Source: a virus | Lineage: Duplodnaviria > Heunggongvirae > Uroviricota > Caudoviricetes | DNA: 64,000 nucleotides | IMG/VR virus record: IMGVR_UViG_3300021963_000032 | Direction: 5' to 3' (one strand) | In this document: in pieces, positions 1 to 64,000 of the stretch | Numbering within the stretch: position 1 is the first letter of the stretch | How the letters are laid out: each line of letters begins with the position of its first letter | Notes under the pieces: generated by a model | What the model was told of the DNA's origin: nothing | What the model saw: only the letters and a program-made list of their open reading frames with translations | The model's database searches: none | Translations under genes and position numbers: made by a program

Positions 1-830
1 AAGGAGTTGATTTAGAAACCTACTTCAAAACCAACAACATCAACAAGTCGGTTGATGATCAATTAAAAACAATTAAAGAGAGTTTTGCTTTCTTGTTTGT
101 AGGTCACTGGTTGAATGGAGAGTTCGGAGAGGATAGAAAGAACGTATCAGCGATGATTAGAGTATTCTTGGAAGCTTTCAAAGGAAAGGCATCACACAAC
201 CAACCAGCCCTTATCTTAAAAACATCTCAAGCAGACTTCAGCCCACTCGACAGAGACGATGTATTAAAAAAGATTGATGCAATTTATCGCTCAATGAATA
301 CAACAAAGAAGCTACCAAAGGTTTATCTATTGCATGGTGATTTGTCTGACGATGAAATGAACTCACTATACAATCACCCAAAGGTAAAAGCACACCTTAC
401 CTTTACAAAAGGAGAAGGCTTTGGACGTCCTTTGGCTGAGGCAAGTTTATCTCAAAAGGTAATCATTGCTCCAAACTGGTCCGGACATACAGACTTCTTA
501 AAGGACGCTGCACTCCTTCCAGGACAATTGACAAACGTACATCCTTCAGCAGCTTGGGAGAATGTTCTTCTGCAAGAATCTCAATGGTTCACAGTAGATT
601 ACGGATATGCAGCAGGTATTTTGAAAGATGTAGTTGACAATTACAAAAACTATGAGGTGATGGGTAAAAAGCAAGCTTCACACGTTAAGAATAACTTCAA
701 CTTACAAGGAATGCAGGAGTTGTTGATTCAAACGCTAGACAAGTATGTTCCAGAGTTTCCGAAACAAGTACAGCTCAAACTACCACAACTCAAAAAAGTA
801 CAATTACCACAACTTAAAAAAATACAATAA
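1..830 (+). CDS. Glycosyltransferase family 1 (GT4-like), C-terminal part. The ORF is open to the window start, so it is 5'-truncated. TTG at 93 is only an internal candidate start.
   Basis: EGFGRPLAEA matches the GT1 EX7E region. The reading frame is open from nt 3 with no stop. The C-terminus carries a PQLKKVQLPQLKK repeat tail. Confidence 0.55.
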   Translation, partial: GVDLETYFKTNNINKSVDDQLKTIKESFAFLFVGHWLNGEFGEDRKNVSAMIRVFLEAFKGKASHNQPALILKTSQADFSPLDRDDVLKKIDAIYRSMNTTKKLPKVYLLHGDLSDDEMNSLYNHPKVKAHLTFTKGEGFGRPLAEASLSQKVIIAPNWSGHTDFLKDAALLPGQLTNVHPSAAWENVLLQESQWFTVDYGYAAGILKDVVDNYKNYEVMGKKQASHVKNNFNLQGMQELLIQTLDKYVPEFPKQVQLKLPQLKKVQLPQLKKIQ

Positions 831-1063
831 TGGAAAACAACAAAATGCGTTACTTTATAACGACCTACACTAGCTTCTCACACAACCATGTGATTGCTTT
901 ATTGTCATCTAATGACGCAGAATACAGATTTATTGATTACCCAACAGAGGAGAGTTATAGTAAATTTGAAGTAATAAGCGACAGAGCAGCGTTTGAAATG
1001 TTGCGTGAAGCTTCAAAAGAAAATGACGGATCCGCTTTTACTTTAGAATATGGAACCTATTAA
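830..1063 (+). CDS. hypothetical protein
   Basis: ORF with ATGA overlap to the upstream gene, in a codirectional operon. Confidence 0.35.
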   Translation: MENNKMRYFITTYTSFSHNHVIALLSSNDAEYRFIDYPTEESYSKFEVISDRAAFEMLREASKENDGSAFTLEYGTY

Positions 1064-1544
1064 AATTATATGCCCGCATTGCGGAGGAGATCATTGCTTT
1101 GAGGAGAGTCAGACAATCCCAACACCAAACGGAGATTCAGAGCAAGAAGTAACTAGTTGGATGTGTACAGATTGTGGCTATACATCTACAACTCTAAACG
1201 AAGAGGGATCAGCTATAATCACTGAGTACGAAGAAGTAACAGCGGAGCTTATCAAAGACCTACGTTGGGTCAATCCAGCAGACAACTTGGTTTGGTATCC
1301 AATCGTACTGAACTTCCCTACATTTGGACTTATCTTCCCAGACGGAACAAGTGAGGCTGATTGGACGTGGATGGCAGCTCCTGCAGTGGATATTGCAGAG
1401 GAAAGTCAAAGTAACTTTCCAATCCCAGGACAACCAGGAAACTTCTACACTAGACGTGTAGACATGGAATCAGGAAAGCATTTCAGTAGAGATGAGTTTA
1501 CTCAAGCTTGCGAGTTTATTGGATTTATTCAATCAGGAAACTAA
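1050..1544 (+). CDS. hypothetical zinc-ribbon protein
   Basis: CPHCGG...CTDCGY forms a CxxC...CxxC pair. Confidence 0.4.
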   Translation: MEPIKIICPHCGGDHCFEESQTIPTPNGDSEQEVTSWMCTDCGYTSTTLNEEGSAIITEYEEVTAELIKDLRWVNPADNLVWYPIVLNFPTFGLIFPDGTSEADWTWMAAPAVDIAEESQSNFPIPGQPGNFYTRRVDMESGKHFSRDEFTQACEFIGFIQSGN

Positions 1545-1547
1545 ACC

Positions 1548-2192
1548 ATGAAAATTAGTTATGCAATACTAACTCACAATGAAGGGGATTACATACAGAA
1601 GTTGATCCCCTTCTTGTTGAAGAACAAGCAAGATCAGGATGAGATTGTTATTGTTGATGATTATTCCGATGACCAACTTACAAAGGATGTCTTAGAAAAA
1701 CATAAAGCAGACATTGTATTAGATTATCGAACGTTTGATGGTGACGCTACTCAGAAGAATTACCTTAACAGCAAGTGTACCGGTGACTTCATTCTTCAGC
1801 TAGATGCTGATGAATTGGTTACTGAATGGTTCATGTCTAACCTACACGAGATAGTAGAGCAAAACGAAGAGGTTGATTTGTTCATTATGCCTAGGATCAA
1901 TACAGTTAGTGGATTGACTGAGGATTGGATTAAGCAATGGGGTTGGCGTGTTAACGAAAAAGGATGGGTTAACTTTCCAGATCACCAAATGAGACTTTAC
2001 AGAAACTGCGACTATGTGACATGGGAAGGATTGCTGCACAGTAAGATCGTAGGATCAAAGCAGTTTACAATACTACCAGATGATGAGGAGTTTTGTATAA
2101 TACATCTTAAAGAGTTGAGTAGACAAGTAGAACAAAACAATCTATACGATAAGATAGAACAAACAGGTCGAACAAAGTATAAAGTAAAATAA
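1548..2192 (+). CDS. Glycosyltransferase family 2
   Basis: ISYAILTHNEGDYIQKLIP...IVIVDDYSDD N-terminus with a DADE (DxD-like) motif. Confidence 0.6.
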   Translation: MKISYAILTHNEGDYIQKLIPFLLKNKQDQDEIVIVDDYSDDQLTKDVLEKHKADIVLDYRTFDGDATQKNYLNSKCTGDFILQLDADELVTEWFMSNLHEIVEQNEEVDLFIMPRINTVSGLTEDWIKQWGWRVNEKGWVNFPDHQMRLYRNCDYVTWEGLLHSKIVGSKQFTILPDDEEFCIIHLKELSRQVEQNNLYDKIEQTGRTKYKVK

Positions 2193-2199
2193 ATAACAT

Positions 2200-2823
2200 A
2201 TGAAATTGCTAGAAAACTACGAAAAGTTGGACAATGGGGTTATAAGACAGATTAATAGAGAACCTTATAATTACGACTTCGATTATTCAAACGATTACAA
2301 CAAGCTAGGTGAAATTGGAAAGCGAATGAGCTATCTGCGACTAGGGTACTTATTAGGTGTTTTAGATTTCACACCTAAATCAATACTCGATATTGGTTAT
2401 GGGAATGGAGATTTTCTAGAAGCGTGTGTTAACGCAATACCACTATGCTACGGTCAAGACTTATCACCTTACCCAGTACCGGTTGGTGCTGAGAAAGTTG
2501 ATTCACTAGATATAGAAGTGGACGTTATTACAATGTTTGATGTATTAGAGCATTGGGAAAACATATACGACATCCAGCATCTAAAGTGTAAGTATCTATA
2601 CGTATCACTACCAAATTGCGATTACAAGTCTAATGAGTGGTTTGAATCGTGGAAGCATAGAAAGCCAAATGAGCATTTGTGGTTTTTTGATAAGGATTCC
2701 CTAATTCGCTTTATGAGTGAGGTAGGCTTTGAGTATGTTGCAACCTCTTATGTAGAAGATATAATCAGAAAAGACGCACTTAATAGTCCTAACATATTGT
2801 CAGCTGTTTTTAAAAAGCTATAG
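2200..2823 (+). CDS. Class I SAM-dependent methyltransferase
   Basis: LDIGYGNGDFLE motif I and a downstream MFDVLEHW motif. Confidence 0.55.
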   Translation: MKLLENYEKLDNGVIRQINREPYNYDFDYSNDYNKLGEIGKRMSYLRLGYLLGVLDFTPKSILDIGYGNGDFLEACVNAIPLCYGQDLSPYPVPVGAEKVDSLDIEVDVITMFDVLEHWENIYDIQHLKCKYLYVSLPNCDYKSNEWFESWKHRKPNEHLWFFDKDSLIRFMSEVGFEYVATSYVEDIIRKDALNSPNILSAVFKKL

Positions 2824-2825
2824 TT

Positions 2826-3656
2826 ATGAAAATACTGGTTATTAACTGGGGATGGATAGGAGATAGTATATTTGCTAGCCATATAGCAGAAAACTGCAAG
2901 CTGAACGGTTACGAACGTGTCGACCTTCTAGTAGGTTTCCCACAGACAGCTCCTCTACTTAGACTCAATCCACTAATAGATAACGTATATGTATCTAAAG
3001 TACCTGATTTCGATCCAGTAACGGATGGTATAGATTTGTCAATCTATGATGAAGTGTATAAGACGAGTGGATTGTTCTTTAACCAACTCCCGCTTGATAC
3101 CTTTAATACGACTTTTAAGTTTGAAAAGCTAAAATACAACTATAAGCTGTATACTGAGGAGGTAGCTTTAGAGTTTGAAGACAACACTAAGCCAATTCTA
3201 GCATTTCAATTAGATTGGCATCTGCGGTCCGCCAATGTAGATGGACCAAGAGATCCGCAGCGAATAATGGAAGCACTGCAGTCCAGATACAACATATACC
3301 CTATAGGTGGTAAGAATCACTGGGAACTAAATGAGGAGACTGGTAGTGATTTTCTTTTAATGGCTTCTGCTCTGAAGCATTGTAAATTATTCTTTGGTGT
3401 TCCAGGAGGTTTGCATGTTATTGCAGGAGGAGTTGGAACCAAGACCGTATGCACATCAGAACACGTTATGGAACATTATATCGTACGTGGTGAATTTGTG
3501 GGTGATGATTTTGAAGCATTTAAAGATCAAATACGTCCACATGCATCGAGGTTATTTCCTGATGAAACAAACACACCTGATAGTAGACACGAACTACTAC
3601 CACCTCACATTTCTGACGATGAGATAATAAAGTATCTTTTGGAGTTGGAACTTTAA
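2826..3656 (+). CDS. Putative GT9-like (heptosyltransferase-like) glycosyltransferase
   Basis: MKILVINWGWIGDSIF N-terminus resembles the GT9 KILVIRLSSLGD signature. Confidence 0.35.
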   Translation: MKILVINWGWIGDSIFASHIAENCKLNGYERVDLLVGFPQTAPLLRLNPLIDNVYVSKVPDFDPVTDGIDLSIYDEVYKTSGLFFNQLPLDTFNTTFKFEKLKYNYKLYTEEVALEFEDNTKPILAFQLDWHLRSANVDGPRDPQRIMEALQSRYNIYPIGGKNHWELNEETGSDFLLMASALKHCKLFFGVPGGLHVIAGGVGTKTVCTSEHVMEHYIVRGEFVGDDFEAFKDQIRPHASRLFPDETNTPDSRHELLPPHISDDEIIKYLLELEL

Positions 3657-3693
3657 ACAAAAAACCGTATTATTAAATAACAGTTACAATAAG

Positions 3694-4440
3694 ATGATAG
3701 AAGCAGTAGTATTATATTCAAGCAACGATAGTAGGTTTGCAGAAGCATGCGTCAAGTCGTTACTTAGCGCAAATATCAAAACACACATTATCGCATATTC
3801 GCATATGTGGAACGGAACTCCTGAGGATACCGAAAAGTTACAAGCTCCACTACTGCAGTACCAAGACAATGCATTATTTAGCCAATACCTTATTGATTGG
3901 GTACCAGGACAGAGTCCTTGGTATTGGGAAGGTTTAGGAAGATACTTAGGTACTCAAGAGGTGTCTGACGCAAGCGACTACATACTATACATCGATATAG
4001 ATGAGATAATAGATCCCGTTAAGTTTACAACTTGGATCGATTCCGGTAAGTTTAAAGAGCATGATGCACTCAAACTTTCTACACATTGGTACTGGAGAGA
4101 ACCAATTTACCAGGCAAACGCCTTAGAGGATAGTGTTGTAATGTTGAGGACTTCGATAGCTAAACAGCTACCATTCCAAGCAGGCGGTCGTGACATCTAC
4201 TTCCATGCATCTCAAAACTCAATTAGAAACATAAATGAGGCTGATCCAATGATTCATCACTACTCTTGGGTTCGTACCAAAGAAGAGATGTTAAATAAGG
4301 TTAGTAATTGGGGACATGCTGGTGATAGGGTGAATTGGAAGGAGCTTGTAGAAGAAGAGTATAGTCGTCCTTTCAATGGACAAGACTTCCTACACAACTA
4401 CCAATATACGGTAGTAGATAATAAATTTAATATCAAATAA
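3694..4440 (+). CDS. hypothetical protein in the glycosylation cluster
   Basis: ORF only, sitting inside the glycosyltransferase cluster. Confidence 0.35.
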   Translation: MIEAVVLYSSNDSRFAEACVKSLLSANIKTHIIAYSHMWNGTPEDTEKLQAPLLQYQDNALFSQYLIDWVPGQSPWYWEGLGRYLGTQEVSDASDYILYIDIDEIIDPVKFTTWIDSGKFKEHDALKLSTHWYWREPIYQANALEDSVVMLRTSIAKQLPFQAGGRDIYFHASQNSIRNINEADPMIHHYSWVRTKEEMLNKVSNWGHAGDRVNWKELVEEEYSRPFNGQDFLHNYQYTVVDNKFNIK

Positions 4441-4442
4441 TT

Positions 4443-5132
4443 ATGAGTTTAATAGGAACAAAGATAGTTGAAGTACCTTATTTTTTAAATCAGATTACCG
4501 AAATAGACAAGGATATACTAATAGTGGGAGAGTGCAAAGGTGGTACTGAGGGCATTGGTGAAGGTTTGTTCGAGCTTGGCTGTACTAATGTTACAACAAC
4601 CGACATTCTAGAAGCGCTACCAGAATCGTGGCTACGTAAGACTACAGATTGGGAGCATATTAAAACTGACTTTATAAAATTCGATGAAACTAAAAAGTAC
4701 GACTTTATAATCTCGATATCGGTGTTTGAGCATTTTGGTATGTTCTGGGAAGGTAAGGCCTATGATGTTGATAGTGACATTGAGGATATGGTTCTATGGA
4801 ATCATGACTTACAAGGGATACTCAAAGCTAGTAGATTAATGAAGGATGAGCACTCTAAGGTAATCATCACACTACCAATCGGACCTTATATGAATTACCA
4901 AGATTCAGGGTATCCGTTTTTGCGATACTACGATCTGCAAAGGCAAAATCTAGTTAAGAAGACACTTGCAGATAACGGCTTTAGAGTTAGTGATGAGAAG
5001 TTCTTTCTTTCAACTGATTATACAGAATGGTTTGAGGCTGATCAAAATATCAACTCACCAGAGAGTTATAGAAAGTACTGCAACCCATACACTCCTAACA
5101 TGATTTGGGGTCTAACAATCCAAAAACAATGA
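4443..5132 (+). CDS. Putative methyltransferase-like protein
   Basis: ILIVGECKGGTEGIGEG...FDFIISISVFEHFG gives a weak Rossmann / MTase-like pattern. Confidence 0.3.
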   Translation: MSLIGTKIVEVPYFLNQITEIDKDILIVGECKGGTEGIGEGLFELGCTNVTTTDILEALPESWLRKTTDWEHIKTDFIKFDETKKYDFIISISVFEHFGMFWEGKAYDVDSDIEDMVLWNHDLQGILKASRLMKDEHSKVIITLPIGPYMNYQDSGYPFLRYYDLQRQNLVKKTLADNGFRVSDEKFFLSTDYTEWFEADQNINSPESYRKYCNPYTPNMIWGLTIQKQ

Positions 5133-5824
5133 AAGTAATATATCGAATTTCAGATGCAGGCTACAATAAAGTAAAGCCTGCTTACATAGACAACGAATCA
5201 TGTTTAAAGAATTTCTGCAATGTGTTTTTTGATCACATTCACGATATTCACATTATCGCAGATAACTGCAGCGAGTCTACATTGAACATGATTAAGAAGT
5301 ATATTGATCCATCTATGATCGAGCAGGTATCTGTAGGACATGGAGCTGGGACGTTCAATCTAGCAGTGGATAAGGCATTAAGTTGGAACGACGATGAGAT
5401 TGTTTATTTTGTAGAAAACGACTACCTACATAAGCAAAACTCCCCAGATATCTTAAAGGAGGGGTTTGATTTAGGATCTTCCTTTGTTGCTCTATATGAC
5501 CATCCTGATAAGTACATGGAACCGACATCTGGAGGTAATCCATACTGCGAAGGTGGTGCTGAAGACACTAGAGTTTATTTATCGAACTCCTGCCATTGGA
5601 AGATAACAAACTCAACAACAATGACTCTCGCTGCCAAAGTATCCACTCTGAAGAGATGTGAAAGTATCATGAGAAAGCACACATCCGGAACTCACCCAAA
5701 TGATTTTCAGATGTTCCTAGAGCTGCGTGAGAATAATGAATTATTAATAACACCACTTCCAGGATATGCAACACATGGAGAGACAGCGTGGCTATCACCT
5801 TTAACAGATTGGAGTAGTATATGA
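5129..5824 (+). CDS. hypothetical protein, possibly GT-like
   Basis: An internal ATG at 5129 avoids the overlap with the upstream gene. IVYFVENDY motif. Confidence 0.35.
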   Translation: MKVIYRISDAGYNKVKPAYIDNESCLKNFCNVFFDHIHDIHIIADNCSESTLNMIKKYIDPSMIEQVSVGHGAGTFNLAVDKALSWNDDEIVYFVENDYLHKQNSPDILKEGFDLGSSFVALYDHPDKYMEPTSGGNPYCEGGAEDTRVYLSNSCHWKITNSTTMTLAAKVSTLKRCESIMRKHTSGTHPNDFQMFLELRENNELLITPLPGYATHGETAWLSPLTDWSSI

Positions 5825-6594
5825 TATCAGTTATAATACCAACGTACAAAAGCCCAGATGCTTTAGATTTATGTTTGCGATCTGCAATAGAAGGGCAGGC
5901 AGAGAAAAATCAGATCATAGTAGTAGTCGATGGATTCTACGAACTTAACAAACACGTACTAGACAAGTGGGCTGATTCAATTGATGTGCTCGATATGGAA
6001 GAGAATGTAGGATTGTGCAGAGGAACAAACCTAGGAGTGTACAATGCAGCTCACGATAAAATCCTAATCGTAAACGACGATAACGTATTCCCTCAGCATT
6101 GGGATACAATCTTGGAGGAGGAATGGGAAGAGGGAGCAGTCATTGCACCAAACCAAATAGAACCTTATGCAAGTATGTTTCCTCAGTTCATTATCGAAGA
6201 CTTGGGACGAGATCCTAAAACATTTGACTTAGAAGCTTTTTGGAGATTTAATTACCACTACGCTTCGGGGGATAAGAAAGATGAGAGTGGATCGACACTA
6301 CCTATTTATATGGCTAAGATGGACTACCTTCGACTAGGAGGTTGGGATGAAAACTATGAAATGGGAATGGTAGCAGATTGGGACTTCTTTTTGAAATGTA
6401 AGCTAAGCGGTCTAAAGATGGTTAGAAACTGGAACCTTCACTTCTACCACTTTGTATCGCTATCGACAGCAACTCCTGAGAAGATACAACAACGTAAGGA
6501 TACTGAAATAGCAGGACATGAGTATGCTAAGTATAAGTGGGGTGGATATATAAGAAACAAACGAGAAGATAATAGCAAAATTATAATCAAATAA
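5821..6594 (+). CDS. Glycosyltransferase family 2
   Basis: MISVIIPTYKSPDALDLCLRS...IIVVVDGF. Confidence 0.6.
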   Translation: MISVIIPTYKSPDALDLCLRSAIEGQAEKNQIIVVVDGFYELNKHVLDKWADSIDVLDMEENVGLCRGTNLGVYNAAHDKILIVNDDNVFPQHWDTILEEEWEEGAVIAPNQIEPYASMFPQFIIEDLGRDPKTFDLEAFWRFNYHYASGDKKDESGSTLPIYMAKMDYLRLGGWDENYEMGMVADWDFFLKCKLSGLKMVRNWNLHFYHFVSLSTATPEKIQQRKDTEIAGHEYAKYKWGGYIRNKREDNSKIIIK

Positions 6595-6597
6595 CTT

Positions 6598-6843
6598 ATG
6601 CAGTTCTTTCTACTTATGCCAGGCGATAAAGAAGAGGATACTCTTAACGAAGCCAACCTACTAGGTGAAACATCCTTCGGTACTTTCTGGGCAGGTACAG
6701 CCCTCAAGACTTTAATGACTATAGTCGATAAAGAGCCAGAGCTGTTGCAACACATTAGAATTGCTCAAGATATGTCAAAGGCTATATTCACCGTAGAGGA
6801 GTTTTTAACAGCTATTCAAAAACATAAAATCAGAATGAGATGA
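6598..6843 (+). CDS. hypothetical protein
   Basis: ORF. Confidence 0.3.
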   Translation: MQFFLLMPGDKEEDTLNEANLLGETSFGTFWAGTALKTLMTIVDKEPELLQHIRIAQDMSKAIFTVEEFLTAIQKHKIRMR

Positions 6844-6988
6844 AGTATTATTATTACTCAAAAGTAGATTCAACTAATGAGAAGCTTGGATCAGTTATAG
6901 CGTTAAGTAGACTAGGAGCAGCAAAAATGTTTGCTCAAAGAAAAAGACTTGACTTAAAATCCTTCCTTTCCGTGTATAGTATCAGTAG

Positions 6989-7498
6989 ATGAAACTATTT
7001 ATAGGAAAGAATGAGGGGGTGATGAAAATAGTAGTAACTCGGACAAACAAGAAGAAGCAGTCATATGAAGTGGCTGTTGTGGATGGAGTTACCTCAATTT
7101 ACAAAGAAACAGTCAGTGGAATCAAGAACCGTGATGAGGTTGTTTGGAAGTTGGCTGACCTATATGGTGCTATGGATATCGAGATTGTCGAACCTAAGCC
7201 GAGAGAGTTCAAGTTCTCTGAGATACCAAACATTCCAGTCCTAGATGAAGAGGAAGCTGAAGAGTACTTTGAGGATTGTGAAGAGGCAGTTTACGATAGA
7301 ATCGTTGTCGCAATTAAAGAAGGATTGCATACAAAGAGAAACGTTGTAAGGTTGTTTGAGCTTAACGGTACTGGAGTGTATCTTACCTCAGACAGATCAA
7401 ACTGGAAGGGTGGATTAGAACAAGTACTACAGCACTACATAAGAATTGAAGCATACGAAAAGTGTACAGCAGTACACAAGTTGATAGAAAAAATATAG
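6989..7498 (+). CDS. hypothetical protein
   Basis: ORF preceded by a GGAAAGAATGAGGGGGTG purine-rich stretch. Confidence 0.4.
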   Translation: MKLFIGKNEGVMKIVVTRTNKKKQSYEVAVVDGVTSIYKETVSGIKNRDEVVWKLADLYGAMDIEIVEPKPREFKFSEIPNIPVLDEEEAEEYFEDCEEAVYDRIVVAIKEGLHTKRNVVRLFELNGTGVYLTSDRSNWKGGLEQVLQHYIRIEAYEKCTAVHKLIEKI

Positions 7499-7500
7499 TT

Positions 7501-8124
7501 ATGAGAAAGTTTAGGTCTACGATACTACTCCAATCTCAGATTGAAGGAGCGATGAAGGTTACTCGATCAAATAGAGCAGCAGCTGAATATTTGAGAGTGA
7601 GTTTCAATATGTACAAAAGATATGCCAAGCGTTATATGAATGACCAAGGCATCTCACTATTCGAAGCGCACAAGAATCAAGCAGGAGTTGGAGTAACAAA
7701 GAATCGAGTAGCAGACTCAAGACACAAGGTAGACGACATCTTACTAGGTAAGCACCCCAACTACCCACCATACAAACTATTCAAAAGATTATTGCAGAGT
7801 GGTTATATTGAAGAGTGTTGCAAAAGCTGTGGGTACCACCAAAAGAGGCCAACAGATCTAAAAGCACCACTTGTAATGAATCACATCGATGGTGATAAGA
7901 CTAACCATAAGTTTGATAACCTAGAAGTGCTATGCTACAATTGCTACTTCGTATTGGTTGGGGATTTGAGAAAGACGTTACTGAGAGATTCCACCGAGAG
8001 ACCTGAGCAATATACTTCCGAACTATTTGATGGAGGACAAGACACACTCGATGCCATGGCAGGATTGGATCTACTCACAGATGAAGAAAAGCAAGCATTA
8101 ATTAATAGCCTAGGTACACTATGA
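7501..8124 (+). CDS. HNH endonuclease with N-terminal HTH-like region
   Basis: CKSCGY...NHIDGDKTNHKFDNLEVLCYNCY matches the HNH motif. The ATG at 7501 is immediately after the upstream stop. Confidence 0.6.
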   Translation: MRKFRSTILLQSQIEGAMKVTRSNRAAAEYLRVSFNMYKRYAKRYMNDQGISLFEAHKNQAGVGVTKNRVADSRHKVDDILLGKHPNYPPYKLFKRLLQSGYIEECCKSCGYHQKRPTDLKAPLVMNHIDGDKTNHKFDNLEVLCYNCYFVLVGDLRKTLLRDSTERPEQYTSELFDGGQDTLDAMAGLDLLTDEEKQALINSLGTL

Positions 8125-8570
8125 TAAGTACAAAAGAAATAGCAACTAGACGCATAAGAAAGATTGAGAAGAGATTAGTACCAAAGCTTAGGCATAAGAG
8201 ATGGTACAGAAAAGTAGTTGGAATATTATTAATCCCAGTTGCGCTAACCACACACGGCATTGACCTTCTTATAGAATACTATTACAAAAAGAAGCCTACC
8301 GTGAAAGGAACTAAGCATAGAATCAACTTAGGAAACATCATAGCAGGGTTTACAAACCTAGCGTTTCCAAATGAGGAGGTTGAAAAGATAGCACATAGTA
8401 GAGCTGAGATTTGTGCACGATGCCCTTTCGCAATGAAGACGGGAGTGTATAGTGTGGTTAAAGATAATCGTACAGTTACTATTCAAGGAATGAAGTGTAC
8501 TGAGTGCGGTTGCAATCTAAGTGCCAAAGTAAGAAGCATACACGACACATGCCCAGTAGGAAAGTGGTAA
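8121..8570 (+). CDS. hypothetical membrane-anchored Cys-rich protein
   Basis: N-terminal TM segment. CARCPF...CTECGC...CPVGKW cysteine cluster. Confidence 0.4.
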   Translation: MISTKEIATRRIRKIEKRLVPKLRHKRWYRKVVGILLIPVALTTHGIDLLIEYYYKKKPTVKGTKHRINLGNIIAGFTNLAFPNEEVEKIAHSRAEICARCPFAMKTGVYSVVKDNRTVTIQGMKCTECGCNLSAKVRSIHDTCPVGKW

Positions 8571-8809
8571 AAGGTCCTATAGGGATTCTGGTATTTGATG
8601 ACGAGTTTAATCATATTAAGTTTGTTGTGGATGTGTTGTCTCAGACATTTGGCTTTCCACCTACCCAAGCCTACCAGTGTGCAAACCTAATACATGAGAG
8701 AGGGTCTTATGTAGTTAAAACTCTAACGTATAAGGAGAAGCAGAAAGCTGAGCTACTTAGAAACATTCTTGTATCAAATGGGTTAATTGCTAAAATAATT
8801 CCTCTGTAA
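8549..8809 (+). CDS. clpS: ClpS-like ATP-dependent Clp protease adaptor
   Basis: ILVFDDEFNHIKFVVDVLSQTFGF...AYQCANLIHERGSYVV resembles the ClpS core (vilhNDdyTpmefVv-vL...lseeeAt-imlevHekG). The start is taken at an internal ATG. Confidence 0.5.
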   Translation: MPSRKVVKGPIGILVFDDEFNHIKFVVDVLSQTFGFPPTQAYQCANLIHERGSYVVKTLTYKEKQKAELLRNILVSNGLIAKIIPL

Positions 8810-8847
8810 CTGTTGCAGAATCGTTATCTATGTTGTATCTTTACGGC

Positions 8848-9771
8848 ATGAAAAACGAACAGAACCTAGGATATGCATGCATCAATATGCAGCTCCGTAA
8901 GCAAAACATTTTTACCGGTAGAACTTGTCGTAAAGCTACATTCCAAGAGAAGGGTTTAGATTACGTAGGCGAATTAGGATTGCAGAATGTCCGAGACTTA
9001 TATCAAATCGTCCAGTGGAACAGCCGCAATAACATTAAGATGTATCGTATCGGTTCAGATATCTTTCCGTGGCAGAGTGAGTATAAGTTGGAACAACTAC
9101 CTCAGTATACTAAGATTGTTAACTTGCTCAAAGCTATTGGAGACTATGTTACAAAAGATGGTCAACGACTATCATTCCATCCAGGGCCATTTAATATTCT
9201 AGGATCTACTAAGCCTGGTGTTGTTGAGCGTACTATTGTCGACCTGCAGAATCACTCAGAGATATTTGACTTAATGGGATTCGAACCTAGCCCGTACAAT
9301 AAGATTAACATCCACGTTGGAGCTACGTATGGTGATAAGGAGGGTACATTAGATCGCTGGTGTAATAACTTTAAGCGTCTCAATGAGAGAACACGGAAAC
9401 GCATCACATTAGAGAATGACGATAAGGAGAGTATGTATACGATTGTAGACCTACTATGGGCACACGAACGCGTTGGTGTTCCGTTGGTGTTTGATTACCA
9501 TCACCATAACTGCCACCCAGGAGATATTGATCAACAGACAGCTTTGCAATATGCAATGAGTACTTGGCCAGAGGGAATTAGACCAGCTGTGCATTATTCA
9601 TCTTCTCGTAGGCTAAACGAAGATAGCAGTGTCAAAGTACAAGCACATGCTGATTACATATACGAAAAGATTGATACGTTCGGTTATGATATTGATATCA
9701 TGTTGGAATGTAAAGCAAAGGAGCTTGCCTTGTTGGAATATCGAAAAAAACATAGTATATTAGTAGCATGA
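8848..9771 (+). CDS. uvdE: UV damage endonuclease (UvdE family)
   Basis: LGYACINMQL...KMYRIGSDIFPW...HPGPF...INIHVG matches UvdE. The start is taken at the ATG just after the promoter motif at 8813-8844. Confidence 0.6.
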   Translation: MKNEQNLGYACINMQLRKQNIFTGRTCRKATFQEKGLDYVGELGLQNVRDLYQIVQWNSRNNIKMYRIGSDIFPWQSEYKLEQLPQYTKIVNLLKAIGDYVTKDGQRLSFHPGPFNILGSTKPGVVERTIVDLQNHSEIFDLMGFEPSPYNKINIHVGATYGDKEGTLDRWCNNFKRLNERTRKRITLENDDKESMYTIVDLLWAHERVGVPLVFDYHHHNCHPGDIDQQTALQYAMSTWPEGIRPAVHYSSSRRLNEDSSVKVQAHADYIYEKIDTFGYDIDIMLECKAKELALLEYRKKHSILVA

Positions 9772-9882
9772 AAATTATAACAACAATAACTACATCAATC
9801 ATACACATACTAAGTGGGACGTGGTTAGTGTACGGAATCGTACGTATGGTAGTTAGAATACAAAACGCATTAAAGGATTAAT

Positions 9883-10152
9883 ATGAAACAAATAACAACC
9901 GGAATAGCAGTAACCTTGGCATTTATGTTGGGAATGTACATTTTAACAAAAGCTAAACCACGCTATCCAGAAAGTACACTATACCATTGTAGGGTGAATA
10001 AGGTAGTAGAAGAGTTTCCACATGGAGGTATCACACCAGATGTAAGGTATAGGTTAACAACAGATGAGGGCTTTGTAGTATTTTCGTACAACCGAGAATT
10101 TTCAGTAGGGGACTCAATCGAAGTCCGAGTAGTAAGAATAAGTAAACAATAA
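9883..10152 (+). CDS. hypothetical membrane protein
   Basis: N-terminal TM helix. Confidence 0.35.
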   Translation: MKQITTGIAVTLAFMLGMYILTKAKPRYPESTLYHCRVNKVVEEFPHGGITPDVRYRLTTDEGFVVFSYNREFSVGDSIEVRVVRISKQ

Positions 10153-10165
10153 AAACCAAATAAGT

Positions 10166-10393
10166 ATGTATTTTACAGTTTCAGTTAAAGTGTCATTCGA
10201 AGATGACAAAGGAAAAGTTAAGAAATCAGTTGAGCGTTACCTAGTAGACGCAATGTCAGTAACAGAAGCGGAAGCTAGAACAACAGAGTTCATGAAGTCA
10301 GATACACGTGACTCAGAGATCGTAGCTGTTAATCAGTCTCGTATTCTTGAAGTGATTAGTCCAAAGGAAACTCCTGATGTTTATGGAAAGTAA
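10166..10393 (+). CDS. hypothetical protein
   Basis: ORF. Confidence 0.35.
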   Translation: MYFTVSVKVSFEDDKGKVKKSVERYLVDAMSVTEAEARTTEFMKSDTRDSEIVAVNQSRILEVISPKETPDVYGK

Positions 10394-10607
10394 TTTTCAA
10401 CCTGATTCTATCGTACAAGCCGTTATTCAGCGGTTTGTCGATAGAGCCAAGTTTGGTCACGAGAAGTATGGAACTGACTTGGATAGAAAGGATCTAACAA
10501 TGGATGAGTGGATCCAACACGCTCAAGATGAATTGCACGATGGTATTCTATATCTTGAGAAAATAAAGCAAACTCTTAAAGAGTTTAACAAAACAATCAA
10601 TATTTAG
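10377..10607 (+). CDS. hypothetical protein
   Basis: ORF. Confidence 0.35.
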   Translation: MFMESNFQPDSIVQAVIQRFVDRAKFGHEKYGTDLDRKDLTMDEWIQHAQDELHDGILYLEKIKQTLKEFNKTINI

Positions 10608-10634
10608 TAGTAACACTAACCAATAACACACAAG

Positions 10635-10865
10635 ATGATTACATGCAAAGTATGTGGTAATGAGATACCAGAGGGAAGATTAAAAGCAGTACCAGGAACA
10701 AAAACATGCGTACAACATTCAACAGCAACTAAGTTCGCTGCAAATGTAGTAAGCTACGGGAATGCCGAGGCAGGCGACCTTGTCAACGAAATTGAAATCG
10801 TAAGAGATGCAAAAGCAGTTGAGCAATTGAATCACTACTCAAAACAAATTGGTTCATATAAGTAA
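10635..10865 (+). CDS. DksA/TraR-family C4 zinc-finger protein
   Basis: CKVCGNEIPEGRLKAVPGTKTCVQHS pattern. Confidence 0.45.
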   Translation: MITCKVCGNEIPEGRLKAVPGTKTCVQHSTATKFAANVVSYGNAEAGDLVNEIEIVRDAKAVEQLNHYSKQIGSYK

Positions 10866-11062
10866 TGGCTGACGATCGTTCTGAGATATTTAGAGCTATG
10901 AGTAATAGGTATAGATTAAAGGTTATACTAGCTGAGCTAGGTACCGAACCGAACCTAACTCAAATATCATTTATCCAGGATTGCATCGAGATAGCTAAGC
11001 TTGAACCAGACAGTAGCACTAATAAAATTATACAAGATGCTTTTGAGAGAATTAGAAGATAA
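10865..11062 (+). CDS. hypothetical protein
   Basis: ORF with ATGA overlap. Confidence 0.35.
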   Translation: MADDRSEIFRAMSNRYRLKVILAELGTEPNLTQISFIQDCIEIAKLEPDSSTNKIIQDAFERIRR

Positions 11063-11399
11063 GATAACAAGCATAAGACCAGTATACGATAAGACTGTCT
11101 TAGGAGGGCACTTTGAAGTAACCTTTGGACCAAATGTAGTATTCAATCTATCATTCCCAGCATTCTTGAAAAACAAGTTTGAAGAGGATCAGAAACTGAA
11201 AGACTATGTACGAAATAGAAAAGATGATGCAGAGATAAGTGCATCGGGAATTGTCAACAACTTATACTACATTGGATGTCCAGTGGATGAGTGGGTTGAA
11301 GACTACTTTGTAAACGTACGCAGTAAGGTATCACAGTTTGATGCACTACTTCAGTTATTCAATCACTTAAAGAGTTTCGGAGATGACAATACAAAATAA
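11037..11399 (+). CDS. hypothetical protein
   Basis: ORF. An internal start is chosen to limit overlap. Confidence 0.35.
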   Translation: MLLRELEDKITSIRPVYDKTVLGGHFEVTFGPNVVFNLSFPAFLKNKFEEDQKLKDYVRNRKDDAEISASGIVNNLYYIGCPVDEWVEDYFVNVRSKVSQFDALLQLFNHLKSFGDDNTK

Positions 11400-11793
11400 C
11401 GATCAAGACTTTTCACATATAGATTACACTGAGTGTCCTATTTGTGGTAATGAAGCAATCAGTGAAGTAGTACATGAAACCCACGAAGAGAATATACAAT
11501 GCCACAGCTGCGGTTATGCTAGACGAATGTCGATCATCGATGGCAAGCTAGATATGCAGGAGTATGTCAATCACGGGTGCTATAAGGTACAGATGAAAGG
11601 ATCACCCACATTAGAGTGCGGATCGTTCACAACACCAGAAGCAGAACAAGCGTTTGTAGAATTAATAAATAATTTAGGAGAAAAAGTTGCACATGCGGAA
11701 TATTCTAAGTATATTAACGAAACAATCGAGACCACAGTGGTCGTAGACGGAGAAATACATAAAATACAAATAGATGAGCAAGAACAGCAGTAA
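11383..11793 (+). CDS. hypothetical zinc-ribbon protein
   Basis: CPICGN...CHSCGY. Confidence 0.4.
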   Translation: MTIQNNDQDFSHIDYTECPICGNEAISEVVHETHEENIQCHSCGYARRMSIIDGKLDMQEYVNHGCYKVQMKGSPTLECGSFTTPEAEQAFVELINNLGEKVAHAEYSKYINETIETTVVVDGEIHKIQIDEQEQQ

Positions 11794-12110
11794 GCAGTTA
11801 GTAGAGCAAGTACAGTCATGGGTTAGCTGGATTGCAGCAGTAGGAAGAAGAAATCAAAATAATCCAAAGAAATACGAAAAAAAAGTTGCATACGAGAGTA
11901 AAAAGGAGTATGTTAGTAAAAAGAGTTAATACTTATAAGGGAATGAAAGCATTGAACAACATATTACGCAATACAACGATTAGCATGTCGAGACATGAAT
12001 GGTCAGCGTGTGGAGTGCCGTTTAATGTCCTTGATCCAAAACAGTATCAATCACAATCTCGGGTTTTAGTATGAAGTAACGAATAAAAAAGTTAAATTAT
12101 ATATAAAAGG

Positions 12111-12137
12111 AACCCGAGTCACAAGCTCGGGTTTTTT
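12111..12137 (+). terminator. Rho-independent terminator
   Basis: ACCCGAGtcacaagCTCGGG hairpin followed by TTTTTTT. Confidence 0.6.
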
Positions 12138-12141
12138 TATT

Positions 12142-12215
12142 GCTTTCTTAGCTCAGTTGGTAGAGCGCTTCACTTGTAATGAAGATGTCATCGGTTCGAC
12201 TCCGGTAGAAAGCTC
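12142..12215 (+). tRNA. tRNA-Thr(TGT)
   Basis: Hand-folded cloverleaf. GCTCAGTTGGTAGAGC D-arm, anticodon loop CTTGTAA, GGTTCGACTCC T-arm. Confidence 0.7.
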
Positions 12216-12249
12216 AGAACAAATGTTCTTTGACATATTGGCTTTAAAT

Positions 12250-12321
12250 TTTCCCCTCGTCTAATCGGCAGGACGTCTGGTTTTGGGCCAGAAGATCGAG
12301 GTTCGAACCCTTGGGGGAAAA
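12250..12321 (+). tRNA. tRNA-Gln(TTG)
   Basis: Acceptor TTTCCCC/GGGGAAA, anticodon loop TTTTGGG, T-loop TTCGAAC. Confidence 0.65.
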
Positions 12322-12328
12322 CAATAAT

Positions 12329-12412
12329 GGAAGTTTAATTAAGCTGGCGCTTAACCTAGTCTTGAAAACTAGTGGTACCGAAAGGTATGGGGATCGATAC
12401 CTCAGGCTTCCT
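12329..12412 (+). tRNA. tRNA-Ser(TGA), type II
   Basis: Acceptor GGAAGTT/GGCTTCC, anticodon loop CTTGAAA, long variable arm. Confidence 0.55.
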
Positions 12413-12539
12413 CTAAATCAATACAGAGTTGAATGATACGAGCCTCCAAAGTTCGAAAGGAGTCATGGTTTGATTGAAGCGAGCAACTGTGCGCTATACA
12501 AAAAGTGTTTGCATTCGGCAAATACTACACAGTTGACAA

Positions 12540-12612
12540 CTAGGTGTGGGAAAGTTGGTAATCCGCGTGGTTTGGGACCACGAGACCGCAGGTTCGAGCC
12601 CTGCCACTTAGA
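12540..12612 (+). tRNA. tRNA-Pro(TGG)
   Basis: Anticodon stem CGTGG/CCACG, loop TTTGGGA, T-arm GCAGGTTCGAGCCCTGC. Confidence 0.65.
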
Positions 12613-12681
12613 CTATTTTTTAATCACTAAAACCCCAGAAATTATGGAAAGTGACAAGAGCGACAAGAGTCGCAAACAGCC

Positions 12682-12755
12682 GATCTCGTAGCTCAGTTGG
12701 CTAGAGCACCTCACTTTTAATGAGGGAGTCGTGGGTTCGAGCCCCACCGGGATCA
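12682..12755 (+). tRNA. tRNA-Lys(TTT)
   Basis: Acceptor GATCTCG/CGGGATC, anticodon loop CTTTTAA. Confidence 0.7.
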
Positions 12756-12764
12756 CAAACAAAT

Positions 12765-12837
12765 GCTCCTTTAGCTCAGTTGGTAGAGCGCTGCCCTTAC
12801 ATGGCAGATGTCGCAAGTTCGAGCCTTGCAGGGAGTA
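12765..12837 (+). tRNA. tRNA-Val(TAC)
   Basis: Anticodon stem CTGCC/GGCAG, loop CTTACAT. Confidence 0.65.
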
Positions 12838-12847
12838 CAAATAATAT

Positions 12848-12931
12848 GCCGTAGCGCTGAAGTTGGAGAGTCGGGGCAGACTGTAAATCTGTTGTCGTAA
12901 GGCTGAGTAGGTTCGAATCCTACCTGCGGCA
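12848..12931 (+). tRNA. tRNA-Tyr(GTA), long variable arm
   Basis: Acceptor GCCGTAG/CTGCGGC, anticodon loop CTGTAAA, T-arm GTAGGTTCGAATCCTAC. Confidence 0.65.
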
Positions 12932-12936
12932 CAATT

Positions 12937-13008
12937 GGACAAGTAGCTCAGGGGTAGAGCAAGCGACTGTTAATCGCTGGGTCGGAGGTTCGATCCCTCC
13001 CTTGTCCG
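12937..13008 (+). tRNA. tRNA-Asn(GTT)
   Basis: Acceptor GGACAAG/CTTGTCC, anticodon loop CTGTTAA. Confidence 0.7.
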
Positions 13009-13166
13009 CAATGATATAATGTTGGGTTTCCTGGTAGTAACGGTATTAACCATGGTAAGTAAGCTACAAGATTCTAGTAATAAGCACCAGATGGATTCCG
13101 TGCGACTAAAGTATCAATAGTTTTAAGGGTGGCTCTAGTTCTATAAAAACGTAATTGCCTCCACCA

Positions 13167-13240
13167 GCGCTTATAGCTCAATTGGTTAGAGCACCCGCCT
13201 GATACGCGGAAGGTTATTGGTTCGATTCCAGTTAAGCGCA
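13167..13240 (+). tRNA. tRNA-Ile(GAT)
   Basis: Acceptor GCGCTTA/TAAGCGC, anticodon loop CTGATAC. Confidence 0.7.
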
Positions 13241-13298
13241 CAAAAAGAGGAATAACTAGTGTGGGTGCCTCAACTGCTGCAGCAGTACCACACTCAAT

Positions 13299-13384
13299 GG
13301 AGAGTAAACCTTGATGGCGATAGGGCTTGCCTGCTAAGCAATGTGTACCCGTAAGGGTATTTGGTTCGATTCCAATGCTCTCCG
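13299..13384 (+). tRNA. Probable type II tRNA, tentatively Ser(GCT)
   Basis: Acceptor GGAGAGT/GCTCTCC, T-arm TTGGTTCGATTCCAA, candidate anticodon loop CTGCTAA. The D-arm is atypical. Confidence 0.4.
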
Positions 13385-13389
13385 CAGCA

Positions 13390-13460
13390 TGCCGTAGGTC
13401 CTGGGTGGACGAGGTGGGCTCATATCCTGCTTTGGATTGGTTCGAACCCAATATACGGTA
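13390..13460 (+). tRNA. tRNA-Met/Ile2 family (CAT), copy 1
   Basis: Anticodon loop CTCATAT, T-arm ATTGGTTCGAACCCAAT. The acceptor pairing is slightly irregular. Confidence 0.5.
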
Positions 13461-13470
13461 CAACAAAGGT

Positions 13471-13635
13471 ATGATGAATATGAAAAAAGTAATAACAGGA
13501 AGTTTCGAATCATCGAGAGATGTACTTCGAGGAAAGGCTCCATCGCCCAAAGGACGATTGGACTGGCGTGGTCAGGCCGTACAAGTTTACAACAAGTTCG
13601 CTAAGAAGTTGACTAAACGTAAGTCAGCGTTGTGA
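13471..13635 (+). CDS. Small basic protein (54 aa) embedded in the tRNA array
   Basis: ATG preceded by AAAGG. The product is MMNMKKVITGSFESSRDVLRGKAPSPKGRLDWRGQAVQVYNKFAKKLTKRKSAL. A strong terminator follows immediately. Confidence 0.35.
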   Translation: MMNMKKVITGSFESSRDVLRGKAPSPKGRLDWRGQAVQVYNKFAKKLTKRKSAL

Positions 13636-13640
13636 ATTGA

Positions 13641-13670
13641 CCCTCCCCACTTACGGAGTGGGGTTTTTTT
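13641..13670 (+). terminator. Rho-independent terminator
   Basis: CCCTCCCCACttacgGAGTGGGG followed by TTTTTTT. Confidence 0.65.
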
Positions 13671-13674
13671 AAAT

Positions 13675-13748
13675 GGTGGTTGTAGCTCAATCGGAAGAGC
13701 GCCAGATTGTGATTCTGGAGGTAGTGGGATCGAAACCCACCATTCACC
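13675..13748 (+). tRNA. tRNA-His(GTG) with encoded G-1
   Basis: Anticodon stem CCAGA/TCTGG, loop TTGTGAT. An extra 5' G pairs with the C discriminator. Confidence 0.6.
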
Positions 13749-13754
13749 CAATAT

Positions 13755-13840
13755 GCCTCGGTGGTGAAATTGGTAAACACGCTGGATTTAAGCTCCAGTG
13801 GGCAGTAATGTCCTTGCGGGTTCGAGCCCCGCCTGAGGTA
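13755..13840 (+). tRNA. tRNA-Leu(TAA), type II
   Basis: Anticodon stem CTGGA/TCCAG, loop TTTAAGC, long variable arm, T-arm GCGGGTTCGAGCCCCGC. Confidence 0.65.
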
Positions 13841-13989
13841 CTAAAGATGATACAAAGCGTAGAATGGTAAGCGTGGAGAGACGTGGCGCAAGGGTACACA
13901 CTAAGGATAAGCAATCAGTGCTCAACTCTCTAATGGTGTGTGAAGCCACTGAGGCAAGATTCCTGATAAAGCCATTTATCATCTTTTTT

Positions 13990-14061
13990 GCCCACATAGT
14001 TCAATGGATAGAACGTCCGGCTACGAACCGGGAGATAGGAGTTCGAATCTCTTTGAGGGTA
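13990..14061 (+). tRNA. tRNA-Arg(ACG)
   Basis: D-arm GTTCAATGGATAGAAC, anticodon stem TCCGG/CCGGG, loop CTACGAA. Confidence 0.6.
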
Positions 14062-14066
14062 CAAAT

Positions 14067-14139
14067 GCCCCTATAGTTCAACTGAATAGAACATCCCCCT
14101 TCTAAGGGGAAGATTGGAGTTTGACTCTCTGTGGGGGTA
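14067..14139 (+). tRNA. tRNA-Arg(TCT)
   Basis: Anticodon stem TCCCC/GGGGA, loop CTTCTAA. The T-loop TTTGACT is atypical. Confidence 0.5.
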
Positions 14140-14176
14140 CGATCCGATGTGTGATCCGAGCTAGGTCGGATAATTT

Positions 14177-14249
14177 ACTCCAGTAGCTCAGTTGGTAGAG
14201 CACCGGATTCCAAATCCGGGTGTCGGAGGTTCGAGTCCTTCCTGGTGTG
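14177..14249 (+). tRNA. tRNA-Trp(CCA)
   Basis: Anticodon stem CCGGA/TCCGG, loop TTCCAAA, T-arm GGAGGTTCGAGTCCTTC. Confidence 0.65.
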
Positions 14250-14317
14250 CATAAGACGGGAGGCGAGTGTTGAGGGTACAACCGTTAGGATACCTCAGCC
14301 AAGTCCTCCCCGAAGAA

Positions 14318-14390
14318 GGACAGGTAGCTCAGTCGGTAGAGCACGGCGCTGAAGACGCTGGTGTCGGGGGTTCGAATCCCTCTCTGTCCA
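14318..14390 (+). tRNA. tRNA-Phe(GAA)
   Basis: Acceptor GGACAGG/TCTGTCC, anticodon loop CTGAAGA. Confidence 0.7.
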
Positions 14391-14395
14391 CAAAT

Positions 14396-14465
14396 GCTCA
14401 GGTTGATCTTGGAGGTCGGTAGGTCTGCAAAACTTACAGAGTTGGTTCGATTCCAACCTTGAGCT
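14396..14465 (+). tRNA. tRNA-Cys(GCA), compact 70 nt
   Basis: Acceptor GCTCAGG/CTTGAGC, anticodon stem TAGGT/ACTTA, loop CTGCAAA, short D-arm. Confidence 0.55.
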
Positions 14466-14509
14466 CAAAAATAATTGTTCATAACTTTGTAATTATTTTG
14501 ATATAACTG

Positions 14510-14546
14510 TTGCAAACACCACAACAATGGAGTATCTTTAGGTATA
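14510..14546 (+). promoter_or_regulatory. Conserved phage promoter motif (TTGCA...TATCTTTAGGTATA) driving the tRNA sub-cluster
   Basis: CTGTTGCAAACACC...AGTATCTTTAGGTATAAG, preceded by the GTTCATAACTTT upstream element. Confidence 0.55.
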
Positions 14547-14591
14547 AGAAAGAGCAAAGGAGTTCATTGACGTAGTGGTAAACAAACAAAC

Positions 14592-14679
14592 AGTCAGGTG
14601 ATAGTAATTGGTAACTGCGGTGGTGCGTTAAGAGCGCTTAATATCCATCGGATTACAGGTTCGAGTCCTGTCCTGACTA
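14592..14679 (+). tRNA. Non-canonical tRNA-like element, 88 nt, anticodon unresolved (possibly Leu-like type II)
   Basis: Perfect acceptor AGTCAGG/CCTGACT and canonical T-arm ACAGGTTCGAGTCCTGT. The internal region (GGTGG...21 nt...CCATC) does not fold into a standard anticodon arm. Confidence 0.4.
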
Positions 14680-14699
14680 TAAAAAAGTTAACAAAAGTG

Positions 14700-14730
14700 T
14701 TGACTTATCGAAACAAAAGGAGTATATTTA
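14700..14730 (+). promoter_or_regulatory. Promoter variant (TTGAC...TATATTTA) with duplicated leader GTTCATTGACATAGTGGTAAACAAACAAAC
   Basis: Near-duplicate of the 14510-14591 promoter-leader unit, placed upstream of the second tRNA sub-cluster. Confidence 0.5.
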
Positions 14731-14765
14731 TAAAAGTTCATTGACATAGTGGTAAACAAACAAAC

Positions 14766-14847
14766 GCGCGAGTGGTGGAATTGGTAGACACGCCGGATTT
14801 AGGATCCGGTGCCGAAGGGTTTGAGGGTTCGAGTCCCTCCTTGCGTA
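14766..14847 (+). tRNA. tRNA-Leu(TAG), type II
   Basis: Anticodon stem CCGGA/TCCGG, loop TTTAGGA, long variable arm, T-arm GAGGGTTCGAGTCCCTC. Confidence 0.65.
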
Positions 14848-14943
14848 CAAAAAGATCAACTAGTCACTGTAATCAATCAGTGGGCGTCAGTAAGTATTCT
14901 GAGCGACGTTTAAATCCTGACAGCAATGTTGATTTTTTATTTT

Positions 14944-15017
14944 GCAGGCATAGCTCAATTGGCTAGAGCACTAGCCTTCCAAGCTGGGGGTTGTGGGTTC
15001 GAGTCCCACTGCCTGCT
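14944..15017 (+). tRNA. tRNA-Gly(TCC), with 3' CCA encoded
   Basis: Acceptor GCAGGCA/TGCCTGC, anticodon loop CTTCCAA, T-arm GTGGGTTCGAGTCCCAC followed by TCCA. Confidence 0.7.
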
Positions 15018-15022
15018 CCAAT

Positions 15023-15096
15023 GGGGGATTAGCTCAGCTGGCTAGAGCACTGCACTTGCACTGCAGGGGTCAACGGTTCGAATCCGTTATCCTCCA
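15023..15096 (+). tRNA. tRNA-Ala(TGC)
   Basis: Anticodon stem CTGCA/TGCAG, loop CTTGCAC, T-arm AACGGTTCGAATCCGTT. Confidence 0.7.
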
Positions 15097-15101
15097 CAAT
15101 T

Positions 15102-15173
15102 GGTCCATTGGTGTAGTGGCTAACATACCACCCTGTCACGGTGGTGCCGCGAGTTCGATTCTCGCATGGACCG
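15102..15173 (+). tRNA. tRNA-Asp(GTC)
   Basis: Acceptor GGTCCAT/ATGGACC, anticodon loop CTGTCAC. Confidence 0.7.
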
Positions 15174-15183
15174 CAAACAATAC

Positions 15184-15255
15184 GCTGCCATCGTCTAACG
15201 GTTAGGACCTATGGTTTTCATCCATAAAATCGGAGTTCGATTCTCCGTGGCAGTA
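15184..15255 (+). tRNA. tRNA-Glu(TTC)
   Basis: TCGTCTAACGGTTAGGAC D-arm, anticodon stem TATGG/CCATA, loop TTTTCAT. Confidence 0.7.
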
Positions 15256-15350
15256 CAAAGATCGGAGTAATTAACCGATCCTAACAAGTAAGTATGCATA
15301 TAGCTTAAAGAGATTTGACGTCACTAATTTCTGCATGCTTCTCTTGATTA

Positions 15351-15426
15351 ACTACTTATGGTGTAAATTGGTTTGCACACGGGTCACACGGCCCGAGGGT
15401 TATAGGTTCGAGTCCTATGGGTAGTT
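15351..15426 (+). tRNA. tRNA-like with atypical anticodon loop, identity unresolved
   Basis: Acceptor ACTACTT/GGGTAGT and T-arm ATAGGTTCGAGTCCTAT are canonical. The anticodon stem CGGG/CCCG encloses a 6- or 8-nt loop (T)CACACG(G). Confidence 0.35.
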
Positions 15427-15432
15427 CAACAT

Positions 15433-15505
15433 AGCGGGGTGGAGAAGATGGTATTCTCGGCGGGCTCATAACCCGAGGACGCTGGTTCGAGTCCGGCCCC
15501 CGCTA
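15433..15505 (+). tRNA. tRNA-Met/Ile2 family (CAT), copy 2
   Basis: Acceptor AGCGGGG/CCCCGCT, D-stem GAGA/TCTC, anticodon loop CTCATAA. Confidence 0.6.
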
Positions 15506-15601
15506 CAAATACGTAAACCTAAGTACCCATACCGCTCACGGTGGGCTAAGTAAGATACAATTTCGTACTGCGGGAAGTAGAATGCTTAGGAGCGTGTTTA
15601 C

Positions 15602-15684
15602 GGCTAGGAGTGTAAAAGGCGTCGGTGCTGATTCCATCTGTTGAAGATGGTTGCTCATTGTAGGTTCGAATCCTATCCTAGCTG
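15602..15684 (+). tRNA. Putative type II tRNA-like element, anticodon unresolved
   Basis: Acceptor GGCTAGG/CCTAGCT and T-arm GTAGGTTCGAATCCTAT. The internal hairpin CCATCtgttgaaGATGG could be the anticodon arm (TTG) or the variable arm. Confidence 0.3.
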
Positions 15685-15689
15685 CAGAG

Positions 15690-15763
15690 GGTCCTTTAGC
15701 TCAGTTGGTTAGAGCAGCTCGCTCATAACGAGAAGGTCCCAGGTTCGAATCCTGGATGGACCA
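15690..15763 (+). tRNA. tRNA-Met/Ile2 family (CAT), copy 3
   Basis: GCTCAGTTGGTTAGAGC D-arm, anticodon loop CTCATAA, T-arm CCAGGTTCGAATCCTGG. Confidence 0.6.
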
Positions 15764-15772
15764 CACAAAAAG

Positions 15773-15803
15773 TTGCAAATAAGAAAAGAAAGTTGTATAT
15801 TAA
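15773..15803 (+). promoter_or_regulatory. Promoter motif (TTGCAAAT...TGTATATTAAA)
   Basis: Same TTGCA -33 and TAnnTTTA -7 architecture as the other promoter instances. Confidence 0.45.
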
Positions 15804-15819
15804 AAGAAAAGAAACAGTT

Positions 15820-16740
15820 ATGAAGAATCATTCACTATCACCAAAAGGTTTATCGCTATCTCAAGCGCAATCAGTATCCAATCTTTGTAATCAAAGAGCA
15901 AAGGATATCCAGGCCAATATTTCAGTAATCAACAATGCACAGAAGGTTATTACCATTGACGGTAAAGACTACGTTAAGACTGTAGGTAATGCAATCCCTT
16001 ACGAGATCGTGGATCTTTTGAAAGAGAAAGCACGCTTACATGCTGCCCAAGCTTTCTTGATGGAGAACATCAAAGCTAAAGACGAAGCGCTGAGTGAGAT
16101 CAAGAATAGACGATTCGTTTCTGGTATCGAAGGTCCTGAGAGCCCACGTTATATGGAACCAGAATACATCGATCCAGTTGATGAGCAGTGGGGTTGGGAA
16201 CAGCTATCTACTAAAGAGTACTGTGAGTTCTTAGAAGCTGAAGCATTTGCATCACACGTTGGACAATTCATCCACGGAGGTGGTAAGTTGGATAAACTTC
16301 GTAAGGAGTTACCTACAATGGAATTGTTGGAGTGGGCTGAGATTGAGGATGGCAAGAAGACGCCAGTAGTAGTTAATGCACACCACACGTCAGAGTATTT
16401 AGCTGACTTGCATGAGGATCTTTCTGGACTTCATAGAGATTACGAGCAAAAAGTAAACTACTATAAAGCTAAGGTGAAGAACCTAGTGACTTTGGAGAAT
16501 GCTCGCATTGCTCGAGTTAATGCAGACAACCAGTCAGCAGCTAACGAAATCAACGACAAGTTGATTACAGAGTACAAAACTGCAAGACAAGCTTGGTTAG
16601 CCAAAGTTTCGAAAGCAACAAATGAGTTTGAAGAAGCTCGTCAGAAAGAGACCGCTCGAATCGCAGCTCTACGAATTGAGGTATCACCGATATTCAAAGA
16701 AGTGATTGATGGCTTTCTTTCTAAGTTAGGTAAAGAGTAA
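15820..16740 (+). CDS. hypothetical protein
   Basis: ORF. The start is taken downstream of the promoter motif. The product is a coiled-coil-rich acidic protein. Confidence 0.45.
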   Translation: MKNHSLSPKGLSLSQAQSVSNLCNQRAKDIQANISVINNAQKVITIDGKDYVKTVGNAIPYEIVDLLKEKARLHAAQAFLMENIKAKDEALSEIKNRRFVSGIEGPESPRYMEPEYIDPVDEQWGWEQLSTKEYCEFLEAEAFASHVGQFIHGGGKLDKLRKELPTMELLEWAEIEDGKKTPVVVNAHHTSEYLADLHEDLSGLHRDYEQKVNYYKAKVKNLVTLENARIARVNADNQSAANEINDKLITEYKTARQAWLAKVSKATNEFEEARQKETARIAALRIEVSPIFKEVIDGFLSKLGKE

Positions 16741-17075
16741 GGTGGTAGGGAGCTAGACATGAGTCGATGCTCCCTTACTTTTGTGTTGGGATAGTTAGGT
16801 TTTCTTATACAAGATATGATATATATTCATTATACTAAGAAACGCTGGATGTAGGGCACTGCCCTTATTTAGCCCTGAAACTATCGCTTCCCTGCAAACT
16901 CCAAAAGCTGAGATAGAACTCAACGTTAGACAAGTTACTCCTCTCCGGTCGAGATAATTGGCTAGCAAACCGAGACTTAGTTTTTGATTTTGCCTTTGTA
17001 GCAGGGAAGGTCTTTGATTTGGAATTTAGCATTGGTTTAGTCTATATCCCTAATTATCTCAACAACTTATTTTAT

Positions 17076-17179
17076 AGTCAGGTGGCGGAATGGTAGACGC
17101 TCAGGGTGATAATTAAGTAGTTCGGATTATAAATACAACCTCGATGGACTACATGTAGGTTCGAATCCTGCCCTGACTA
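17076..17179 (+). tRNA. Non-canonical 104-nt tRNA-like element, Leu-like D-arm, possibly intron- or insert-containing
   Basis: The acceptor AGTCAGG/CCTGACT is identical to the element at 14592. D-arm GCGGAATGGTAGACGC, T-arm GTAGGTTCGAATCCTGC, with about 30 extra nt internally. Confidence 0.35.
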
Positions 17180-17224
17180 CAAGCGTAGAAGTTCATTGAC
17201 ATAAAATAATAGGAGAACCACAAT

Positions 17225-17620
17225 ATGGAAACAACAATGTTTGCTTTAGGGATTCTTGCGATGATAATGGTGATGTTAATTACTGTTGTTGTTGTTGGTA
17301 TTGTTAAGGTATTTAAGATGAGTAAACAAATCAAAGATTTCTACACATACCTGCATGAGTCAGAAAGATCTACAAGTGATTACATTCGTAGAGTAGAGCA
17401 AAATACTGATATGCAGTTTCGGGATGTTAATAGAGATATCAACATGATCGAACATACGATGATGAATCGAATGGATCACGGATTGATAGCAGTAAATGAT
17501 CAAATTACAGATTCAGTTACTCAAAGTAATTCGTATACAGACAAACGAATCGATAAGCTAATTGATACCTACTTTGAGGTACAAGAAGCAAAACAATCAA
17601 AAAAACTAATTAAAGGATAA
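17225..17620 (+). CDS. hypothetical membrane protein
   Basis: N-terminal TM helix (LGILAMIMVMLITVVVVGIV). Confidence 0.4.
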   Translation: METTMFALGILAMIMVMLITVVVVGIVKVFKMSKQIKDFYTYLHESERSTSDYIRRVEQNTDMQFRDVNRDINMIEHTMMNRMDHGLIAVNDQITDSVTQSNSYTDKRIDKLIDTYFEVQEAKQSKKLIKG

Positions 17621-17664
17621 ATCCGTCAAAGCTTCTACGCTTTCTATTTATATAAAACAATCAT

Positions 17665-19650
17665 ATGAAACATATTAGTACAATTCTATTTGTATTGATC
17701 TTTGCTACAAGCTTTGGTCAGTACTGTCCTGCATTAGGACCAGATCAACTCCTTCCATGTGGGTTAGGAACAACGACGTTAACAGCTGACCTATCTCAGT
17801 GTGGACCTGGAGGACCTTCTCCAAAACAAACCACGGATTACCTAGTTAGTAGTATTCCCTATGTTGCTCAAGCTAACACGGGTACTAACATATTCATGAC
17901 AGATGATTCTCAGCAAGGACCTTTTAATATAGGATTCAACTTTTGCTTCTTCGGATCAACCTATACTCAATTCTATATAGGATCGAATGGTTGGATATCT
18001 TTCTCAGGAGGGCAGCCAACTACATTTACCTCTTCACCAATTCCAACAGCAAACCCTCTAGTACCTAAGAATTGTGTAATGGGGCCATGGCAGGATTGGC
18101 ATCCAGGACTTGGTGGTCAGATTAAATATCAAACAACTGGAGTAGCTCCATGTAGAAAATTAACAGTAAGTTGGATAGGTGTACCTATGTTTAGTTGTAC
18201 GGGAAACCAAGGAACATTCCACATTGTGGTCTATGAGTCAACTAACGCAATCGAAACCTATATTCAAGATAAACCTGCATGTACACAGTGGCAAGGTGGT
18301 ACCGCAGTAGAAGGTATACACAATACAGCTGGTTCAATAGGGATAGCCGTTCCTGGAAGAAACTCCACAGCATGGACTGCAAACAATGATGCTTGGAGGT
18401 GGACTCCAAATGGTCCTCTAGTTAATCCAGTACTGACTTGGTACCAGGTAGGTAATCCAGTAGCTATTGGAACTGGACCATCTATAACAGTCACACCACC
18501 CGCTGCAGGTGCTCAGTATACTTGTCGTTTTGTTTATCCTATTTGTAATGTAGGATGGGCTACTTGTAATGCTTTTGCAGGATTGGGACCAGATACAGTA
18601 TTCGTACAACCTGGACCTCCGTATCCAGTAGTAAGTCCAATTGCAGGTTCAGATACTCTATGTTCGTATTCAACAAATGAGCTATATACAATTATCAATC
18701 AACCTGGAGTAAATTACTTATGGGACGCTGTTGGGACTATTACGTCAGGTCAAGGTGCAGATAGCATTACTATTGATTGGAATGCAATTGCTCCAGGATT
18801 CATTCCTGGTGGGGTTATGGTTACTCCGGAAGCAAATGGTTGTGTAGGTGCACCTGCTTCTTTTGATTTATTTATACTAGATGTTGTTCCAATTATTCAA
18901 CCGATAGGACCATTCTGCGAATATGACGATAGCACTCAGCTAGTTGGTAATCCATTAGGTGGAGCATTCTCAGGAGTAGGAGTTTCTAATACTTACTTCA
19001 ATCCACAAAACGCAGCTGGCGTTGATACAATTACTTATACATACACTCTCAGTGGCTGTACGTTTGATACAACAACTCTTGTTACCGTGTACCCAAAACC
19101 TACCTTAGATTCTATTACTCCTCACAATACATTCTTTGAGATATGTGAGCTAGAAGTGGCCACAATAACATGGGATGCAGATGGTTATCCTGCAAATGGA
19201 TATACGGAGTGGACTTGGTTAGGACAGAATACTCAGCAACCATTATTATCTGTAACAGTACCTTGGGATTCAGCAGGAACATATAATGTGTCTGCAGTCT
19301 ATTGGGCTAATGGTTGTGTGTCGGATCCACAAACTGCTTACATCACAGTAATTCAGTGTCCGGAAACTTTATTCTATATTCCTAATTCATTTACACCAGA
19401 TGGTAACGAATGGAATCAAGTATGGCAACCTATAATTACTAGTGGGATAGATCCATACAACTATCAGGTGTTGGTGTACAATCGTTGGGGAGAAGTTGTA
19501 TTTGAGTCTCACGACATTGAAGTTGGATGGGATGGAACTTATAAAGGTAGGCCATGCATGGAAGGTGTATACTTTTACATAGTAAGCTGTACCGATACTA
19601 AAACAGCTAAGAAGTTTAACCTACAAGGACATATTTCTTTATTAAAATAA
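17665..19650 (+). CDS. Secreted Cys-rich protein with T9SS type-B C-terminal sorting domain (gliding-motility-associated CTD)
   Basis: Signal peptide MKHISTILFVLIFATSFGQ. The C-terminus FYIPNSFTPDGNEWNQVW...YNRWGEVVFES...GWDGTYKG matches the TIGR04131-like CTD motif. Confidence 0.55.
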   Translation: MKHISTILFVLIFATSFGQYCPALGPDQLLPCGLGTTTLTADLSQCGPGGPSPKQTTDYLVSSIPYVAQANTGTNIFMTDDSQQGPFNIGFNFCFFGSTYTQFYIGSNGWISFSGGQPTTFTSSPIPTANPLVPKNCVMGPWQDWHPGLGGQIKYQTTGVAPCRKLTVSWIGVPMFSCTGNQGTFHIVVYESTNAIETYIQDKPACTQWQGGTAVEGIHNTAGSIGIAVPGRNSTAWTANNDAWRWTPNGPLVNPVLTWYQVGNPVAIGTGPSITVTPPAAGAQYTCRFVYPICNVGWATCNAFAGLGPDTVFVQPGPPYPVVSPIAGSDTLCSYSTNELYTIINQPGVNYLWDAVGTITSGQGADSITIDWNAIAPGFIPGGVMVTPEANGCVGAPASFDLFILDVVPIIQPIGPFCEYDDSTQLVGNPLGGAFSGVGVSNTYFNPQNAAGVDTITYTYTLSGCTFDTTTLVTVYPKPTLDSITPHNTFFEICELEVATITWDADGYPANGYTEWTWLGQNTQQPLLSVTVPWDSAGTYNVSAVYWANGCVSDPQTAYITVIQCPETLFYIPNSFTPDGNEWNQVWQPIITSGIDPYNYQVLVYNRWGEVVFESHDIEVGWDGTYKGRPCMEGVYFYIVSCTDTKTAKKFNLQGHISLLK

Positions 19651-19716
19651 TTCTACTTAACTGTTGCAAAATCGGTATTAAGGTAGTATATTTACTACAT
19701 AAAATTAATACTAGTT

Positions 19717-20001
19717 ATGAAACGTAAGAGAAACTTCAAAACAACATTTCTTAGATTACTCAGACGGGTAGGATGGCTTTGTAAGAAACCAACTCCTCCC
19801 ACTCGTCGTTTGCGGATAGCATCAACATCGTGGCCAGATTCACGAATCACACCTATACAAGCAGAGCAGCACAATTGGGTAGAAGCTAAGAAGAGTTACC
19901 GAAAAGATTGTCATTTTGACTCAGTCACATTTACTTGCAAGTGTGGTGTTAAGTCGGTAGAAGAGTTTATGCAAGGATGTAATCAAAGTAAAAACAAATA
20001 A
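19717..20001 (+). CDS. hypothetical basic protein
   Basis: ORF downstream of the promoter motif at 19664. Confidence 0.4.
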   Translation: MKRKRNFKTTFLRLLRRVGWLCKKPTPPTRRLRIASTSWPDSRITPIQAEQHNWVEAKKSYRKDCHFDSVTFTCKCGVKSVEEFMQGCNQSKNK

Positions 20002-20011
20002 AACACAAGTT

Positions 20012-20344
20012 ATGAAAGAGACAATTAACCAGACAACAGTATCGTTTATAAAGAAACATGCTAAGAATGCGTTGAGCATTATTGTAGCGGTATCAATCGC
20101 AACAGCATCATTCAAGTTAGGTGCCAAGTATGGTAACACTGAGAAGAAAGAAGCTGCAGTAGAAAACCCATACGCACATGCATTCTCTCCTGAGGAGATC
20201 TCGATTGCAGTGAACGAAAGTAATGAGTTGATCATGATCGAACGAGCTACTGGAAAGTACATTGTGTATAGTGATAAGATTGGTCAGACAATTTTTGGAA
20301 TGTATGCTAACCGCATTAGTCAAGAGGTGAATGCTGGTAAATAG
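20012..20344 (+). CDS. hypothetical membrane protein
   Basis: TM segment ALSIIVAVSIATA. Confidence 0.35.
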   Translation: MKETINQTTVSFIKKHAKNALSIIVAVSIATASFKLGAKYGNTEKKEAAVENPYAHAFSPEEISIAVNESNELIMIERATGKYIVYSDKIGQTIFGMYANRISQEVNAGK

Positions 20345-20858
20345 TATTAAAATCGGTATTGCAGTGGCATCAGTTGCTGTCGCTGCACTTACCGTTACTA
20401 CTCCGGAAACAGAAACAAAAACAACAAACACACAAGTAAGGATTCCGGATAGTATCGATCAAGGTTCTCCTGCAAGTTTGCAGATGTACAATTACATTAA
20501 AGCATACGCAGATACGTTTGACATTCCATTGCGCTATGCATTTGGTATTGCCAACACTGAGACTGGTTACAATGGACCATTCCACTGGAAGTACAATCCA
20601 GCACAAACATCATGTGCAGGTGCAGTAGGACCAATGCAAGTAATGGTATCAACAGCTAGATGGATTAACAAAGATGGTGTATCAAAAGAGAGGTTACGAA
20701 CTGATATTAGATACAACGTCTACACTTCAATGAAATTATTACACAAGCTATTTATTAAAAACAGAGACTGGAAGCTAGTGTTCGGAGAATACAATACCGG
20801 ACGTCCTTGTGTTAATGGATACGCTCACAAAGTTTACAACTACAAAGCTAAATGGTAA
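20331..20858 (+). CDS. Lytic transglycosylase (SLT domain) with signal/TM N-terminus
   Basis: ANTETGYN...GAVGPMQV resembles the SLT ES...GAxGLMQ motifs. Confidence 0.45.
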   Translation: MLVNSIKIGIAVASVAVAALTVTTPETETKTTNTQVRIPDSIDQGSPASLQMYNYIKAYADTFDIPLRYAFGIANTETGYNGPFHWKYNPAQTSCAGAVGPMQVMVSTARWINKDGVSKERLRTDIRYNVYTSMKLLHKLFIKNRDWKLVFGEYNTGRPCVNGYAHKVYNYKAKW

Positions 20859-21205
20859 TGAAAGAAGAATTAGGATTCGAAGATAGCATAAGCCCAGATG
20901 TCTATGATGGTACAGAAGATTTGGATCGAATGAGAGACCAAGCTGTAAATTGGTTAGGTCACGGTAATCGAATTAGAACAATCGCAGCTCTTCAAGATAG
21001 AAATGCTCTTTTAGAATATGAAGGAGATGAAGACGAAAAGGTGATGCAATGGATCGGTGAGAATTTAGATCTGGACTGTCCCAATCAATATATGATTTCA
21101 GATCTAGCAGAGATTGTTGATAGTTGGGGACTAAAGAAAACCACAGCAAAAGAAGCAAGACACGCAATTTTAACAGTACTTGTGGAGTACATTGGAGGTT
21201 GCTAA
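20852..21205 (+). CDS. hypothetical protein
   Basis: ORF. Confidence 0.35.
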   Translation: MVMKEELGFEDSISPDVYDGTEDLDRMRDQAVNWLGHGNRIRTIAALQDRNALLEYEGDEDEKVMQWIGENLDLDCPNQYMISDLAEIVDSWGLKKTTAKEARHAILTVLVEYIGGC

Positions 21206-21220
21206 CTATTTATTAATAAG

Positions 21221-22456
21221 ATGATAAAACTAAAGAACATACTAAACGAAGTACTCGAAGAAGGAGTATATGATCCAGGAATCCTAAAATGCGTATTCCT
21301 AGCAGGTGGGCCTGGATCAGGTAAAACAACAGCAGCAAATCAATTACTTGGAGTAAGCTTTGATAGCTTTTCTGAGGCTGGACTAAAACCAGTTAATAGT
21401 GACAAATTCTTTGAGTTCATCTTAAAGTCTCGTAACCTACCAACTGACCTAGCATCTCTTTCTCCTGAGGACTTTGAGAAGATTACTGTAGGTGCAGACT
21501 CTCCTAGAGAGAAAGCAAAGGGAATGTTGAAGACATCTTATACATACTACGTTGGTGGTCGTTTAGGTCTTATCATTGATGGTACTGGAGATGATCCAAA
21601 CAAAACAAGACAACAAGCAGAGGAATTGCAGAAAGTGTTTGGCTACGATGTAGCTATGGTGTTTGTTAACACATCACTAGAAAAAGCGATTGATAGAAAT
21701 AACAATCGAGAAAGAAAGCTACCTGCTGATCTTGTAACTAAGATCTGGAATGAAGCACAGAAAGCAAAGGAAGTACATAAGCGCTTCTTTGGTAACAACT
21801 TCTACGAAGTACTTAACGAGAAGGATAGTGCACCAGGACAGCCATTAGATATCAACCCACAAGTACAAAAGTTAGTACGTTCGTTCATACAAAAGCCAGT
21901 TCAGAACCCAGTAGGTAAAGAGTGGATCAAGAAAGCACTTGCTGCAAAGTCTTCTATGAGTGAAGCAGAAAATCCTCAGTATGAGATATTCTGTGATATG
22001 GATGGAGTGCTTTGTGATTTTGTTAAGCAGTGGAAGAAATACTTCAAAGGAGAAGCTCCTGACGATATGAGACATCGAATTGGTAAACCAGAGTTTGATG
22101 AGTACCTAGATTCTATGGACAGAAAGTTTTGGAATACTATGGAGTGGATGCCAGGAATGCAAAGAGTGTGGAATGTTATTAGCAACTATGGTGCAGGTGC
22201 TAAAATACTTAGTGCCCCTGCCGAGAACCCAGACTCACCTGCAGGTAAGTTGGATTGGGTAAAGAAGAATCTTTCAAATCCAGAAGTGATCTTCCGCAAG
22301 TCAACACAAAAGCAAGAGTTCTCAGGACCTAACAAGATCCTTATTGATGACCTCAAAAGAAATATTGATCAGTGGAGAGCTAGAGGAGGAATTGGAATAC
22401 ACCACATCAGCGTGGAGAAGACACTAAAAGAACTAAGTGATTTAGGAATAAAATAA
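21221..22456 (+). CDS. Fusion of a P-loop (d)NMP kinase-like domain and a HAD 5'(3')-deoxyribonucleotidase-like domain
   Basis: N-terminal FLAGGPGSGKTT Walker A. C-terminal FCDMDGVLCDF HAD motif I (compare DMDGVLADF of NT5C-type enzymes). Confidence 0.5.
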   Translation: MIKLKNILNEVLEEGVYDPGILKCVFLAGGPGSGKTTAANQLLGVSFDSFSEAGLKPVNSDKFFEFILKSRNLPTDLASLSPEDFEKITVGADSPREKAKGMLKTSYTYYVGGRLGLIIDGTGDDPNKTRQQAEELQKVFGYDVAMVFVNTSLEKAIDRNNNRERKLPADLVTKIWNEAQKAKEVHKRFFGNNFYEVLNEKDSAPGQPLDINPQVQKLVRSFIQKPVQNPVGKEWIKKALAAKSSMSEAENPQYEIFCDMDGVLCDFVKQWKKYFKGEAPDDMRHRIGKPEFDEYLDSMDRKFWNTMEWMPGMQRVWNVISNYGAGAKILSAPAENPDSPAGKLDWVKKNLSNPEVIFRKSTQKQEFSGPNKILIDDLKRNIDQWRARGGIGIHHISVEKTLKELSDLGIK

Positions 22457-22483
22457 ACCAACGAAAGTTGGTTTTTTTGTTTT
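22457..22483 (+). terminator. Rho-independent terminator
   Basis: CCAACgaaaGTTGG followed by TTTTTTTGTTTT. Confidence 0.55.
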
Positions 22484-22604
22484 AATTAGGTATATTAATA
22501 GAAATAAGTATGGGACCATTAGAAGGACAATTACATTTATTAGCAATCACCGTTACGGTAGTATGTATAGTGGTTCATTTAATTTTTGCAAACAAAAACA
22601 AGGA

Positions 22605-23003
22605 ATGAAGATAGGAGTTATAGCAGGAAACTTTGACGTTATCCACCCAGGTTATATCTATATGTTTGATGAGTGTAAGCAGAACTGCGACCACCTCGTA
22701 GTACTATTGCATACGGATCCTACCATCGAACGTCCCGAAAAGCTCAAGCCAATTTTAACAGTTGAAGAGAGACGTAAAATCTTATTTGCTTTAGATATTC
22801 CTACAGTCATATCTTATGATACGGAAAAGGAGTTGTATTGGATGCTCCACGATGGAGACTATGATGTGCGTTTTCTAGGGGACGATTACATGGGTAAGTC
22901 CTTTACTGGAGATGACCTTAGTATTCCAATTCACTATCTCAACAGAGATCACGGTTGGTCAACAACAAAGTACAAACGATTAATAGCAGATTCACTATGT
23001 TAA
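22605..23003 (+). CDS. Cytidylyltransferase-like nucleotidyltransferase (NMNAT / glycerol-3-P cytidylyltransferase family)
   Basis: GVIAGNFDVIHPGYIYMF matches the (T/H)xGH nucleotidyltransferase signature. Confidence 0.45.
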   Translation: MKIGVIAGNFDVIHPGYIYMFDECKQNCDHLVVLLHTDPTIERPEKLKPILTVEERRKILFALDIPTVISYDTEKELYWMLHDGDYDVRFLGDDYMGKSFTGDDLSIPIHYLNRDHGWSTTKYKRLIADSLC

Positions 23004-23105
23004 GAAAAATTAACAAATGGTTTGAAATCAATTTTGGTTGGTTTTTTATAAGCGGAAGAAAGAGAGCTCACTGGGCTGATTATTTAAGAAAAAAGTATAA
23101 GGTAT

Positions 23106-23255
23106 GAATGATAAAGAAATGATCAAAGTTCAAGAGGAACTAATTAACGTACTCTACTCACAAGTGGTAGACTTATCGATGATGTCTAAGATTGAATTAG
23201 GCGACGATGTAATTGCAGAAATTCAGCGATTAAGAAACCTAATGTCTGAGTATTA
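23106..23255 (+). CDS. small hypothetical protein (49 aa)
   Basis: ORF below the track cutoff that fills the gap before thyA. Confidence 0.25.
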
Positions 23256-23256
23256 A

Positions 23257-24540
23257 ATGAATAATCTCGATAAACAGTACACCACACTACTCCAAGACAT
23301 ATTGGACAATGGAGTAACCAAACAAGATCGCACTGGTACTGGAACAGTATCTGTATTTGGTAGACAAATTAGACATAAGATGTCAGAAGGGTTTCCTTTA
23401 CTTACAACTAAGAAGATGCCATTTAAACTTATAGCAACAGAGCTGATGTGGTTCCTTCGTGGTGATACAAACATTAAATTTCTAGTAGACAACAACTGTC
23501 ATATTTGGGATGGCGATGCTTATAAAGCGTATGAACAATGGTATGAACATATGAGTAAAACCACACCATTTACTGTACCTAAAAGGTTTACACAAGATGA
23601 GTTGATTAAGGCAATTAGTCTTGATGAGTATCATGCTAAGCATTTTGGCGAGTTAGGTCCAATTTATGGTAAGCAATGGAGAAAGTGGTCATATGAAGCT
23701 GGTGAAGTTAATAAAGGTGGTATAGACCAAATCGCAAACCTAATCAACGACCTTAAAACAAACCCAGACTCTAGGCGTTTAATGGTTAATGCTTGGAATG
23801 TTGGTGAATTGGATTCAATGGTTCTCCCACCTTGTCATTATGGATTTCAAGTTTATACAAGGGAGTTGAGTTTAGATGAAAGAGGCGAATTATTTAGAAA
23901 AACTTACCCAGATAAATCAGTTAGTGATTTCGCTCCACAAGGAATGGAAGTACAATCACTAAGCCACCAACTATATACAAGATATAATAATGCAAATATT
24001 CCAACCAGAGCAATCTCTTTAATGTGGAATCAGCGTTCAGTAGATACATTCTTAGGTTTACCATTCAACATTGCATCTTATGGATTGTTATTGGAAATAA
24101 TTGCTAAAGCAGTTAATATGGTTCCAGATGAATTGATCGGTAACTTGGGTGATACACATTTGTATTTGGATCATATTGAACAAGCAAAGGAACAGATTGG
24201 CAAAAAACTAGATCTAGATGAACGACAAGCAATGGTCACCCAAGAAATGTTTAATCAAATATATAATGCTGGAGACAGTAGCACATTAACACATTCTGAA
24301 ATTGATCAATGGGACATTCCAAGAATCAAAACCAGAGAACCCTATCCACTACCAACTTTAAATATCAATACAGAATTTTGGCCAACAGAATCTGGAGAGT
24401 GTGGTGTAGGTCCTATTGATGCGACAGCAGTATTTGCAGGGTTCGCTAACGATCATTTCTGCAAGTGTCTGTTGGAAGAAGACTTGCAACTAGGCAACTA
24501 TAAATCACACCCACACATTAAAGCACCTTTATCAAATTAA
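23257..24540 (+). CDS. thyA: Thymidylate synthase family (ThyA / pyrimidine hydroxymethylase-like), enlarged to 427 aa
   Basis: DRTGTGTVSVFG, FPLLTTKKMPFK, ELMWFLRGDTN and the catalytic VLPPCHYGFQVY motif. Large insertions make it longer than canonical 264-316 aa ThyA. Confidence 0.65.
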   Translation: MNNLDKQYTTLLQDILDNGVTKQDRTGTGTVSVFGRQIRHKMSEGFPLLTTKKMPFKLIATELMWFLRGDTNIKFLVDNNCHIWDGDAYKAYEQWYEHMSKTTPFTVPKRFTQDELIKAISLDEYHAKHFGELGPIYGKQWRKWSYEAGEVNKGGIDQIANLINDLKTNPDSRRLMVNAWNVGELDSMVLPPCHYGFQVYTRELSLDERGELFRKTYPDKSVSDFAPQGMEVQSLSHQLYTRYNNANIPTRAISLMWNQRSVDTFLGLPFNIASYGLLLEIIAKAVNMVPDELIGNLGDTHLYLDHIEQAKEQIGKKLDLDERQAMVTQEMFNQIYNAGDSSTLTHSEIDQWDIPRIKTREPYPLPTLNINTEFWPTESGECGVGPIDATAVFAGFANDHFCKCLLEEDLQLGNYKSHPHIKAPLSN

Positions 24541-24966
24541 ATGGAACTACTTAACTCCCACCCAATCAAGAAGTCTGACCTAGGCTTTCATGGTAATCTC
24601 TTTGGAGGAAAGCTCCTAGCATGGATTGATGCATCAGCTGCAGGATATGCAATGCAGCTATGTGATACACCAAGAATGGTTACGGTATCAATTGATCAGT
24701 GTAACTTTGAGAAGCCAGCCCGAGAAGGTCAGCTACTGAAAATATATGGAAAGCCTGCCTCAGTAGGTAATAGCTCTGTCTCTTTGTATATGGAAGCAAG
24801 AGCACACAACGTATATACTGGGAAGCAGATTATCGTATTAAAGACCCATATCAAGTTCGTACACATAGACGAAGGTGGGTATCCAATTCCAGTAGGAGAG
24901 AAAGGTAGAAGTAGAATTACTAGAATAATAGAAAGTAGTAGCAAAATCGAAACAAAATTACTATAG
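24541..24966 (+). CDS. Hotdog-fold acyl-CoA thioesterase-like protein
   Basis: GNLFGGKLLAWIDASAAGYAM resembles the YciA/4HBT thioesterase signature. Confidence 0.45.
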   Translation: MELLNSHPIKKSDLGFHGNLFGGKLLAWIDASAAGYAMQLCDTPRMVTVSIDQCNFEKPAREGQLLKIYGKPASVGNSSVSLYMEARAHNVYTGKQIIVLKTHIKFVHIDEGGYPIPVGEKGRSRITRIIESSSKIETKLL

Positions 24967-25112
24967 TTAGGCATGAGTATCGGAGAACAAACACTAAGCA
25001 CAATGATGCCTTTGTTACAAGATGTAGCAACAAAGCATGGGTTGAGATTATACATCGCACGTGAGTTTAAGATGGCTCGATTTCTACTAGCAAATGTTTA
25101 CTTAAATTTTAT

Positions 25113-25826
25113 ATGATAGTTACTTTAATTTCAGACACGCACACAAAGCATAACCAAATCACAAAGGATCTTCCTGGTGGTGATTTATTAATCCATGCCG
25201 GTGACTTTATGTCCTCAGGTTACAGCCCTTATGAAGCAGAAGAGTTCTTTAAGTGGTTTGATAAAATTAACAACTATGACACAAAAGTGTTCATTGCAGG
25301 TAACCACGATCGATTAATGGAGAGTGATCCTGAATGGGCTAGTGGTATTCTAACCGGATACAAGACTATAGAATACCTACAAGACGATTGGTTGGGGATA
25401 TATAACGATGGTCCTAATGGTGATCTACCGGAAGAGAATGTACGCATCTACGGTTCACCATGGCAACCTGAGTTCTACGATTGGGCTTTTAATTTACCAA
25501 GACATAGTGAAGAGATGAAAGCACGTTGGGATGCAATTCCTGATTTTACAGATATCCTAATAACACACGGACCTCCATTCGGTCACTTAGATATTCCAGG
25601 TGGAGGAAGACCTATACGAGTTGGATGTGAAATGCTACGTGCACGAGTTGATGTAGTTAGACCAAAGATTCATGTGTTTGGACATATCCATGGAAGTCAC
25701 GGTTACTACTACGATGGGCACACTCACTTCTTCAATGCTTCTGCACTGAATGAGAGGTATGAGTATCGCAATCTACCATTCACATTTGATTGGAATCATT
25801 TAACTAATGAAATTAAATGGTTGTAG
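25113..25826 (+). CDS. Calcineurin-like metallophosphoesterase
   Basis: DTH...GDF...GNHD...HGP...GHIHG motif series. Confidence 0.55.
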   Translation: MIVTLISDTHTKHNQITKDLPGGDLLIHAGDFMSSGYSPYEAEEFFKWFDKINNYDTKVFIAGNHDRLMESDPEWASGILTGYKTIEYLQDDWLGIYNDGPNGDLPEENVRIYGSPWQPEFYDWAFNLPRHSEEMKARWDAIPDFTDILITHGPPFGHLDIPGGGRPIRVGCEMLRARVDVVRPKIHVFGHIHGSHGYYYDGHTHFFNASALNERYEYRNLPFTFDWNHLTNEIKWL

Positions 25827-25854
25827 TTCGGATATAAAGTCGTATCTTTAGATC

Positions 25855-26145
25855 ATGAGAAAAGTAACACAACGCAAAGCAATCGAAGGGGATCTTGAAG
25901 ATTACATTGGAGGTATTGTCTCTACAAACTTAACAGCTACATGCAGAGCTAAGCTTGTTGCAGTTAGTACTGAGTTATGTTTGTTTGAGACTTCACCTAC
26001 TCCATATGACGTACTAAGAGTTAAAGGTTACGACTGTGTTGTTGGTGAGATATTCACACTATCAACTCGCGATGTACGTTTTATGTACTTCCCACCAGAT
26101 GAAAACAAATTTAATAAAGATGGAAAGATATTGCAAGAGTTGTGA
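25855..26145 (+). CDS. hypothetical protein
   Basis: ORF. Confidence 0.35.
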   Translation: MRKVTQRKAIEGDLEDYIGGIVSTNLTATCRAKLVAVSTELCLFETSPTPYDVLRVKGYDCVVGEIFTLSTRDVRFMYFPPDENKFNKDGKILQEL

Positions 26146-26518
26146 GAAACAAACCTCACACAGACAGAAAGGACTAAGATCACCAGTTGATGTATGCAAC
26201 GACTGTGATACTATTAACTCAACATACACTCTAATAAAGAGTAATGGAGAGATGCATAGAGCTAATCAAGTAAAGTTTGTAGAGTGGGCTGGTGAGGAGT
26301 TAGGAAGTCGTGGTAAAAAGCTACATGAGTTTCCTAAGGTAGGGTTTAGTGCTCTACTGGATCCTCAGTATGGTCCTAGCTTCACTTGGCTGACTACACC
26401 TATCATTGAGATTGTAGAGATCAAAGAGGAGTACTTCAAGTTCAAAACACAGAACAGTAGCTACGAACTATTTGGTCCTATGGAGATGTACGACGAAGCT
26501 AATGGTAATCCGGTATGA
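26120..26518 (+). CDS. hypothetical zinc-ribbon protein
   Basis: CKSCEK...CNDCD. An internal ATG is chosen as the start. Confidence 0.35.
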   Translation: MERYCKSCEKQTSHRQKGLRSPVDVCNDCDTINSTYTLIKSNGEMHRANQVKFVEWAGEELGSRGKKLHEFPKVGFSALLDPQYGPSFTWLTTPIIEIVEIKEEYFKFKTQNSSYELFGPMEMYDEANGNPV

Positions 26519-26868
26519 AGATAAACTACGCAGCACTCGGATTGGGAATGTTATTTGGCTTTCTAGCTCAAATATGTGTATTCTTCCAACTACAAGGACC
26601 AATGAAGTATGAGTGGTTTAAGAATAATTACTGGTTGACAGTGATGATGGGCATTCCTATCTCAATGCTATTTATGGAATCAGTAAAGTATATGGTAGCT
26701 GCTTATGATGGTCAAATGTGGCCTTCCCGACTAATTGGATTCAGTATCGGTGCAGTTGTATTTACTTGGCTTAGTTGGTTACTATTCAAAGAACCACTCA
26801 CATTAAAAACCATAGTCAGTTTACTATTCGCAGCAGGAATACTAGGTGTTCAGATTTTTTGGAAATAA
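26515..26868 (+). CDS. hypothetical integral membrane protein
   Basis: Three or four TM helices. Confidence 0.4.
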   Translation: MKINYAALGLGMLFGFLAQICVFFQLQGPMKYEWFKNNYWLTVMMGIPISMLFMESVKYMVAAYDGQMWPSRLIGFSIGAVVFTWLSWLLFKEPLTLKTIVSLLFAAGILGVQIFWK

Positions 26869-26880
26869 TTTAACAAGCTG

Positions 26881-26912
26881 TTGCAAAATCGTTTCATTGG
26901 TAGTATCTTTAC
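26881..26912 (+). promoter_or_regulatory. Conserved phage promoter (TTGCAAAATCG...TAGTATCTTTAC)
   Basis: Motif ends 4 nt upstream of the ATG at 26916. Confidence 0.55.
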
Positions 26913-26915
26913 TGT

Positions 26916-27365
26916 ATGAAAAAAGACACAGTTATATTCGATTTAGATGGCACATTGGCTTTGATTGATGAAAGAAGAGCTTTGGCCGCAAAACCAAACG
27001 GAAAGATCAATTGGAAAATATTCTTTGCTCCAGAGAACATTGCATTGGATAAACCAAATACACCGGTTATGTCGGCATTTCACGGATTTAAGCGCCAAGG
27101 GTTCGATGTAGTTATTTTCTCAGGAAGAGATGAAATAAGTCGCGCTGAAACCATAGCATGGCTAGACGGCTACGATATTGAACCAGATGCCTTGAAGATG
27201 AGACCACAAGGATCTTTCACACCGGATGATATCTTGAAGAAACAGTGGTTAGATGAGTTGGGAGCAGACAAAGTGTTCTGTGTATTCGATGACAGAGATA
27301 AAGTAGTACAAATGTGGAGAGACAATGGATTAACTTGTTTCCAAGTAGCTCCGGGTAATTTTTAA
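26916..27365 (+). CDS. HAD-family phosphatase (polynucleotide 3'-phosphatase-like)
   Basis: VIFDLDGTLA HAD motif I and FSGRDE motif II region, adjacent to the kinase, CCA enzyme and RNA ligase. Confidence 0.5.
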   Translation: MKKDTVIFDLDGTLALIDERRALAAKPNGKINWKIFFAPENIALDKPNTPVMSAFHGFKRQGFDVVIFSGRDEISRAETIAWLDGYDIEPDALKMRPQGSFTPDDILKKQWLDELGADKVFCVFDDRDKVVQMWRDNGLTCFQVAPGNF

Positions 27366-27368
27366 GTT

Positions 27369-27755
27369 ATGAAAGAGTTATTCTTATTAAGAGGTTTGCC
27401 TGGAAGTGGTAAGTCTACGTTAGCTAAAACATTAGGAGGACTTCACTACGAAGCTGATATGTACTTTACAAATGCTGCAGGAGACTATAAGTTTGATCCC
27501 ACTGGTTTACGTAGCGCACATGAGTGGTGCCGAGATTTAGTCTGGGTAGCTATGACTAAGTCTGAACCACTTGTAGTAGTATCAAACACATTCACTCAGG
27601 AGTGGGAGATGGAAGCTTACTACAAATTAGCTGAGAAGTATGGATATCGAGTATCGTCATTGATAGTTGAGAACCGTCACGGAGGAGTAAATGAGCATGG
27701 AGTACCAGCTGACAAGTTGGAACAAATGAAGAATAGATTCGAAGTAAAACTATAA
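27369..27755 (+). CDS. P-loop polynucleotide 5'-kinase-like protein
   Basis: LLRGLPGSGKSTLAK resembles the T4 Pnk-type kinase Walker A. Confidence 0.5.
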   Translation: MKELFLLRGLPGSGKSTLAKTLGGLHYEADMYFTNAAGDYKFDPTGLRSAHEWCRDLVWVAMTKSEPLVVVSNTFTQEWEMEAYYKLAEKYGYRVSSLIVENRHGGVNEHGVPADKLEQMKNRFEVKL

Positions 27756-27772
27756 AAAGTTTTGCACAACTG

Positions 27773-27810
27773 TTGCATCAACGGAAAATAGGTACGACCT
27801 TTAGATATAA
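27773..27810 (+). promoter_or_regulatory. Conserved phage promoter (TTGCA-N22-CTTTAGATATAA)
   Basis: Family motif upstream of the ATG at 27828. Confidence 0.5.
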
Positions 27811-27827
27811 TTAAAAACACACAAGTT

Positions 27828-28577
27828 ATGCCAAAGATTTACAAAGTAGGAGGTTGCGTTAGGGATACGTTTCTAGGTATTGATTCGAAGGATATTGATT
27901 TTACCTTTGTGTTAGATAACATTGACAGATCCGTAGAGGAAGGGTTTCAGATAATGACTGAGTACCTAGAACATAAGGGATTCACAATCTTCTTATCGAC
28001 TCCACAGATGTTTACAATTAGAGCTAAGTTCCCAAGTACAGACGGACCTTATGCTAGATACTGCGGTATGGTTGCAGACTTTGTGTTAGCGAGAAAGGAA
28101 GTTGGATATGTTCCAGGAACGAGACAACCGATTCTTGAGTTAGGTACGTTAGAAGATGACCTTATTAGAAGAGACTTCACTCTGAATGCACTAGCTGTAG
28201 ATGAGGACGGAAATCTAATTGATCTTTTCAATGGCGTTAACGATCTAAAGGTAGGCTTACTCAGAACTCCATTAGATCCAAAAGTCACAATGATGGATGA
28301 TCCATTGAGGTTTTTAAGAGCTTTGAGGTTTAGTATCACTAAAGACTTTACGATTGCTCTTGAGATATTCGATGCTATACAAAACCAACCTGAGATTCTA
28401 GAGAAGCTAGAAAAAGTAGTCTCTGCAGAGAGAATTAGAGAAGAGGTTTTCAAAATGATGAATGCTGACACTGTAAAGACTTTGGAGTTGTTTAGAATCG
28501 TAGAAGAGATGGTTCCAGGATTCACTAAGCTAGTATTCAGCAAAGGTCTATGGTTGAAACCAACATTTGAACAATAA
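27828..28577 (+). CDS. cca: Class II nucleotidyltransferase: CCA-adding enzyme / poly(A) polymerase head domain
   Basis: VGGCVRDTFLGIDSKDIDF and RRDFTLNAL signatures. Confidence 0.65.
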   Translation: MPKIYKVGGCVRDTFLGIDSKDIDFTFVLDNIDRSVEEGFQIMTEYLEHKGFTIFLSTPQMFTIRAKFPSTDGPYARYCGMVADFVLARKEVGYVPGTRQPILELGTLEDDLIRRDFTLNALAVDEDGNLIDLFNGVNDLKVGLLRTPLDPKVTMMDDPLRFLRALRFSITKDFTIALEIFDAIQNQPEILEKLEKVVSAERIREEVFKMMNADTVKTLELFRIVEEMVPGFTKLVFSKGLWLKPTFEQ

Positions 28578-28595
28578 ATAAATACACAATAAGAA

Positions 28596-29735
28596 ATGGA
28601 AAATAACAACAGCGTATGTTACGTAGGACTCGTAACAGAAGTAAAAGCCATCGAAGGAGCTGACAACATTGAGTTAGCAGTAGTTGGTGGATGGAATGCA
28701 ATCACTAAGAAAGGTGAATATGCAGTAGGTGATAAAGTTGTAGTAGCTACAACAGATGCAGTCATTCCAGTTGGGTTATCTGACTTAATGCAAGTGACTA
28801 ACTACTTGCGTAAAGGACAACGAGTGAGAACCGTTAAGTTGCGAGGAGTATACTCTGAGTGCTTATTAATCCCATTTAAGTATCTAGCTCCTAAGTCATT
28901 GGAAAAGAATGTTAAGGATGGTGATGACATGATGGAGATCTTAGGAGTAACCAAGTACGAGCCACCGGTAAGACAAGTTCAGTTATCATCTGGAAGAAAG
29001 GTCAAATACAAAGACAATCCAAACTTCCATGTCTACTACAAGTTCCCTAACTTGAAGAATGTAGCTGGGATGTTTACTGAGGAAGATGTAGTTGAGATCA
29101 CTAGAAAGATTCATGGTACCAATGCTCGCTATGGTATTGTCAAAAAGACTAGCTTGTCTTTCATGGACAAAGTTAAAAAGTTCTTCCGCTTAGGTGGAGA
29201 GTGGATTGATTATGAGTATGTGTACGGATCTCACAACGTTGAGAAAGGTTCTGACTCACAAGGATTCTACTCTACAGATGTTTGGAGAACAATTGCTGAC
29301 AAGTACCAAATCAAAGAAAAGCTTTGGACGATTGTTAAGGAAGAGTACACTCCAGAACAGTTGGGAGCAGGGATTGTAATGTATGGTGAAATCTACGGAG
29401 CAGGTATTCAGAAGAATTACGAGTACGGATTAACTGATATGGAGTTTGTCGGGTTCGACTTCTCTGAGGATGGAACATACTTTGCACCACTCACATCACA
29501 ATATGCTATCAAAAACGTGATGGGATTACCATATGTAGAGCAATTGCATTTCGGACCATGGACACAAGAAGTACAAGACAAGTATGTGTTCAATAACTTC
29601 ATCGAAGGTACTAAGGTGCCACACGAGGGAATTGTAATCAAGTACCACACTGGTCAGCGAAACAAAGTAGCTAAAGTAATCAACCCAGACTACTTGATCT
29701 ACGGAGAGAAACACAACGTAGGAGACTCACACTAA
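28596..29735 (+). CDS. ATP-dependent RNA ligase (Rnl2/Rnl5-like) with N-terminal OB-like domain
   Basis: Motif I KIHGTN, motif IV EGIVIK, motif V KVAKVINP. N-terminal VGLVTEVKAIEGADNIELAVVGGWNAI OB-like segment. Confidence 0.6.
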   Translation: MENNNSVCYVGLVTEVKAIEGADNIELAVVGGWNAITKKGEYAVGDKVVVATTDAVIPVGLSDLMQVTNYLRKGQRVRTVKLRGVYSECLLIPFKYLAPKSLEKNVKDGDDMMEILGVTKYEPPVRQVQLSSGRKVKYKDNPNFHVYYKFPNLKNVAGMFTEEDVVEITRKIHGTNARYGIVKKTSLSFMDKVKKFFRLGGEWIDYEYVYGSHNVEKGSDSQGFYSTDVWRTIADKYQIKEKLWTIVKEEYTPEQLGAGIVMYGEIYGAGIQKNYEYGLTDMEFVGFDFSEDGTYFAPLTSQYAIKNVMGLPYVEQLHFGPWTQEVQDKYVFNNFIEGTKVPHEGIVIKYHTGQRNKVAKVINPDYLIYGEKHNVGDSH

Positions 29736-30043
29736 TGGTAGCACGAACGAAGATAGGAAGCTTTCGAGCAACTTGGGTGTTGAGGCATCGATGGGAAGAA
29801 GGATCTGAAAGCATTTTAAAAAACTATGAGGCTAATAATATTAGACGTACATGGGAGCTGGGTATTTGGGCAAAACGATCTAAAGCAGTTGGTCGCAGAA
29901 AAGCTGGTAAAGATAAAGCTGATACCATTATTAAGACGTTCGGATCCGATAATCACGTAAACTGCTACATGATAGGATTAAATTTAATTATTGCTAAAGT
30001 TTGGGTTGATTTCAAATTCAGCCCAACACTTGGCACAAAATAA
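29735..30043 (+). CDS. hypothetical protein
   Basis: ORF with ATGA coupling. Confidence 0.3.
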   Translation: MVARTKIGSFRATWVLRHRWEEGSESILKNYEANNIRRTWELGIWAKRSKAVGRRKAGKDKADTIIKTFGSDNHVNCYMIGLNLIIAKVWVDFKFSPTLGTK

Positions 30044-30053
30044 AACTTATACA

Positions 30054-30317
30054 ATGTTTAAAGGTTTTGGAAATTTTAGAAATGCAATACTGATAGTTCT
30101 AGGAATGGGTTTGATGTATGTTCCAATTGTCTACTTCGCAAAGCAGGAATCGATGCAATGTGATGAAGTAGTATTCCTCGAGGGTGAATTGAGTATGGAC
30201 GTAAGGGAGGTAAACTCTCACGACAATGGAATGTCTACTATCTATCTGTGTGATGGAAAAGTATTAAAGGTACCAACTAGAAGAATAATTAAAATAGTAG
30301 ATAAAGATGTTCGATAA
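30054..30317 (+). CDS. hypothetical membrane protein
   Basis: TM helix AILIVLGMGLMYVPIVYF. Confidence 0.35.
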   Translation: MFKGFGNFRNAILIVLGMGLMYVPIVYFAKQESMQCDEVVFLEGELSMDVREVNSHDNGMSTIYLCDGKVLKVPTRRIIKIVDKDVR

Positions 30318-30876
30318 GATAAGACGATGGTGGCGATGGGAAGCACGCTACATGCATAGAGATTTTGCTCAAGGAGTAAAGAACTTGTGGAAATGGTTTC
30401 CAACTATTTGGAAAGATCGAGATTGGGATGAACATTTCATTTATGAATTGCTTCGTGTGAAGTTAGAGTTCCAAGCCGAGTACATTGGAAGCAGAGACAT
30501 ACACACTACGGCAAAGCGTGATGCTGAGTTAATGAGATTAGTGGCTCGATTGATTAAGCTTCAGCAAGATGACCACTACGGCATGGAGTATATGGAATAC
30601 CACGATCAAGATCTTAATTGGGTAGACATAGAAGATCGTCCAGGATATGTTGAAGCAGTGTTTGATCAAAAGTCTGAGAGGTTTGATGAGTTCTTTGCAA
30701 AGTACCCTAGACAATACAAGCGAGTAGCTAGTGGTGAAATCAATCGATACAGACGTGAGTTCTCTAAGAAAGATAAGCAGGAAATCGCAATGGAGATTGC
30801 TCACGAGAATCAGGCACGTTGTCAGAAGCTACTATTCAGCATCATGCACGAGCATATCCAAGGATGGTGGGACTAA
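30307..30876 (+). CDS. hypothetical protein
   Basis: ORF. Confidence 0.4.
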   Translation: MFDKIRRWWRWEARYMHRDFAQGVKNLWKWFPTIWKDRDWDEHFIYELLRVKLEFQAEYIGSRDIHTTAKRDAELMRLVARLIKLQQDDHYGMEYMEYHDQDLNWVDIEDRPGYVEAVFDQKSERFDEFFAKYPRQYKRVASGEINRYRREFSKKDKQEIAMEIAHENQARCQKLLFSIMHEHIQGWWD

Positions 30877-31253
30877 TGAAAGAGGTACAAGATAGAGTTT
30901 GGGCTAAGGTCAAAGAACTTAGAAAGCAGGGCAAATTACCAGATTGGTCAGATGAAGACTTTAAAGATGAACCATCAGCATTAGCGAACTCCCAATACAG
31001 ATTACAAAGTGACCCAGCAGGATTCTTAGGACCACAACACTCTCAGCACCTGGTTGGAAAGACATTCATGTATAATGGTCCTTATGGACTTCACGAATGG
31101 ACTGACAAAGTAAGCCAAGTAACGATGTGTAAAGAAATGCACAGTGAACCTGGAAAGTTGCTTAGTGTAATGGGTTATAAAGTGGAGTGGTATGTAAGAG
31201 CTTCACGAACAAATTACATTTATCCATTAAAAGAGGTAATTTTTTTAGATTAA
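30876..31253 (+). CDS. hypothetical protein
   Basis: ORF with a TAATG overlap start. Confidence 0.35.
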   Translation: MKEVQDRVWAKVKELRKQGKLPDWSDEDFKDEPSALANSQYRLQSDPAGFLGPQHSQHLVGKTFMYNGPYGLHEWTDKVSQVTMCKEMHSEPGKLLSVMGYKVEWYVRASRTNYIYPLKEVIFLD

Positions 31254-31256
31254 CTG

Positions 31257-31288
31257 TTGCAAATACGAATCAAAGGTAGTATATTTAG
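31257..31288 (+). promoter_or_regulatory. Conserved phage promoter (TTGCAAATACG...TAGTATATTTAG)
   Basis: Family motif 4 nt upstream of the ATG at 31292. Confidence 0.5.
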
Positions 31289-31291
31289 AGC

Positions 31292-31528
31292 ATGAAAGAA
31301 AGACAGAATAAAACACCGTCAGGTTTAAGAGTAGGAATCACAGCGTTGGCCTTCGGTATAATGACGACACTCTATGGAGAGTATATTGTCAGCAGAGAGG
31401 TTCCAAGTTATGTGGTAGGATTGTGCACCATAGTGGTGGTAGCATCTTTAGGATACACAATAAAGAGTATTATCGAGTATATAGACTCAAAGTTTAATAA
31501 ATCAGTTACAAACAAAAAACAAAAGTAA
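31292..31528 (+). CDS. small membrane protein
   Basis: Two TM helices. Confidence 0.4.
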   Translation: MKERQNKTPSGLRVGITALAFGIMTTLYGEYIVSREVPSYVVGLCTIVVVASLGYTIKSIIEYIDSKFNKSVTNKKQK

Positions 31529-31531
31529 ATT

Positions 31532-32476
31532 ATGTTATTTAGTATTATTTTAATTATCGCAGCTGTAGGGTTTGCTGCATTCAGAATCATCAAAGGACTT
31601 TCTCTAGTGGAGAATGCAGGTTATAATGACGCAACGGCTAAAGCAAAGGGTCGTAGTATGGTTCGGACGGGAATTGTAGTTGCAATTTTAGGATTACTTG
31701 TTGGTATGTTTCAACCATTTTCATTGGAACGAATCGATGCAGGTAATAAAGGTTTGAAAGTAAACTTAACCGGATCAGATAGAGGAGTTGCAAAATACCA
31801 ATATAAAACAGGATGGGTATTGTATAACAGCTGGACTGAACAAGTTAAAGAATTTCCATTATTCCAACAACACATTGAATACGATGCACAAGAAGTAATC
31901 ACTAAGGGAGGTTTCTCGGCTACTATCAAACCAAGCTTCAACTACTCACTACGAGAGGATGCTATTGGAGATATGTTTGTCAACCTACGCTTAGACATTA
32001 AGGAGATCGAGCAGGGCTGGTTAAAGAATGCTATTGTAAGTTCAGTTAATGACGTTGCGAACCGATGGGAAGTAGATGCCATCTTTAATAAACGAGAAGA
32101 GTTTGAAGCAGCAATTATTGTAGAGTGTAATAAAAGAGTATCTAAATGGTTCACTGTATCTCAGTTGCGAACTAATATAGTACCACCAGCATCACTACAA
32201 AAAGCTATCGAGGGTAAGACTAAAGCGGTCCAAGAAGCTCAAGCTGCGCAGCAACGTACACTAGTAGCTCAAGCTGAGGCATTAGAAAAGATGGCTATTG
32301 CTCGAGGTGACTCTGCTAAGACTATCATTAATGCTCAAGCTGCTGCTCTAGCTATGAAGATCAAACAGAAAGAGCTATCTCCACTTTATGTAGAGTTTGT
32401 GAAAGCATCTTCATGGGATGGTAAGTTACCAACTACAGTTGCAGGTAATGCAGGAACATTCTTGAACATCAAATAA
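31532..32476 (+). CDS. SPFH/band-7 (prohibitin-like) domain membrane protein
   Basis: N-terminal TM helix. Ala/Gln-rich C-terminal coiled-coil (QEAQAAQQRTLVAQAEALEKMAIARG) typical of the HflK/C-like family. Confidence 0.4.
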   Translation: MLFSIILIIAAVGFAAFRIIKGLSLVENAGYNDATAKAKGRSMVRTGIVVAILGLLVGMFQPFSLERIDAGNKGLKVNLTGSDRGVAKYQYKTGWVLYNSWTEQVKEFPLFQQHIEYDAQEVITKGGFSATIKPSFNYSLREDAIGDMFVNLRLDIKEIEQGWLKNAIVSSVNDVANRWEVDAIFNKREEFEAAIIVECNKRVSKWFTVSQLRTNIVPPASLQKAIEGKTKAVQEAQAAQQRTLVAQAEALEKMAIARGDSAKTIINAQAAALAMKIKQKELSPLYVEFVKASSWDGKLPTTVAGNAGTFLNIK

Positions 32477-32483
32477 CAACCAA

Positions 32484-32512
32484 CACCTAAATAAATTAAC
32501 CCTCCTAGTGAG
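32484..32512 (+). terminator. Rho-independent terminator
   Basis: CCCTCctagtgAGGG followed by TTTTTTT. Confidence 0.6.
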
Positions 32513-32532
32513 GGTTTTTTTATGTTCAGCTG

Positions 32533-32568
32533 TTGCATAAACGAATAGGAAGGAGTATCTTTAGGTAT
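32533..32568 (+). promoter_or_regulatory. Conserved phage promoter (TTGCA-N22-CTTTAGGTATAA)
   Basis: Family motif upstream of the ATG at 32584. Confidence 0.55.
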
Positions 32569-32583
32569 AAACAAAAGCAAGTT

Positions 32584-33441
32584 ATGATAGTATTAGATTT
32601 AACAAACCCAGTAAACTCCTCAGTGAAGTATCAGGTTAATAAGTTTCCTGACGGACAGCAGTCCATTACTTTACTTAATAGTCATCATTTTTGGACATTG
32701 AAGAATGAGACAATAAAGATCCATAGTCACCTTAATTCGTTCGCAGACTTGGAGTTAATTATTTGTGCTAAGAAGGTTTTAGATAACCTAGGAACTCCTC
32801 AAGTAATACTACACGTTCCATACTTCCTAGGAGCTAGATCGGATCGTAGGTTTGAAGAGGGAACAGTTCACTACCTTAAAGAGGTAATCTGTCCTATTAT
32901 CAACTCACTGAAGTTTGATGCAGTGGTAGTATTAGATCCTCACTCAGATGTACTTGAAGCTTGTCTCGATAACATGGTGAAGATCGACAACCACTTAATT
33001 GTGAAGTCTGCATTGACTGCAATTGACAATAAGAATGATGCACGAGATCGAATCTGCTTAGTGTCACCTGACGCTGGTGCTTACAAGAAGATCTTTGATG
33101 TAGCTAAGAAGTTCGACATTGATAAAGTGATTACAGCTACAAAGGTCCGAGACTTGAAGACCGGTAAGATCTTACATACAGAAGTTCCTACACCAGACAT
33201 GCACAACGACATTAAATATGTGATTGTCGATGACATCTGTGATGGTGGTAGAACTTTCACTGAGATTGCAAAGGCTATCAAAGCTGTTAGACCAACTGCT
33301 AAAATCTATCTAGTAGTAACTCACGGAATCTTCTCAGGTGGTGAAAAGCCTTTGAAAGAGTACTTTGAGCATGTATACACTACTAATAGTGTGAAGGAAG
33401 GTGAGTCAGATTTTGTTACACGATACAACGTATTCAAATGA
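32584..33441 (+). CDS. prs: Ribose-phosphate pyrophosphokinase homolog (PRPP synthetase-like, candidate ADP-ribose pyrophosphokinase)
   Basis: VIVDDICDGGRTFTEIAK matches the PRPP/PRT-binding motif DDxxDTGxT. The N-terminal Prs-like domain is present. The start is set after the promoter. Confidence 0.6.
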   Translation: MIVLDLTNPVNSSVKYQVNKFPDGQQSITLLNSHHFWTLKNETIKIHSHLNSFADLELIICAKKVLDNLGTPQVILHVPYFLGARSDRRFEEGTVHYLKEVICPIINSLKFDAVVVLDPHSDVLEACLDNMVKIDNHLIVKSALTAIDNKNDARDRICLVSPDAGAYKKIFDVAKKFDIDKVITATKVRDLKTGKILHTEVPTPDMHNDIKYVIVDDICDGGRTFTEIAKAIKAVRPTAKIYLVVTHGIFSGGEKPLKEYFEHVYTTNSVKEGESDFVTRYNVFK

Positions 33442-33878
33442 TAGTGTACCACAAAGACTTCTTCATCAACAGATTAGTGAAGGAGTGGCTCAACCACGAG
33501 AAGTTAGTCATCGCATGCGACTTAGATGACACAATCATTCCATACAACCTAGAGCTAACACAAAGCTGTGCAGATGTTGTTGAGTTGATACTAGATTGCC
33601 AAAAGGAAGGAATTGTATTCATTATCAATACAGCACGAGAACGATCCAAGTTGATTGATAGTGTAGGCCAAGTAGAGGATTTAGGAATCAAAGTACACTC
33701 AGTTAACGAAATGCCTCCCTATTGGACACTACCAATTGGAGTATCAGGTAAAGTGTATGCTAACATATTCTTAGACGATCGAGGTGGATTGGAATGTACC
33801 AAGCACCAATTGCGTAAAGCATTGGAGATAGTAAAACAGATAAGAGAACAACAAAAAATACAGAATGAAAGTAATTAA
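33438..33878 (+). CDS. HAD-like hydrolase
   Basis: VIACDLDDTIIP matches the DxDxT motif. Confidence 0.4.
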   Translation: MIVYHKDFFINRLVKEWLNHEKLVIACDLDDTIIPYNLELTQSCADVVELILDCQKEGIVFIINTARERSKLIDSVGQVEDLGIKVHSVNEMPPYWTLPIGVSGKVYANIFLDDRGGLECTKHQLRKALEIVKQIREQQKIQNESN

Positions 33879-34341
33879 ACCACCACATGCAATAACTGAA
33901 AGAACGTACGGACATCCAACTATCTTCCTAGCTGGAAGTATTGAGATGGGTAAAGCAGAGGATTGGCAATCACAGATGGAATGGCTATTTCGTGATAAAG
34001 ATGTAACCATATTTAATCCTCGCAGAGAGGAATGGGATTCGTCTTGGACTCAGGACATTGAGAATCCACAATTCTATCAGCAAGTGAATTGGGAGTTGAA
34101 TGCATTAGAGAAGAGTGATCTAATCTTTATGTACTTTGCACCTGGAACGCAATCACCAATATCACTACTAGAGCTTGGACTATTTGCACACACCGGTAAG
34201 TTGGTTGTATGCTGTCCGGAAGGTTTTTGGAGAAAGGGTAATGTTGATATCGTTTGTGATAGATATGGCATTCCAGTATTCTCAAATGTAGTAGCAGCTC
34301 AGGGAGAATTATACAGCAGATGGTTAGAATTATTTAAGTAA
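33865..34341 (+). CDS. Nucleoside 2-deoxyribosyltransferase-like (Rcl/YtoQ family) protein
   Basis: IFLAGSIEMG...FNPRREEWDS...LIFMYF pattern of the deoxyribosyltransferase fold. Confidence 0.45.
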   Translation: MKVIKPPHAITERTYGHPTIFLAGSIEMGKAEDWQSQMEWLFRDKDVTIFNPRREEWDSSWTQDIENPQFYQQVNWELNALEKSDLIFMYFAPGTQSPISLLELGLFAHTGKLVVCCPEGFWRKGNVDIVCDRYGIPVFSNVVAAQGELYSRWLELFK

Positions 34342-34345
34342 ACTG

Positions 34346-34383
34346 TTGCATATTCAAAAAGGAATAAGTAAATTTAGGTATAA
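34346..34383 (+). promoter_or_regulatory. Conserved phage promoter (TTGCA-N22-ATTTAGGTATAA)
   Basis: Family motif upstream of the ATG at 34399. Confidence 0.5.
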
Positions 34384-34398
34384 CAAAAAAAGAGAAAT

Positions 34399-35910
34399 AT
34401 GAATCCATTATTTTTAACAGACGGGTACAAGACGGGACACCACAAGCAGTATCCAGAGGGAACCACATTAGTGTATTCCAACTTCACACCACGTAGCAAC
34501 AAGTATGCTCCGAAGGGTTGTGATAAAGTAGTATCATTTGGTCAGCAATTGATCATGAAACAGATCCACGAAGCCTTTGAGAAAGACTTCTTTCATCAAC
34601 CAAAGGAGCACGTGTGTGCTGAGATCAAACGTGAGTTGTCAATGTACTTAGGTACCGACTATGACGTATCTCACTTCGAGGCGTTATGGGATCTACAGTA
34701 TCTTCCAATCAAAGTGAAAGCTATTAAAGAAGGTACATTGGTTCCAATTAAAGTTCCAGTGTTAACAATCGTCAACACACATCCAGACTTCTATTGGATC
34801 ACTAACTACTTGGAAACAATCATCTCCAATATGTTATGGAAGCCAATGACCTCTGCAACAATTGCACATCAGTACAAGAAAGTACTAGAGCATTGGGCTG
34901 AGAAGACTAACCGTGATGCGATGGAGTTTGTTAATTGGCAGGGACATGACTTCTCTATGAGAGGTATGGATTCTACTGAAGCGGTTATCTCTTCGGGATT
35001 AGGTCACTTAACTTCATTCCTAGGATCTGACTCACTTCCAGCTATCTACGGAGCTAGAAAGTATTACGGTGAGACAGAGTTTGTTGCAGGATCAGTAAAT
35101 GCTACAGAGCACTCAGTAATGTGTGCAGGTACAAAGGATGACGAGGTTGGAACATTCCGTCGCTTGTTGACCGAGACTTATCCATCAGGAATCTTATCAG
35201 TAGTATCTGACACTTGGGATTTGTGGAAAGTATGTACCGAACACGTAGTTACATTAAAAGATGAGATTATGGCTCGTGACGGTAAGTTAGTTATCCGTCC
35301 TGACTCAGGTGACCCAGTAGATATTCTTTGTGGTTTAAATACTAGAAGTGAAGAATTTAAGAAAAATTGGTTGGACACTGCTACTCGAAATAATGGTGAA
35401 TATGAAGGAGTTATTGAAATACTTTGGAATGTATTCGGAGGAACTATCAATGAACAAGGTTACAAAGTACTTGACCCACACATCGGAGCAATCTACGGAG
35501 ACTCAATCACAATCGACAGAGCAAATGAAATCTGTGCTAGATTAGAAGCAAAAGGGTTTGCATCTACAAACGTAGTGCTAGGTATCGGATCATTCACATA
35601 CCAATACAACACACGTGATACATTTGGGTTTGCAATGAAAGCAACCTATGTTGAGGTGAATGGTGAAGGTAGAGAGATATTCAAAGATCCAATCACAGAT
35701 GATGGAACTAAGAAGTCTGCAACCGGATTGCTATGTGTTCAACCACTGAGTGACGGAAGCATCTACTTAATGGACAAAGTTAGTTGGGATAGTGAAGATA
35801 AGGGACTACTCGCTAGCATCTATGTTGATGGTAAGTTCCACAATGTTACTACTCTGTCAGATGTTCGTGCTAACTTGAGAACTGCTAACCTATTAGAAGA
35901 GCTAGTGTAA
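34399..35910 (+). CDS. nadV: Nicotinamide phosphoribosyltransferase homolog (NAMPT/NadV-like, or NARP1 Namat-like)
   Basis: N-terminal LFLTDGYKTGHHKQYP matches the NAMPT TDSYKxxHxxQYP signature. The 503-aa length fits the family. Confidence 0.65.
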   Translation: MNPLFLTDGYKTGHHKQYPEGTTLVYSNFTPRSNKYAPKGCDKVVSFGQQLIMKQIHEAFEKDFFHQPKEHVCAEIKRELSMYLGTDYDVSHFEALWDLQYLPIKVKAIKEGTLVPIKVPVLTIVNTHPDFYWITNYLETIISNMLWKPMTSATIAHQYKKVLEHWAEKTNRDAMEFVNWQGHDFSMRGMDSTEAVISSGLGHLTSFLGSDSLPAIYGARKYYGETEFVAGSVNATEHSVMCAGTKDDEVGTFRRLLTETYPSGILSVVSDTWDLWKVCTEHVVTLKDEIMARDGKLVIRPDSGDPVDILCGLNTRSEEFKKNWLDTATRNNGEYEGVIEILWNVFGGTINEQGYKVLDPHIGAIYGDSITIDRANEICARLEAKGFASTNVVLGIGSFTYQYNTRDTFGFAMKATYVEVNGEGREIFKDPITDDGTKKSATGLLCVQPLSDGSIYLMDKVSWDSEDKGLLASIYVDGKFHNVTTLSDVRANLRTANLLEELV

Positions 35911-36143
35911 TGGAAAGGAGACCAATATTTATAATTCGCTTACCAAAGAATACAACGGAAGGCGATTATATGATAGCCAAAGAGTCTTTAGAAAGGTATG
36001 AAGCCTTATACAAAGACTATCATGTTCTACTAATCGCTGGGAACCAAAACAGACAGACTGAGTTTGAATGCTACGGACATACTCTGACTGATATTGAATT
36101 GGATGAGTTGAAACAAAAAGTACTAAAGCAATATGAAGGATAA
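35910..36143 (+). CDS. hypothetical protein
   Basis: ORF with ATGG overlap. Confidence 0.35.
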   Translation: MERRPIFIIRLPKNTTEGDYMIAKESLERYEALYKDYHVLLIAGNQNRQTEFECYGHTLTDIELDELKQKVLKQYEG

Positions 36144-36861
36144 ATTATTGGGATTATATGGTGCATTAGCCGCAATGGGAGGAACTAGTTATTCAGTTTC
36201 TCCCATAGTCACCGCTAGCTCTTATAGCTCCGGCTCTTATGATTTAACTCAGTCAGAAACATATCAATATCTAATGGATGAGATAAAGAAGATGACTATG
36301 AATCAAGATGATAATGTACAAAGCTTACCATGCGTAGTTCATGATGCTATGTACCTACTAAACCTCATGTACGCAGATGTGACTGCAGATTGGTCTGACA
36401 GCTCAAAAGACTCTGAAGCAAAGGTAGAGCACTATGTACGTCAGTGTGTTGGATTGACTTTTATCAATAATACTATTAAGACTGTACTGCCAAAGTCTAG
36501 TACAGCTCTAGTTCCATTTACAATTACTGACGAGATGATCCGTAAAGATTGGGTAGACACCACTACGCAGATGATTACAATTCCTTATGAAATTTTCGCA
36601 CAGAAAGCAAAGATGCTAATGAATTGGGGAAGTGACACTTACTGTATAATGGTAGAGTCAAAGAACTATCCAGGTAGAGTGATTCCATTCTGCTACGATG
36701 AGAAGTTTGCAACTCCTGACGGTTCTGTTGGTTTTGTGTTTAAGCAACCTCAGGATCTTAGCTTAGGCAAATTATCAACTGCTTGGTGTGTAGTGATAAA
36801 GCGTAAAGTGAAATCTGCTGGTACGATTAGCAGCTACACAAATAACCATACTATTTATTAG
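36133..36861 (+). CDS. hypothetical protein
   Basis: ORF. Confidence 0.4.
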   Translation: MKDKLLGLYGALAAMGGTSYSVSPIVTASSYSSGSYDLTQSETYQYLMDEIKKMTMNQDDNVQSLPCVVHDAMYLLNLMYADVTADWSDSSKDSEAKVEHYVRQCVGLTFINNTIKTVLPKSSTALVPFTITDEMIRKDWVDTTTQMITIPYEIFAQKAKMLMNWGSDTYCIMVESKNYPGRVIPFCYDEKFATPDGSVGFVFKQPQDLSLGKLSTAWCVVIKRKVKSAGTISSYTNNHTIY

Positions 36862-36925
36862 TGTATATTGGTTACATAGTTACACGGGGAATAAGCAAGT
36901 AGTAACATAGTAACTAGTAACAGTA

Positions 36926-37069
36926 ATGGCAAAACTAAAAGCACAGGCAGCGAAAGTACACATAGCAAAGCCGAAAAAGAAAAGACCAGGAGTTCACGCG
37001 AAGACAAAAGTAAGCGCAAGTAAAAGAAGTACAAGCTGGGCAAAACCTTATGTAGGGCAAGGCAGATAA
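36926..37069 (+). CDS. small highly basic protein (47 aa)
   Basis: The product is MAKLKAQAAKVHIAKPKKKRPGVHAKTKVSASKRSTSWAKPYVGQGR. A terminator follows at 37091. Confidence 0.3.
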   Translation: MAKLKAQAAKVHIAKPKKKRPGVHAKTKVSASKRSTSWAKPYVGQGR

Positions 37070-37090
37070 GTACATTAGCCTGACACGTTG

Positions 37091-37117
37091 AAGGAGATCG
37101 AAAGGTCTCCTTTTTTT
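37091..37117 (+). terminator. Rho-independent terminator
   Basis: GGAGATCgaaaGGTCTCC followed by TTTTTTT. Confidence 0.65.
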
Positions 37118-37128
37118 ATGCACAGCTG

Positions 37129-37160
37129 TTGCAAAATCGGTATTGATGTAGTATCTTTAC
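37129..37160 (+). promoter_or_regulatory. Conserved phage promoter (TTGCAAAATCGG...TAGTATCTTTAC)
   Basis: Family motif 4 nt upstream of the ATG at 37164. Confidence 0.55.
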
Positions 37161-37163
37161 CAC

Positions 37164-37820
37164 ATGATTGATAACAAAGAGCAAATTAAAGGTCTACTTA
37201 ACTTCAGCGAACCTGGAGACTTCTACATGCTATATGTAATGAAGCGTAAGAAGGACCAACCCGAAGGTGAAAGAGATAATCACCAATCCGTAAGAACAAT
37301 CCGTTCGTACTGCATTAAGTCTATCGAGCAGTTAGACAAACGTTGGGAGGAGATTGTGATGATGTGTGAGATGTTCAAAGCTCGTGCATACATTCACGTA
37401 CAGAAACAGAACCACAAAGATGTATCGCTCAACATGATGATGGCATTAGCTCAGAGAATCCAAGATGGTAACCACGAGCAGCAGTCACTATTCGATTCAG
37501 TAGTAGGTCAGTTGAAGACGCATGAGAAGAGATGGATCGTTGACATTGATATTCCTGATCCCCATGCCGCTAGGGAGCTTGCTACGTACATCAACAGCCT
37601 CCGACCGGTAGGATCAAAGTGTGAAGCTGTCATTCCTACTAAGAATGGATACCACCTAATCACTGGTAGGTTTGATGTTAAGACATTTAGTGAGAAGTTT
37701 CCTGACATTGACATTCAGAAGAAGAATCCAACCTTACTATACTATCCAAACAGCCTAGAACAAGCTTCTGCGGTAGCCCCACCACCACCTCCACCAGATC
37801 GATTATCAAAAGGATTTTAA
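37164..37820 (+). CDS. hypothetical protein with C-terminal poly-Pro
   Basis: ORF with a PPPPPPD tail. Confidence 0.4.
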   Translation: MIDNKEQIKGLLNFSEPGDFYMLYVMKRKKDQPEGERDNHQSVRTIRSYCIKSIEQLDKRWEEIVMMCEMFKARAYIHVQKQNHKDVSLNMMMALAQRIQDGNHEQQSLFDSVVGQLKTHEKRWIVDIDIPDPHAARELATYINSLRPVGSKCEAVIPTKNGYHLITGRFDVKTFSEKFPDIDIQKKNPTLLYYPNSLEQASAVAPPPPPPDRLSKGF

Positions 37821-37824
37821 GCAT

Positions 37825-38061
37825 ATGAAAACTAGGATACACGTTAATCAGCATCATGTTAGGTCTAACAAGTCAAAGGGTACAGATCTTCCAGTCATCA
37901 CAATAAAGCAGGGAAAGACTAATACCTACTGCAATGAGGTAGAGATACTAGGACCAAGCAGAATCATATACTCAGGACCAGGATGTGATACAAAAGCACT
38001 ACTAGGTTGTGGTGCACGAGTAGTAATAGAGACAGAGAGTGAAATAAACATCATAAACTAA
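37825..38061 (+). CDS. hypothetical protein
   Basis: ORF. Confidence 0.3.
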   Translation: MKTRIHVNQHHVRSNKSKGTDLPVITIKQGKTNTYCNEVEILGPSRIIYSGPGCDTKALLGCGARVVIETESEINIIN

Positions 38062-38345
38062 TGAGCAATCTACAGAGAAGGACAACTGCAGCCTACGGCA
38101 TAGAGCGATGGTTAAGCAGCAAAGGTTACAAAGTAACCAACAAGACTACAGCAGATATGACTTGTGCATTCCTCAAGACGAAAGGACTGCAGTACACTAA
38201 GTTCAACTCAAGGTATAGAGGGAACTGGACTCCTATTGTATGTAACGCTCTGTCTGTGCAAGAATACTTTACAGAATTTACTCAATTTATTTTAAAAAAT
38301 TATCCGCTAGCTGTTGCACCGACGGAAAATAGTGCTGATCTTTAG
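38061..38345 (+). CDS. hypothetical protein
   Basis: ORF. Confidence 0.3.
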   Translation: MSNLQRRTTAAYGIERWLSSKGYKVTNKTTADMTCAFLKTKGLQYTKFNSRYRGNWTPIVCNALSVQEYFTEFTQFILKNYPLAVAPTENSADL

Positions 38346-38352
38346 GTATAAA
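38314..38352 (+). promoter_or_regulatory. Conserved phage promoter (TTGCA-N22-CTTTAGGTATAAAAGAAAGAGAGAT)
   Basis: Family motif upstream of the ATG at 38366. Confidence 0.5.
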
Positions 38353-38365
38353 AGAAAGAGAGATA

Positions 38366-38754
38366 TGAAAAAAGAAGCAAAAGTAGAGTACGGGATCACG
38401 ATCACGAAGCCATGGAGCAAAGAGATGTATGAACACAATGACACATTGGCAGAAGTTGTTAAAGACAAAGTTTTGAATATGTGGAATGAAGCCTACGAGG
38501 CTGCGGAAGCTGAGTTTGTTGATGAAGATGAGTTAGGAAATGAGTTTGGTGATCTGTATTGGGATGCCGCTAGTGATGAGATGGTAAGGATTCAAAAAGC
38601 CATTACATACTATTCGTTTTCAAATCAGAACATTATCGAAGTTGCAGAAGAGGTTGTAGACACCTTAGAGAATATGCCAACCTTCCAGCTTAGAGAGTTA
38701 GTAGAGGAGTTAGAGATCGAATTAGAAAAAGGTTTTATTGGTTTTAATAATTAA
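38366..38754 (+). CDS. hypothetical acidic protein
   Basis: ORF downstream of the promoter. Confidence 0.4.
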
Positions 38755-38759
38755 GAGAT

Positions 38760-39056
38760 ATGACAAAGCAAGAGTATTTTAAGATGGTCCGTGAGATCAA
38801 CAATGAGTTAAGAGGTGAAGGAGTAGATTGGTTTAAGACTTATTCAGAACCACGCAAGAAGACTAGCTATCGTACTAAGTTGTACTACGTTGCGTATAAT
38901 CCTAATGGTACAGTAGTTGATAGTGTAGCAGCAGCTAAGCTTATAACCAGAGTATCCCAAGGTCAGATCGAATCAAAGAGATTCATCGGTAAGAATTACT
39001 ACGGACATTCAGTAGTGAATCTAGTAATGACACCAACTAATCCACTAGAACAATAA
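38760..39056 (+). CDS. hypothetical protein
   Basis: ORF. Confidence 0.35.
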   Translation: MTKQEYFKMVREINNELRGEGVDWFKTYSEPRKKTSYRTKLYYVAYNPNGTVVDSVAAAKLITRVSQGQIESKRFIGKNYYGHSVVNLVMTPTNPLEQ

Positions 39057-39059
39057 GTT

Positions 39060-39290
39060 ATGACACAACAAGAATTAGACAAAGCTACGGAGATAATCAA
39101 CGCAGCAAACGAACAGCTTCGTATTGCCATGGACAAGCTAGATGTGCAGAAGCGCATCATCGAGACGCAAGATGAGTTGATTGCTATACTCAAAGATACC
39201 TTGAAGAATCGTGACAAATACATCACGTTGCTAGAATCACAGCTCAATGTACAAGACAACGTAATCAACAAACACGTACTTAAAGGATGA
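39060..39290 (+). CDS. hypothetical coiled-coil protein
   Basis: ORF. Confidence 0.35.
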   Translation: MTQQELDKATEIINAANEQLRIAMDKLDVQKRIIETQDELIAILKDTLKNRDKYITLLESQLNVQDNVINKHVLKG

Positions 39291-39538
39291 GTAAAGATAA
39301 GTCAAGCCTAGATCAACTTATGCGGGATGCATGGAATGATCCACAACTCTCAGATGGTGATATGCCAATGGTTAAGACACCATACCACTACTACAAGCTA
39401 GCAGTGAGTAAGCTGGAAGAACCAGATAACGATCTACTAGTGGACGATCCCAATGAGCACTGTGTAAGAGCAATGACAGAGGAAGAATTCTATTGGAGAT
39501 TAGAAAGAGATAGCAACTTTGAGTCAAAGTGGAAATAA
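39287..39538 (+). CDS. hypothetical protein
   Basis: ORF with ATGA overlap. Confidence 0.35.
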   Translation: MSKDKSSLDQLMRDAWNDPQLSDGDMPMVKTPYHYYKLAVSKLEEPDNDLLVDDPNEHCVRAMTEEEFYWRLERDSNFESKWK

Positions 39539-39604
39539 ATTCACTTTAAATGTTGCAAAGCTGGATCTTTGTGACGACCTTTAGGTATAAATAAAAAGAG
39601 AGAT

Positions 39605-40693
39605 ATGAAGTTACAAACACTATTTAAGCGAGCTACCAACGGAAAGGTGTTGGAGCATACATTCGAGATTGAAGGTAATGGTTACCGTACGATTTCAGGA
39701 TACGTTGATGGAGTGAAGACCACAACAGAATGGACCTACTGCCAAGGGAAGAATATTGGTAGAAGTAATGAAACCACACCGGAAGGTCAAGCACTAGCAG
39801 AAGCTAAGGCTGAGTGGAAGAAACGTACAGAGCGCAACTACTTTGCTAAGGTTGCTGACATAGACAATGGTACAATGTTCAAACCCATGCTCGCTAACAA
39901 GTGGGAAGACTATGCTGACAAGATTCAGTATCCTATCTACTCTCAACCTAAGTTGGATGGTATTAGATGTATCGTAAGAGAGGATGGTATGTGGACACGA
40001 ACCGGTAAACCAATCGATTCAGCACCACACATCTTTGAAGCACTTGCACCACTATTTGCAGAGAATCCAGATCTTATCTTCGACGGGGAATTATATGCTG
40101 ACAAGTATGCTAATGACTTCAACGCTATCGTATCGCTAGTGAAGAAGACCAAGCCAACAGCTAAGGACCTAGAAGACAGTGCAAAGGTTATTAAGTATCA
40201 CATCTACGACTTACCAAGCTGTGAGGAAGTATTCACTAAGAGATACAAAACACTACAGAGCATAGAGTTGCCTGAGTGCTGCGTGAAAGTAGTAACAGAT
40301 CAAATAGACAACTTGAATGATGTTGCAGGATACTACGGAGACTATATGTCAGCCGGGTATGAAGGTCAGATGCTACGAGTAGATGGAATGTACGAGAACA
40401 AACGCTCTAAGTCATTACTCAAGCATAAGTCATTCATCGATGAGGAATATACAATCGTAGGGTATGAAGAGGGTAACGGAAACCTAGCTGGAATGATCGG
40501 AGCATTAGTATTCCAAACAGCACAAGGTGATAAGTTCACAGCATCAGTGAATGGTGGGTGGGAACATCTCAAACAACTATGGAGTGAAAGAGATACTCTA
40601 GTCGGACAAGAAGCTACTATCAAGTACTTCAACATCACACCGGATGGTAAACCAAGATTCCCTAAAGTAACAGCAATCAGAAACTATGAGTAA
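39605..40693 (+). CDS. lig: ATP-dependent DNA ligase
   Basis: Motif I KLDGIR, motif IV EGQMLR, motif V LLKHK, in canonical order. Confidence 0.65.
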   Translation: MKLQTLFKRATNGKVLEHTFEIEGNGYRTISGYVDGVKTTTEWTYCQGKNIGRSNETTPEGQALAEAKAEWKKRTERNYFAKVADIDNGTMFKPMLANKWEDYADKIQYPIYSQPKLDGIRCIVREDGMWTRTGKPIDSAPHIFEALAPLFAENPDLIFDGELYADKYANDFNAIVSLVKKTKPTAKDLEDSAKVIKYHIYDLPSCEEVFTKRYKTLQSIELPECCVKVVTDQIDNLNDVAGYYGDYMSAGYEGQMLRVDGMYENKRSKSLLKHKSFIDEEYTIVGYEEGNGNLAGMIGALVFQTAQGDKFTASVNGGWEHLKQLWSERDTLVGQEATIKYFNITPDGKPRFPKVTAIRNYE

Positions 40694-40985
40694 TATGGAA
40701 GGAATATCAATACAAGCAATGAGTAACATACTCGCAGAAGCTAACAAGTGCAATCTGCAGAGCTATGGTCAAGAAAGCAGAGTATTCGGAGCAATTGAAG
40801 GAGTACTACTATGCTATGGCAAACTAAAACCAGGTGTACTTTGGAATTACAAATACGTTGATGTAGAAGTTACGGGATGGTTCGGTAAGAAGAAGATCGA
40901 GAAAAGACAACAAACCTACAGAGAGCTGATGGTGGAGTTGTTAAGACAGTTAATACATGAGGAAGTTCAAAAGCTACACCAATGA
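40686..40985 (+). CDS. hypothetical protein
   Basis: ORF. Confidence 0.35.
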   Translation: MSNMEGISIQAMSNILAEANKCNLQSYGQESRVFGAIEGVLLCYGKLKPGVLWNYKYVDVEVTGWFGKKKIEKRQQTYRELMVELLRQLIHEEVQKLHQ

Positions 40986-41695
40986 AAGACATATCCATAA
41001 GATACACAGAACCGGAGAAACCAACAGCACTAAACAGACAACCAGGGGATCCATCAGTAGTATACACATCACGTACTGTAACAATGAAGGGGACAGGATT
41101 GAATCAACGTAGCAATCTAGCAATGGTATTGTATGATGTAGAGATTAAAAATGGAAGTTCTATCGATGCAAGCTTCGATCATCTACAAGGGATATACAAT
41201 CCAACAGTGACAGTAAACTCAATACCAAAGAGCTGTTACATAGAGGCAAAGAGTATAACAAACGAGTGCATAGACTTACAAGATAAAGTAATAAACATAC
41301 CACTCAAAGCATTCGACGGGAAACAACTAATAGCATATAAGCAGTCACAAACCGGGCAGATAAACTACTTGATACTATTCCAGAGTCACACAGACAACAA
41401 CCGGGTGCATGCAATAAGACTAGAGGTACACTATAACCCAGTAATGAACGAGCACTCAGTAAGAGCATGGTTCCCAAATGAAAAGCTAAGGAACCAAGAC
41501 GAGTGGACAATACAAGTACCAAGTGAACTAAAGTATTACATAGAGAACCATATACAGAGTCTAGGGGTACAGCAAGTAGGAACATCAGCACATAGTATAA
41601 TGGGAGGACATAGAGGATACAATAGCGTACCATGGATGAACAATACTCCAATCACTATAAAGCGTACAGGGAAAGGGTCTAAACACTTATACTAG
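40982..41695 (+). CDS. hypothetical protein
   Basis: ORF. Confidence 0.4.
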   Translation: MKDISIRYTEPEKPTALNRQPGDPSVVYTSRTVTMKGTGLNQRSNLAMVLYDVEIKNGSSIDASFDHLQGIYNPTVTVNSIPKSCYIEAKSITNECIDLQDKVINIPLKAFDGKQLIAYKQSQTGQINYLILFQSHTDNNRVHAIRLEVHYNPVMNEHSVRAWFPNEKLRNQDEWTIQVPSELKYYIENHIQSLGVQQVGTSAHSIMGGHRGYNSVPWMNNTPITIKRTGKGSKHLY

Positions 41696-42030
41696 CGATA
41701 GACATTCATACTATGTGAGATGAGTAGAGTCACGATTCATAAGATAGACACTAGTATAGTAAAGGAGGGTTTGTATATCATAGGTGGGAGGGCGGACGTA
41801 TACACATTCCTCCCGCGCGAACCAAATTTTTGCTATAGAAGTTATACACTCAACACATGTGCATATCTTTTCATAACCTTCCTTCCCTCTCTACCCCCGT
41901 GTAACTAACTGATACTCAGGAGGTTACTCCAACCGGTACCCTCTGTGCCCCCCAGGAATCTAATACAACTGGGAAGTTATGAACCGAGGATTGTGCAAAA
42001 CTTTTTCTTTTATTTTTTTGTCCCTAGCTG

Positions 42031-42069
42031 TTGCTAGATCGAATAAAAGGGAGGACCTTTAGGTATAAA
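42031..42069 (+). promoter_or_regulatory. Conserved phage promoter (TTGCT-N22-CTTTAGGTATAAAGATTGAGAGAT)
   Basis: Family motif upstream of the ATG at 42081. Confidence 0.5.
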
Positions 42070-42080
42070 GATTGAGAGAT

Positions 42081-44309
42081 ATGAATAATACACAGACACA
42101 GACTTATCAAGAATTGCTTCGCAAGGCGCTGGGCAAGAAGAACACTAACACTGCCGCGCGTAAGTTAGATGTCAAGAAGAACTATGCTAGCTTCTGGATG
42201 GATGACTTAGGAAAGGGTAACGATCGCTTTGGTCTTGGTAGTGACTTCTCTGGGAAGAGTAGTGACATCGTCAAGGCTATCAAGTTGAACTCTTACCGTA
42301 AGGCGATTGCAAACTTCGTTAAGATCCTTACTAACAAAGAGATCCCCGTGAGGTTTGCTGGTAGTGATTCTTACACAGATGGTAAGAGTGTTACTATCTC
42401 TTCTGATATTAAGGACAATAACTTTGATGTCTCTGTGGGATTGGCCTTGCACGAGGCTTCTCACATTTTGTTGACTGACTTCTCTGTCCTTCCCGCACTA
42501 CGTGATGGGAAGATTGAAGCAGCTAAAGACTTGGACGGAAGGTTGGTTAAAGACCTTTTGAACTTCATTGAAGATAGACGTATTGACCACTATGTGTTTA
42601 GTACTTCTCCTGGGTACAAAGCTTACTACCACAAGTTGTATGAGCACTACTGGAACAATGACAAGACGGTTATCAAAGGCCTTTTGTCTGCTAAGTTCAG
42701 AGATGCTAAGAAGCTTGACAGTTGGATGTTCCAGATCATCAACATGATGAATCCCGCATTTGATGCGACTGTTATGCCTCGCTTGCAGGAGATCGTTACC
42801 TTGATTGGAATACCGACTATCAGTCGTTTGAAGTCTACACAAGACGCTCTTGACATTGCCATCCAGGTTGCACAGATCATCACAGACGAGATGCGCCAAG
42901 CGATCGAAGATGCAGCTAGCCAACCGGAGCCAGAACAAGGGCCAGGTCAGCCTAGTCCGGATGCAGACGGTGAAGCAGGAGAGGATCAAGAGTCCGGCAG
43001 TGAAAGTGATGATTCAAGTGAAAGTGATGATGGAAGTGAAAGTGATGATGGAAGTGAAAGTGATGATTCAAGTGAAGAAGGTCAGGGATCTAGTGAGGGT
43101 GAAGAAGGGGAAGACGGAGACGGAGAAGCTTCTACCGGTGGTACTGATCTGACTCCAGAAGAAGAGGCTGCTATCGAGAAGGTGCTTAGAGAGCAACGTA
43201 AGTTCATGGACGGAGAGAGCGGGAAGAAGCAGGCAGGTAGAAACCTCGAAAGAAAGTTAGATAAGACTGAGAAAGAGGGAGTTACGATCGAGCAAGTAGG
43301 TGGCAAGTATACTTGTCTTAACTACGATGTTACCGGTAAGGAGTTCGTTGCCGCAGCTGATGCGAAGGATAAGATACAAGAAGCTAGAAACAATGTGTAC
43401 AAGGAAGCATACGGATCACCAGCGAAGAAGGCAGCAGAAGCAGCATTAGCTGAGCTCCGCACTACTAGTGAGTTATTAAGTAATGACTACTTCAGCAGTC
43501 CTAGTGCACGATATGCTAAGGCAATCGACAAGGGAATATTGATGGGACAGTTGCTTGGTAAGAAGCTACAGATGCGTAACGAGTCACGTGAGAGAATCGA
43601 TAACAGACTGAGAAGCGGGAAGATAGACAACAGACGTCTAGCAGCTGCAGGGTACGGAATCGAGAGCATCTTCCACCAGGTGACAATAGACAAGTACAAG
43701 AAAGCTAACCTACACATGAGCTTAGATGGCTCAGGCAGTATGGGAGGAACCAACTGGGAGAACACAGCCATGATGGCAGCAGCAATTGCTAAAGCTCTTA
43801 CCTTCACATCAAACGTGGCAATGCAGATATCAATCAGGGTAACAACTAACGATAGCGGAACCCTTCCTGCTAACTACTTCATCTACGATTCTCGCAAGAA
43901 TACACTAAGAGAGCTACAGGTGATACTAAAGGCATTCAATCCTAACGGGATGACACCAGAAGGTTTGTGCTTCGAGAGTATGCTTAAGAAGAACCAACTA
44001 GTGAAGTCTAGCGCAGACATGGATAGCTACTTCGTTAACCTTTCCGACGGAGGACCTGGAGGAGTAGGACAGTACGGAGGATCAGTTGCAACGGAGCATA
44101 CAAGAGCACAAGTTACTAAGATGCGTAACGAGCTAGGTATGGGAGTATTAAGCTACTTCATGACACAGTACGGAGGTACAGACTTCGCTAGCAGTGGTAG
44201 CGGTAGAGCTTTCCAGGCCATGTACGGAAAGGCAGCTACCAACATTGCACCGGACAACGTAATGGAGATTGCTAAGACACTTAACAATTTATTTATGAAC
44301 AAGGGATAA
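42081..44309 (+). CDS. CobT-like von Willebrand factor A domain protein with an acidic Ser/Asp/Glu repeat
   Basis: MIDAS-like HMSLDGSGSMGG. Internal (SESDDG/SESDDS)x4 and EGEEGEDGDGEA acidic tract. Partner CobS-like ATPase lies at 48707. Confidence 0.5.
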   Translation: MNNTQTQTYQELLRKALGKKNTNTAARKLDVKKNYASFWMDDLGKGNDRFGLGSDFSGKSSDIVKAIKLNSYRKAIANFVKILTNKEIPVRFAGSDSYTDGKSVTISSDIKDNNFDVSVGLALHEASHILLTDFSVLPALRDGKIEAAKDLDGRLVKDLLNFIEDRRIDHYVFSTSPGYKAYYHKLYEHYWNNDKTVIKGLLSAKFRDAKKLDSWMFQIINMMNPAFDATVMPRLQEIVTLIGIPTISRLKSTQDALDIAIQVAQIITDEMRQAIEDAASQPEPEQGPGQPSPDADGEAGEDQESGSESDDSSESDDGSESDDGSESDDSSEEGQGSSEGEEGEDGDGEASTGGTDLTPEEEAAIEKVLREQRKFMDGESGKKQAGRNLERKLDKTEKEGVTIEQVGGKYTCLNYDVTGKEFVAAADAKDKIQEARNNVYKEAYGSPAKKAAEAALAELRTTSELLSNDYFSSPSARYAKAIDKGILMGQLLGKKLQMRNESRERIDNRLRSGKIDNRRLAAAGYGIESIFHQVTIDKYKKANLHMSLDGSGSMGGTNWENTAMMAAAIAKALTFTSNVAMQISIRVTTNDSGTLPANYFIYDSRKNTLRELQVILKAFNPNGMTPEGLCFESMLKKNQLVKSSADMDSYFVNLSDGGPGGVGQYGGSVATEHTRAQVTKMRNELGMGVLSYFMTQYGGTDFASSGSGRAFQAMYGKAATNIAPDNVMEIAKTLNNLFMNKG

Positions 44310-44772
44310 AAAGTTATGAACCGGTAGCTTTAGAGGGGGTATGCCTAGAGGAGACTAGAGGGGTATCCCCCCCTATATAAGACGCGATCTAGCGAGGGGG
44401 ATGCCCCCATGAAAGACGGTGATATAGCAGGGGGATATCCCCTTAAAAACACGCTTAAAACACCGTAAAACACCCCCTATAATTACGTGAAAACCGAATG
44501 GATATCGCCCTATATTGGGGAGGTTACATGCGTTCACATTTCGATGCCAATTTTTTTGCTATAGCAACATTGACACTTCGATTACACTGCGTGTAATGTA
44601 TATGTTAAATCCTCCCTTCCCTCTTGGGAAGGTCAGGCCCATCCCCATGGGGAGCCTCGAGGTTAAAAGTGGCACCCCTTGTTCATAACTTATTCCAAAA
44701 CCGAGCATATTTATACAAGTAAACCGGAGGTAAAAAATAAAAAATTTAGTATATTTCCCCTATAAAACACAC

Positions 44773-45009
44773 ATGGATATTTCGAGAAAAACACTAATGA
44801 AACGCGCGGGCTTGCTTGAAGAAGAGCAACGAATTAAGCAGGTAAGAATGACACAACAAATGTGGGATAAACTGCCATTTGACACGCGTGCAAACATGCT
44901 GTTATCAGCTGTTAAAGATCCGGATGATATCGAGCAGTATGTTGATATGGATTGGAACAATCTACCGGCTGAAGTTACACAAAACATGGTGGTATACATT
45001 AAAGCATAA
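44773..45009 (+). CDS. hypothetical protein
   Basis: ORF. Confidence 0.35.
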   Translation: MDISRKTLMKRAGLLEEEQRIKQVRMTQQMWDKLPFDTRANMLLSAVKDPDDIEQYVDMDWNNLPAEVTQNMVVYIKA

Positions 45010-45011
45010 CG

Positions 45012-45332
45012 ATGATCAAATTTAAACAAATATTGCAAGAAAAGGAGCTCAATCCGTACTCACAGTCGGTAGGTTCATTTGCGGCAAATTACGTGGGCTT
45101 CCAGGTATCAATCAGTAACGGGGACCTAGTGGAAGGTGGCGAGATTAGCGGCGATTTTCTAGTGGTTGGATACGGTAGATTAATTGAAAACACAACCGGT
45201 GATTTCAATGCAAGAACTAACCCATCTAGCGAGGTATTAATCGTGCAAGATGCGGATGGAGTTGGCTCAGGACTACACTCTATATTCTGTAGTGTTATGG
45301 AGCTACAATCTAAGGTAAAAGTAAAACAATAA
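45012..45332 (+). CDS. hypothetical protein (N-terminal MIKFKQILQE motif family)
   Basis: ORF. The N-terminus is shared with the genes at 53582, 21221, 54253, 54639 and 55178. Confidence 0.4.
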   Translation: MIKFKQILQEKELNPYSQSVGSFAANYVGFQVSISNGDLVEGGEISGDFLVVGYGRLIENTTGDFNARTNPSSEVLIVQDADGVGSGLHSIFCSVMELQSKVKVKQ

Positions 45333-45339
45333 CACACAT

Positions 45340-45648
45340 ATGAAAGACAATATTTCAAAACAAAGACTGCAGGAACTAGCAGCAATCAACAACCCGTTTC
45401 TAGTGGCAGAAGCAGTGGACGCTAACGCCATGATCAAACTAGAAGTGATGGTAAAAGCAGGTACATTAATCGATATGTTCGGGGGAGCAGAAACGCTAGC
45501 AGACACTGTAAACGACCCTAACAAATTCAGAGATTTTACACGTACAATCCAGGACGATCTAGGAGAATGGTTAGCAGGACCAGGCGGAGACGAGTGGGCT
45601 AACGACGGCGTAGAATCTGGAAATTATGACGATTATATTCCTTTCTAA
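45340..45648 (+). CDS. hypothetical protein (N-terminal SKQRLQELA motif)
   Basis: ORF. The N-terminus resembles that of the gene at 46554. Confidence 0.4.
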   Translation: MKDNISKQRLQELAAINNPFLVAEAVDANAMIKLEVMVKAGTLIDMFGGAETLADTVNDPNKFRDFTRTIQDDLGEWLAGPGGDEWANDGVESGNYDDYIPF

Positions 45649-45661
45649 ATAACACACAAAC

Positions 45662-46147
45662 ATGAAACTAAGTAACGTAAAAGCAATCATCCAACAAGAG
45701 GTGAAAAAAGTACTCAAAGAAGCGGTAGATCCGGACAACTGGCCTATCGGGTACTTTGAGGTTAAAGACACGTTTGAAATCACACCCGGTGGTGGTTGGG
45801 GCGTTAGATTTAACAAAGGCCAAATCGTACAAGTAGCACAATCTAAAGTCGATCGAAGCTTACAAACAATCACAACTTGGGATGCCCTTAAAAACGAGTG
45901 GGTAGTGAAAGCTCCACCTATTAGCGGGTACAAAGATAACGGCGGAATGTTCCCTATTTCAAGCTTTGGAGGGTCGCGTGCTTGGACTGCTAAGTTTGCT
46001 CAAAACACTACTCCTCTATCTAAAGGTGCGGCTGAATCCAAAGCGAAATCAATGGCAGCTGAGACGACATTAAGCGCTAGAGATGCGGTTAAAATGCTCA
46101 ACACATTGAAGCCAAATCAAATGGTTAAAATCACGATTGTTAAGTAA
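45662..46147 (+). CDS. hypothetical protein (N-terminal MKxSxxxAIIxxEVxxVLKEA family)
   Basis: ORF. The N-terminus is shared with the genes at 46153, 47308 and 47525. Confidence 0.4.
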   Translation: MKLSNVKAIIQQEVKKVLKEAVDPDNWPIGYFEVKDTFEITPGGGWGVRFNKGQIVQVAQSKVDRSLQTITTWDALKNEWVVKAPPISGYKDNGGMFPISSFGGSRAWTAKFAQNTTPLSKGAAESKAKSMAAETTLSARDAVKMLNTLKPNQMVKITIVK

Positions 46148-46152
46148 TCAAG

Positions 46153-46428
46153 ATGAAGAAATCACAACTACAAGCAATCATCAAAGAAGAGGTTAGAGGC
46201 GTGCTTAAAGAGGCTTCATTCTTCGATAACATGAACGACGAAACCAAAGCACTTTATCGCGAATATGCACAAAAGATTGATATCTTGGATCGCACCGCGA
46301 TCTACAATCACGACCTTTTGAATAAGGCGCTTATGGCTGATCCTCGTGTTCAAAAGAGCGCTCAAAAGAATACATTGCAAAAGGCATTAGCATGGGCAAT
46401 TACGTTTGCTCAAGAGATGGAAAGATAA
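46153..46428 (+). CDS. hypothetical protein (same N-terminal motif family)
   Basis: MKKSQLQAIIKEEVRGVLKEA. Confidence 0.4.
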   Translation: MKKSQLQAIIKEEVRGVLKEASFFDNMNDETKALYREYAQKIDILDRTAIYNHDLLNKALMADPRVQKSAQKNTLQKALAWAITFAQEMER

Positions 46429-46553
46429 TCCTAACCTGCTGAAAGCAGCGACAAATAAGTAAGGAGGGAAGGCCAAAAATATGCGGGAACTGGTGCGAAA
46501 AAATGCGCCGGTTCTTGTTTGTTTATGCGGGACTATTTATATAAAAGTTAACT

Positions 46554-46775
46554 ATGAAACACGAGACATCTAAGCAGAGATTAATGGAGTTGGCTAACGT
46601 CAGTGAAGCTATGGAAACCCCATCTGCTGCGGCGTCTGAGATACTATCTTTGCTTGCACATCCGAACATAAAGAAGAGTATGGATGCTCTTTCAGATATG
46701 ATCGGTGACCAGGAGTTTATGGCTGTTAAGAAGCTGTACGATGGTTTGTATATGGAGCTTAAAAAGTACGAATAA
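46554..46775 (+). CDS. hypothetical protein
   Basis: ORF with SKQRLMELA motif. Confidence 0.35.
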   Translation: MKHETSKQRLMELANVSEAMETPSAAASEILSLLAHPNIKKSMDALSDMIGDQEFMAVKKLYDGLYMELKKYE

Positions 46776-47302
46776 TGTTTAAGTATATACGGGACATCTT
46801 GACGACAATTACACCAGGACAGCGGATCGTTGCTTTGGCTTTTTTGTTGATGAGTATTACCGTAATTGCTGTGGGACCTAAGATTGTAGGTAGCTTTACT
46901 CAAGACACTGAGGAGTTGCAGATTAAGGTGGAATCGCAGAAGAATGAGATTGCTGATCTTACCCAGCGAGTTGGTGATTTGAATCGTCAAGTCATTACTA
47001 ACCAAACAGAGTGTACTAACCAGTGGATGTCCCGAGAGCGTGAGATTCTTGGTGTTATCAATTTGATAGAGCAAGAGGCGTTGTCTACAAACGGAAGAAT
47101 AGTGGCTACTAGTTCAACAGTCGTTCGCAGACCTAACACTTATAACTACGATAACGATACAATGCAAAGAGTGTCTATGATGGTTGTAGCACCAGAACCA
47201 GAAGTGGTGAAAACCGTTACGCATAAAGTTGATAACAGAAAGATGCTCGGTATGGTGTCAAAGCTGAAGGGTGAAATACAAAAGGACTTAGGCAAACAAT
47301 AA
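46775..47302 (+). CDS. hypothetical membrane / coiled-coil protein
   Basis: TM helix LAFLLMSITVIAV followed by a coiled coil. Confidence 0.4.
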   Translation: MFKYIRDILTTITPGQRIVALAFLLMSITVIAVGPKIVGSFTQDTEELQIKVESQKNEIADLTQRVGDLNRQVITNQTECTNQWMSREREILGVINLIEQEALSTNGRIVATSSTVVRRPNTYNYDNDTMQRVSMMVVAPEPEVVKTVTHKVDNRKMLGMVSKLKGEIQKDLGKQ

Positions 47303-47307
47303 ATTAT

Positions 47308-47523
47308 ATGAAGAAATCAGAATTACAAAAGATAATCCGTGAGGAAGTAAAAACAGCTCTAGGTGAGCAAGTTAATCCCGAGTTGGATGCTATGGTGAAG
47401 AAATTCGTTAAGGGTCTAGCTGCCAAGTATCAGTACGGAGAGCAGGACGCTCTTTATGCTATATTCGAATCATTGAAGCGCCAGCAAATGCTAGGTAACG
47501 ACGTAAATTACAGACCATACTAA
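47308..47523 (+). CDS. hypothetical protein (N-terminal motif family)
   Basis: MKKSELQKIIREEVKTALGEQ. Confidence 0.4.
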   Translation: MKKSELQKIIREEVKTALGEQVNPELDAMVKKFVKGLAAKYQYGEQDALYAIFESLKRQQMLGNDVNYRPY

Positions 47524-47524
47524 C

Positions 47525-48244
47525 ATGAAGAAATCACAACTAAAATCACTTATACGAGAGGCTGTTTCGTCTCGATTGGCAGAAGCTCAAGACTTTATGG
47601 CTCAGCTGAAAACTTCTGGTAAATTGGTAGATCCAACTGGTGTTGGTAGTTCTCCTAGATACTCTGAAACGTATCAACTAACGGGAGATACTAAGCATGA
47701 TTCTATGCGATTCTTCTACAAGCCTACCGACAAGAATAAGCCGTACGGTCTTGTATATATTCAAGGTCATGGATTAGATAGTCGTGTAATGTCATCTGTT
47801 GGATTAGGTTATCACACGCAGTCAGGAATCGCTGGTGTTGATGGCTATATTCACGATGGTAATTATAATACAAGTTGGGTATCTGAGCAAGACTTTATCA
47901 AAGCTGTAACAGATTTTAGCAATGGATTTGGTAAGTATGCTAAGTCGTATAACGACTTCTACAAGGGTAGAGGTTTGTCTCCAGGAGTTGGTGATATGAT
48001 GCAAGAAGGTGTTATGTCAGACATCGACATCATCGCACAAGAGTCAGCTACATTTGAGGAGTTTGTTAGCAAAATTGCTGCAGATCCAAAATATAAAAGC
48101 TTAGATGCAAATGACGCTGAAGTGAAGGATTTCTTGCAACAAATGTACGATGATGCACAAGTTGTAAGTGAAACAAAACACGTTAAAAAACTATCAATCA
48201 AAGAAGCAATTCGAAGTATCATTCGCAAAGAATTAAGAAAATAA
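47525..48244 (+). CDS. hypothetical protein (N-terminal motif family)
   Basis: MKKSQLKSLIREAVSSRLAEAQ. Confidence 0.4.
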   Translation: MKKSQLKSLIREAVSSRLAEAQDFMAQLKTSGKLVDPTGVGSSPRYSETYQLTGDTKHDSMRFFYKPTDKNKPYGLVYIQGHGLDSRVMSSVGLGYHTQSGIAGVDGYIHDGNYNTSWVSEQDFIKAVTDFSNGFGKYAKSYNDFYKGRGLSPGVGDMMQEGVMSDIDIIAQESATFEEFVSKIAADPKYKSLDANDAEVKDFLQQMYDDAQVVSETKHVKKLSIKEAIRSIIRKELRK

Positions 48245-48254
48245 ACCACATCTA

Positions 48255-48292
48255 CTATTGCTCTAAGAAACCACCCCACAAAGGTGGTTTTT
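48255..48292 (+). terminator. Rho-independent terminator
   Basis: AAACCACCccacaaaGGTGGTTT followed by TTTTTGTTT. Confidence 0.6.
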
Positions 48293-48337
48293 TTGTTTGT
48301 ATCGGTTCATAACTTTTAAATTATTTTTGTTTAGCTG

Positions 48338-48376
48338 TTGCATATCCGGATTGATCGGGTGTCCTTTAGGTATAGA
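48338..48376 (+). promoter_or_regulatory. Conserved phage promoter with upstream ATCGGTTCATAACTTT element
   Basis: TTGCA-N22-CTTTAGGTATAGATAAAAAGAGAAAGAT upstream of the ATG at 48392. Confidence 0.55.
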
Positions 48377-48391
48377 TAAAAAGAGAAAGAT

Positions 48392-48622
48392 ATGAAAAAT
48401 TCAATTTTAGACAAGAACGGAGCAGAGCTTCAAGTTGGTACAGTAGTAAGTCACAAGACCGGGTGGGTACGAATCACACGATTGAACAGTAAGTGGTGTA
48501 ACCTTGGTGCAATCTGGGGTGGTAGGGTTTATGAGAAGAAAGTTCCTCTTAGTGAGATCTTTGCCGACGAAGTTGCTTGGTATGAGGCTTGGACTAAAAC
48601 AGATCAGTACAGATGCATGTAA
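48392..48622 (+). CDS. hypothetical protein
   Basis: ORF. Confidence 0.4.
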   Translation: MKNSILDKNGAELQVGTVVSHKTGWVRITRLNSKWCNLGAIWGGRVYEKKVPLSEIFADEVAWYEAWTKTDQYRCM

Positions 48623-48650
48623 AAAAAATGAAAAAAAATTGCACTAACTG

Positions 48651-48696
48651 TTGCAAACACGGAAAACAGTCCTGACCTTTAGGTATAGATTTAAAG
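48651..48696 (+). promoter_or_regulatory. Conserved phage promoter
   Basis: TTGCAAACACGG...CCTGACCTTTAGGTATAGATTTAAAGAGAGAT upstream of the ATG at 48707. Confidence 0.55.
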
Positions 48697-48706
48697 AGAG
48701 ATAAAA

Positions 48707-49924
48707 ATGATTATTAAAAACACAAAAACACAAGTTATGAGTAAATTTCCAATGATTGCCGAAGTAAAGATGGCCCCTGGCAAAGGCGGTAAGATGGTTG
48801 TTAAAGCCTTCGATTCAGTTTCCGGAGAGGAAGTGAAAGGTATTGTTTATGTAACGCTTCAAGGAGCTTACAAAGCTGGTATGAACCTTGCTAAGATGAG
48901 TGAAGATTCTTCTTTCACTCGAGTTGATTCTACTGTCTCTGTTGAGATGTTAGAGCAGATTATTAGTGGTGCTGAGGTTTCAGTTCCGGAGGTTGCTCCT
49001 GCTACTAATGACGTTATGTCTTTCTTAAAGACTTGTGTTGAGAAACGTCCAGAGACACTCTACATTGAGGACCTTAACTGGAAGTTTATGTGTCGTACTG
49101 CGATGCGTGGAGGTAATATGTTGATGACTGGTCCTACCGGATGTGGTAAGTCTCAGACAGCCATTGCGGTTGCTAAGGCTCTTGGACGTGAGTTGTTCTA
49201 TGTTAACTTAGGTGCTACTCAAGATCCTCGAGGAACATTGATTGGTAACACTCACTTCTCTAAAGAGGTTGGTACTTTCTTTAACGAGTCTGCTTTCGTA
49301 AAAGCCATTCAGACTCCTAACACAGTGATCTTGCTTGATGAGATTTCTCGTGCGCATCCTGAGGCTTGGAATATCTTGATGACGGTTCTCGATCCAGGAC
49401 AGAGATACTTGAGATTGGATGAGGCTGTTGGAGCTCCTACAGTACACGTTGCAGAGGGAGTAGCGTTCATCGGAACTGCTAACATTGGTAGTGAGTATAC
49501 TGCCACAAGAGTAATGGACCGAGCGTTGTTAGACCGATTCACTATCGCTGAGATTCCTTACTTAACTGTAGCTCAGGAGTCTAAGTTGCTGACTCAGTTA
49601 CACCCAGGATTGTCTAAGAAAGTTTGTCAGAACATCGCTGAGATTGCTGGTCAGACTCGTACAGAGGTTATGACAGATAGTCCACGAATCTCTAGTGCGA
49701 TTTCGACTCGTGCAGCGATTGAGATGGCCGGGTTAATGTCTGACGGATTCGCAATCGAAGAGACAGCTCAAGTAAGTATCTACCCACTGTACTCTAACGA
49801 CGGAGGTATGCAGTCTGAGAGAACTTATGTGAAGCAGTTGGTTCAGAAGTACATCAACGATGGAACTGCTGATAACTTGACGGGTGCTGAAAGTGCTGAG
49901 GTTGAATCAAACTTACCTTTCTAA
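48707..49924 (+). CDS. CobS-like / MoxR-family AAA+ ATPase
   Basis: Walker A LMTGPTGCGKSQ. Walker B ILLDEISRAHPEAWNILMTVLD. Confidence 0.55.
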   Translation: MIIKNTKTQVMSKFPMIAEVKMAPGKGGKMVVKAFDSVSGEEVKGIVYVTLQGAYKAGMNLAKMSEDSSFTRVDSTVSVEMLEQIISGAEVSVPEVAPATNDVMSFLKTCVEKRPETLYIEDLNWKFMCRTAMRGGNMLMTGPTGCGKSQTAIAVAKALGRELFYVNLGATQDPRGTLIGNTHFSKEVGTFFNESAFVKAIQTPNTVILLDEISRAHPEAWNILMTVLDPGQRYLRLDEAVGAPTVHVAEGVAFIGTANIGSEYTATRVMDRALLDRFTIAEIPYLTVAQESKLLTQLHPGLSKKVCQNIAEIAGQTRTEVMTDSPRISSAISTRAAIEMAGLMSDGFAIEETAQVSIYPLYSNDGGMQSERTYVKQLVQKYINDGTADNLTGAESAEVESNLPF

Positions 49925-49926
49925 TC

Positions 49927-50229
49927 ATGAGAGGTAACACTAACCCAGACAAAGAGTTCATGAGAATGAAGCGCTATGTCGACAAGAAGTTTCCTGGAGC
50001 ACATACGGTTGCTAGAGAGAGAAACGGACAAATGACTTATCAGGTTTTGGATGGAAGAGGCTTTGCTGTTATTAGTGAAGAGCTGTTTCTTCCACCGGCC
50101 TTCACTGTGAGAAAAGCTTGGGAACAAGCCAAGTATGCAGCTTGGTTTTCGAACATGATTCGCAAGTCAAATGCAGCGTTTTCAGACGAGAAAATGTACA
50201 AAAAGATGGCCAGAGAAACTGGTGAATAA
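49927..50229 (+). CDS. hypothetical protein
   Basis: ORF. Confidence 0.35.
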   Translation: MRGNTNPDKEFMRMKRYVDKKFPGAHTVARERNGQMTYQVLDGRGFAVISEELFLPPAFTVRKAWEQAKYAAWFSNMIRKSNAAFSDEKMYKKMARETGE

Positions 50230-50248
50230 TGACCAAAAAACAACAAAA

Positions 50249-50770
50249 ATGAGCATAGTAAGATTTATAGCAGACCTCCATTTAGGACACGAAAACATGG
50301 CTAAAAAACGCGGATTTACTTCCGCAGCTGAGCATGATGAACATATCATAAAGATGTGGAATAGTGTGGTAAATAAGCGCGATATGACCTACATTTTAGG
50401 TGACGTGACTATGGAGACCAGTAAGTACTATCCGCTCTTAGATCGCTTGAATGGCCGTAAGAAAGTCGTGCTTGGAAACCACGATATGCCAAAGGATATT
50501 CCGGAGCTTTTGAAGCATGTAGACCAGGTTGGTGCAATGATGCGATATAAGGGCATTTGGATGTCTCACTGTCCGGTTCATCCAATGGAATTGGAACACC
50601 GCGTAAAGCGGATCATTCACGGTCATATCCACGAAAAGTTCGTTATGAAACAAGTAACGTTTCTAGGTTTTAATGTATTCAAACGTGTTGATAGACGATA
50701 CCACTGCGTGTCTTGTGAGCATGTTAACTACACTCCTAAAACGCTCGCAGAGCTGGGAATAGAAAGATAA
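50249..50770 (+). CDS. Calcineurin-like metallophosphoesterase (Ser/Thr phosphatase-like)
   Basis: IADLHLGHEN...LGDV...GNHD...GHIHE motif series. The start is taken at an internal ATG after the upstream gene. Confidence 0.5.
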   Translation: MSIVRFIADLHLGHENMAKKRGFTSAAEHDEHIIKMWNSVVNKRDMTYILGDVTMETSKYYPLLDRLNGRKKVVLGNHDMPKDIPELLKHVDQVGAMMRYKGIWMSHCPVHPMELEHRVKRIIHGHIHEKFVMKQVTFLGFNVFKRVDRRYHCVSCEHVNYTPKTLAELGIER

Positions 50771-50785
50771 TTCATTACTATTTAT

Positions 50786-51109
50786 ATGCAGATGATAAAG
50801 CTTGGAAGTATTATAAAAGAGATGGGATTACCATCATTTGATCCACCTAACAAATTCCTGAGAGGGGAGATATCCAAGCAAGCATTGATCGATAAAGCAG
50901 CACCATTAGTGCAGCCTCTACCATTCATCGATCAGAACATGCTAGATGCATTAACTTTTACCGCAACAGAGCGTGATGCCAATAAGGTTTGGAAAGCTCT
51001 TACACAAGGTGGATTAGGTGCCTACTTCGATCCTCCTACCCAAAGTGCAGAGCCCGAAATGTGGTTTATCGACACTCGAACTGCAAATGCAGACGGATTG
51101 ATCTTGTAA
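50786..51109 (+). CDS. hypothetical protein
   Basis: ORF. Confidence 0.35.
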   Translation: MQMIKLGSIIKEMGLPSFDPPNKFLRGEISKQALIDKAAPLVQPLPFIDQNMLDALTFTATERDANKVWKALTQGGLGAYFDPPTQSAEPEMWFIDTRTANADGLIL

Positions 51110-51150
51110 TAAGATCGGTTCATAACTTTCTATTTATTTTCTTGCAGCTG

Positions 51151-51196
51151 TTGCATGGCTGGATATATGTCCTGACCTTTAGGTATAGATTTAAAG
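51151..51196 (+). promoter_or_regulatory. Conserved phage promoter with upstream GATCGGTTCATAACTTT element
   Basis: Near-identical to the promoter at 48651, including CCTGACCTTTAGGTATAGATTTAAAGAGAGATAAA. Confidence 0.55.
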
Positions 51197-51226
51197 AGAG
51201 ATAAATTAATTACTAAAACACAAGTT

Positions 51227-52036
51227 ATGAAAACAATCGAATTAACACCTGCCGAATTAGAGTTGATCCAAGTAAAGCGTCAACAAGAGGAATTAGCCGC
51301 TCAAGAAGCTGCTGTTCAAAACCAACTTGCAATCGAGAAAGAAATTGCTCGAGTTAACCTCCAAGTTGAAGGTTATATTAAGCAAGAAGCTCAACAAGTG
51401 AAAGCTGCTGGTGAGTTTGCTTTACAAATGCCATCCGTAGGATTTCATGTTGATACTAGAGATCTCGAAGCTAAAGCCACTTACAAGAGTGAAGTTGTTG
51501 ACACGATCAAGTATCAAGAACAAGTAGCCTACATGCTTAAAGATGGTTATAAGATTTCGGTCAGAGAACACATCGTGTATAGTAGATATGGTGGACGTGG
51601 TAGAAGTCAGGGATATAAGATGTATGTTACCGGTCCTGGTATTGACTACAAGACTTCAAACCGTGGTTACAAAAATACCAAGAAAGTGATCGAATTAATC
51701 GAAGACACAATCGAGTCAATCAAAGCTAAAGAGTTGTTTATTGCAAAACAGAAAGGTGCGGTTGAGTCTACTGTTGCAAAGTTGACACAAGAGTTTCCTA
51801 AAGCTAAGGTGATTTCGAGTCGTGGTTGTAAGATCAATCCTTACGGATCTCCTTCTAACAGATACACTGAGTATGATAAAGTTGAAGTGAAATTGCCTAA
51901 CGGAGTTAACATAGAGTACCGAGTTCATTCAGATGGCTACATGGAACGATTAGGAATTACCTACCCTAAACACGACACAATGGAATTGATTTCAATGTTA
52001 AATAATTTAGAATTTTCTTCCGAAACTGTTGCCTAA
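51227..52036 (+). CDS. hypothetical protein
   Basis: ORF. Confidence 0.4.
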   Translation: MKTIELTPAELELIQVKRQQEELAAQEAAVQNQLAIEKEIARVNLQVEGYIKQEAQQVKAAGEFALQMPSVGFHVDTRDLEAKATYKSEVVDTIKYQEQVAYMLKDGYKISVREHIVYSRYGGRGRSQGYKMYVTGPGIDYKTSNRGYKNTKKVIELIEDTIESIKAKELFIAKQKGAVESTVAKLTQEFPKAKVISSRGCKINPYGSPSNRYTEYDKVEVKLPNGVNIEYRVHSDGYMERLGITYPKHDTMELISMLNNLEFSSETVA

Positions 52037-52067
52037 TCAAATATAAGTCACGACCTTTAGATATAAG
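52029..52067 (+). promoter_or_regulatory. Conserved phage promoter overlapping the 3' end of the upstream gene
   Basis: TTGCC-N22-CTTTAGATATAAGAAAGAGAT upstream of the ATG at 52076. Confidence 0.45.
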
Positions 52068-52075
52068 AAAGAGAT

Positions 52076-52309
52076 ATGAATACTGAACTAAATACCCGAA
52101 CAGACGTTATCAAAGCTTTGGTGGCGGAGTTCAACGAAAAGCCAGCCGGTTTTAACAATAACGAGAGAACCAAGTCAAATGAGAAGTTTTGGACCTTCAA
52201 CCGATTGTTCCATTATTATTGGGATTTGAAACATGGTCGTAAAGGTACTTACCGTACCACCCTCAATCCTGCTACCGGTTTTTATGAACTTAATAAACAA
52301 CAATCATGA
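52076..52309 (+). CDS. hypothetical protein
   Basis: ORF. Confidence 0.35.
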   Translation: MNTELNTRTDVIKALVAEFNEKPAGFNNNERTKSNEKFWTFNRLFHYYWDLKHGRKGTYRTTLNPATGFYELNKQQS

Positions 52310-52530
52310 TAAAGAAGTTGAGTGAAATGCCACGTGCAGAGAAGATTGAAATTGATTTAACTGGTCCTGAGGGCAATGCCCACTACCTAATAGGCCTAGC
52401 TACTAACCTTTGTGATAACTTTGACTTAGATGCTGTTGTTGTTCGTAAAGAGATGATGGCTAGTGATTACGAAAACTTGCTTGAAGTATTTGATAATTAT
52501 TTTGGTGAAATAGTGAATTTATATCGCTAA
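52306..52530 (+). CDS. hypothetical protein
   Basis: ORF with ATGA overlap. Confidence 0.35.
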   Translation: MIKKLSEMPRAEKIEIDLTGPEGNAHYLIGLATNLCDNFDLDAVVVRKEMMASDYENLLEVFDNYFGEIVNLYR

Positions 52531-52534
52531 AAAG

Positions 52535-52572
52535 TTGCACCGGTGGAATTAAGTCACGACCTTTAGGTATAA
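52535..52572 (+). promoter_or_regulatory. Conserved phage promoter
   Basis: TTGCA-N22-CTTTAGGTATAAAAGAAAGAGAGAT upstream of the ATG at 52586. Confidence 0.5.
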
Positions 52573-52585
52573 AAGAAAGAGAGAT

Positions 52586-52780
52586 ATGAAAACAATCGCA
52601 AACAAGACCCAAAAGACATTTGAAGCTGCCATCAGAATGGTCATGATTAGAGAAGGTAAGAGTTTCCAAGAAGCTCAAAATATCGTACTAGAGGTTGTAA
52701 ACGACTTTAAGTCAGACAACGTGACTAAGAATGACCTAGTAGATTTGATTAACACACTACATTACACATTTATAAAATAA
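52586..52780 (+). CDS. hypothetical protein
   Basis: ORF. Confidence 0.35.
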   Translation: MKTIANKTQKTFEAAIRMVMIREGKSFQEAQNIVLEVVNDFKSDNVTKNDLVDLINTLHYTFIK

Positions 52781-52785
52781 GAGAT

Positions 52786-53085
52786 ATGAATAATTCAGTA
52801 AAACAAATCGAGAAGTATTTAAACCTAACGGTACTAGCTTCAGAAAGTAAGATTCAAAGAGAGGTGTTTGGTTATAATAGAACCGAATCGTTTGAGTCAA
52901 ATAAGAAATATGCTGACATGCTTCGTCGAGGATGGTATAAGGATTTATATAAACGAGTAGAGGTTTCTGTACCAGGAGTTCGTTCAAGAATATTCTATTA
53001 CAAAGGAAGTGTAAACGAAATGCAAACCTTACTTGCAAATCGAGGAGAAACTGTTGAGTCATTTATTTTAAAAAACGAGCTATGA
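52786..53085 (+). CDS. hypothetical protein
   Basis: ORF. Confidence 0.35.
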   Translation: MNNSVKQIEKYLNLTVLASESKIQREVFGYNRTESFESNKKYADMLRRGWYKDLYKRVEVSVPGVRSRIFYYKGSVNEMQTLLANRGETVESFILKNEL

Positions 53086-53306
53086 GTAATGAAATGATTG
53101 GTAATTTTGTCTATTTGTATTTTATAATTAGTACAATGGCGTTGTTGAGATGGGGAGCTGAGATCCTCGATAATATTCAAAAGAAACGTGAGAATGGCAA
53201 AGAAGAAACAAAAGGATAGTACACCTGCTTACAACGAGGTCAACAAGAAGATCGCAGCTAGGTTAGAAAAGTTTAATAAAGAAAAAAACACACAAAAATA
53301 AAAGTT

Positions 53307-53519
53307 ATGTCAAAAGAAAAAAACGCATCGAGTGGAATTGGTTTAGGAACTGTGTTGTTCTTGATATTTTTAACATTGAAATTAGCTGAGGTTGGTCCAG
53401 TTCAGTACTGGTCTTGGTGGGCTGTAACGTGTCCTCTTTGGATTCCACTATTGCTTGTGGTAGGAATTGCAGCGATTGTTGGCCTTGTAGTTTTAATAGG
53501 TCGCGCATTGAATAAGTAG
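53307..53519 (+). CDS. small membrane protein (2 TM)
   Basis: LGTVLFLIFLTL and IPLLLVVGIAAIVGLVVLI hydrophobic segments. Confidence 0.4.
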   Translation: MSKEKNASSGIGLGTVLFLIFLTLKLAEVGPVQYWSWWAVTCPLWIPLLLVVGIAAIVGLVVLIGRALNK

Positions 53520-53539
53520 GTTTATCTCTCTTCCTACTA

Positions 53540-53578
53540 TTTATATGAAAGGTTCTTGAACGAGAGCCTTTCTTTTTA
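53540..53578 (+). terminator. Rho-independent terminator
   Basis: AAAGGTTCttgaacGAGAGCCTTT followed by CTTTTTAT. Confidence 0.5.
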
Positions 53579-53581
53579 TAT

Positions 53582-54256
53582 ATGATAAAATTCAAAAACA
53601 TATTACAAGAGCTTAGTGGTGAGGAAACTTCCCGCGAGCAGTTTGTGTTAGGAGCTTCTCGAGATATTGTGAACGCTTTTAAGTCTGGTGTTCGTAAATA
53701 CAAAGACACGTTTATATTACCACGTGGTGGTGAGGAAGCTGAAGTCAATTTAGATATCACATTTATAAAGAGACCAAAGCAGGAGTATGCTTTCTCAATA
53801 GCTGCAGGGTTTGGTCCTAAGAAAAGAGGTGATGAAGATGCATTGGAGATGTTGGTTGAGTACAATCCAAAATGGTTTCCTAACGCAATGAACGCTTTTG
53901 TAGCCGAAGTGAAAGAGACTTTAGAACATGAATTGGAGCACGTTGGTCAACAAAACTTTGACGATATGTATGTCGTGTCTAATAGGTACGACCAGCCTCT
54001 AGCATACCCAGAAGAGTCACCACAAGCACCAACCCACTTCCTTTATCTTACCAGTAATGTGGAAGTTCCAGCCTACGTTAAGGGATTACTAAAGCGAGCT
54101 AAAGTGAAGGGATTATCCTTCGAAGAAGCCCTAGAAGACTACTACAGCGACTACGTTGATACCTTTAGAGTTTATAGTACAGATTGGAGTAAAGTGAAAA
54201 AAATATGGACAGATTGGGCCTTAGCAAATAGAGATAAACTTAGAAAGTTCACATGA
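53582..54256 (+). CDS. hypothetical protein (MIKFKNILQE N-terminal family)
   Basis: ORF. Confidence 0.4.
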   Translation: MIKFKNILQELSGEETSREQFVLGASRDIVNAFKSGVRKYKDTFILPRGGEEAEVNLDITFIKRPKQEYAFSIAAGFGPKKRGDEDALEMLVEYNPKWFPNAMNAFVAEVKETLEHELEHVGQQNFDDMYVVSNRYDQPLAYPEESPQAPTHFLYLTSNVEVPAYVKGLLKRAKVKGLSFEEALEDYYSDYVDTFRVYSTDWSKVKKIWTDWALANRDKLRKFT

Positions 54257-54642
54257 TTAAACTATACGATTTACTAATAGAAACTGTAACACAATCACAA
54301 CTTGCACTACTTGAAAAGTATGCGGATAAGTTGTTTGCAGTCGTTGGGATTGATGTTGAATTTTCTAAACACTTCTTCGATCGAGTAAATGATCCCCGCA
54401 ATAATAGGCCGATCTCAGATGCTGAGTTGACTGATCTATTTCAGAAAACCTACGAGAAACACGGTAAGCAAATAGCTTCTTTGGGTGCAAGTGCTGAGGC
54501 GGTTATTGTCGATATGCAGAAGGATATTAATATTCCATTTGTGTTGCAATACAACAATAGAACGCAGCAATTAGAACTTATGTCTAAGACAATAATGCGC
54601 AAGAAAAACTTCCAAACAACCAACAAAAAATTAACTGTATGA
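54253..54642 (+). CDS. hypothetical protein (MIKLYDLLIE N-terminal family)
   Basis: ORF with ATGA overlap. Confidence 0.4.
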   Translation: MIKLYDLLIETVTQSQLALLEKYADKLFAVVGIDVEFSKHFFDRVNDPRNNRPISDAELTDLFQKTYEKHGKQIASLGASAEAVIVDMQKDINIPFVLQYNNRTQQLELMSKTIMRKKNFQTTNKKLTV

Positions 54643-55181
54643 TCAAACTAAAATCACTTATTCCAGAAGCTTATACGGATGAGTTTGGTAAAAATAAATG
54701 GGTCAATCTTCCACGCAAAGCCCTTGAGGATTACGCTGATACTATTGCTGATCTTGTAGTGAATGCTTATGCAGGTAAGGGGGGTAATTTTGAGATACGG
54801 ACCGGTAACGATGTACGCTCATCTGATCTGAATTTCTGGGTATCTAACGATGTAGACTCAGATGAGGATATGGATGTTGTGGTAGGAGGAAAGGTAACTC
54901 CAGCAGGGACAAAGATGACAATGATAGGTCAGGATGGTGGTGCTACTGCTAAAAAAGTAGGAGTAACTAAGATGATTGAGCTTATGAAGACGAGAGGTTT
55001 TTATGCTGAAATGGATAAGGATATGGCTGCTAAATTTGGTTTGCCAATCACAAAAGATGAAGCTGATATTCGTAAAGTTATTAATAAGGATCTTAAAATG
55101 AATCCCGATGGTAGCTATGATAGAAAGCTTACTGGCGGTCCAGTTAAAACAAAAGTATTAGTAGGGATTCCAAAGGTATGA
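54639..55181 (+). CDS. hypothetical protein (MIKLKSLIPE N-terminal family)
   Basis: ORF with ATGA overlap. Confidence 0.4.
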   Translation: MIKLKSLIPEAYTDEFGKNKWVNLPRKALEDYADTIADLVVNAYAGKGGNFEIRTGNDVRSSDLNFWVSNDVDSDEDMDVVVGGKVTPAGTKMTMIGQDGGATAKKVGVTKMIELMKTRGFYAEMDKDMAAKFGLPITKDEADIRKVINKDLKMNPDGSYDRKLTGGPVKTKVLVGIPKV

Positions 55182-55597
55182 TAAAGCTAAAACACATATT
55201 AGTAGAAGCAAAAACAAATTGTCCAATTGCAACGCAGGATATTCATGTTAATTTGAAAAACCGTCAACACGGAATTGATGAATATCACTATGGACCAGCC
55301 AATCCAGAGAAGCCAGGTAATTATTGGAAGGATGCGGCTAAGCGATGGAAGACTGATGAATCTACTGCTAAAACAATGCTGTGTGCTAATTGTGCTGCAT
55401 TTGACGTTTCAGACAAGATGTACGATTGTATGACAAAAGGCATTGAGGGTGATGAAGAAAACATAGATGCATTAGCTACAATCGAAAAAGGTGATTTAGG
55501 TTATTGTAATTTTCTTCACTTCAAGTGTGCAGGTTCAAGAAGCTGTGCAGCATGGGTAACTGGCGGATCACTAGATGATAAGGATTTAACCAAATAA
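55178..55597 (+). CDS. hypothetical protein (MIKLKHILVE N-terminal family)
   Basis: ORF with ATGA overlap. Confidence 0.4.
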   Translation: MIKLKHILVEAKTNCPIATQDIHVNLKNRQHGIDEYHYGPANPEKPGNYWKDAAKRWKTDESTAKTMLCANCAAFDVSDKMYDCMTKGIEGDEENIDALATIEKGDLGYCNFLHFKCAGSRSCAAWVTGGSLDDKDLTK

Positions 55598-55601
55598 TAC
55601 A

Positions 55602-56264
55602 ATGTTAAACTACACTACATCAAAACCCGTTTATCAAAATATTGAAATATCTAAACCACTTCCCGACGACATAGCTGACCGTATTTTGTTAAATGGTACT
55701 TGTCATGTTGATCATGAGGGTTTTGATCTAAATGAGATAGAACAAGCATATCACAAACACAATGGTGTTTCTTTAGAGCACGACACAACGTGGTACAAAG
55801 ATGGTGATGCGACCAGAGGAGCACATGCAATTATTCAGCCATGGTTGATACAGACTGGTGATTCTGAATTAATATTAGATCATAGTCAGTTTGTTTTTCG
55901 ATATCCATTATCGGGCGATGCTGCTGCACAAGTAAAAACGTACGCAAAGCAACGTCCAGAATTATTAAGAATATTAAGTGCTGAATTTAAGTGTGGGTTG
56001 GATTTATGTATCGATCATTTATCAGCTGACAGGGTACGACCTATAGTCCATATTGAGTGGGACTATCTAGATATATCCACCATGATGGTTGATGTAGATT
56101 ACGTACAAACCGCACTACAACACACCAATTGGCAAGAAATAATATCAGTTGTTAACCGTTTCAATAGGTTATCAAAAAACTCACTAGATGCATTTCAACA
56201 AGCGGATTTTAGGTCTATGCTATTGTTTGGTCGCAAATCCTACGCACTAATTCCTACGTTGTAA
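55602..56264 (+). CDS. hypothetical protein
   Basis: ORF. Confidence 0.4.
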   Translation: MLNYTTSKPVYQNIEISKPLPDDIADRILLNGTCHVDHEGFDLNEIEQAYHKHNGVSLEHDTTWYKDGDATRGAHAIIQPWLIQTGDSELILDHSQFVFRYPLSGDAAAQVKTYAKQRPELLRILSAEFKCGLDLCIDHLSADRVRPIVHIEWDYLDISTMMVDVDYVQTALQHTNWQEIISVVNRFNRLSKNSLDAFQQADFRSMLLFGRKSYALIPTL

Positions 56265-56299
56265 TGTTTATTAAAGAAACGGCTTAGGACCGTAATAGC

Positions 56300-56350
56300 T
56301 ATGGCTATTTAGAACCACCCCAGTGTCGCTACCAGGGTGGTTTCTTTTAT
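56300..56350 (+). terminator. Rho-independent terminator
   Basis: ACCACCCcagtgtcgctaccaGGGTGGT followed by TTCTTTT. Confidence 0.5.
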
Positions 56351-56370
56351 CTAGCAACTATTTATAAAGG

Positions 56371-57159
56371 ATGGAAGTTAGAGGATACATACACCCCGAA
56401 GCAGCTTTTGCAACTATATCTGAATGGGAACAAGTAGCTAAACAGTTTCTTGCTTTACAGAAGAAAGGTGCAGATACGAGAGGTGGTGTAATAGATTCCA
56501 ATCCAGAATTAGCATCTCTAGTACAGAGGTGGTTTAGTTTTTTGTTATATGTTGAAACTCAGCAATACGATCTACTCACTCAAAAGAATGTACTAGATTT
56601 TATTGAAGATTTTGTTAATCACCGAGTGTGGGGAATGCGAAAAGAGTTTGGAGCTTACTTCTACGATGATAGTAGAGATGTAAGTTATATAAACGACATT
56701 CGAGTTGCTTACTTTTACTCACGTGGTGATATAGAGCCTTATGTTCTTTTGGACGATAATATCGTTTCTAAGTTGTACGATACTACCACCGAAAAGGTAA
56801 TAGTGAAGCACTGGACAACAGAGCAAGGAATGCGAAACATACAAGACAGTATTAACAATCAGCACACCTATGCAATAAGCACTTTCACTAAACAGTGGAA
56901 GCCTTTTTTCAGAAAGGACAGTAATATTCTCTTAAAGCTGGAAGGAAACCTTCGTGGAGCGTTTAAGAGCGATGTTAAGAGTTTTGCTACAGATGGTGGT
57001 AATAGAGCTGTTAATATGTTTAGATTGGCTTATCCTGGTGAAGAAACAAATCTATGCTTAAACGCTGCTGACTGTATAGGAGGCGCCACCGCCTTATGGA
57101 ACGAGTTTATCGTAAAGCCTACAAAACTGTTAGCCTTTAAAAAAATACAAAGATACTAA
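56371..57159 (+). CDS. hypothetical protein
   Basis: ORF. Confidence 0.4.
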   Translation: MEVRGYIHPEAAFATISEWEQVAKQFLALQKKGADTRGGVIDSNPELASLVQRWFSFLLYVETQQYDLLTQKNVLDFIEDFVNHRVWGMRKEFGAYFYDDSRDVSYINDIRVAYFYSRGDIEPYVLLDDNIVSKLYDTTTEKVIVKHWTTEQGMRNIQDSINNQHTYAISTFTKQWKPFFRKDSNILLKLEGNLRGAFKSDVKSFATDGGNRAVNMFRLAYPGEETNLCLNAADCIGGATALWNEFIVKPTKLLAFKKIQRY

Positions 57160-57217
57160 CGTCATATATTTATTCGGTTACTGGTTATATCATATAAACA
57201 CAAAACCTATAATTAGT

Positions 57218-57466
57218 ATGAAAAAGTTTTTCAGTCGTCTTTTTGATGACAACAACTCAATCAATGAAAAATCTGTAGTCGGTTTCATCGCATTCCTTAT
57301 GTTGGTGATTGCTTTGGCTGTTGATTTAATTACCGGAGCTTATGGGAAACCCCTACTTATCAACAAATTTATCTTTGATGGATTTATGGTGATCGTATTG
57401 GGGTCATTCGGAATTGCTTCTGTTGACAAGTGGATTAATAAAAAAAATAACAAAGAAGAGGAATAA
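57218..57466 (+). CDS. Putative holin (2 TM)
   Basis: Two hydrophobic helices and a charged C-terminus. The stop overlaps the endolysin start. Confidence 0.4.
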   Translation: MKKFFSRLFDDNNSINEKSVVGFIAFLMLVIALAVDLITGAYGKPLLINKFIFDGFMVIVLGSFGIASVDKWINKKNNKEEE

Positions 57467-58077
57467 TGAGTCTAAAAAGTCTACAAGAAAAGATCGGGGT
57501 TACTGCAGATGGTGCTTTCGGTCCAGGAACAATGAAAGCAGCAATGACTTTCTATAAACTAACTCCAGTTCGTGCTGCGCATTTCTTTGCACAAACAGCT
57601 CACGAAACGGGAGAATATAAACTATTCAGTGAGAATCTAAACTACTCTGCACAAGGCTTGCAAGGTACATTTGGTAAATATTTTCCAGGTAACCTAGAGG
57701 AATCTTATGCTCGTAATCCGGAAAAGATCGCTAACAGAGTTTATGCTGATCGTATGGGTAATGGTAACGAAGCGTCAGGTGATGGTTGGAAGTATCGTGG
57801 AAGAGGTGCTCTTCAATTGACTGGAAAAGCTAACTATGAAGCATTTGCTAAGTATTTAGGTAAACCAGAAATCATGACTAATCCTGATCTAGTTGCAACA
57901 ACTTATGCATTCGAATCTGCGATGTATTTTTTTGAAAAGAATAAGCTTTGGGCTATTTGTGATAAAGGAGTTGACGCTGCGACAATCACAGCTTTAACAA
58001 AAAGAATTAACGGTGGTACAAATGGATTGGATCACAGAACAAAGCTAACTGCTAAATACTATAATTACGTAAAATAA
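57466..58077 (+). CDS. Endolysin, GH19 (chitinase class I-like lysozyme) with N-terminal peptidoglycan-binding repeat
   Basis: AHFFAQTAHETGEY matches the GH19 signature. N-terminal LQEKIGVTADGAFGPGTMKA resembles PG_binding_1. Confidence 0.6.
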   Translation: MSLKSLQEKIGVTADGAFGPGTMKAAMTFYKLTPVRAAHFFAQTAHETGEYKLFSENLNYSAQGLQGTFGKYFPGNLEESYARNPEKIANRVYADRMGNGNEASGDGWKYRGRGALQLTGKANYEAFAKYLGKPEIMTNPDLVATTYAFESAMYFFEKNKLWAICDKGVDAATITALTKRINGGTNGLDHRTKLTAKYYNYVK

Positions 58078-58667
58078 TGGCTTACACAAGAGAACAAATA
58101 GAAGCCGCTGTAAAAGCTAAGGGATATGCTTGGTTTGAAGGCGCAAAAGATTACGATGTTAATATCGTAGGAGTTAGAAACTCAGCAACTGGACAAGTGG
58201 TGACAAATGTGTTTGATGACACTATGACAATCTCTTACAAAGAGAATGGTGAGTGGAAGTTTAACCAATGGCCATGTACAACAGATCCTGGTAAGAAGGG
58301 AGTAAAGGAGTACCATAACGCAGCAGGTGTTGCTCGTTTGGTTGAAGGTCAGTATCGTGGTTCTCACACTTTAGGTTTACACCAAGGAAAGTATGAAGCG
58401 TTAAAGCAAGCAAAGAATGTAAAAGTTTATCGTGATGCAAACAAAGATATGACTTACGATGAAACTAAAATTGCTGAAGGCGTTTTTGGTATCAATATTC
58501 ATAAAGCTGGTGTGGATTCAACTTACGTTGAAAACTGGTCAGAGGGTTGTCAGGTATTTAAGAAGTCAGTTGACTTCGAAGCTTTCATGGTAATCTGTCG
58601 CAAAGCAGCAGCTATCCATGGTAAATCGTTCACATACACGTTACTTGAGTCTAGTGACTTAAAATAA
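58077..58667 (+). CDS. hypothetical protein
   Basis: ORF with TAATGG overlap. Confidence 0.35.
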   Translation: MAYTREQIEAAVKAKGYAWFEGAKDYDVNIVGVRNSATGQVVTNVFDDTMTISYKENGEWKFNQWPCTTDPGKKGVKEYHNAAGVARLVEGQYRGSHTLGLHQGKYEALKQAKNVKVYRDANKDMTYDETKIAEGVFGINIHKAGVDSTYVENWSEGCQVFKKSVDFEAFMVICRKAAAIHGKSFTYTLLESSDLK

Positions 58668-58684
58668 GCGAGGAAAAGCATTGA

Positions 58685-59086
58685 ATGGATAACTTAGGGA
58701 AATTTATACCACTGTTTTTTGGTGGAGGATGGATTGTATTAGTAATCGGGGCAGCAGGAATGCTGGCCCGACTTGCTACGAGTAAAAATCCCGAAGAGAA
58801 AACAGTATCACAAATTATTAACAACATGGTTGCTGCTATGATTGCATCACTGATATCTTGGTTTATCCTGGAGCAGTTTGAAATTGCAGCTATGTGGAAA
58901 GCGTTGGTTTATGGTTTGGTAGGATTAAACTCTCCAGAATTATTGTCAGGTATTATTAAGATATCAACTAAGTTCTCAGAGAATCCTGGTGAATTTATTT
59001 CAAACGCCAAATCAGGTAAGATTACATCAACAAAGAAGGCTCCAACTAGAACTACTAGAAAGCCTACGACAAGAAAGACAAAATGA
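58685..59086 (+). CDS. membrane protein with basic KKAPTRTTRKPTTRKTK tail (spanin-like candidate)
   Basis: Two or three TM helices and a Lys/Thr/Arg-rich C-terminus. Confidence 0.35.
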   Translation: MDNLGKFIPLFFGGGWIVLVIGAAGMLARLATSKNPEEKTVSQIINNMVAAMIASLISWFILEQFEIAAMWKALVYGLVGLNSPELLSGIIKISTKFSENPGEFISNAKSGKITSTKKAPTRTTRKPTTRKTK

Positions 59087-59820
59087 AACAAACAACGTTA
59101 ATGGTTATTTTAACTGGTATTATTATTGTTATAGCCAGTTTTGGAAAGTATGTTGAGTCAAACATATCAGTATCAGCTACTACAATTTTAGAGGATCGCC
59201 TTAAACCAGCACCTATGTTGTCCCACATTTTTGACTACTTTGGTACGACGGTTCAAGATGCATTAACATCTCCTAATACGGATATCAGTAGTATACAAAA
59301 ACAACGCGAAGCTATTCTACTAGAAAAACAAAATAGAGATACTCTGTGGAGTCAATACACGAGTACCTACTTAGTAGAGTCTGAAGCTAAGATGGTTGAA
59401 AAGGTAAATATCGAAATGGCAGAGCTTGATGAAACTATTGATGTGATATTAACATCTCCAGATACGGTAAAAGTGAAATCAATTATAACGTCAGATAAAT
59501 TCAATGCTCAAATGAATACAGCAATGAATGATATAAACTGGCTGTTAGACTTACAAACCCAGGTTGGGCAAGAAGAGACAATGAAGATGATTGCATTGTT
59601 GGAAAACTTCTCTCACTTTATGGTTGGAGCGATTGCATTAGCGTTTATAATGCTTGGTTCTATGCTATATCCAAAAATATTCAACAAAGATAAAACTCCT
59701 GCTAAGCCAGTCAGAAAGACGAGAGCTACTGCTGCGAAAAAAACAACTACACGCAAACCAGTTGTACGGAAGCCAGTTACAAAAAAACCTGTAACTCGAA
59801 AAAATACAACAAGAAAATGA
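59083..59820 (+). CDS. membrane protein with basic (KKPV/TRK)-repeat tail (spanin-like candidate)
   Basis: N-terminal TM, central coiled coil, second TM, C-terminal AKKTTTRKPVVRKPVTKKPVTRKNTTRK. Confidence 0.35.
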   Translation: MKQTTLMVILTGIIIVIASFGKYVESNISVSATTILEDRLKPAPMLSHIFDYFGTTVQDALTSPNTDISSIQKQREAILLEKQNRDTLWSQYTSTYLVESEAKMVEKVNIEMAELDETIDVILTSPDTVKVKSIITSDKFNAQMNTAMNDINWLLDLQTQVGQEETMKMIALLENFSHFMVGAIALAFIMLGSMLYPKIFNKDKTPAKPVRKTRATAAKKTTTRKPVVRKPVTKKPVTRKNTTRK

Positions 59821-60284
59821 TCAAAAACTTTTTATTAGCACTTACACTTCTACTTACGTTTAACCTATCAGCACAGGATACAACACAGAATCGGAACTAT
59901 ATTTGTATCGGAACTGGTGCATTTTTTAACTCTCCTATGATGGATTGGCAACAACTCCTGGGAGCTTCTATAGAATACGGAAGGTATTTTGAGTCGGGAG
60001 TTGCATTAGGTATTAACTTTGGATATTGGTCTCTTGCTAAGGGATCCGAATACAATGGTGTTAAAATAACATATCCACTTCTGTCGACAGATTATTATTC
60101 ATTCTCACTTAGTGGTGGTGTAAACTACTTCTTCACGTACAAGGATTTACTCTTTGAGTATGACTTTAATACAAACATATTTCTTAAAAACGACTACTCA
60201 CTTAGCTTTAGTTACTGCTTCCAAAGCGGTTTAGGATACGATCGAGCGCAAAGTTTTAACATTGGAATTAATAAAGATTTTTAA
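59817..60284 (+). CDS. Outer-membrane beta-barrel protein (OmpA-like/porin-family fold) with signal peptide
   Basis: Signal peptide MIKNFLLALTLLLTFNLSAQ, alternating aromatic beta-strand pattern, C-terminal aromatic residue. Confidence 0.45.
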   Translation: MIKNFLLALTLLLTFNLSAQDTTQNRNYICIGTGAFFNSPMMDWQQLLGASIEYGRYFESGVALGINFGYWSLAKGSEYNGVKITYPLLSTDYYSFSLSGGVNYFFTYKDLLFEYDFNTNIFLKNDYSLSFSYCFQSGLGYDRAQSFNIGINKDF

Positions 60285-60317
60285 TCTCTTATAGCTCCCT
60301 ATTTATATTAAAAACAC

Positions 60318-61130
60318 ATGGCAGTAATAAGTAGAACGGGTATTTCAAATGGAAGCACACTTGATGCTTCTCACATCACAAACATCATAGATGCTTTGGA
60401 TGGAACCAGCACAACTACACATATAATAGCATCCGGATCATTTACTGGATCCTTTGGTGGTAGCTTTAATGGAACAGCAACTTCTGCAAGTAGTGCCATA
60501 GCTGCTGTAACAGCAGCAACCGCATCGAATATTACGGTAACCAACACAGCGACTGGAACAGGTCCTTATTACGTCGTGTTTGCAGACGGTACTACTGGCC
60601 ATAGAGCAGCACGAGTTGATTCGGGATCATTAACTTTTAATGCTACAACTAACACACTAACCGTTACCTCATCAAATGCTATACTTGCAACAACTGCAAC
60701 TGCGGCTCCACTTATAATGCAATTTACACACACTACCACTTCAAGCTTACAAGCAACACCGTGGTTCTTTGCTAACTTTGCTGCAAATACCTTCACTTCA
60801 GCTAATAGAATGTACTGCACATCACCAATAACTGGTACAATTATAAGTGCTAGTGTTGATACACACAACGCTGCGGGATATACTGGAAGTGCTAAAATTT
60901 CATTTCAAGTCGTGTTACATGCTTCCGCTTCAAACGCGATCTCTTCATCCTTAGCGGGTTCTGTATTTACGCAACCAGGCTCAGGTTTTATATCAAGTAC
61001 TAGAGCTGCACTTGATACTCCTCTCGATGTATTGGCTGGTAACACTCTTTCTATAAAGTATATTTCAGATACAACTACAACAAACAACTTAGCAATTACT
61101 AACGCAGTAACCCTATACTTCAGACCTTAA
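60318..61130 (+). CDS. Low-complexity Thr/Ser/Ala-rich protein (possible fiber/structural)
   Basis: ATSASSAIAAVTAATASNITVTNTATGTG-type composition. Confidence 0.35.
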   Translation: MAVISRTGISNGSTLDASHITNIIDALDGTSTTTHIIASGSFTGSFGGSFNGTATSASSAIAAVTAATASNITVTNTATGTGPYYVVFADGTTGHRAARVDSGSLTFNATTNTLTVTSSNAILATTATAAPLIMQFTHTTTSSLQATPWFFANFAANTFTSANRMYCTSPITGTIISASVDTHNAAGYTGSAKISFQVVLHASASNAISSSLAGSVFTQPGSGFISSTRAALDTPLDVLAGNTLSIKYISDTTTTNNLAITNAVTLYFRP

Positions 61131-61178
61131 CTTAGCTTTTGTAGCTAATTGTTTTATTTTTTACTATATTAACGTACT

Positions 61179-61373
61179 ATGAGTAGTGAAGATTTAATTC
61201 TTGATATCATGCACGAAGCCCATTCACTTGGATTACATGAACACGTTTTTAAAAAAGTAACTGAATTATCTGGTTCACTACGTATATACGATACTCAACA
61301 ACGAGCTGTTATTTACGAGCAAGCTTATAAACTAGTTATAGATGAAAGAACAAACAACCAAAGTATTATTTGA
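61179..61373 (+). CDS. hypothetical protein
   Basis: ORF. Confidence 0.3.
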   Translation: MSSEDLILDIMHEAHSLGLHEHVFKKVTELSGSLRIYDTQQRAVIYEQAYKLVIDERTNNQSII

Positions 61374-61872
61374 TCCAGTCCAAATTGATGACTGCGTTTG
61401 GGGAATTGCCAAACATATTAACGAGAAGTACAAAAACCACGACGAAGAATCTAATATAGTATTCTGTCCAATTCTTACCGGTGTAATTCCTTTCTTTGTA
61501 AACCTATCTAGCTACCTTGAATTTGATCCTTATGTAGAATATATTGGAGCAGCTTCTTATGAGGGAACTGAGCAACAAGAAATTAAAACATACAGAATGC
61601 CTAAACCAGAATTGATTCAGGATAAGGTTGTGTGGTTGTTTGATGACATTGCTGACAGCGGTAAAACTTTACAACACCTTAAAGACATCTTAATGTCGTA
61701 CGGAGCTAAGCAAGTGTATACTTGTGTATTGTTGAAAAAGAATACATGCCCATTCCCAGTAGATGTTTATGGTTTTCCATTAGAGGATGATGCTTGGGTG
61801 CATGGATTTGGGTTAGATGCTCCAAACGGACGAGGAAGAATTTCACCAGCTTTATTTACAACAACACCTTAA
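61342..61872 (+). CDS. Hypoxanthine/guanine phosphoribosyltransferase-like (type I PRTase)
   Basis: VWLFDDIADSGKTL matches the PRPP-binding motif. Confidence 0.55.
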   Translation: MKEQTTKVLFDPVQIDDCVWGIAKHINEKYKNHDEESNIVFCPILTGVIPFFVNLSSYLEFDPYVEYIGAASYEGTEQQEIKTYRMPKPELIQDKVVWLFDDIADSGKTLQHLKDILMSYGAKQVYTCVLLKKNTCPFPVDVYGFPLEDDAWVHGFGLDAPNGRGRISPALFTTTP

Positions 61873-62072
61873 TCATGATGACAATTTCATTTTACATCCA
61901 ACCCGAAGATGCTCTCGTACTTTGCAGCTACTTAGAGTCCTTTGACGAGGAGGAAGAGAATCCAGTACTGTACATTAGTAATCAACCTACAAGCCCTCAA
62001 GATTTACTTATTACAATTAAGTTTGAGCAATATAACGAGTTAATTGACCTCGAACTTGTTGAATGGCTTTGA
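61866..62072 (+). CDS. hypothetical acidic protein
   Basis: ORF with an internal start. Confidence 0.3.
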   Translation, partial: TLIMMTISFYIQPEDALVLCSYLESFDEEEENPVLYISNQPTSPQDLLITIKFEQYNELIDLELVEWL

Positions 62073-62105
62073 TCTTTGGAAAACTTTTCCTATATTTAAT
62101 TCAAA

Positions 62106-62485
62106 GGGGCTGCTTTGGCTTTGACAAGCAGACGCGTTCTTTGAGATGATGCAAGCAGGGTTAGATGGAAACCCTTAAACACCTATCACAACATAAATGC
62201 AAACGTAGAACTTTCTACATGGACCTTCGAAGATGTTATGGCATTCGTAGGTGGTGAATTAGCAGTAGCTGCATAGTCGCTCCCGTATCACTCATGGGAC
62301 ATTAAATAGAAGTGAACGAAAGAGTACATCTCGCTGACTCATTAAATAAGAGTGGGGAACATTGGTCCGATTGACGATGTTGAAGAACTGATCGGTATTT
62401 TGTCTAGTTAGAAAACGAGACTAAGCTTGTGAACGAGTCTGTTTGAATATCTGTTTGGACGAGGGTTCGACCCCCTCCAGCTCCA
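62106..62485 (+). ncRNA. ssrA: tmRNA (SsrA)
   Basis: 5' GGGGCTG...GACAAGCAGACGCG and 3' GGACGAGGGTTCGACCCCCTCCAGCTCCA form a tRNA-like acceptor and T-arm. The internal tag ORF ...GCATTCGTAGGTGGTGAATTAGCAGTAGCTGCATAG encodes ...AFVGGELAVAA* ending in the typical LAxAA. Confidence 0.6.
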
Positions 62486-62521
62486 CTATCTCTCGTGTCG
62501 AAAGGCACAACTTGTGTGTTA

Positions 62522-62555
62522 AGGAATGGCTAAGGAAACTTGGCCATTCTTTTTT
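62522..62555 (+). terminator. Rho-independent terminator
   Basis: AATGGCTAAGgaaaCTTGGCCATT followed by CTTTTTT. Confidence 0.6.
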
Positions 62556-62687
62556 GCTGAGATATTTATATGCAGAATAGGTTATGTTATAAATTTATTT
62601 TAAATTATTTTCACAAAACTGTTGACTTTCTGGATTATTTTCCTGATATTATTAAAATAAATTATTAATTAATAACTTTTAAATTTT

Positions 62688-63023
62688 ATGGTTTTAACAA
62701 TTATTACAATTTCCAGTTTACTTTTATCTGGAACATTTATTTACCTTTACAATAAGGAAGTAAATAAGAAAAAGGATATTGAGGCTAAGTACCAAGCTAC
62801 AGAAAAGTTTGCGGAAGAAGCAGGATCTACAATCCTTAAATTGCAAACTGAGAAGAAAGAATTACAAAACACTTTAGCTCTTTCTCAAGCTCGTAACACT
62901 ATTGCTAAAACAGCAGAAAGAGCTGTAGAGAAGTTAGAAGCTAGCCGTCCAGTTGTAGCAGGAGAAGAAAAACCAAAAGCACGTAGAGGCCGTCGCAAAA
63001 AGCCAGCTGCTAACAAAGACTAA
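62688..63023 (+). CDS. membrane-anchored coiled-coil protein with basic C-terminus
   Basis: N-terminal TM and a KPKARRGRRKKPAANKD tail. Confidence 0.35.
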   Translation: MVLTIITISSLLLSGTFIYLYNKEVNKKKDIEAKYQATEKFAEEAGSTILKLQTEKKELQNTLALSQARNTIAKTAERAVEKLEASRPVVAGEEKPKARRGRRKKPAANKD

Positions 63024-63026
63024 TAA

Positions 63027-63452
63027 ATGAAATGCTTTAAACGATTAGTAAATTCTAAGTTTTTAGCTAAAGCATCTGAGGAGCTTTCTCGAGCGCGTAA
63101 AGTATTACACGACGGGGAAGCTCCTCTTTTTGATACAATACACATCTACAATAAGGCTGATAGAAAGTACGTCTATGATTGCTATGTAGAAGATTATATG
63201 TTACTGGATGAAATCGAAAACGCGTTTGATCCAACAGAAGATTATAAGAATATAGTGTTTTACTTAGAAGAAGATTATCTTCTATTTGTATACAGCAGAT
63301 CTCGAAAGCTTATCCAGGAGGCAGTAGCATATTCCTTTAATGTGCACGGAGATATTCCAATTCATAAATCAAAGCATACCATTCACAATAAGGTTTGGTA
63401 TACTGCACTGATTGACACTAGAATGCCATTCCCAACTCCAGTTCCAAACTGA
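63027..63452 (+). CDS. hypothetical protein
   Basis: ORF. Confidence 0.35.
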   Translation: MKCFKRLVNSKFLAKASEELSRARKVLHDGEAPLFDTIHIYNKADRKYVYDCYVEDYMLLDEIENAFDPTEDYKNIVFYLEEDYLLFVYSRSRKLIQEAVAYSFNVHGDIPIHKSKHTIHNKVWYTALIDTRMPFPTPVPN

Positions 63453-63490
63453 ATTTGCTAATTTGGATATTTATTACTATAGTTAGTAAT

Positions 63491-63934
63491 ATGAAACAGA
63501 AAATTAGCAAAAGCAAAACCCTTGAATGTAAAGTCTGCGGACAAGATGTTCACAATTGTGGAGCTACTGCAGATGCAGTTACTTGTAGCCAGTGTGTTAT
63601 GGAACTGTATTGGCATGAAGAAGATGCTCCTAAAAGAAAGGTTGTAGGTTTCCCTAAAGGTTGGAGATTTATGAAGCAATTTGTTCATGAAAACGGTACT
63701 GTGTACTTTCGTGGTGAAGAGCAACCGGATCTTAAAGGAACACTTCCAGCAACACCTTTAGCAGTCAAGGAACCTAGAGTTAAGAAAAGTAAAGCACAAA
63801 AAGCCCAAGAGAAGCAAGAAGCTCTAAGTAGGTTCAGTAAGCTTAAGAAAGATTTAGCAAAGGAAAACAGATTGACTTATCGCAGAAAGATAGAGTCAGA
63901 AATTAAACGGTTACAAAAAACAATTAAGTTATGA
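63491..63934 (+). CDS. zinc-finger protein with basic C-terminus
   Basis: CKVCGQDVHNC...CSQC pattern, with an internal ATG chosen as the start. Confidence 0.35.
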   Translation: MKQKISKSKTLECKVCGQDVHNCGATADAVTCSQCVMELYWHEEDAPKRKVVGFPKGWRFMKQFVHENGTVYFRGEEQPDLKGTLPATPLAVKEPRVKKSKAQKAQEKQEALSRFSKLKKDLAKENRLTYRRKIESEIKRLQKTIKL

Positions 63935-64000
63935 ATTTTACAGCAGAAGAATTACAAAGTAATTTTGATAAGCTAATCAGTTACATTGAGAAGCATTTTG

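Follow-up and report, generated by a model that had tools for sequence, protein, structure and literature searches.

An ORF at 8549..8809 on the plus strand of a 64,000-nucleotide stretch of phage DNA (the window) raises the question of what a phage might do with a protein of the ClpS family. An earlier note, made from the sequence alone, had read it as a phage-encoded N-degron adaptor. In its conventional form, such an adaptor would bind destabilising N-termini, deliver them to host ClpAP or ClpCP, and in this way retarget host proteolysis.

A ClpS-family gene carried by a phage

The coding sequence specifies 86 aa from ATG 8549 to the TAA stop codon at 8807-8809, and its translation includes ILVFDDEFNHIKFVVDVL and AYQCANLIHERGSYVV. 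An alternative in-frame start, GTG at 8564..8566, would give an 81-aa product beginning MVKGP. As the earlier note had remarked, the start overlaps the upstream gene, which encodes a Cys-rich protein of 149 aa (8121..8570, plus strand); the overlap is 22 nt from ATG 8549 or 7 nt from GTG 8564. ATG 8549 is the start chosen by gene callers in identical public contigs, and GTG 8564 aligns with the ATG called as the start in the relatives L001 to L004 (GGAAAATGGTAA). All relatives have either ATG or GTG at codon 8564, yet the upstream K-W codons also constrain it, so the choice between the two starts is ambiguous. A scan of 6400-10400 for promoters and terminators was uninformative, with counts equal to the shuffled expectation. 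The neighbours of the ClpS-like gene are an HNH-like gene, the Cys-rich protein gene on its 5' side and, on its 3' side, a UvdE UV-damage endonuclease gene (8830..9771, plus strand; Pfam UvdE, 216.8 bits). In the 149-aa protein, helices are predicted at the N-terminus, a hydrophobic segment among them, and the Cys-rich C-terminal domain is highly conserved; a model of the protein gave no structural homologue (best E=0.39), and an identical copy is recorded on contigs of up to 170.5 kb.

The proposed match to the ClpS core was borne out, with ClpS the best match in both sequence and fold searches. The profile check on Pfam PF02617 gave a score of 42.5 bits, above the gathering cut-off of 23 (E=5.5e-11), over residues 13-65 (8585..8743, plus strand), which in the predicted secondary structure comprise strand 1, helices 1-2, and strand 2; all close homologues carry PF02617 as well. 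The best matches among PDB sequences, by phmmer and by profile search, were ClpS chains. An AlphaFold2 model (pLDDT 86.5) has the element order E-H-H-E-H-E, and in a Foldseek search of the PDB the best 38 matches were all ClpS (TM 0.71-0.83, E 1e-6 to 5.5e-4); bL12 (L7/L12) first appears at rank 39 (E=4.3e-3, TM 0.66), and the protein has no Pfam match to L7/L12. It shares family and fold with the ClpS structures from E. coli (YljA/ClpS), C. crescentus, M. smegmatis, and A. thaliana (ClpS1), and it has in common with bacterial ClpS the QAxQCA of helix 2, Gly52, and the YxVK of strand 2. Identity to E. coli ClpS is 17-18% in structural alignments, and the window protein is set apart by Asp in place of N34, by a 3-residue insertion in helix 3, and by being phage-encoded. 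PHROGs matches were weak and covered the core only (phrog_27368, E=1.7e-5, 25.8 bits; phrog_15940, E=1.9e-3, 19.1 bits), which by sequence makes the protein a distant relative, and not a typical member, of these two families. We conclude that ORF 8549-8809 encodes a genuine ClpS-family homologue that is phage-borne.

The phage origin, also claimed in the earlier note, is supported by the surroundings of the gene: the phage carries 23 tRNAs and a tmRNA, together with genes for ThyA, NAMPT, RNA and DNA ligases, and a CCA-adding enzyme. No relative was found in 185,579 cellular genomes (GTDB) searched with the conserved patterns of the family. Another phage protein has a type IX secretion CHU_C domain and relatives of 34-63% identity in 80 genome loci, nearly all of them Bacteroidota metagenome-assembled genomes by title. 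This protein, with its type IX secretion signal, suggests that the large freshwater phage probably infects a member of the Bacteroidota. Among the 34 other proteins of the 64-kb window that were scanned against Pfam, none is a Clp unfoldase, ClpP, or L/F-transferase. No support was found for the suggested connection with "N-terminal-peptide protein families", since all-against-all BLASTP of the plus-strand ORFs of at least 60 aa returned no paralogue pair with E<1e-4.

The N-terminal tail and the N-degron pocket

E. coli ClpS carries a disordered, acidic N-terminal extension of 25 residues. In the account given in PMC8666677 and PMC9663308, this extension enters the unfoldase pore, and the E. 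coli unfoldase pulls on it and takes the substrate from ClpS; its length, not its sequence, is what matters. The summary in PMC8666677 puts the need at 6 residues for tight ClpA binding, 9 for ssrA inhibition, and 14 for N-degron delivery, and PMC9663308 cites Hou et al. 2008 for the work on minimal extensions. The window protein has instead a short basic tail, MPSRKVVKGP (8549..8578, plus strand), as delimited by alignment to E. coli ClpS, by pLDDT, and by comparison of tails across the family. No more than about 8 residues (MPSRKVVK) precede the core from ATG 8549, and 3 do so from GTG 8564; the core runs from about residue 9, I13 lies opposite V30 of E. coli ClpS in the alignment, and pLDDT is ~60 over residues 1-10. 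When counted to the alignment column that holds Y28 of E. coli ClpS, tails in the phage family have a median of 6-7 residues and a net charge of +3, compared with a median of 24 residues and a net charge of -4 in 63 canonical ClpS hits. A disordered extension of 14 or more residues is thus lacking, although the 14-residue rule was derived from E. coli ClpA only and the ClpA or ClpC of Bacteroidota may differ. The missing long, flexible tail makes the modulation or blocking of host proteolysis more likely than a normal adaptor role. One feature of the junction does fit a conventional adaptor: P10 adjoins the core and resembles the junction prolines of canonical ClpS.

The pocket of the window protein is a second point on the side of a conventional adaptor. 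The motif D17-D18-E19-F20-N21-H22-I23 (8597..8617, plus strand) aligns with E. coli N34-D35-D36-Y37-T38-P39-M40, and the H49 codon (8693..8695, plus strand) corresponds to H66, which contacts the α-amino group. When the five residues N34, D35, D36, T38, and H66 are matched to D17, D18, E19, N21, and H49, four of the five are identical or class-typical, the change of N34 to Asp is conservative, and N is the residue of non-proteobacterial ClpS at the T38 position; the α-amino contacts shared with bacterial ClpS (D35, D/E36, N38, H66) are all present. A hydrophobic pocket is formed by V15, I23, V26, A45, I48, and L79.

The picture changes when the phage family as a whole is compared with canonical ClpS. 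The pocket columns read N (95%), D (98%), D or E (88%), N (92%), and F (90%) in the canonical hits, and D (58%) or N (41%), D (100%), E (66%) or D (33%), N (100%), and I (83%) in the close phage family. At the H66 position, the share of His is 88% among the canonical hits, 58% in the close family, and 43% among the distant short members. All five elements of the pattern [ND]34-D35-[DE]36-[NT]38-H66 occur together in 46 of 63 canonical sequences (73%), 6 of 11 close family members, and 12 of 55 distant short members (22%). Positional orthologues in sister phages have Q, N, E, D, or M at the H66 position (D in L114, M in L104), and in the syntenic 88-aa orthologue L104 positions 34, 36, and 66 are occupied by M, T, and M, so that N34, D36, and H66 are all lost. 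Given these H66 substitutions and the loss of the triad in L104, canonical N-degron delivery is unlikely to be the conserved role of the family. As judged from the alignments, the N-degron-contacting residues are relaxed across the phage family, while the window copy keeps D-D-E-x-N...H. For the other interface, the ClpA N-domain contacts of E. coli ClpS are E79, E82, and K84 of helix 3 (PMC12493166). MAFFT maps them to K62, E68, and L70, an alignment-dependent result given the 3-residue insertion in this helix; E82 and K84 are not conserved in canonical non-proteobacterial ClpS hits either.

Two further comparisons bear on the conventional adaptor. The window protein falls well short of every cut-off of the NCBIfam ClpS equivalogs (NF000668-NF000672, NF009562-NF009565), since its best score, 23.5 bits, compares with a cut-off of 86, and the other eight models gave 14-20 bits where 107-160 are required. 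The best-scoring model, NF000668, is just 77 positions long, however, which hints that extension-less cellular ClpS proteins may exist and still work as adaptors. The locus also has no clpA or aat neighbour, unlike that of the canonical comparator P0052, which adjoins a Leu/Phe-transferase gene (PF03588, Leu_Phe_trans). Iyer et al. 2021 proposed an N-degron adaptor role for jumbo-phage ClpS, and the window copy could act in the same way; with its short tail and the altered pockets of its orthologues, we consider this possible but doubtful, and the label "N-degron adaptor" of the earlier note is not sustained.

Divergence within a phage lineage

In almost all contexts examined, the ClpS-like gene lies between a gene for a Cys-rich protein of 145-151 aa and UvdE, the latter being its conserved right-hand neighbour in most relatives. 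The ORF is intact at this position in lineages down to 26% identity. In distant relatives its protein is 26% identical, compared with 43-59% for the neighbours, and in a second comparison 34% compared with 31-60%; dN is 0.77-0.79, against 0.34-0.70 for the neighbours (0.34-0.48 without the 149-aa gene). At these distances the ClpS-like family is ~1.6-2.3-fold more diverged than its neighbours, and the C-terminal domain of the 149-aa protein is far more conserved. In L100 to L103, a widespread sister lineage, a 146-aa homologue of the Cys-rich protein stands directly 5' of UvdE, with no ClpS gene between them. The ClpS-like gene is dispensable, being absent from this lineage, and a two-gene cassette in which the Cys-rich protein is a required partner was rejected, since L100 to L103 have the homologue without ClpS.

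Relatives were also sought in sequence collections. Megablast of the region against GenBank phages gave no match, and the single tblastn hit of the protein was a canonical ClpS from a huge phage of 636 kb. Scanning of IMG/VR gave one contig, IMG/VR scans with two distant members gave none, and a metagenome scan added 7 loci. By these sequence searches, the short ClpS-like proteins form a separate, phage-lineage-specific family limited to one freshwater phage lineage.

Fast divergence and pocket residues that are degenerate across the family would also fit re-use of the ClpS fold for a task unrelated to Clp. The protein might then bind a phage or host protein, or its basic tail might contact nucleic acid or the ribosome, by analogy with the C-terminal domain of L7/L12. 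Several family members fall outside Pfam ClpS recognition, the Lys/Arg-rich tail is conserved where the canonical extension is acidic, the gene can be lost, and the C-terminal domain of L7/L12, a structurally related fold, occurs in proteins of other phages. Against this, the window copy scores above the Pfam ClpS threshold and retains the ClpS-specific D-D-E-x-N...H, the Foldseek E-value is more than 3 orders of magnitude better for ClpS than for L7/L12, and no result suggests an alternative partner. We regard such re-use as unlikely, somewhat more so than a conventional adaptor.

The reading frame is under purifying selection. Comparison with a 93%-identical homologue gave 22.8 synonymous and 7.2 non-synonymous differences (pN/pS = 0.09), a 79%-identical homologue gave pN 0.13 and pS 0.83, and an identical gene was recovered in two independent metagenome assemblies. 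Although the gene is small, overlaps its upstream neighbour, is missing from one sister lineage, and has a start that looks damaged in one IMG/VR contig (L005), this selection, the intact syntenic ORFs, and the confidently predicted fold make it very improbable that it is a decaying or untranslated, functionless remnant of a captured host clpS.

A possible role in host proteolysis

ClpS homologues in phages are already known, and the earlier statement that they are not commonly described was too strong. With E. coli ClpS as the query, homologues were found in at least 27 GenBank phage records, mostly of jumbo phages and many annotated as ClpS; BFVD holds 8 viral ClpS-fold proteins, PHROGs has two ClpS families (27368 and 15940), and jumbo-phage ClpS is mentioned in the 2021 review by Iyer et al. 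and in the Atu_ph07 paper. Examples are those of the Pseudomonas PA5oct group (100 aa in PA5oct), Agrobacterium Atu_ph07 (gp708), Cronobacter GAP32 (177 aa), Sinorhizobium Phosso (99 aa), and the huge phage LR756504 (94 aa), the last of which is weakly similar to the window protein (39% identity). Like the window protein, they sit in very large phages rich in accessory genes related to translation and proteostasis. Unlike it, those checked have at least ~16 residues before the core; they carry canonical N-D-D...H motifs where examined, and two adjoin small heat-shock genes. A full-text literature search found no paper in which such a phage homologue of ClpS had been studied experimentally. What is new here is a tail-less, lineage-specific variant.

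We infer, with a probability of roughly 0.4, that the window protein acts as a ClpS-core modulator or competitor of host ClpA/ClpC-ClpP and not as a delivering adaptor. A functional precedent for such rewiring of a Clp unfoldase by a small phage protein may be seen in SPO1 Gp53, a 25-kDa adaptor-like protein of the host-takeover module that binds ClpC, stimulates its ATPase, and alters the substrates of B. subtilis ClpCP in favour of phage development (Mulvenna et al. 2019, PMC6873191). In architecture the window protein matches the N-terminally truncated forms of E. coli ClpS used in mechanistic studies, in which few or no extension residues precede the core. Those forms were made in the laboratory from a gammaproteobacterial protein whose partner is ClpA, whereas the window protein is natural, divergent, and presumably faces a Bacteroidota unfoldase. 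In the mechanism proposed here, the window protein would dock on a host ClpA- or ClpC-type unfoldase, on N-degron-bearing proteins, or on both. Hand-over of the substrate would then fail, there being no extension for the unfoldase to pull, and host Clp proteolysis would be diverted or blocked during infection, with phage proteins, for example, being shielded. What the analyses show directly are the family and fold, the phage context, selection, the missing extension, the relaxed pocket of the orthologues, and dispensability; docking on a Clp unfoldase of the host, inhibition as its result, and the identity of any target are inferred.

A more specific form of this modulator reading, which we put forward tentatively and hold to be no likelier than the conventional adaptor, is that the short, basic-tailed ClpS-like proteins are a phage-specific class of "anti-adaptors" that sit on the N-domain of ClpA/ClpC or keep hold of N-degron substrates, which then never reach the pore. 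If so, infection would shut down the N-degron pathway of the host, or even ClpA/C-ClpP as a whole, and the rapid evolution of the pocket would mirror adaptation to a variety of targets, of host or phage origin.

Only a few cases are known in which a phage controls the proteolysis of its host; besides SPO1 Gp53, T4 PinA and lambda cIII are examples. Engineered ClpS proteins serve as binders of N-terminal amino acids in protein sequencing, so the naturally diversified N-terminal-residue pockets of this family may have practical interest. Were the window protein an ordinary adaptor, its gene would simply add to the annotated accessory genes of large phages. As a natural ClpS core without an extension, it could test how general the E. 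coli model of delivery by pulling on the extension is, and it could reveal a simple viral way to jam or redirect an AAA+ protease.

A phage gene for a ClpS-family protein

The ORF at 8549-8809 (+) comprises 86 codons and a TAA stop; its translation, MPSRKVVKGPIGILVFDDEFNHIKFVVDVLSQTFGFPPTQAYQCANLIHERGSYVVKTLTYKEKQKAELLRNILVSNGLIAKIIPL, contains both sequence strings quoted in the earlier note, which had read it as a ClpS-like N-degron adaptor. That the ORF is a real gene for a ClpS homologue was borne out by Pfam, PDB searches, a fold model, selection and identical copies. With 42.5 bits, the protein clears the PF02617 (ClpS) gathering threshold of 23, and its best PDB matches, in sequence and profile searches, were ClpS chains. 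An AlphaFold2 model from 12 homologues (mean pLDDT 86.5) predicted the element order strand-helix-helix-strand-helix-strand, which is that of ClpS. The top 38 Foldseek matches in the PDB were all ClpS (TM 0.71-0.83), from E. coli, Caulobacter, Mycolicibacterium, Arabidopsis, Agrobacterium and Plasmodium; ribosomal L7/L12, which has a related fold, appeared only from rank 39 on. By sequence and predicted fold, the window protein is a member of the ClpS family. The frame is under purifying selection: it differs from a 93%-identical homologue by 22.8 synonymous and 7.2 nonsynonymous changes (pN/pS 0.09), and from a 79%-identical one with pN 0.13 and pS 0.83. Two independent public assemblies carry the identical gene.

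Translation could begin at the ATG at 8549, which reaches 22 nt into the preceding gene (8121-8570), or at a GTG in frame with it at 8564, where the overlap with the end of that gene shrinks to 7 nt (GTGGTAA); relatives have their orthologue called from the latter position (there ATGGTAA). All relatives have start-capable codons at both positions, ATG/TTG at the first and ATG/GTG at the second. Since the second codon is also held by invariant Lys-Trp codons of the upstream protein, sequence cannot decide between the two starts. In the IMG/VR contig IMGVR_UViG_3300008267_005425 (7603-8231), the Cys cluster is missing from the C-terminus of the upstream protein, and the ClpS-like frame offers neither ATG nor GTG nor TTG ahead of window-protein residue 26, the ORF being listed only from 8046; this junction could be a deletion between the genes, a pseudogene or an assembly error.

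The upstream gene (8121-8570, +) encodes a protein of 149 aa whose predicted N-terminal helices include a hydrophobic segment and whose Cys-rich domain at the C-terminus is strongly conserved (C98, C101, C126, C129, C131 and C144; motif ...IQGMKCxxCGCNLSAKVRSxxDxCPxGKW). It has at least 49 homologues in metagenomes, and an identical copy is recorded on contigs of up to 170.5 kb. No Pfam family scored above threshold, and Foldseek identified no structural homologue of its model (best E=0.39).

Differences from canonical and other phage ClpS proteins

The earlier reading as an adaptor was partly supported: the window protein belongs to the ClpS family by sequence and fold, but departs from the canonical adaptor in its N-terminal extension and in its equivalog scores or gene neighbourhood. 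HMMER aligned I13 with E. coli V30, which places the beginning of the core (E. coli residue 26 on) at about residue 9, preceded only by MPSRKVVK from the ATG or MVK from the GTG. When 1.84 billion representatives were searched exhaustively with a profile, the hits split into two groups. With the tail ahead of the core counted as far as the E. coli Y28 column, its median length is 24 residues in the 63 canonical proteins, with a net charge of -4, against 6 to 7 residues, typically MVKKKxK, and a net charge of +3 in the 55 short proteins (70-92 aa) and the close family. In E. coli, extension residues 20-25 contribute to ClpS-ClpA complex formation and residues 17-25 to inhibition of ssrA substrates, and N-degron delivery requires a minimum of 14 residues (12-25), length and not sequence being critical (PMC8666677); cryo-EM revealed ClpA pore loops gripping the extension (PMC9663308). 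Judged by this E. coli standard, the sequence of the window protein offers no usable handle for the unfoldase to pull.

All nine NCBIfam ClpS equivalog models were missed widely (best score, 23.5 against 86 bits). By comparison, P0052, a canonical hit of the profile search with a long extension, lies in a cellular context and adjoins a gene for Leu/Phe-tRNA-protein transferase, an N-end-rule enzyme; its locus shows a bona fide N-end-rule pathway context.

E. coli N34, D35, D36, T38, M40, M62 and H66 correspond to D17, D18, E19, N21, I23, A45 and H49 of the window protein. Nonproteobacterial ClpS normally has Asn at 38 and Ala at 62, so this pocket looks fit to hold an N-terminal residue; the sole unusual change is N34 to D, Asn being found there in 95% of the canonical hits. 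In E. coli, ClpS contacts ClpA through E79, E82 and K84 of helix 3 (PMC12493166). A 3-residue insertion in the window's helix 3 makes their mapping unreliable, and E82 and K84 are also not conserved in canonical nonproteobacterial hits.

Phage ClpS proteins are already catalogued in GenBank, BFVD, PHROGs and the literature, and the earlier note's view that this is not a commonly described phage accessory gene is overstated. A query with E. coli ClpS found homologues in 27 GenBank phage records, many annotated as ClpS; most are jumbo phages of 284-490 kb (among them the PA5oct group, GAP32, Atu_ph07, Phosso, Yersinia fHe-Yen9 phages and a Vibrio phage), and a few hits are short or in incomplete records. 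BFVD holds eight viral ClpS-fold entries and PHROGs two families. Iyer et al. mention phage ClpS, and the Atu_ph07 paper lists gp708 as ClpS; the literature searched contained no experimental study of any phage ClpS. The homologues checked keep, by sequence, the extension and canonical length: PA5oct ClpS has 100 aa, about 17 of them ahead of the matched core, LR756504 has 94 aa, with about 23 ahead of the core and an N-D-D...H motif, and the Phosso and GAP32 proteins have 99 and 177 aa. By this comparison the window's short, basic-tailed version is a separate variant. In PA5oct (L097, 903-1752) and Phosso (L099, 315-1761), annotated ClpS lies near a (small) heat shock protein gene, which suggests a proteostasis module in these two jumbo phages; the window's gene, in contrast, has no neighbouring heat shock gene.

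Gene position, divergence and dispensability in one phage lineage

Gene contexts were compared for close homologues (P0001, P0004 and P0009) and distant ones (the P0014 cluster, P0016, P0037 and P0059; 26-45% identity). In every readable context of the listed homologues, the ClpS-like gene directly follows a homologue of the 149-aa Cys-rich protein, and in nearly all the order is a glycosyltransferase cluster, proteins of 81, 50 and 169 aa, an HNH-like protein of ~207 aa, the 145- to 151-aa protein, ClpS-like, UvdE (8830-9771 in the window), DUF4494 and a DksA/TraR-type zinc finger. P0161 (103 aa) lies in another phage-like neighbourhood. The family's conserved patterns found no relative among 185,579 cellular genomes. 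The family amounts to a single gene with a fixed position in one phage lineage.

By sequence, divergence of the ClpS-like protein exceeds that of its neighbours in the syntenic phages that are most distant: 26% identity against 43-59% for seven neighbours at locus L007, and 34% against 56-60% for three at L009, where the Cys-rich protein is low too (31%). Its dN is 0.77-0.79, against 0.34-0.70 for the neighbours (0.34-0.48 without the 149-aa gene). The N-degron residues, largely intact in the window copy, are not conserved among its orthologues. Close relatives carry H, Q, N, E or D at the position of H66, and among distant short members 22% retain the full pocket pattern, compared with 73% for canonical ClpS; on these alignments, the alpha-amino contacts are relaxed across the family. 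An 88-aa positional orthologue beginning MVGKKRLKPITHIVRVVMDTQEPYTI (L104, 3450-3716; also L105 and L106) scored 47 bits against the family profile and has lost the equivalents of N34, D36 and H66, with M, T and M there; no Pfam ClpS hit is on record for it. In L100-L103, a sister lineage that is widespread, gene order is unchanged but the ClpS gene is absent; the 146-aa Cys-rich gene and UvdE are separated by a spacer of only 52 nt (e.g., L100, 3441-3494). From the divergence, the relaxed pocket and the gene-less sister lineage we conclude that the ClpS-like gene is a dispensable accessory gene and that, judging from these sequences, canonical N-degron delivery cannot be the function conserved family-wide.

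The window is a one-strand gene array of ~39% G+C. An array of 23 tRNA genes (12142-15764, +), where G+C climbs locally to 46%, covers 19 amino acids (no Ser) and includes three tRNA-Met(CAT). Also encoded are DNA ligase, a MoxR-type ATPase, glycosyltransferases and a 427-aa thymidylate synthase (23257-24540, +), whose residues 6-317 match positions 1-225 of the 266-position Pfam model; it must therefore contain inserted segments, extra C-terminal sequence or both. A CCA-adding/poly(A) polymerase-family nucleotidyltransferase (27828-28577, +) and an RNA ligase with a PHA02142 OB domain (28596-29735, +) look like a tRNA repair module. A PRPP-synthetase/phosphoribosyltransferase-like protein (32533-33441, +) and nicotinamide phosphoribosyltransferase (34399-35910, +) form an NAD salvage pair, and a 164-aa protein (1050-1544, +) gave a subthreshold match to Lar restriction alleviation (22 bits; cutoff, 28.6).

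We found no near-identical phage in GenBank; matches to a 745-aa window protein are confined to a metagenomic huge phage of 484 kb, to Microcystis phage Mel-JY01 and, at a weak level, to a Bacteroides phage. A 661-aa protein (17665-19650, +) with a C-terminal CHU_C type IX secretion sorting domain is apparently built for export through the host T9SS. Its relatives (34-63% identity, 80 genome loci) are nearly all in MAGs titled as Bacteroidota (Crocinitomicaceae, Flavobacteriales, Chitinophagales and Sphingobacteriales), many from lakes, which makes a freshwater bacterium from the Bacteroidota the most likely host.

Possible roles in host Clp proteolysis

A large phage carries a ClpS core under selection. 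We infer that the protein has most likely retained docking on the N-domain of host ClpA or ClpC and/or on N-terminal residues, would not complete the hand-over, and may function as a competitor or modulator of host Clp proteolysis; taken as a whole, this reading is tentative, with a probability of roughly 0.4. A functional precedent is SPO1 Gp53, a phage protein unrelated to the window's, which binds ClpC and alters ClpCP activity to the phage's benefit. The window also encodes a tmRNA (62106-62488, +; Rfam RF00023, 98.6 bits), for which ARAGORN gives the tag peptide ANVELSTWTFEDVMAFVGGELAVAA. ClpAP of E. coli degrades ssrA-tagged proteins, and ClpS inhibits this degradation (PMC9663308); the presence of tmRNA and a ClpS-like gene in one phage may be more than coincidence.

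That the window protein is an ordinary delivering adaptor is doubtful but deserves consideration: the extension rule is known for E. coli ClpA only, and one NCBIfam ClpS model spans just 77 positions, a hint that short cellular ClpS exist, while the missing extension and the relaxed pocket of the family point the other way. Reuse of the ClpS fold in a role unrelated to Clp seems unlikely, and a nonfunctional remnant, contradicted by selection on the frame, highly improbable. With a natural architecture that is extension-less and a pocket that is relaxed, the specific mechanistic hypothesis of docking without hand-over becomes testable.

Follow-up and report, generated by a model that had tools for sequence, protein, structure and literature searches.

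A strand-specific family of predicted sigma-A-type promoters, in part probably leaderless, in a tailed-phage genome with a Bacteroidota-type host

In the 64,000-nt stretch of caudoviricete DNA analysed here (IMG/VR record IMGVR_UViG_3300021963_000032; hereafter the window), a motif of about 40 nt recurs between genes, raising the question of whether these sites are promoters and, if so, whether host RNA polymerase would suffice to read them. A 40-nt weight matrix, seeded with the 17 sites of the original prediction and iterated to convergence, settled on 24 sites, all on the plus strand (19–45.5 bits) and none on the minus strand; the next-best matches anywhere scored below 9 bits, so that more than 10 bits separate the family from background, and shuffled sequence yielded 0–2 matches. 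The family is therefore real, strand-specific and larger than had been claimed: all 17 TTG coordinates first proposed are members, seven sites were added (11687, 11886, 14700, 15773, 24939, 25820 and 63455), and 62622 is a weak eighth candidate. The exact string CTGTTGCAW occurs 13 times on the plus strand and never on the minus strand of the whole window, with 1.34 occurrences expected. Two matches to this string, at 6742 and 51771, lie within genes without a -7 box and were rejected as members. As originally described, TTG (counted from its T) and the TTT are 27 nt apart throughout the family; the longer spacing ascribed to 39553 was mistaken, as this site aligns without a gap.

The family consensus reads A-A/G-C-T-G-TTG-C-A, N4, CG, about N12, (T/G)A-Y-M-TTTA and holds about 36 bits, far above the need for locating 24 sites, with the 10-nt -33 block as its strongest part (13 bits). 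In published start-site maps of Bacteroidota, the promoter box occupies -12 to -5, and transcription begins 4–5 nt beyond it (PMC6847099, PMC9723704). The phage family falls in exact register with the maps of F. johnsoniae and F. psychrophilum (T-12, A-11, T-8, T-7, T-6 and a +1 lying 4–5 nt past the box), which bears out the sigma-A layout (-33 TTG, -7 TAnnTTTG) read from it earlier. However, position -5 is A in 23 of the 24 sites, whereas G is near-invariant in the published host maps, which may not reflect the preference of the actual host; position -12 is G in place of T in nine sites; and the -33 element, so prominent here, is hardly visible in host promoters of F. johnsoniae. Neither the canonical TTG-N18-21-TAHHTTTG (2 found, about 1 expected) nor sigma-70-type -35/-10 pairs (38 found, 50.6 expected) are enriched in the window.

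At 22 of the 24 sites, a called start codon or tRNA begins -1 to 60 nt past the predicted +1, a placement that 13% of all positions share (binomial P = 8e-18); coding sequence therefore does not carry the motif at an equal frequency. Being strand-specific and located at the 5' boundaries of genes, the sites behave as promoters would. We regard it as rather probable that they serve as the principal promoters for the region of tRNA, repair and nucleotide/NAD-metabolism genes, read by host RNA polymerase through a sigma-A-type -33/-7 contact, and we infer early or middle timing. The polymerase would contact TTG at -35 to -33, inside the -33 block, and the -7 box at -12 to -5, 20 bp 3' of TTG, and transcription would begin 4–5 nt past the box. 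Terminator hairpins precede only three of the 24 sites (a hairpin with T-run at 32500–32521 before 32533, and terminators at 37093–37117 before 37129 and at 48271–48294 before 48338), so neighbouring transcription units probably overlap through read-through.

At seven sites, about a third of the family, the mRNAs are probably leaderless, because the ATG lies on or within 1 nt of the predicted start; translation would then begin from a 5'-terminal AUG. In five of these the ATG stands exactly 4 nt past TTTA and marks the predicted +1. They are 8813 (8808–8850, box TATCTTTA, 32 bits), whose predicted +1 (8848) coincides with the A of the UvdE ATG; 25820 (25815–25857, GGTTG, box TATCTTTA, 28 bits; ATG 25855), before a 96-aa gene in a region conserved in the relative L012; 26881 (26876–26918, 37 bits; ATG 26916), before a PNKP-type HAD phosphatase gene; 31257 (31252–31294, 44 bits; ATG 31292), before a 78-aa gene that is followed by an SPFH/Band 7 gene; and 37129 (37124–37166, 38 bits; ATG 37164), before a 218-aa gene. 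The orthologue of the 31257 promoter, L012:4047, is leaderless too, and L012:10389 shares unbroken identity with 37129 from the C at -1 through coding nucleotide 25. The remaining two sites are diverged, both with box TATAGTTA: 24939 (24934–24975, TAG for TTG, 30 bits), with its ATG at 24973 only 3 nt past the box, and 63455 (63450–63493, TTTGC, 19 bits), with its ATG at 63491, 5 nt past the box, and thus either leaderless or with a 1-nt leader. The ORF that follows the 24939 promoter encodes 47 aa, and a metallophosphatase gene comes next. Counted from the leaderless ATGs, the Pfam domains begin at residue 7 in UvdE and residue 4 in the HAD phosphatase. Distances to the ATG are bimodally distributed across 84 independent sites in related phages (8 at 3–4 nt, 3 at 5–13 nt and most at 14–25 nt), and TTTG-N4-ATG, which matches the leaderless spacing, occurs in three Bacteroidota chromosomal homologues. 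Such a family, in part apparently leaderless, illustrates well a type of phage feature that is already known.

Four further sites lie near tRNA genes or in the tRNA array. The 11687 promoter (11682–11722, box TATATTAA, 29 bits) sits within the 3' part of the ORF at 11383–11793, 5' of small ORFs and the array, and 11886 (11881–11921, box TATGTTAG, 21 bits) precedes a 43-aa ORF and tRNA-Thr at 12142. The 14510 promoter (14505–14545, box TATCTTTA followed by GGTATA, 38 bits) is inside the array, and the GTGTTGAC variant at 14700 (14695–14735, 27 bits) is 31 nt 5' of tRNA-Leu(tag) at 14766. An unannotated stretch at 14586–14679, 41 nt downstream of the 14510 promoter, looks tRNA-like by eye. The 15773 promoter (15768–15808, 27 bits) has a 12-nt leader before the 306-aa gene at 15820.

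The remaining protein-gene sites would give mRNAs with a short G/A-rich leader, mostly 12–22 nt in length, that lacks a Shine-Dalgarno sequence and often ends in GAGAU or AGUU; G is depleted 5' of start codons, and there is therefore no Shine-Dalgarno signal. Enzyme genes follow 27773 (27768–27830, box GACCTTTA then GATATA, 44 bits; 20-nt leader, CCA-adding/poly(A) polymerase family), 32533 (32528–32586, 45.5 bits; 16-nt leader, PRPP-synthetase-like), 34346 (34341–34401, 34 bits; 18-nt leader, NAMPT) and 39553 (39548–39607, box GACCTTTA, 39 bits; 17-nt leader, ATP-dependent DNA ligase). An RNA ligase gene comes after the CCA-adding family gene. The CobT-like 742-aa gene (a PHROGs match) follows 42031 (42026–42083, 45.5 bits; 15-nt leader), and the CobS-like AAA+ gene follows 48651 (48646–48709, 41 bits; 21-nt leader). 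The other promoters are 38314 (38309–38367, box GATCTTTA then GGTATA, 41 bits), which overlaps the 3' end of the gene at 38061–38345 and has a 16-nt leader ending AAAGAGAGAT before ATG 38365; 48338 (48333–48394, 34 bits; 19-nt leader, 76-aa gene); 51151 (51146–51229, 36 bits; 41-nt leader, 269-aa gene); 52029 (52024–52078, 38 bits), which overlaps the stop of the gene at 51227–52036 and has a 12-nt leader before a 77-aa gene; and 52535 (52530–52588, 36 bits; 16-nt leader, 64-aa gene). The 19664 site (19659–19699, box TATATTTA, 41 bits) had been grouped with the sites that lead directly into an ATG; its box is present, but ATA stands at +1, and the gene starts at 19717 after an 18-nt leader.

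An additional upstream element, GGTTCATAAC, had also been reported and proved genuine, occurring in direct orientation at 14477, 44681, 48305 and 51118 and inverted at 41985 and 44322. It is conserved and stands at a fixed 33 nt from the promoter TTG: TGTTCATAACTTTG at 14476–14490, where GTTCATAAC begins 33 nt before the TTG of 14510; GGTTCATAACTTTT at 48304–48318, before 48338; and GGTTCATAACTTTC at 51117–51131, before 51151 (all plus strand). In the relative, the orthologue of the 51151 promoter has a pair of copies separated by 12 nt, of which the closer keeps the 33-nt spacing. On the minus strand, an inverted copy at 41974–41986 (plus strand AAGTTATGAACCG) lies 45 nt 5' of the TTG of 42031, and its exact 13-nt direct repeat at 44311–44323 directly follows the CobT stop (both in repeat family D15). 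At 44680–44694 (plus strand), also listed originally, the element is present but the TTGCA promoter is not; this copy lies 27 nt 5' of a TATTTATA motif.

Orthologous promoters of related uncultured phages retain the high-information positions: two diverged relatives keep 85% of these, versus 56% of the remaining core positions. Promoters that are paralogous within the genome (77% identity at high-information and 43% at low-information positions) resemble each other no more than do non-orthologous promoters compared between genomes (76% and 44%). Together, these two comparisons point to selection, rather than recent copying, as the likely source of the conservation.

Several promoters coincide with synteny breakpoints, as in the PeSL cassettes of T4. 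Where collinearity with the closest relative breaks, four of the seven junctions lie no more than 60 nt from a promoter; one breakpoint is at 42028, at the promoter of the CobT-like gene, and the 39553 promoter with its ligase module lies elsewhere in the relative, with the junction inside the promoter. Within-window repeat matches reveal the 51151 promoter as a mosaic, its left half like 48338 and its right half like 48651, and in the relative the sequences to the left and right of 52535 find their matches beside two different promoters. Promoter-plus-gene modules have probably been moved, gained or lost by recombination at or beside the repeats. Could the repeats be mainly recombination cassettes of the PeSL type, uniform through recent spread or gene conversion and only secondarily promoters? 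The breakpoints, with insertions and deletions against two relatives often at repeats, the patterns at 51151 and 52535, and the near-identity over about 60 nt of the cassettes in the distant lineages L149 and L162 would fit, but we consider this unlikely, given the equal low-information identity of paralogues and non-orthologues (0.43 versus 0.44), the retention by orthologues of their own spacer sequences, the concentration of conservation on known polymerase contact positions and the presence of the PeSL-defining terminator hairpin at so few sites. A function in RNA, as a processing site, terminator/antiterminator or translation enhancer instead of a promoter, is more doubtful still. Strand specificity would fit this too, and the GAGAT-ATG context also occurs at the promoterless internal genes 38760 and 52786; however, these may be cassette relics (the relative's 38760 orthologue has its own promoter), the sites share no common fold (mean z-score -0.41, with predicted structures varying between sites), Rfam matches in the window are confined to tRNAs and tmRNA, and the conserved blocks are spaced like a two-element promoter and lie 5' of the coding start. 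Moreover, the short distance from box to ATG at the seven leaderless sites leaves no room for an RNA leader element. TTGCA/T also resembles the sigma-54 -12 element TTGCW, matched at every site, with TTGCAC or ATGCAC 5–6 nt upstream at a few. Nevertheless, a sigma-54 reading is refuted by the missing GG dinucleotide, found at -24 in one of the 24 sites, and deserves next to no credence; the second conserved block would fall near +15, and the weak Sigma54_activat match of the CobS-like protein reflects generic AAA+ similarity.

Returning to host polymerase as the probable reader, three lines of evidence support a Bacteroidota host of Flavobacteria type: a CHU_C type IX secretion signal in one window protein; the homologues of that protein, nearly all of which come from Bacteroidota genomes, with the best in Crocinitomicaceae and Flavobacteriales; and the depletion of G before start codons. 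No cultured relative of this large, uncultured phage was found. The A at -5, the G at -12, the non-enriched canonical form, the total information and the strong -33 block leave room for an accessory factor. In this less probable but still tenable alternative, the unmodified host holoenzyme would not read the promoters; instead, a phage sigma or an activator/co-activator pair, comparable to sigma appropriation by T4 MotA/AsiA, would read the -33 block and perhaps the A-5/G-12 box of a middle class, with GGTTCATAAC serving some promoters as an additional site for an activator or repressor. In support of this notion, A also prevails at -5 in relatives (57 of 74 sites with the position left unscored), the choice of A or G is specific to each phage lineage, and the -6/-5 variant TAnnTTGY of F. 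psychrophilum is listed among the motifs most likely to depend on an alternative sigma. The fixed spacing and tandem copies of GGTTCATAAC are likewise consistent with it, and the genes under these promoters (ligases, PNK-type phosphatase, tRNAs, nucleotide metabolism) correspond to T4 early/middle genes (compare PMC2988021). On the other hand, both host elements are there at the right spacing, and among about 58 of the roughly 110 window proteins, Pfam or PHROGs revealed no sigma factor, RNA polymerase or recognisable transcription factor, including MotA, AsiA and helix-turn-helix families. Sister lineages of CobS-encoding phages, identical in architecture, have the fully canonical host consensus TTTG...CGTATATTTG, so the group as a whole would follow the host consensus in its promoters. 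In T4, early promoters have comparable extra conservation and are read by unmodified host polymerase alone (PMC2988021). A phage-specific factor is thus possible without being required.

The original prediction further divided the sites into possible temporal classes, A with a close ATG and B with a conserved leader. A temporal reading of this division is not supported: the -33 block and TTTA are common to both, 14510, 32533 and 34346 are hybrids with a class A box and the class B downstream GGTATA, and the consistent difference is the distance to the ATG (3–5 nt in class A versus 16–26 nt in class B, where the A/G-rich leader is 11–21 nt). Nor does the proposed functional split, with mostly enzymes after class A and small unknown proteins or CobS/T after class B, hold, as enzymes follow both: class B precedes NAMPT, DNA ligase, the CCA-adding-type enzyme and the PRPP-synthetase-like protein, and several small unknown proteins are encoded after class A sites. 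A different motif, CTATTTATA, is more plausible as a separate temporal class.

The motif family announced in the original prediction is real and larger than first described. Exact CTGTTGCAW occurs 13 times on the plus strand of the window and never on the minus strand, against an expectation of 1.34, and a 40-nt weight matrix seeded with the 17 original sites and run over both strands of the 64 kb converged on 24 sites, all on the plus strand and scoring 19–45 bits, with no next-best match on either strand above 9 bits. Seven members are new (11687, 11886, 14700, 15773, 24939, 25820, and 63455; sites are named by the coordinate of their TTG). The fixed spacing claimed for the family was borne out by a gapless alignment of all sites, including 39553, to which a longer spacing had been mistakenly ascribed. 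Exact copies of CTGTTGCAA at 6742 and 51771 are intragenic, miss the second block, and were set aside as chance matches. The placement at gene starts also held, as at 22 of the 24 sites a gene or tRNA begins at most 60 nt past the predicted transcription start (P = 8e-18), and a 23rd predicted start, that of 14510, falls 41 nt ahead of an unannotated stretch that is tRNA-like by eye. Judged on the anatomy of the sites and on the comparative data, the interpretation of the family as promoters is well supported.

The phage is large and lytic, with a G+C content of 39.6% over the 64-kb window and nearly all long ORFs on the plus strand. Annotated genes include glycosyltransferases (0.1–6.6 kb), 23 tRNAs (12142–15764), a tmRNA (62106–62486; Rfam 98.6 bits; predicted tag ANVELSTWTFEDVMAFVGGELAVAA), UvdE, thymidylate synthase, a PNKP-type phosphatase, a CCA-adding-type enzyme, an RNA ligase, a PRPP-synthetase-like protein, NAMPT, a DNA ligase, and CobT-like and CobS-like proteins. 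The tmRNA, the 23 tRNAs, the CCA-adding-type enzyme, the RNA ligase, and the PNKP-type phosphatase form a translation and tRNA-repair toolkit, and the CobT-like gene contains four to five tandem copies of the 18-nt repeat GGAAGTGAAAGTGATGAT (42996–43085), encoding an acidic Ser/Glu/Asp-rich repeat. In the 10 kb 3′ of the window (locus L203), large proteins with VanY and glycoside-hydrolase domains look structural; on the 5′ side, only a contig of 1.4 kb was retrieved. The same phage is present in several metagenome assemblies at 99.9% identity, and no close cultured relative was found among 50,697 phage records, either by megablast of 18 kb or by tblastn of the CobS-like protein, the RNA ligase, and a structural protein. 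Its host almost certainly belongs to the Bacteroidota. A CHU_C type IX secretion signal is carried by the 661-aa protein at 17665, whose homologues are found almost exclusively in Bacteroidota genomes (best, Crocinitomicaceae, Flavobacteriales, 63%). Ahead of start codons in the window, G is depleted at −15 to −4, and thus no Shine-Dalgarno signal is present; no bS21-like motif was detected in the six reading frames.

We numbered the promoters after the start-site maps of F. johnsoniae and F. psychrophilum, in which the −7 box TAnnTTTG spans −12 to −5 and the start lies 4–5 nt beyond (PMC6847099, PMC9723704), so that TTG starts at −35 and TTTA ends with its A at −5, which puts +1 at TTG+35. 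In this register, the family carries both host elements, correctly placed. The −33 block, derived from site counts, reads A−40 R−39 C−38 T−37 G−36 T−35 T−34 G−33 C−32 A−31 (13 bits) and is followed by C−26 G−25, G/T at −16, and (T/G)−12 A−11 Y−10 M−9 T−8 T−7 T−6 A−5 G−4; in total, ~36 bits are spread over −41 to +6, and a weaker AT-rich stretch spans −55 to −47. Each base of the TTG is present in 23 of 24 sites at a constant 20-bp gap from the box, in keeping with the −33 element of Bacteroidota sigma-A promoters (TTG/TTTG ~19–21 bp ahead of the −7 box), and the box retains A−11 (23/24), T−8 (22/24), T−7 (24/24), and T−6 (21/24). Further features shared with Bacteroidota sigma-ABfr promoters (−33 TTTG/TTG, −7 TAnnTTTG) are the box at −12 to −5, the TTG 20 bp 5′ of it, the implied start 4–5 nt past it, AT-rich sequence upstream of −40, and a downstream region without Shine-Dalgarno signal. 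The proposed fit to sigma-A promoters extends to the placement of the two elements but not to two positions of the box, where the phage has A instead of G at −5 (23/24) and G instead of T at −12 (9 sites, with T in the other 15). The phage promoters also differ in their −33 element, a 10-nt block of ~13 bits, whereas that of F. johnsoniae promoters is weak or undetectable, and in carrying an extra CG at −26/−25 and, at most leadered sites, a conserved start region GGTATA(A/G)A. No excess of the canonical TTG-N18-21-TAHHTTTG was seen in the window. In 259 kb of Bacteroidota loci, counts of TAHHTTTG and TAHHTTTA ahead of ORFs were too low to show a preference; a cruder count with TTG upstream favoured G at −5 (0.116 versus 0.067).

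Other readings of the same bases were rejected. Taking TAGGTATA as the true class B −7 box would leave the TTG 26 bp away and gives a poorer match to TAnnTTTG than the GACCTTTA register, while a T4-late-like TATAAATA for the class B TATA(A/G)A is matched in full only at 39553. A sigma-54 promoter (TGGCAC-N5-TTGCW; GG at −24, GC at −12) was discarded as an explanation of TTGCW because the required GG occurs in 1 of 24 sites. For sigma-70 (TTGACA, 16–18 nt, TATAAT), 38 matches were counted in 20 kb against 50.6 expected, and the TATA(A/G)A that follows the box would stand 27 nt from the TTG. An RNA-structure reading was likewise dropped, as the sites share no common fold and match no Rfam family.

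The distance from box to ATG is the consistent difference between the two classes of sites. At 8813, 25820, 26881, 31257, and 37129, the ATG lies exactly 4 nt past TTTA, so that its A is the predicted +1, and the distance is 3 nt at 24939 and 5 nt at 63455. At the remaining protein-gene sites, the gap is mostly 16–26 nt (26 nt at 11886), reaching 45 nt at 51151 and 56 nt at 11687. The 84 independent sites of related phages are bimodal too (3–4 nt, n = 8; 5–13 nt, n = 3; most 14–25 nt), and an ATG exactly 4 nt after the box recurs at six sites in relatives. TTTG-N4-ATG is found at three chromosomal Bacteroidota genes among the fetched loci, the same 4-nt distance as in the phage. Counted from the predicted leaderless ATGs, Pfam domains begin at residue 7 (UvdE) and residue 4 (HAD phosphatase), and the orthologous pair 37129/L012:10389 (L012 being a related viral locus) is identical without a break from the C at −1 through the first 25 coding nucleotides. 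We therefore read class A as leaderless genes. By box–ATG spacing, 7 of 24 promoters (29%) are predicted to be leaderless, compared with 5.5% of mRNAs in F. psychrophilum and 3.7% in B. thetaiotaomicron; as in known leaderless mRNAs (lambda cI from PRM; Bacteroides and Flavobacterium), the ATG would sit at +1. In three Bacteroidota genome contigs (L213, L226, and L229), TTG-N20-21-TA(T/A)ATTTG-N4-ATG stands ahead of chromosomal homologues of the type IX secretion signal protein, apparently a leaderless arrangement with the canonical G at −5.

Class B leaders are short and A/G-rich, begin with GGTATA(A/G)A, and often have GAGAT or AGTT just before the ATG. Hybrids that join a class A box to class B downstream sequence occur at 14510, 32533, and 34346. 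On the evidence of the box–ATG distance and these hybrids, the suggestion that A and B are temporal classes gives way to a distinction between leaderless and short-leader starts; the accompanying functional split fails, since enzymes lie downstream of both classes. GAGAT-ATG also precedes the promoterless internal genes 38760 and 52786. It could be a translation context, but at these two genes it may instead be a relic of the cassette, because the 38760 ortholog in the closest relative (IMGVR_UViG_3300008267_000477) carries its own promoter.

A second motif, CTATTTATA, occurs eight times on the plus strand (17644, 46533, 50778, 53537, 56358, and 60299; also 6302 and 6995) and not at all on the minus strand, with 1.04 expected. 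Six copies lie at most 36 nt ahead of a gene ATG; the gap is 4 nt at 56371, and the motif overlaps the ATG at 50786. None has a TTG block upstream, and an extra copy is located at L203:3791, in the structural-looking region beyond the window. CTATTTATA probably marks a second promoter class built on a single element, possibly a late one, and makes a stronger case for a temporal class than does the A/B split.

Viral-contig loci with CobS-like proteins were fetched and scanned with the matrix. The same motif was found in the nearest loci, namely, the closest relative (88% CobS identity), L012, L005, L009, and L002. A scan of viral contigs with the 14-mer GACCTTTAGGTATA returned mostly lone chance matches, the only related loci being L078, L005, L002, L009, and L012. 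Four distant lineages (L149, L141, L162, and L173) each have their own highly uniform version of the plan, consisting of TTG, Y-G 6 nt on, a TATCTTTA-type box, and then GTATA. At −5, a position left unscored, the relatives have A in 57 sites, G in 10, T in 6, and C in 1. The choice is made lineage by lineage, and several lineages have the fully canonical TTTGG...CGTATATTTG, which argues that the whole group builds its promoters on the host consensus; across the sequences compared, A at −5 goes with the lineage.

To separate selection from copying, promoters of the window were compared with their orthologues in two relatives (nine pairs; coding regions ~70–85% identical to those of the window). 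Orthologous pairs are 85% identical at high-information positions and 56% at other core positions; the corresponding values are 76% and 44% for non-orthologous pairs between genomes and 77% and 43% for paralogous pairs inside the window. Gene conversion as the origin of the uniformity was not supported, as paralogue identity is not raised (77%/43% versus 76%/44%). Each orthologue keeps its own version of the spacer, and paralogues are no closer than unrelated pairs between genomes, together pointing to selection and not to recent duplication or gene conversion. The exceptions are the pair 38314/52535, with 96% identity from +1 to +25, and 51151, a mosaic of 48338 and 48651. In the distant CobS-encoding lineages L149, L141, L162, and L173, promoter-plus-leader cassettes are near-identical over ~60 nt (for example, GTCTTGGCCATTTGCAAAAAAGGTCTTATCTTTAAGTATAATAAAAAATAAAGGTTATG in L149), more uniform than those of the window phage, and copying or gene conversion may weigh more there.

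Several promoters had been described as sharing an upstream element. GGTTCATAAC (or TGTTCATAAC) is present on the plus strand at 14477, 44681, 48305, and 51118 and in the opposite orientation at 41985 and 44322. The element is real, with an exact start-to-TTG distance of 33 nt (centre ~−64) at 14510, 48338, and 51151; the relative's 51151 ortholog has two GGTTCATAAC copies 12 nt apart, of which the nearer keeps the 33-nt distance. Similar tandem copies lie upstream of CobS in the fetched loci L124 and L125, with a single copy at 45 nt in L121, and the element is absent from the distant lineages. GGTTCATAAC looks like a candidate binding site of a regulator for a few promoters. Inverted copies (44308–44321 and 44681–44694) also flank a 463-nt gap after CobT (44310–44772), which contains the GC-rich palindromes GGGGTATCCCC, GGGGGATGCCCCC, and GGGGGATATCCCC and three AAAACAC repeats ~11 nt apart. 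Conservation with the closest relative is ~72%, and Rfam gave no hit at E ≤ 1. This gap could be an origin-like or regulatory region.

The family is of a known sort, phage promoters modelled on the host promoter. In the best-supported reading, the host polymerase would read them as sigma-A-type promoters of the tRNA, repair, and nucleotide/NAD-metabolism region and, by analogy with T4, early or middle in infection. T7 promoters are the classic example of information exceeding the polymerase's need. The extended conservation of the present family had been taken to imply a phage factor. T4 early promoters have 'additional regions of consensus' past all host elements and are read by the host polymerase (PMC2988021), so an extended consensus alone needs no such factor. 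These 'uber' UP/−35/TGn/−10 promoters (PMC2988021) resemble the phage family in numbering dozens on one strand in a region of small, tRNA, and nucleotide-metabolism genes and in a consensus that exceeds the host elements, the proposed purpose of which is out-competing host promoters. They differ in following another host promoter grammar, in being accompanied by an injected modifier (Alt), of which there is no sign here, and in matching the host consensus perfectly, whereas the phage family departs from it at a strongly conserved position. Middle promoters of T4 (MotA box with AsiA; sigma appropriation) are alike in having a conserved ~9–10-nt box in the −35/−33 place, a host-like downstream element as partner, and the same kinds of genes downstream; unlike them, the phage family retains the host −33 TTG.

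The main rival to reading by the host polymerase, which we consider rather improbable, is that a phage factor redirects that polymerase. A−5, G−12, and the strong −33 block speak for it, as does the listing of the F. psychrophilum −6/−5 variant TAnnTTGY among motifs most likely of alternative sigma factors; however, no such factor was recognized among ~58 scanned window proteins, a set confined to the window and taking in about half of its small proteins, and the MotA and AsiA Pfam families were not found among these proteins. More doubtful still is the proposal that a broad clade of uncultured CobS-encoding Bacteroidota phages evolved a promoter dialect (A−5, optional G−12, the 10-nt −33 block, and GGTTCATAAC) that is poorly read by unmodified host sigma-A and read by a phage-redirected polymerase, along with unusually heavy leaderless use. 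If true, sigma appropriation would have a counterpart in the Bacteroidota, or a phage sigma factor would be at work, and the phage could silence TTTG host promoters, its own staying active.

Promoters also mark rearrangement junctions. The window and its closest relative differ in gene order, and of their seven non-collinear junctions four are no more than 60 nt away from a promoter (50221|42028, 52080|39576, 40693|52558, and 52592|38747). The DNA-ligase module moves together with its promoter, and the sequences to the left and right of the 52535 promoter each match the flank of a different promoter in the relative, a pattern expected of recombination between promoter copies. Compared with L012, three insertions or deletions adjoin promoters. 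These features resemble the promoter-early stem-loop (PeSL) cassettes of T4-type phages, where conserved early-promoter repeats stand at module edges (PMC2839356, PMC4122927) and the bounded modules are inserted, deleted, or moved among close relatives; here too, several boundaries between close relatives fall at promoters. The defining PeSL arrangement, a terminator stem-loop with an early promoter directly behind it, is not the rule here, a hairpin with a T-run being present upstream of only 3 of 24 sites (32533, 37129, and 48338). PeSL belongs to T4-type phages, a group to which the window phage may not belong.

Transcription signals of Bacteroidota phages have so far been poorly described. 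Our literature search on promoter motifs of Flavobacterium and Cellulophaga phages returned nothing relevant, and no such promoter family has been described before for this phylum and phage lineage in the literature searched. The 24 compact promoters (~45 bp), with and without a short leader, form a clean, testable set and could be put to use as strong parts for gene expression in Flavobacteria and Bacteroides, in which the usual bacterial promoters do not function. The consistent A−5 offers a handle on how the unusual Bacteroidota sigma reads the −7 box and whether phages exploit it, and the predicted 29% of leaderless genes, well above the hosts, lends itself to testing leaderless translation in a phylum that does without Shine-Dalgarno pairing. 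Breakpoints at promoters carry the idea of promoter-mediated module shuffling past T4-type coliphages.

No tRNA-Ser was called in the tRNA array. Two stretches, 14586–14679 and 17076–17179, have tRNA-like acceptor and T arms (GTCAGG...CCTGAC) with long internal insertions; neither was called by ARAGORN, and in Rfam the latter matches tRNA at 36 bits and the former has no match at E ≤ 0.1. Given the lack of a called tRNA-Ser, they may be long-variable-arm or interrupted tRNAs. A GTTCATTGAC(G/A)TAGTGGTAAACAAACAAAC repeat lies between the 14510 and 14700 promoters and their RNA genes (14562–14585 and 14736–14765), with a shorter copy at 17191–17200, after the tRNA-like stretch ending at 17179, and may serve as a leader common to the precursors or as a signal for processing.
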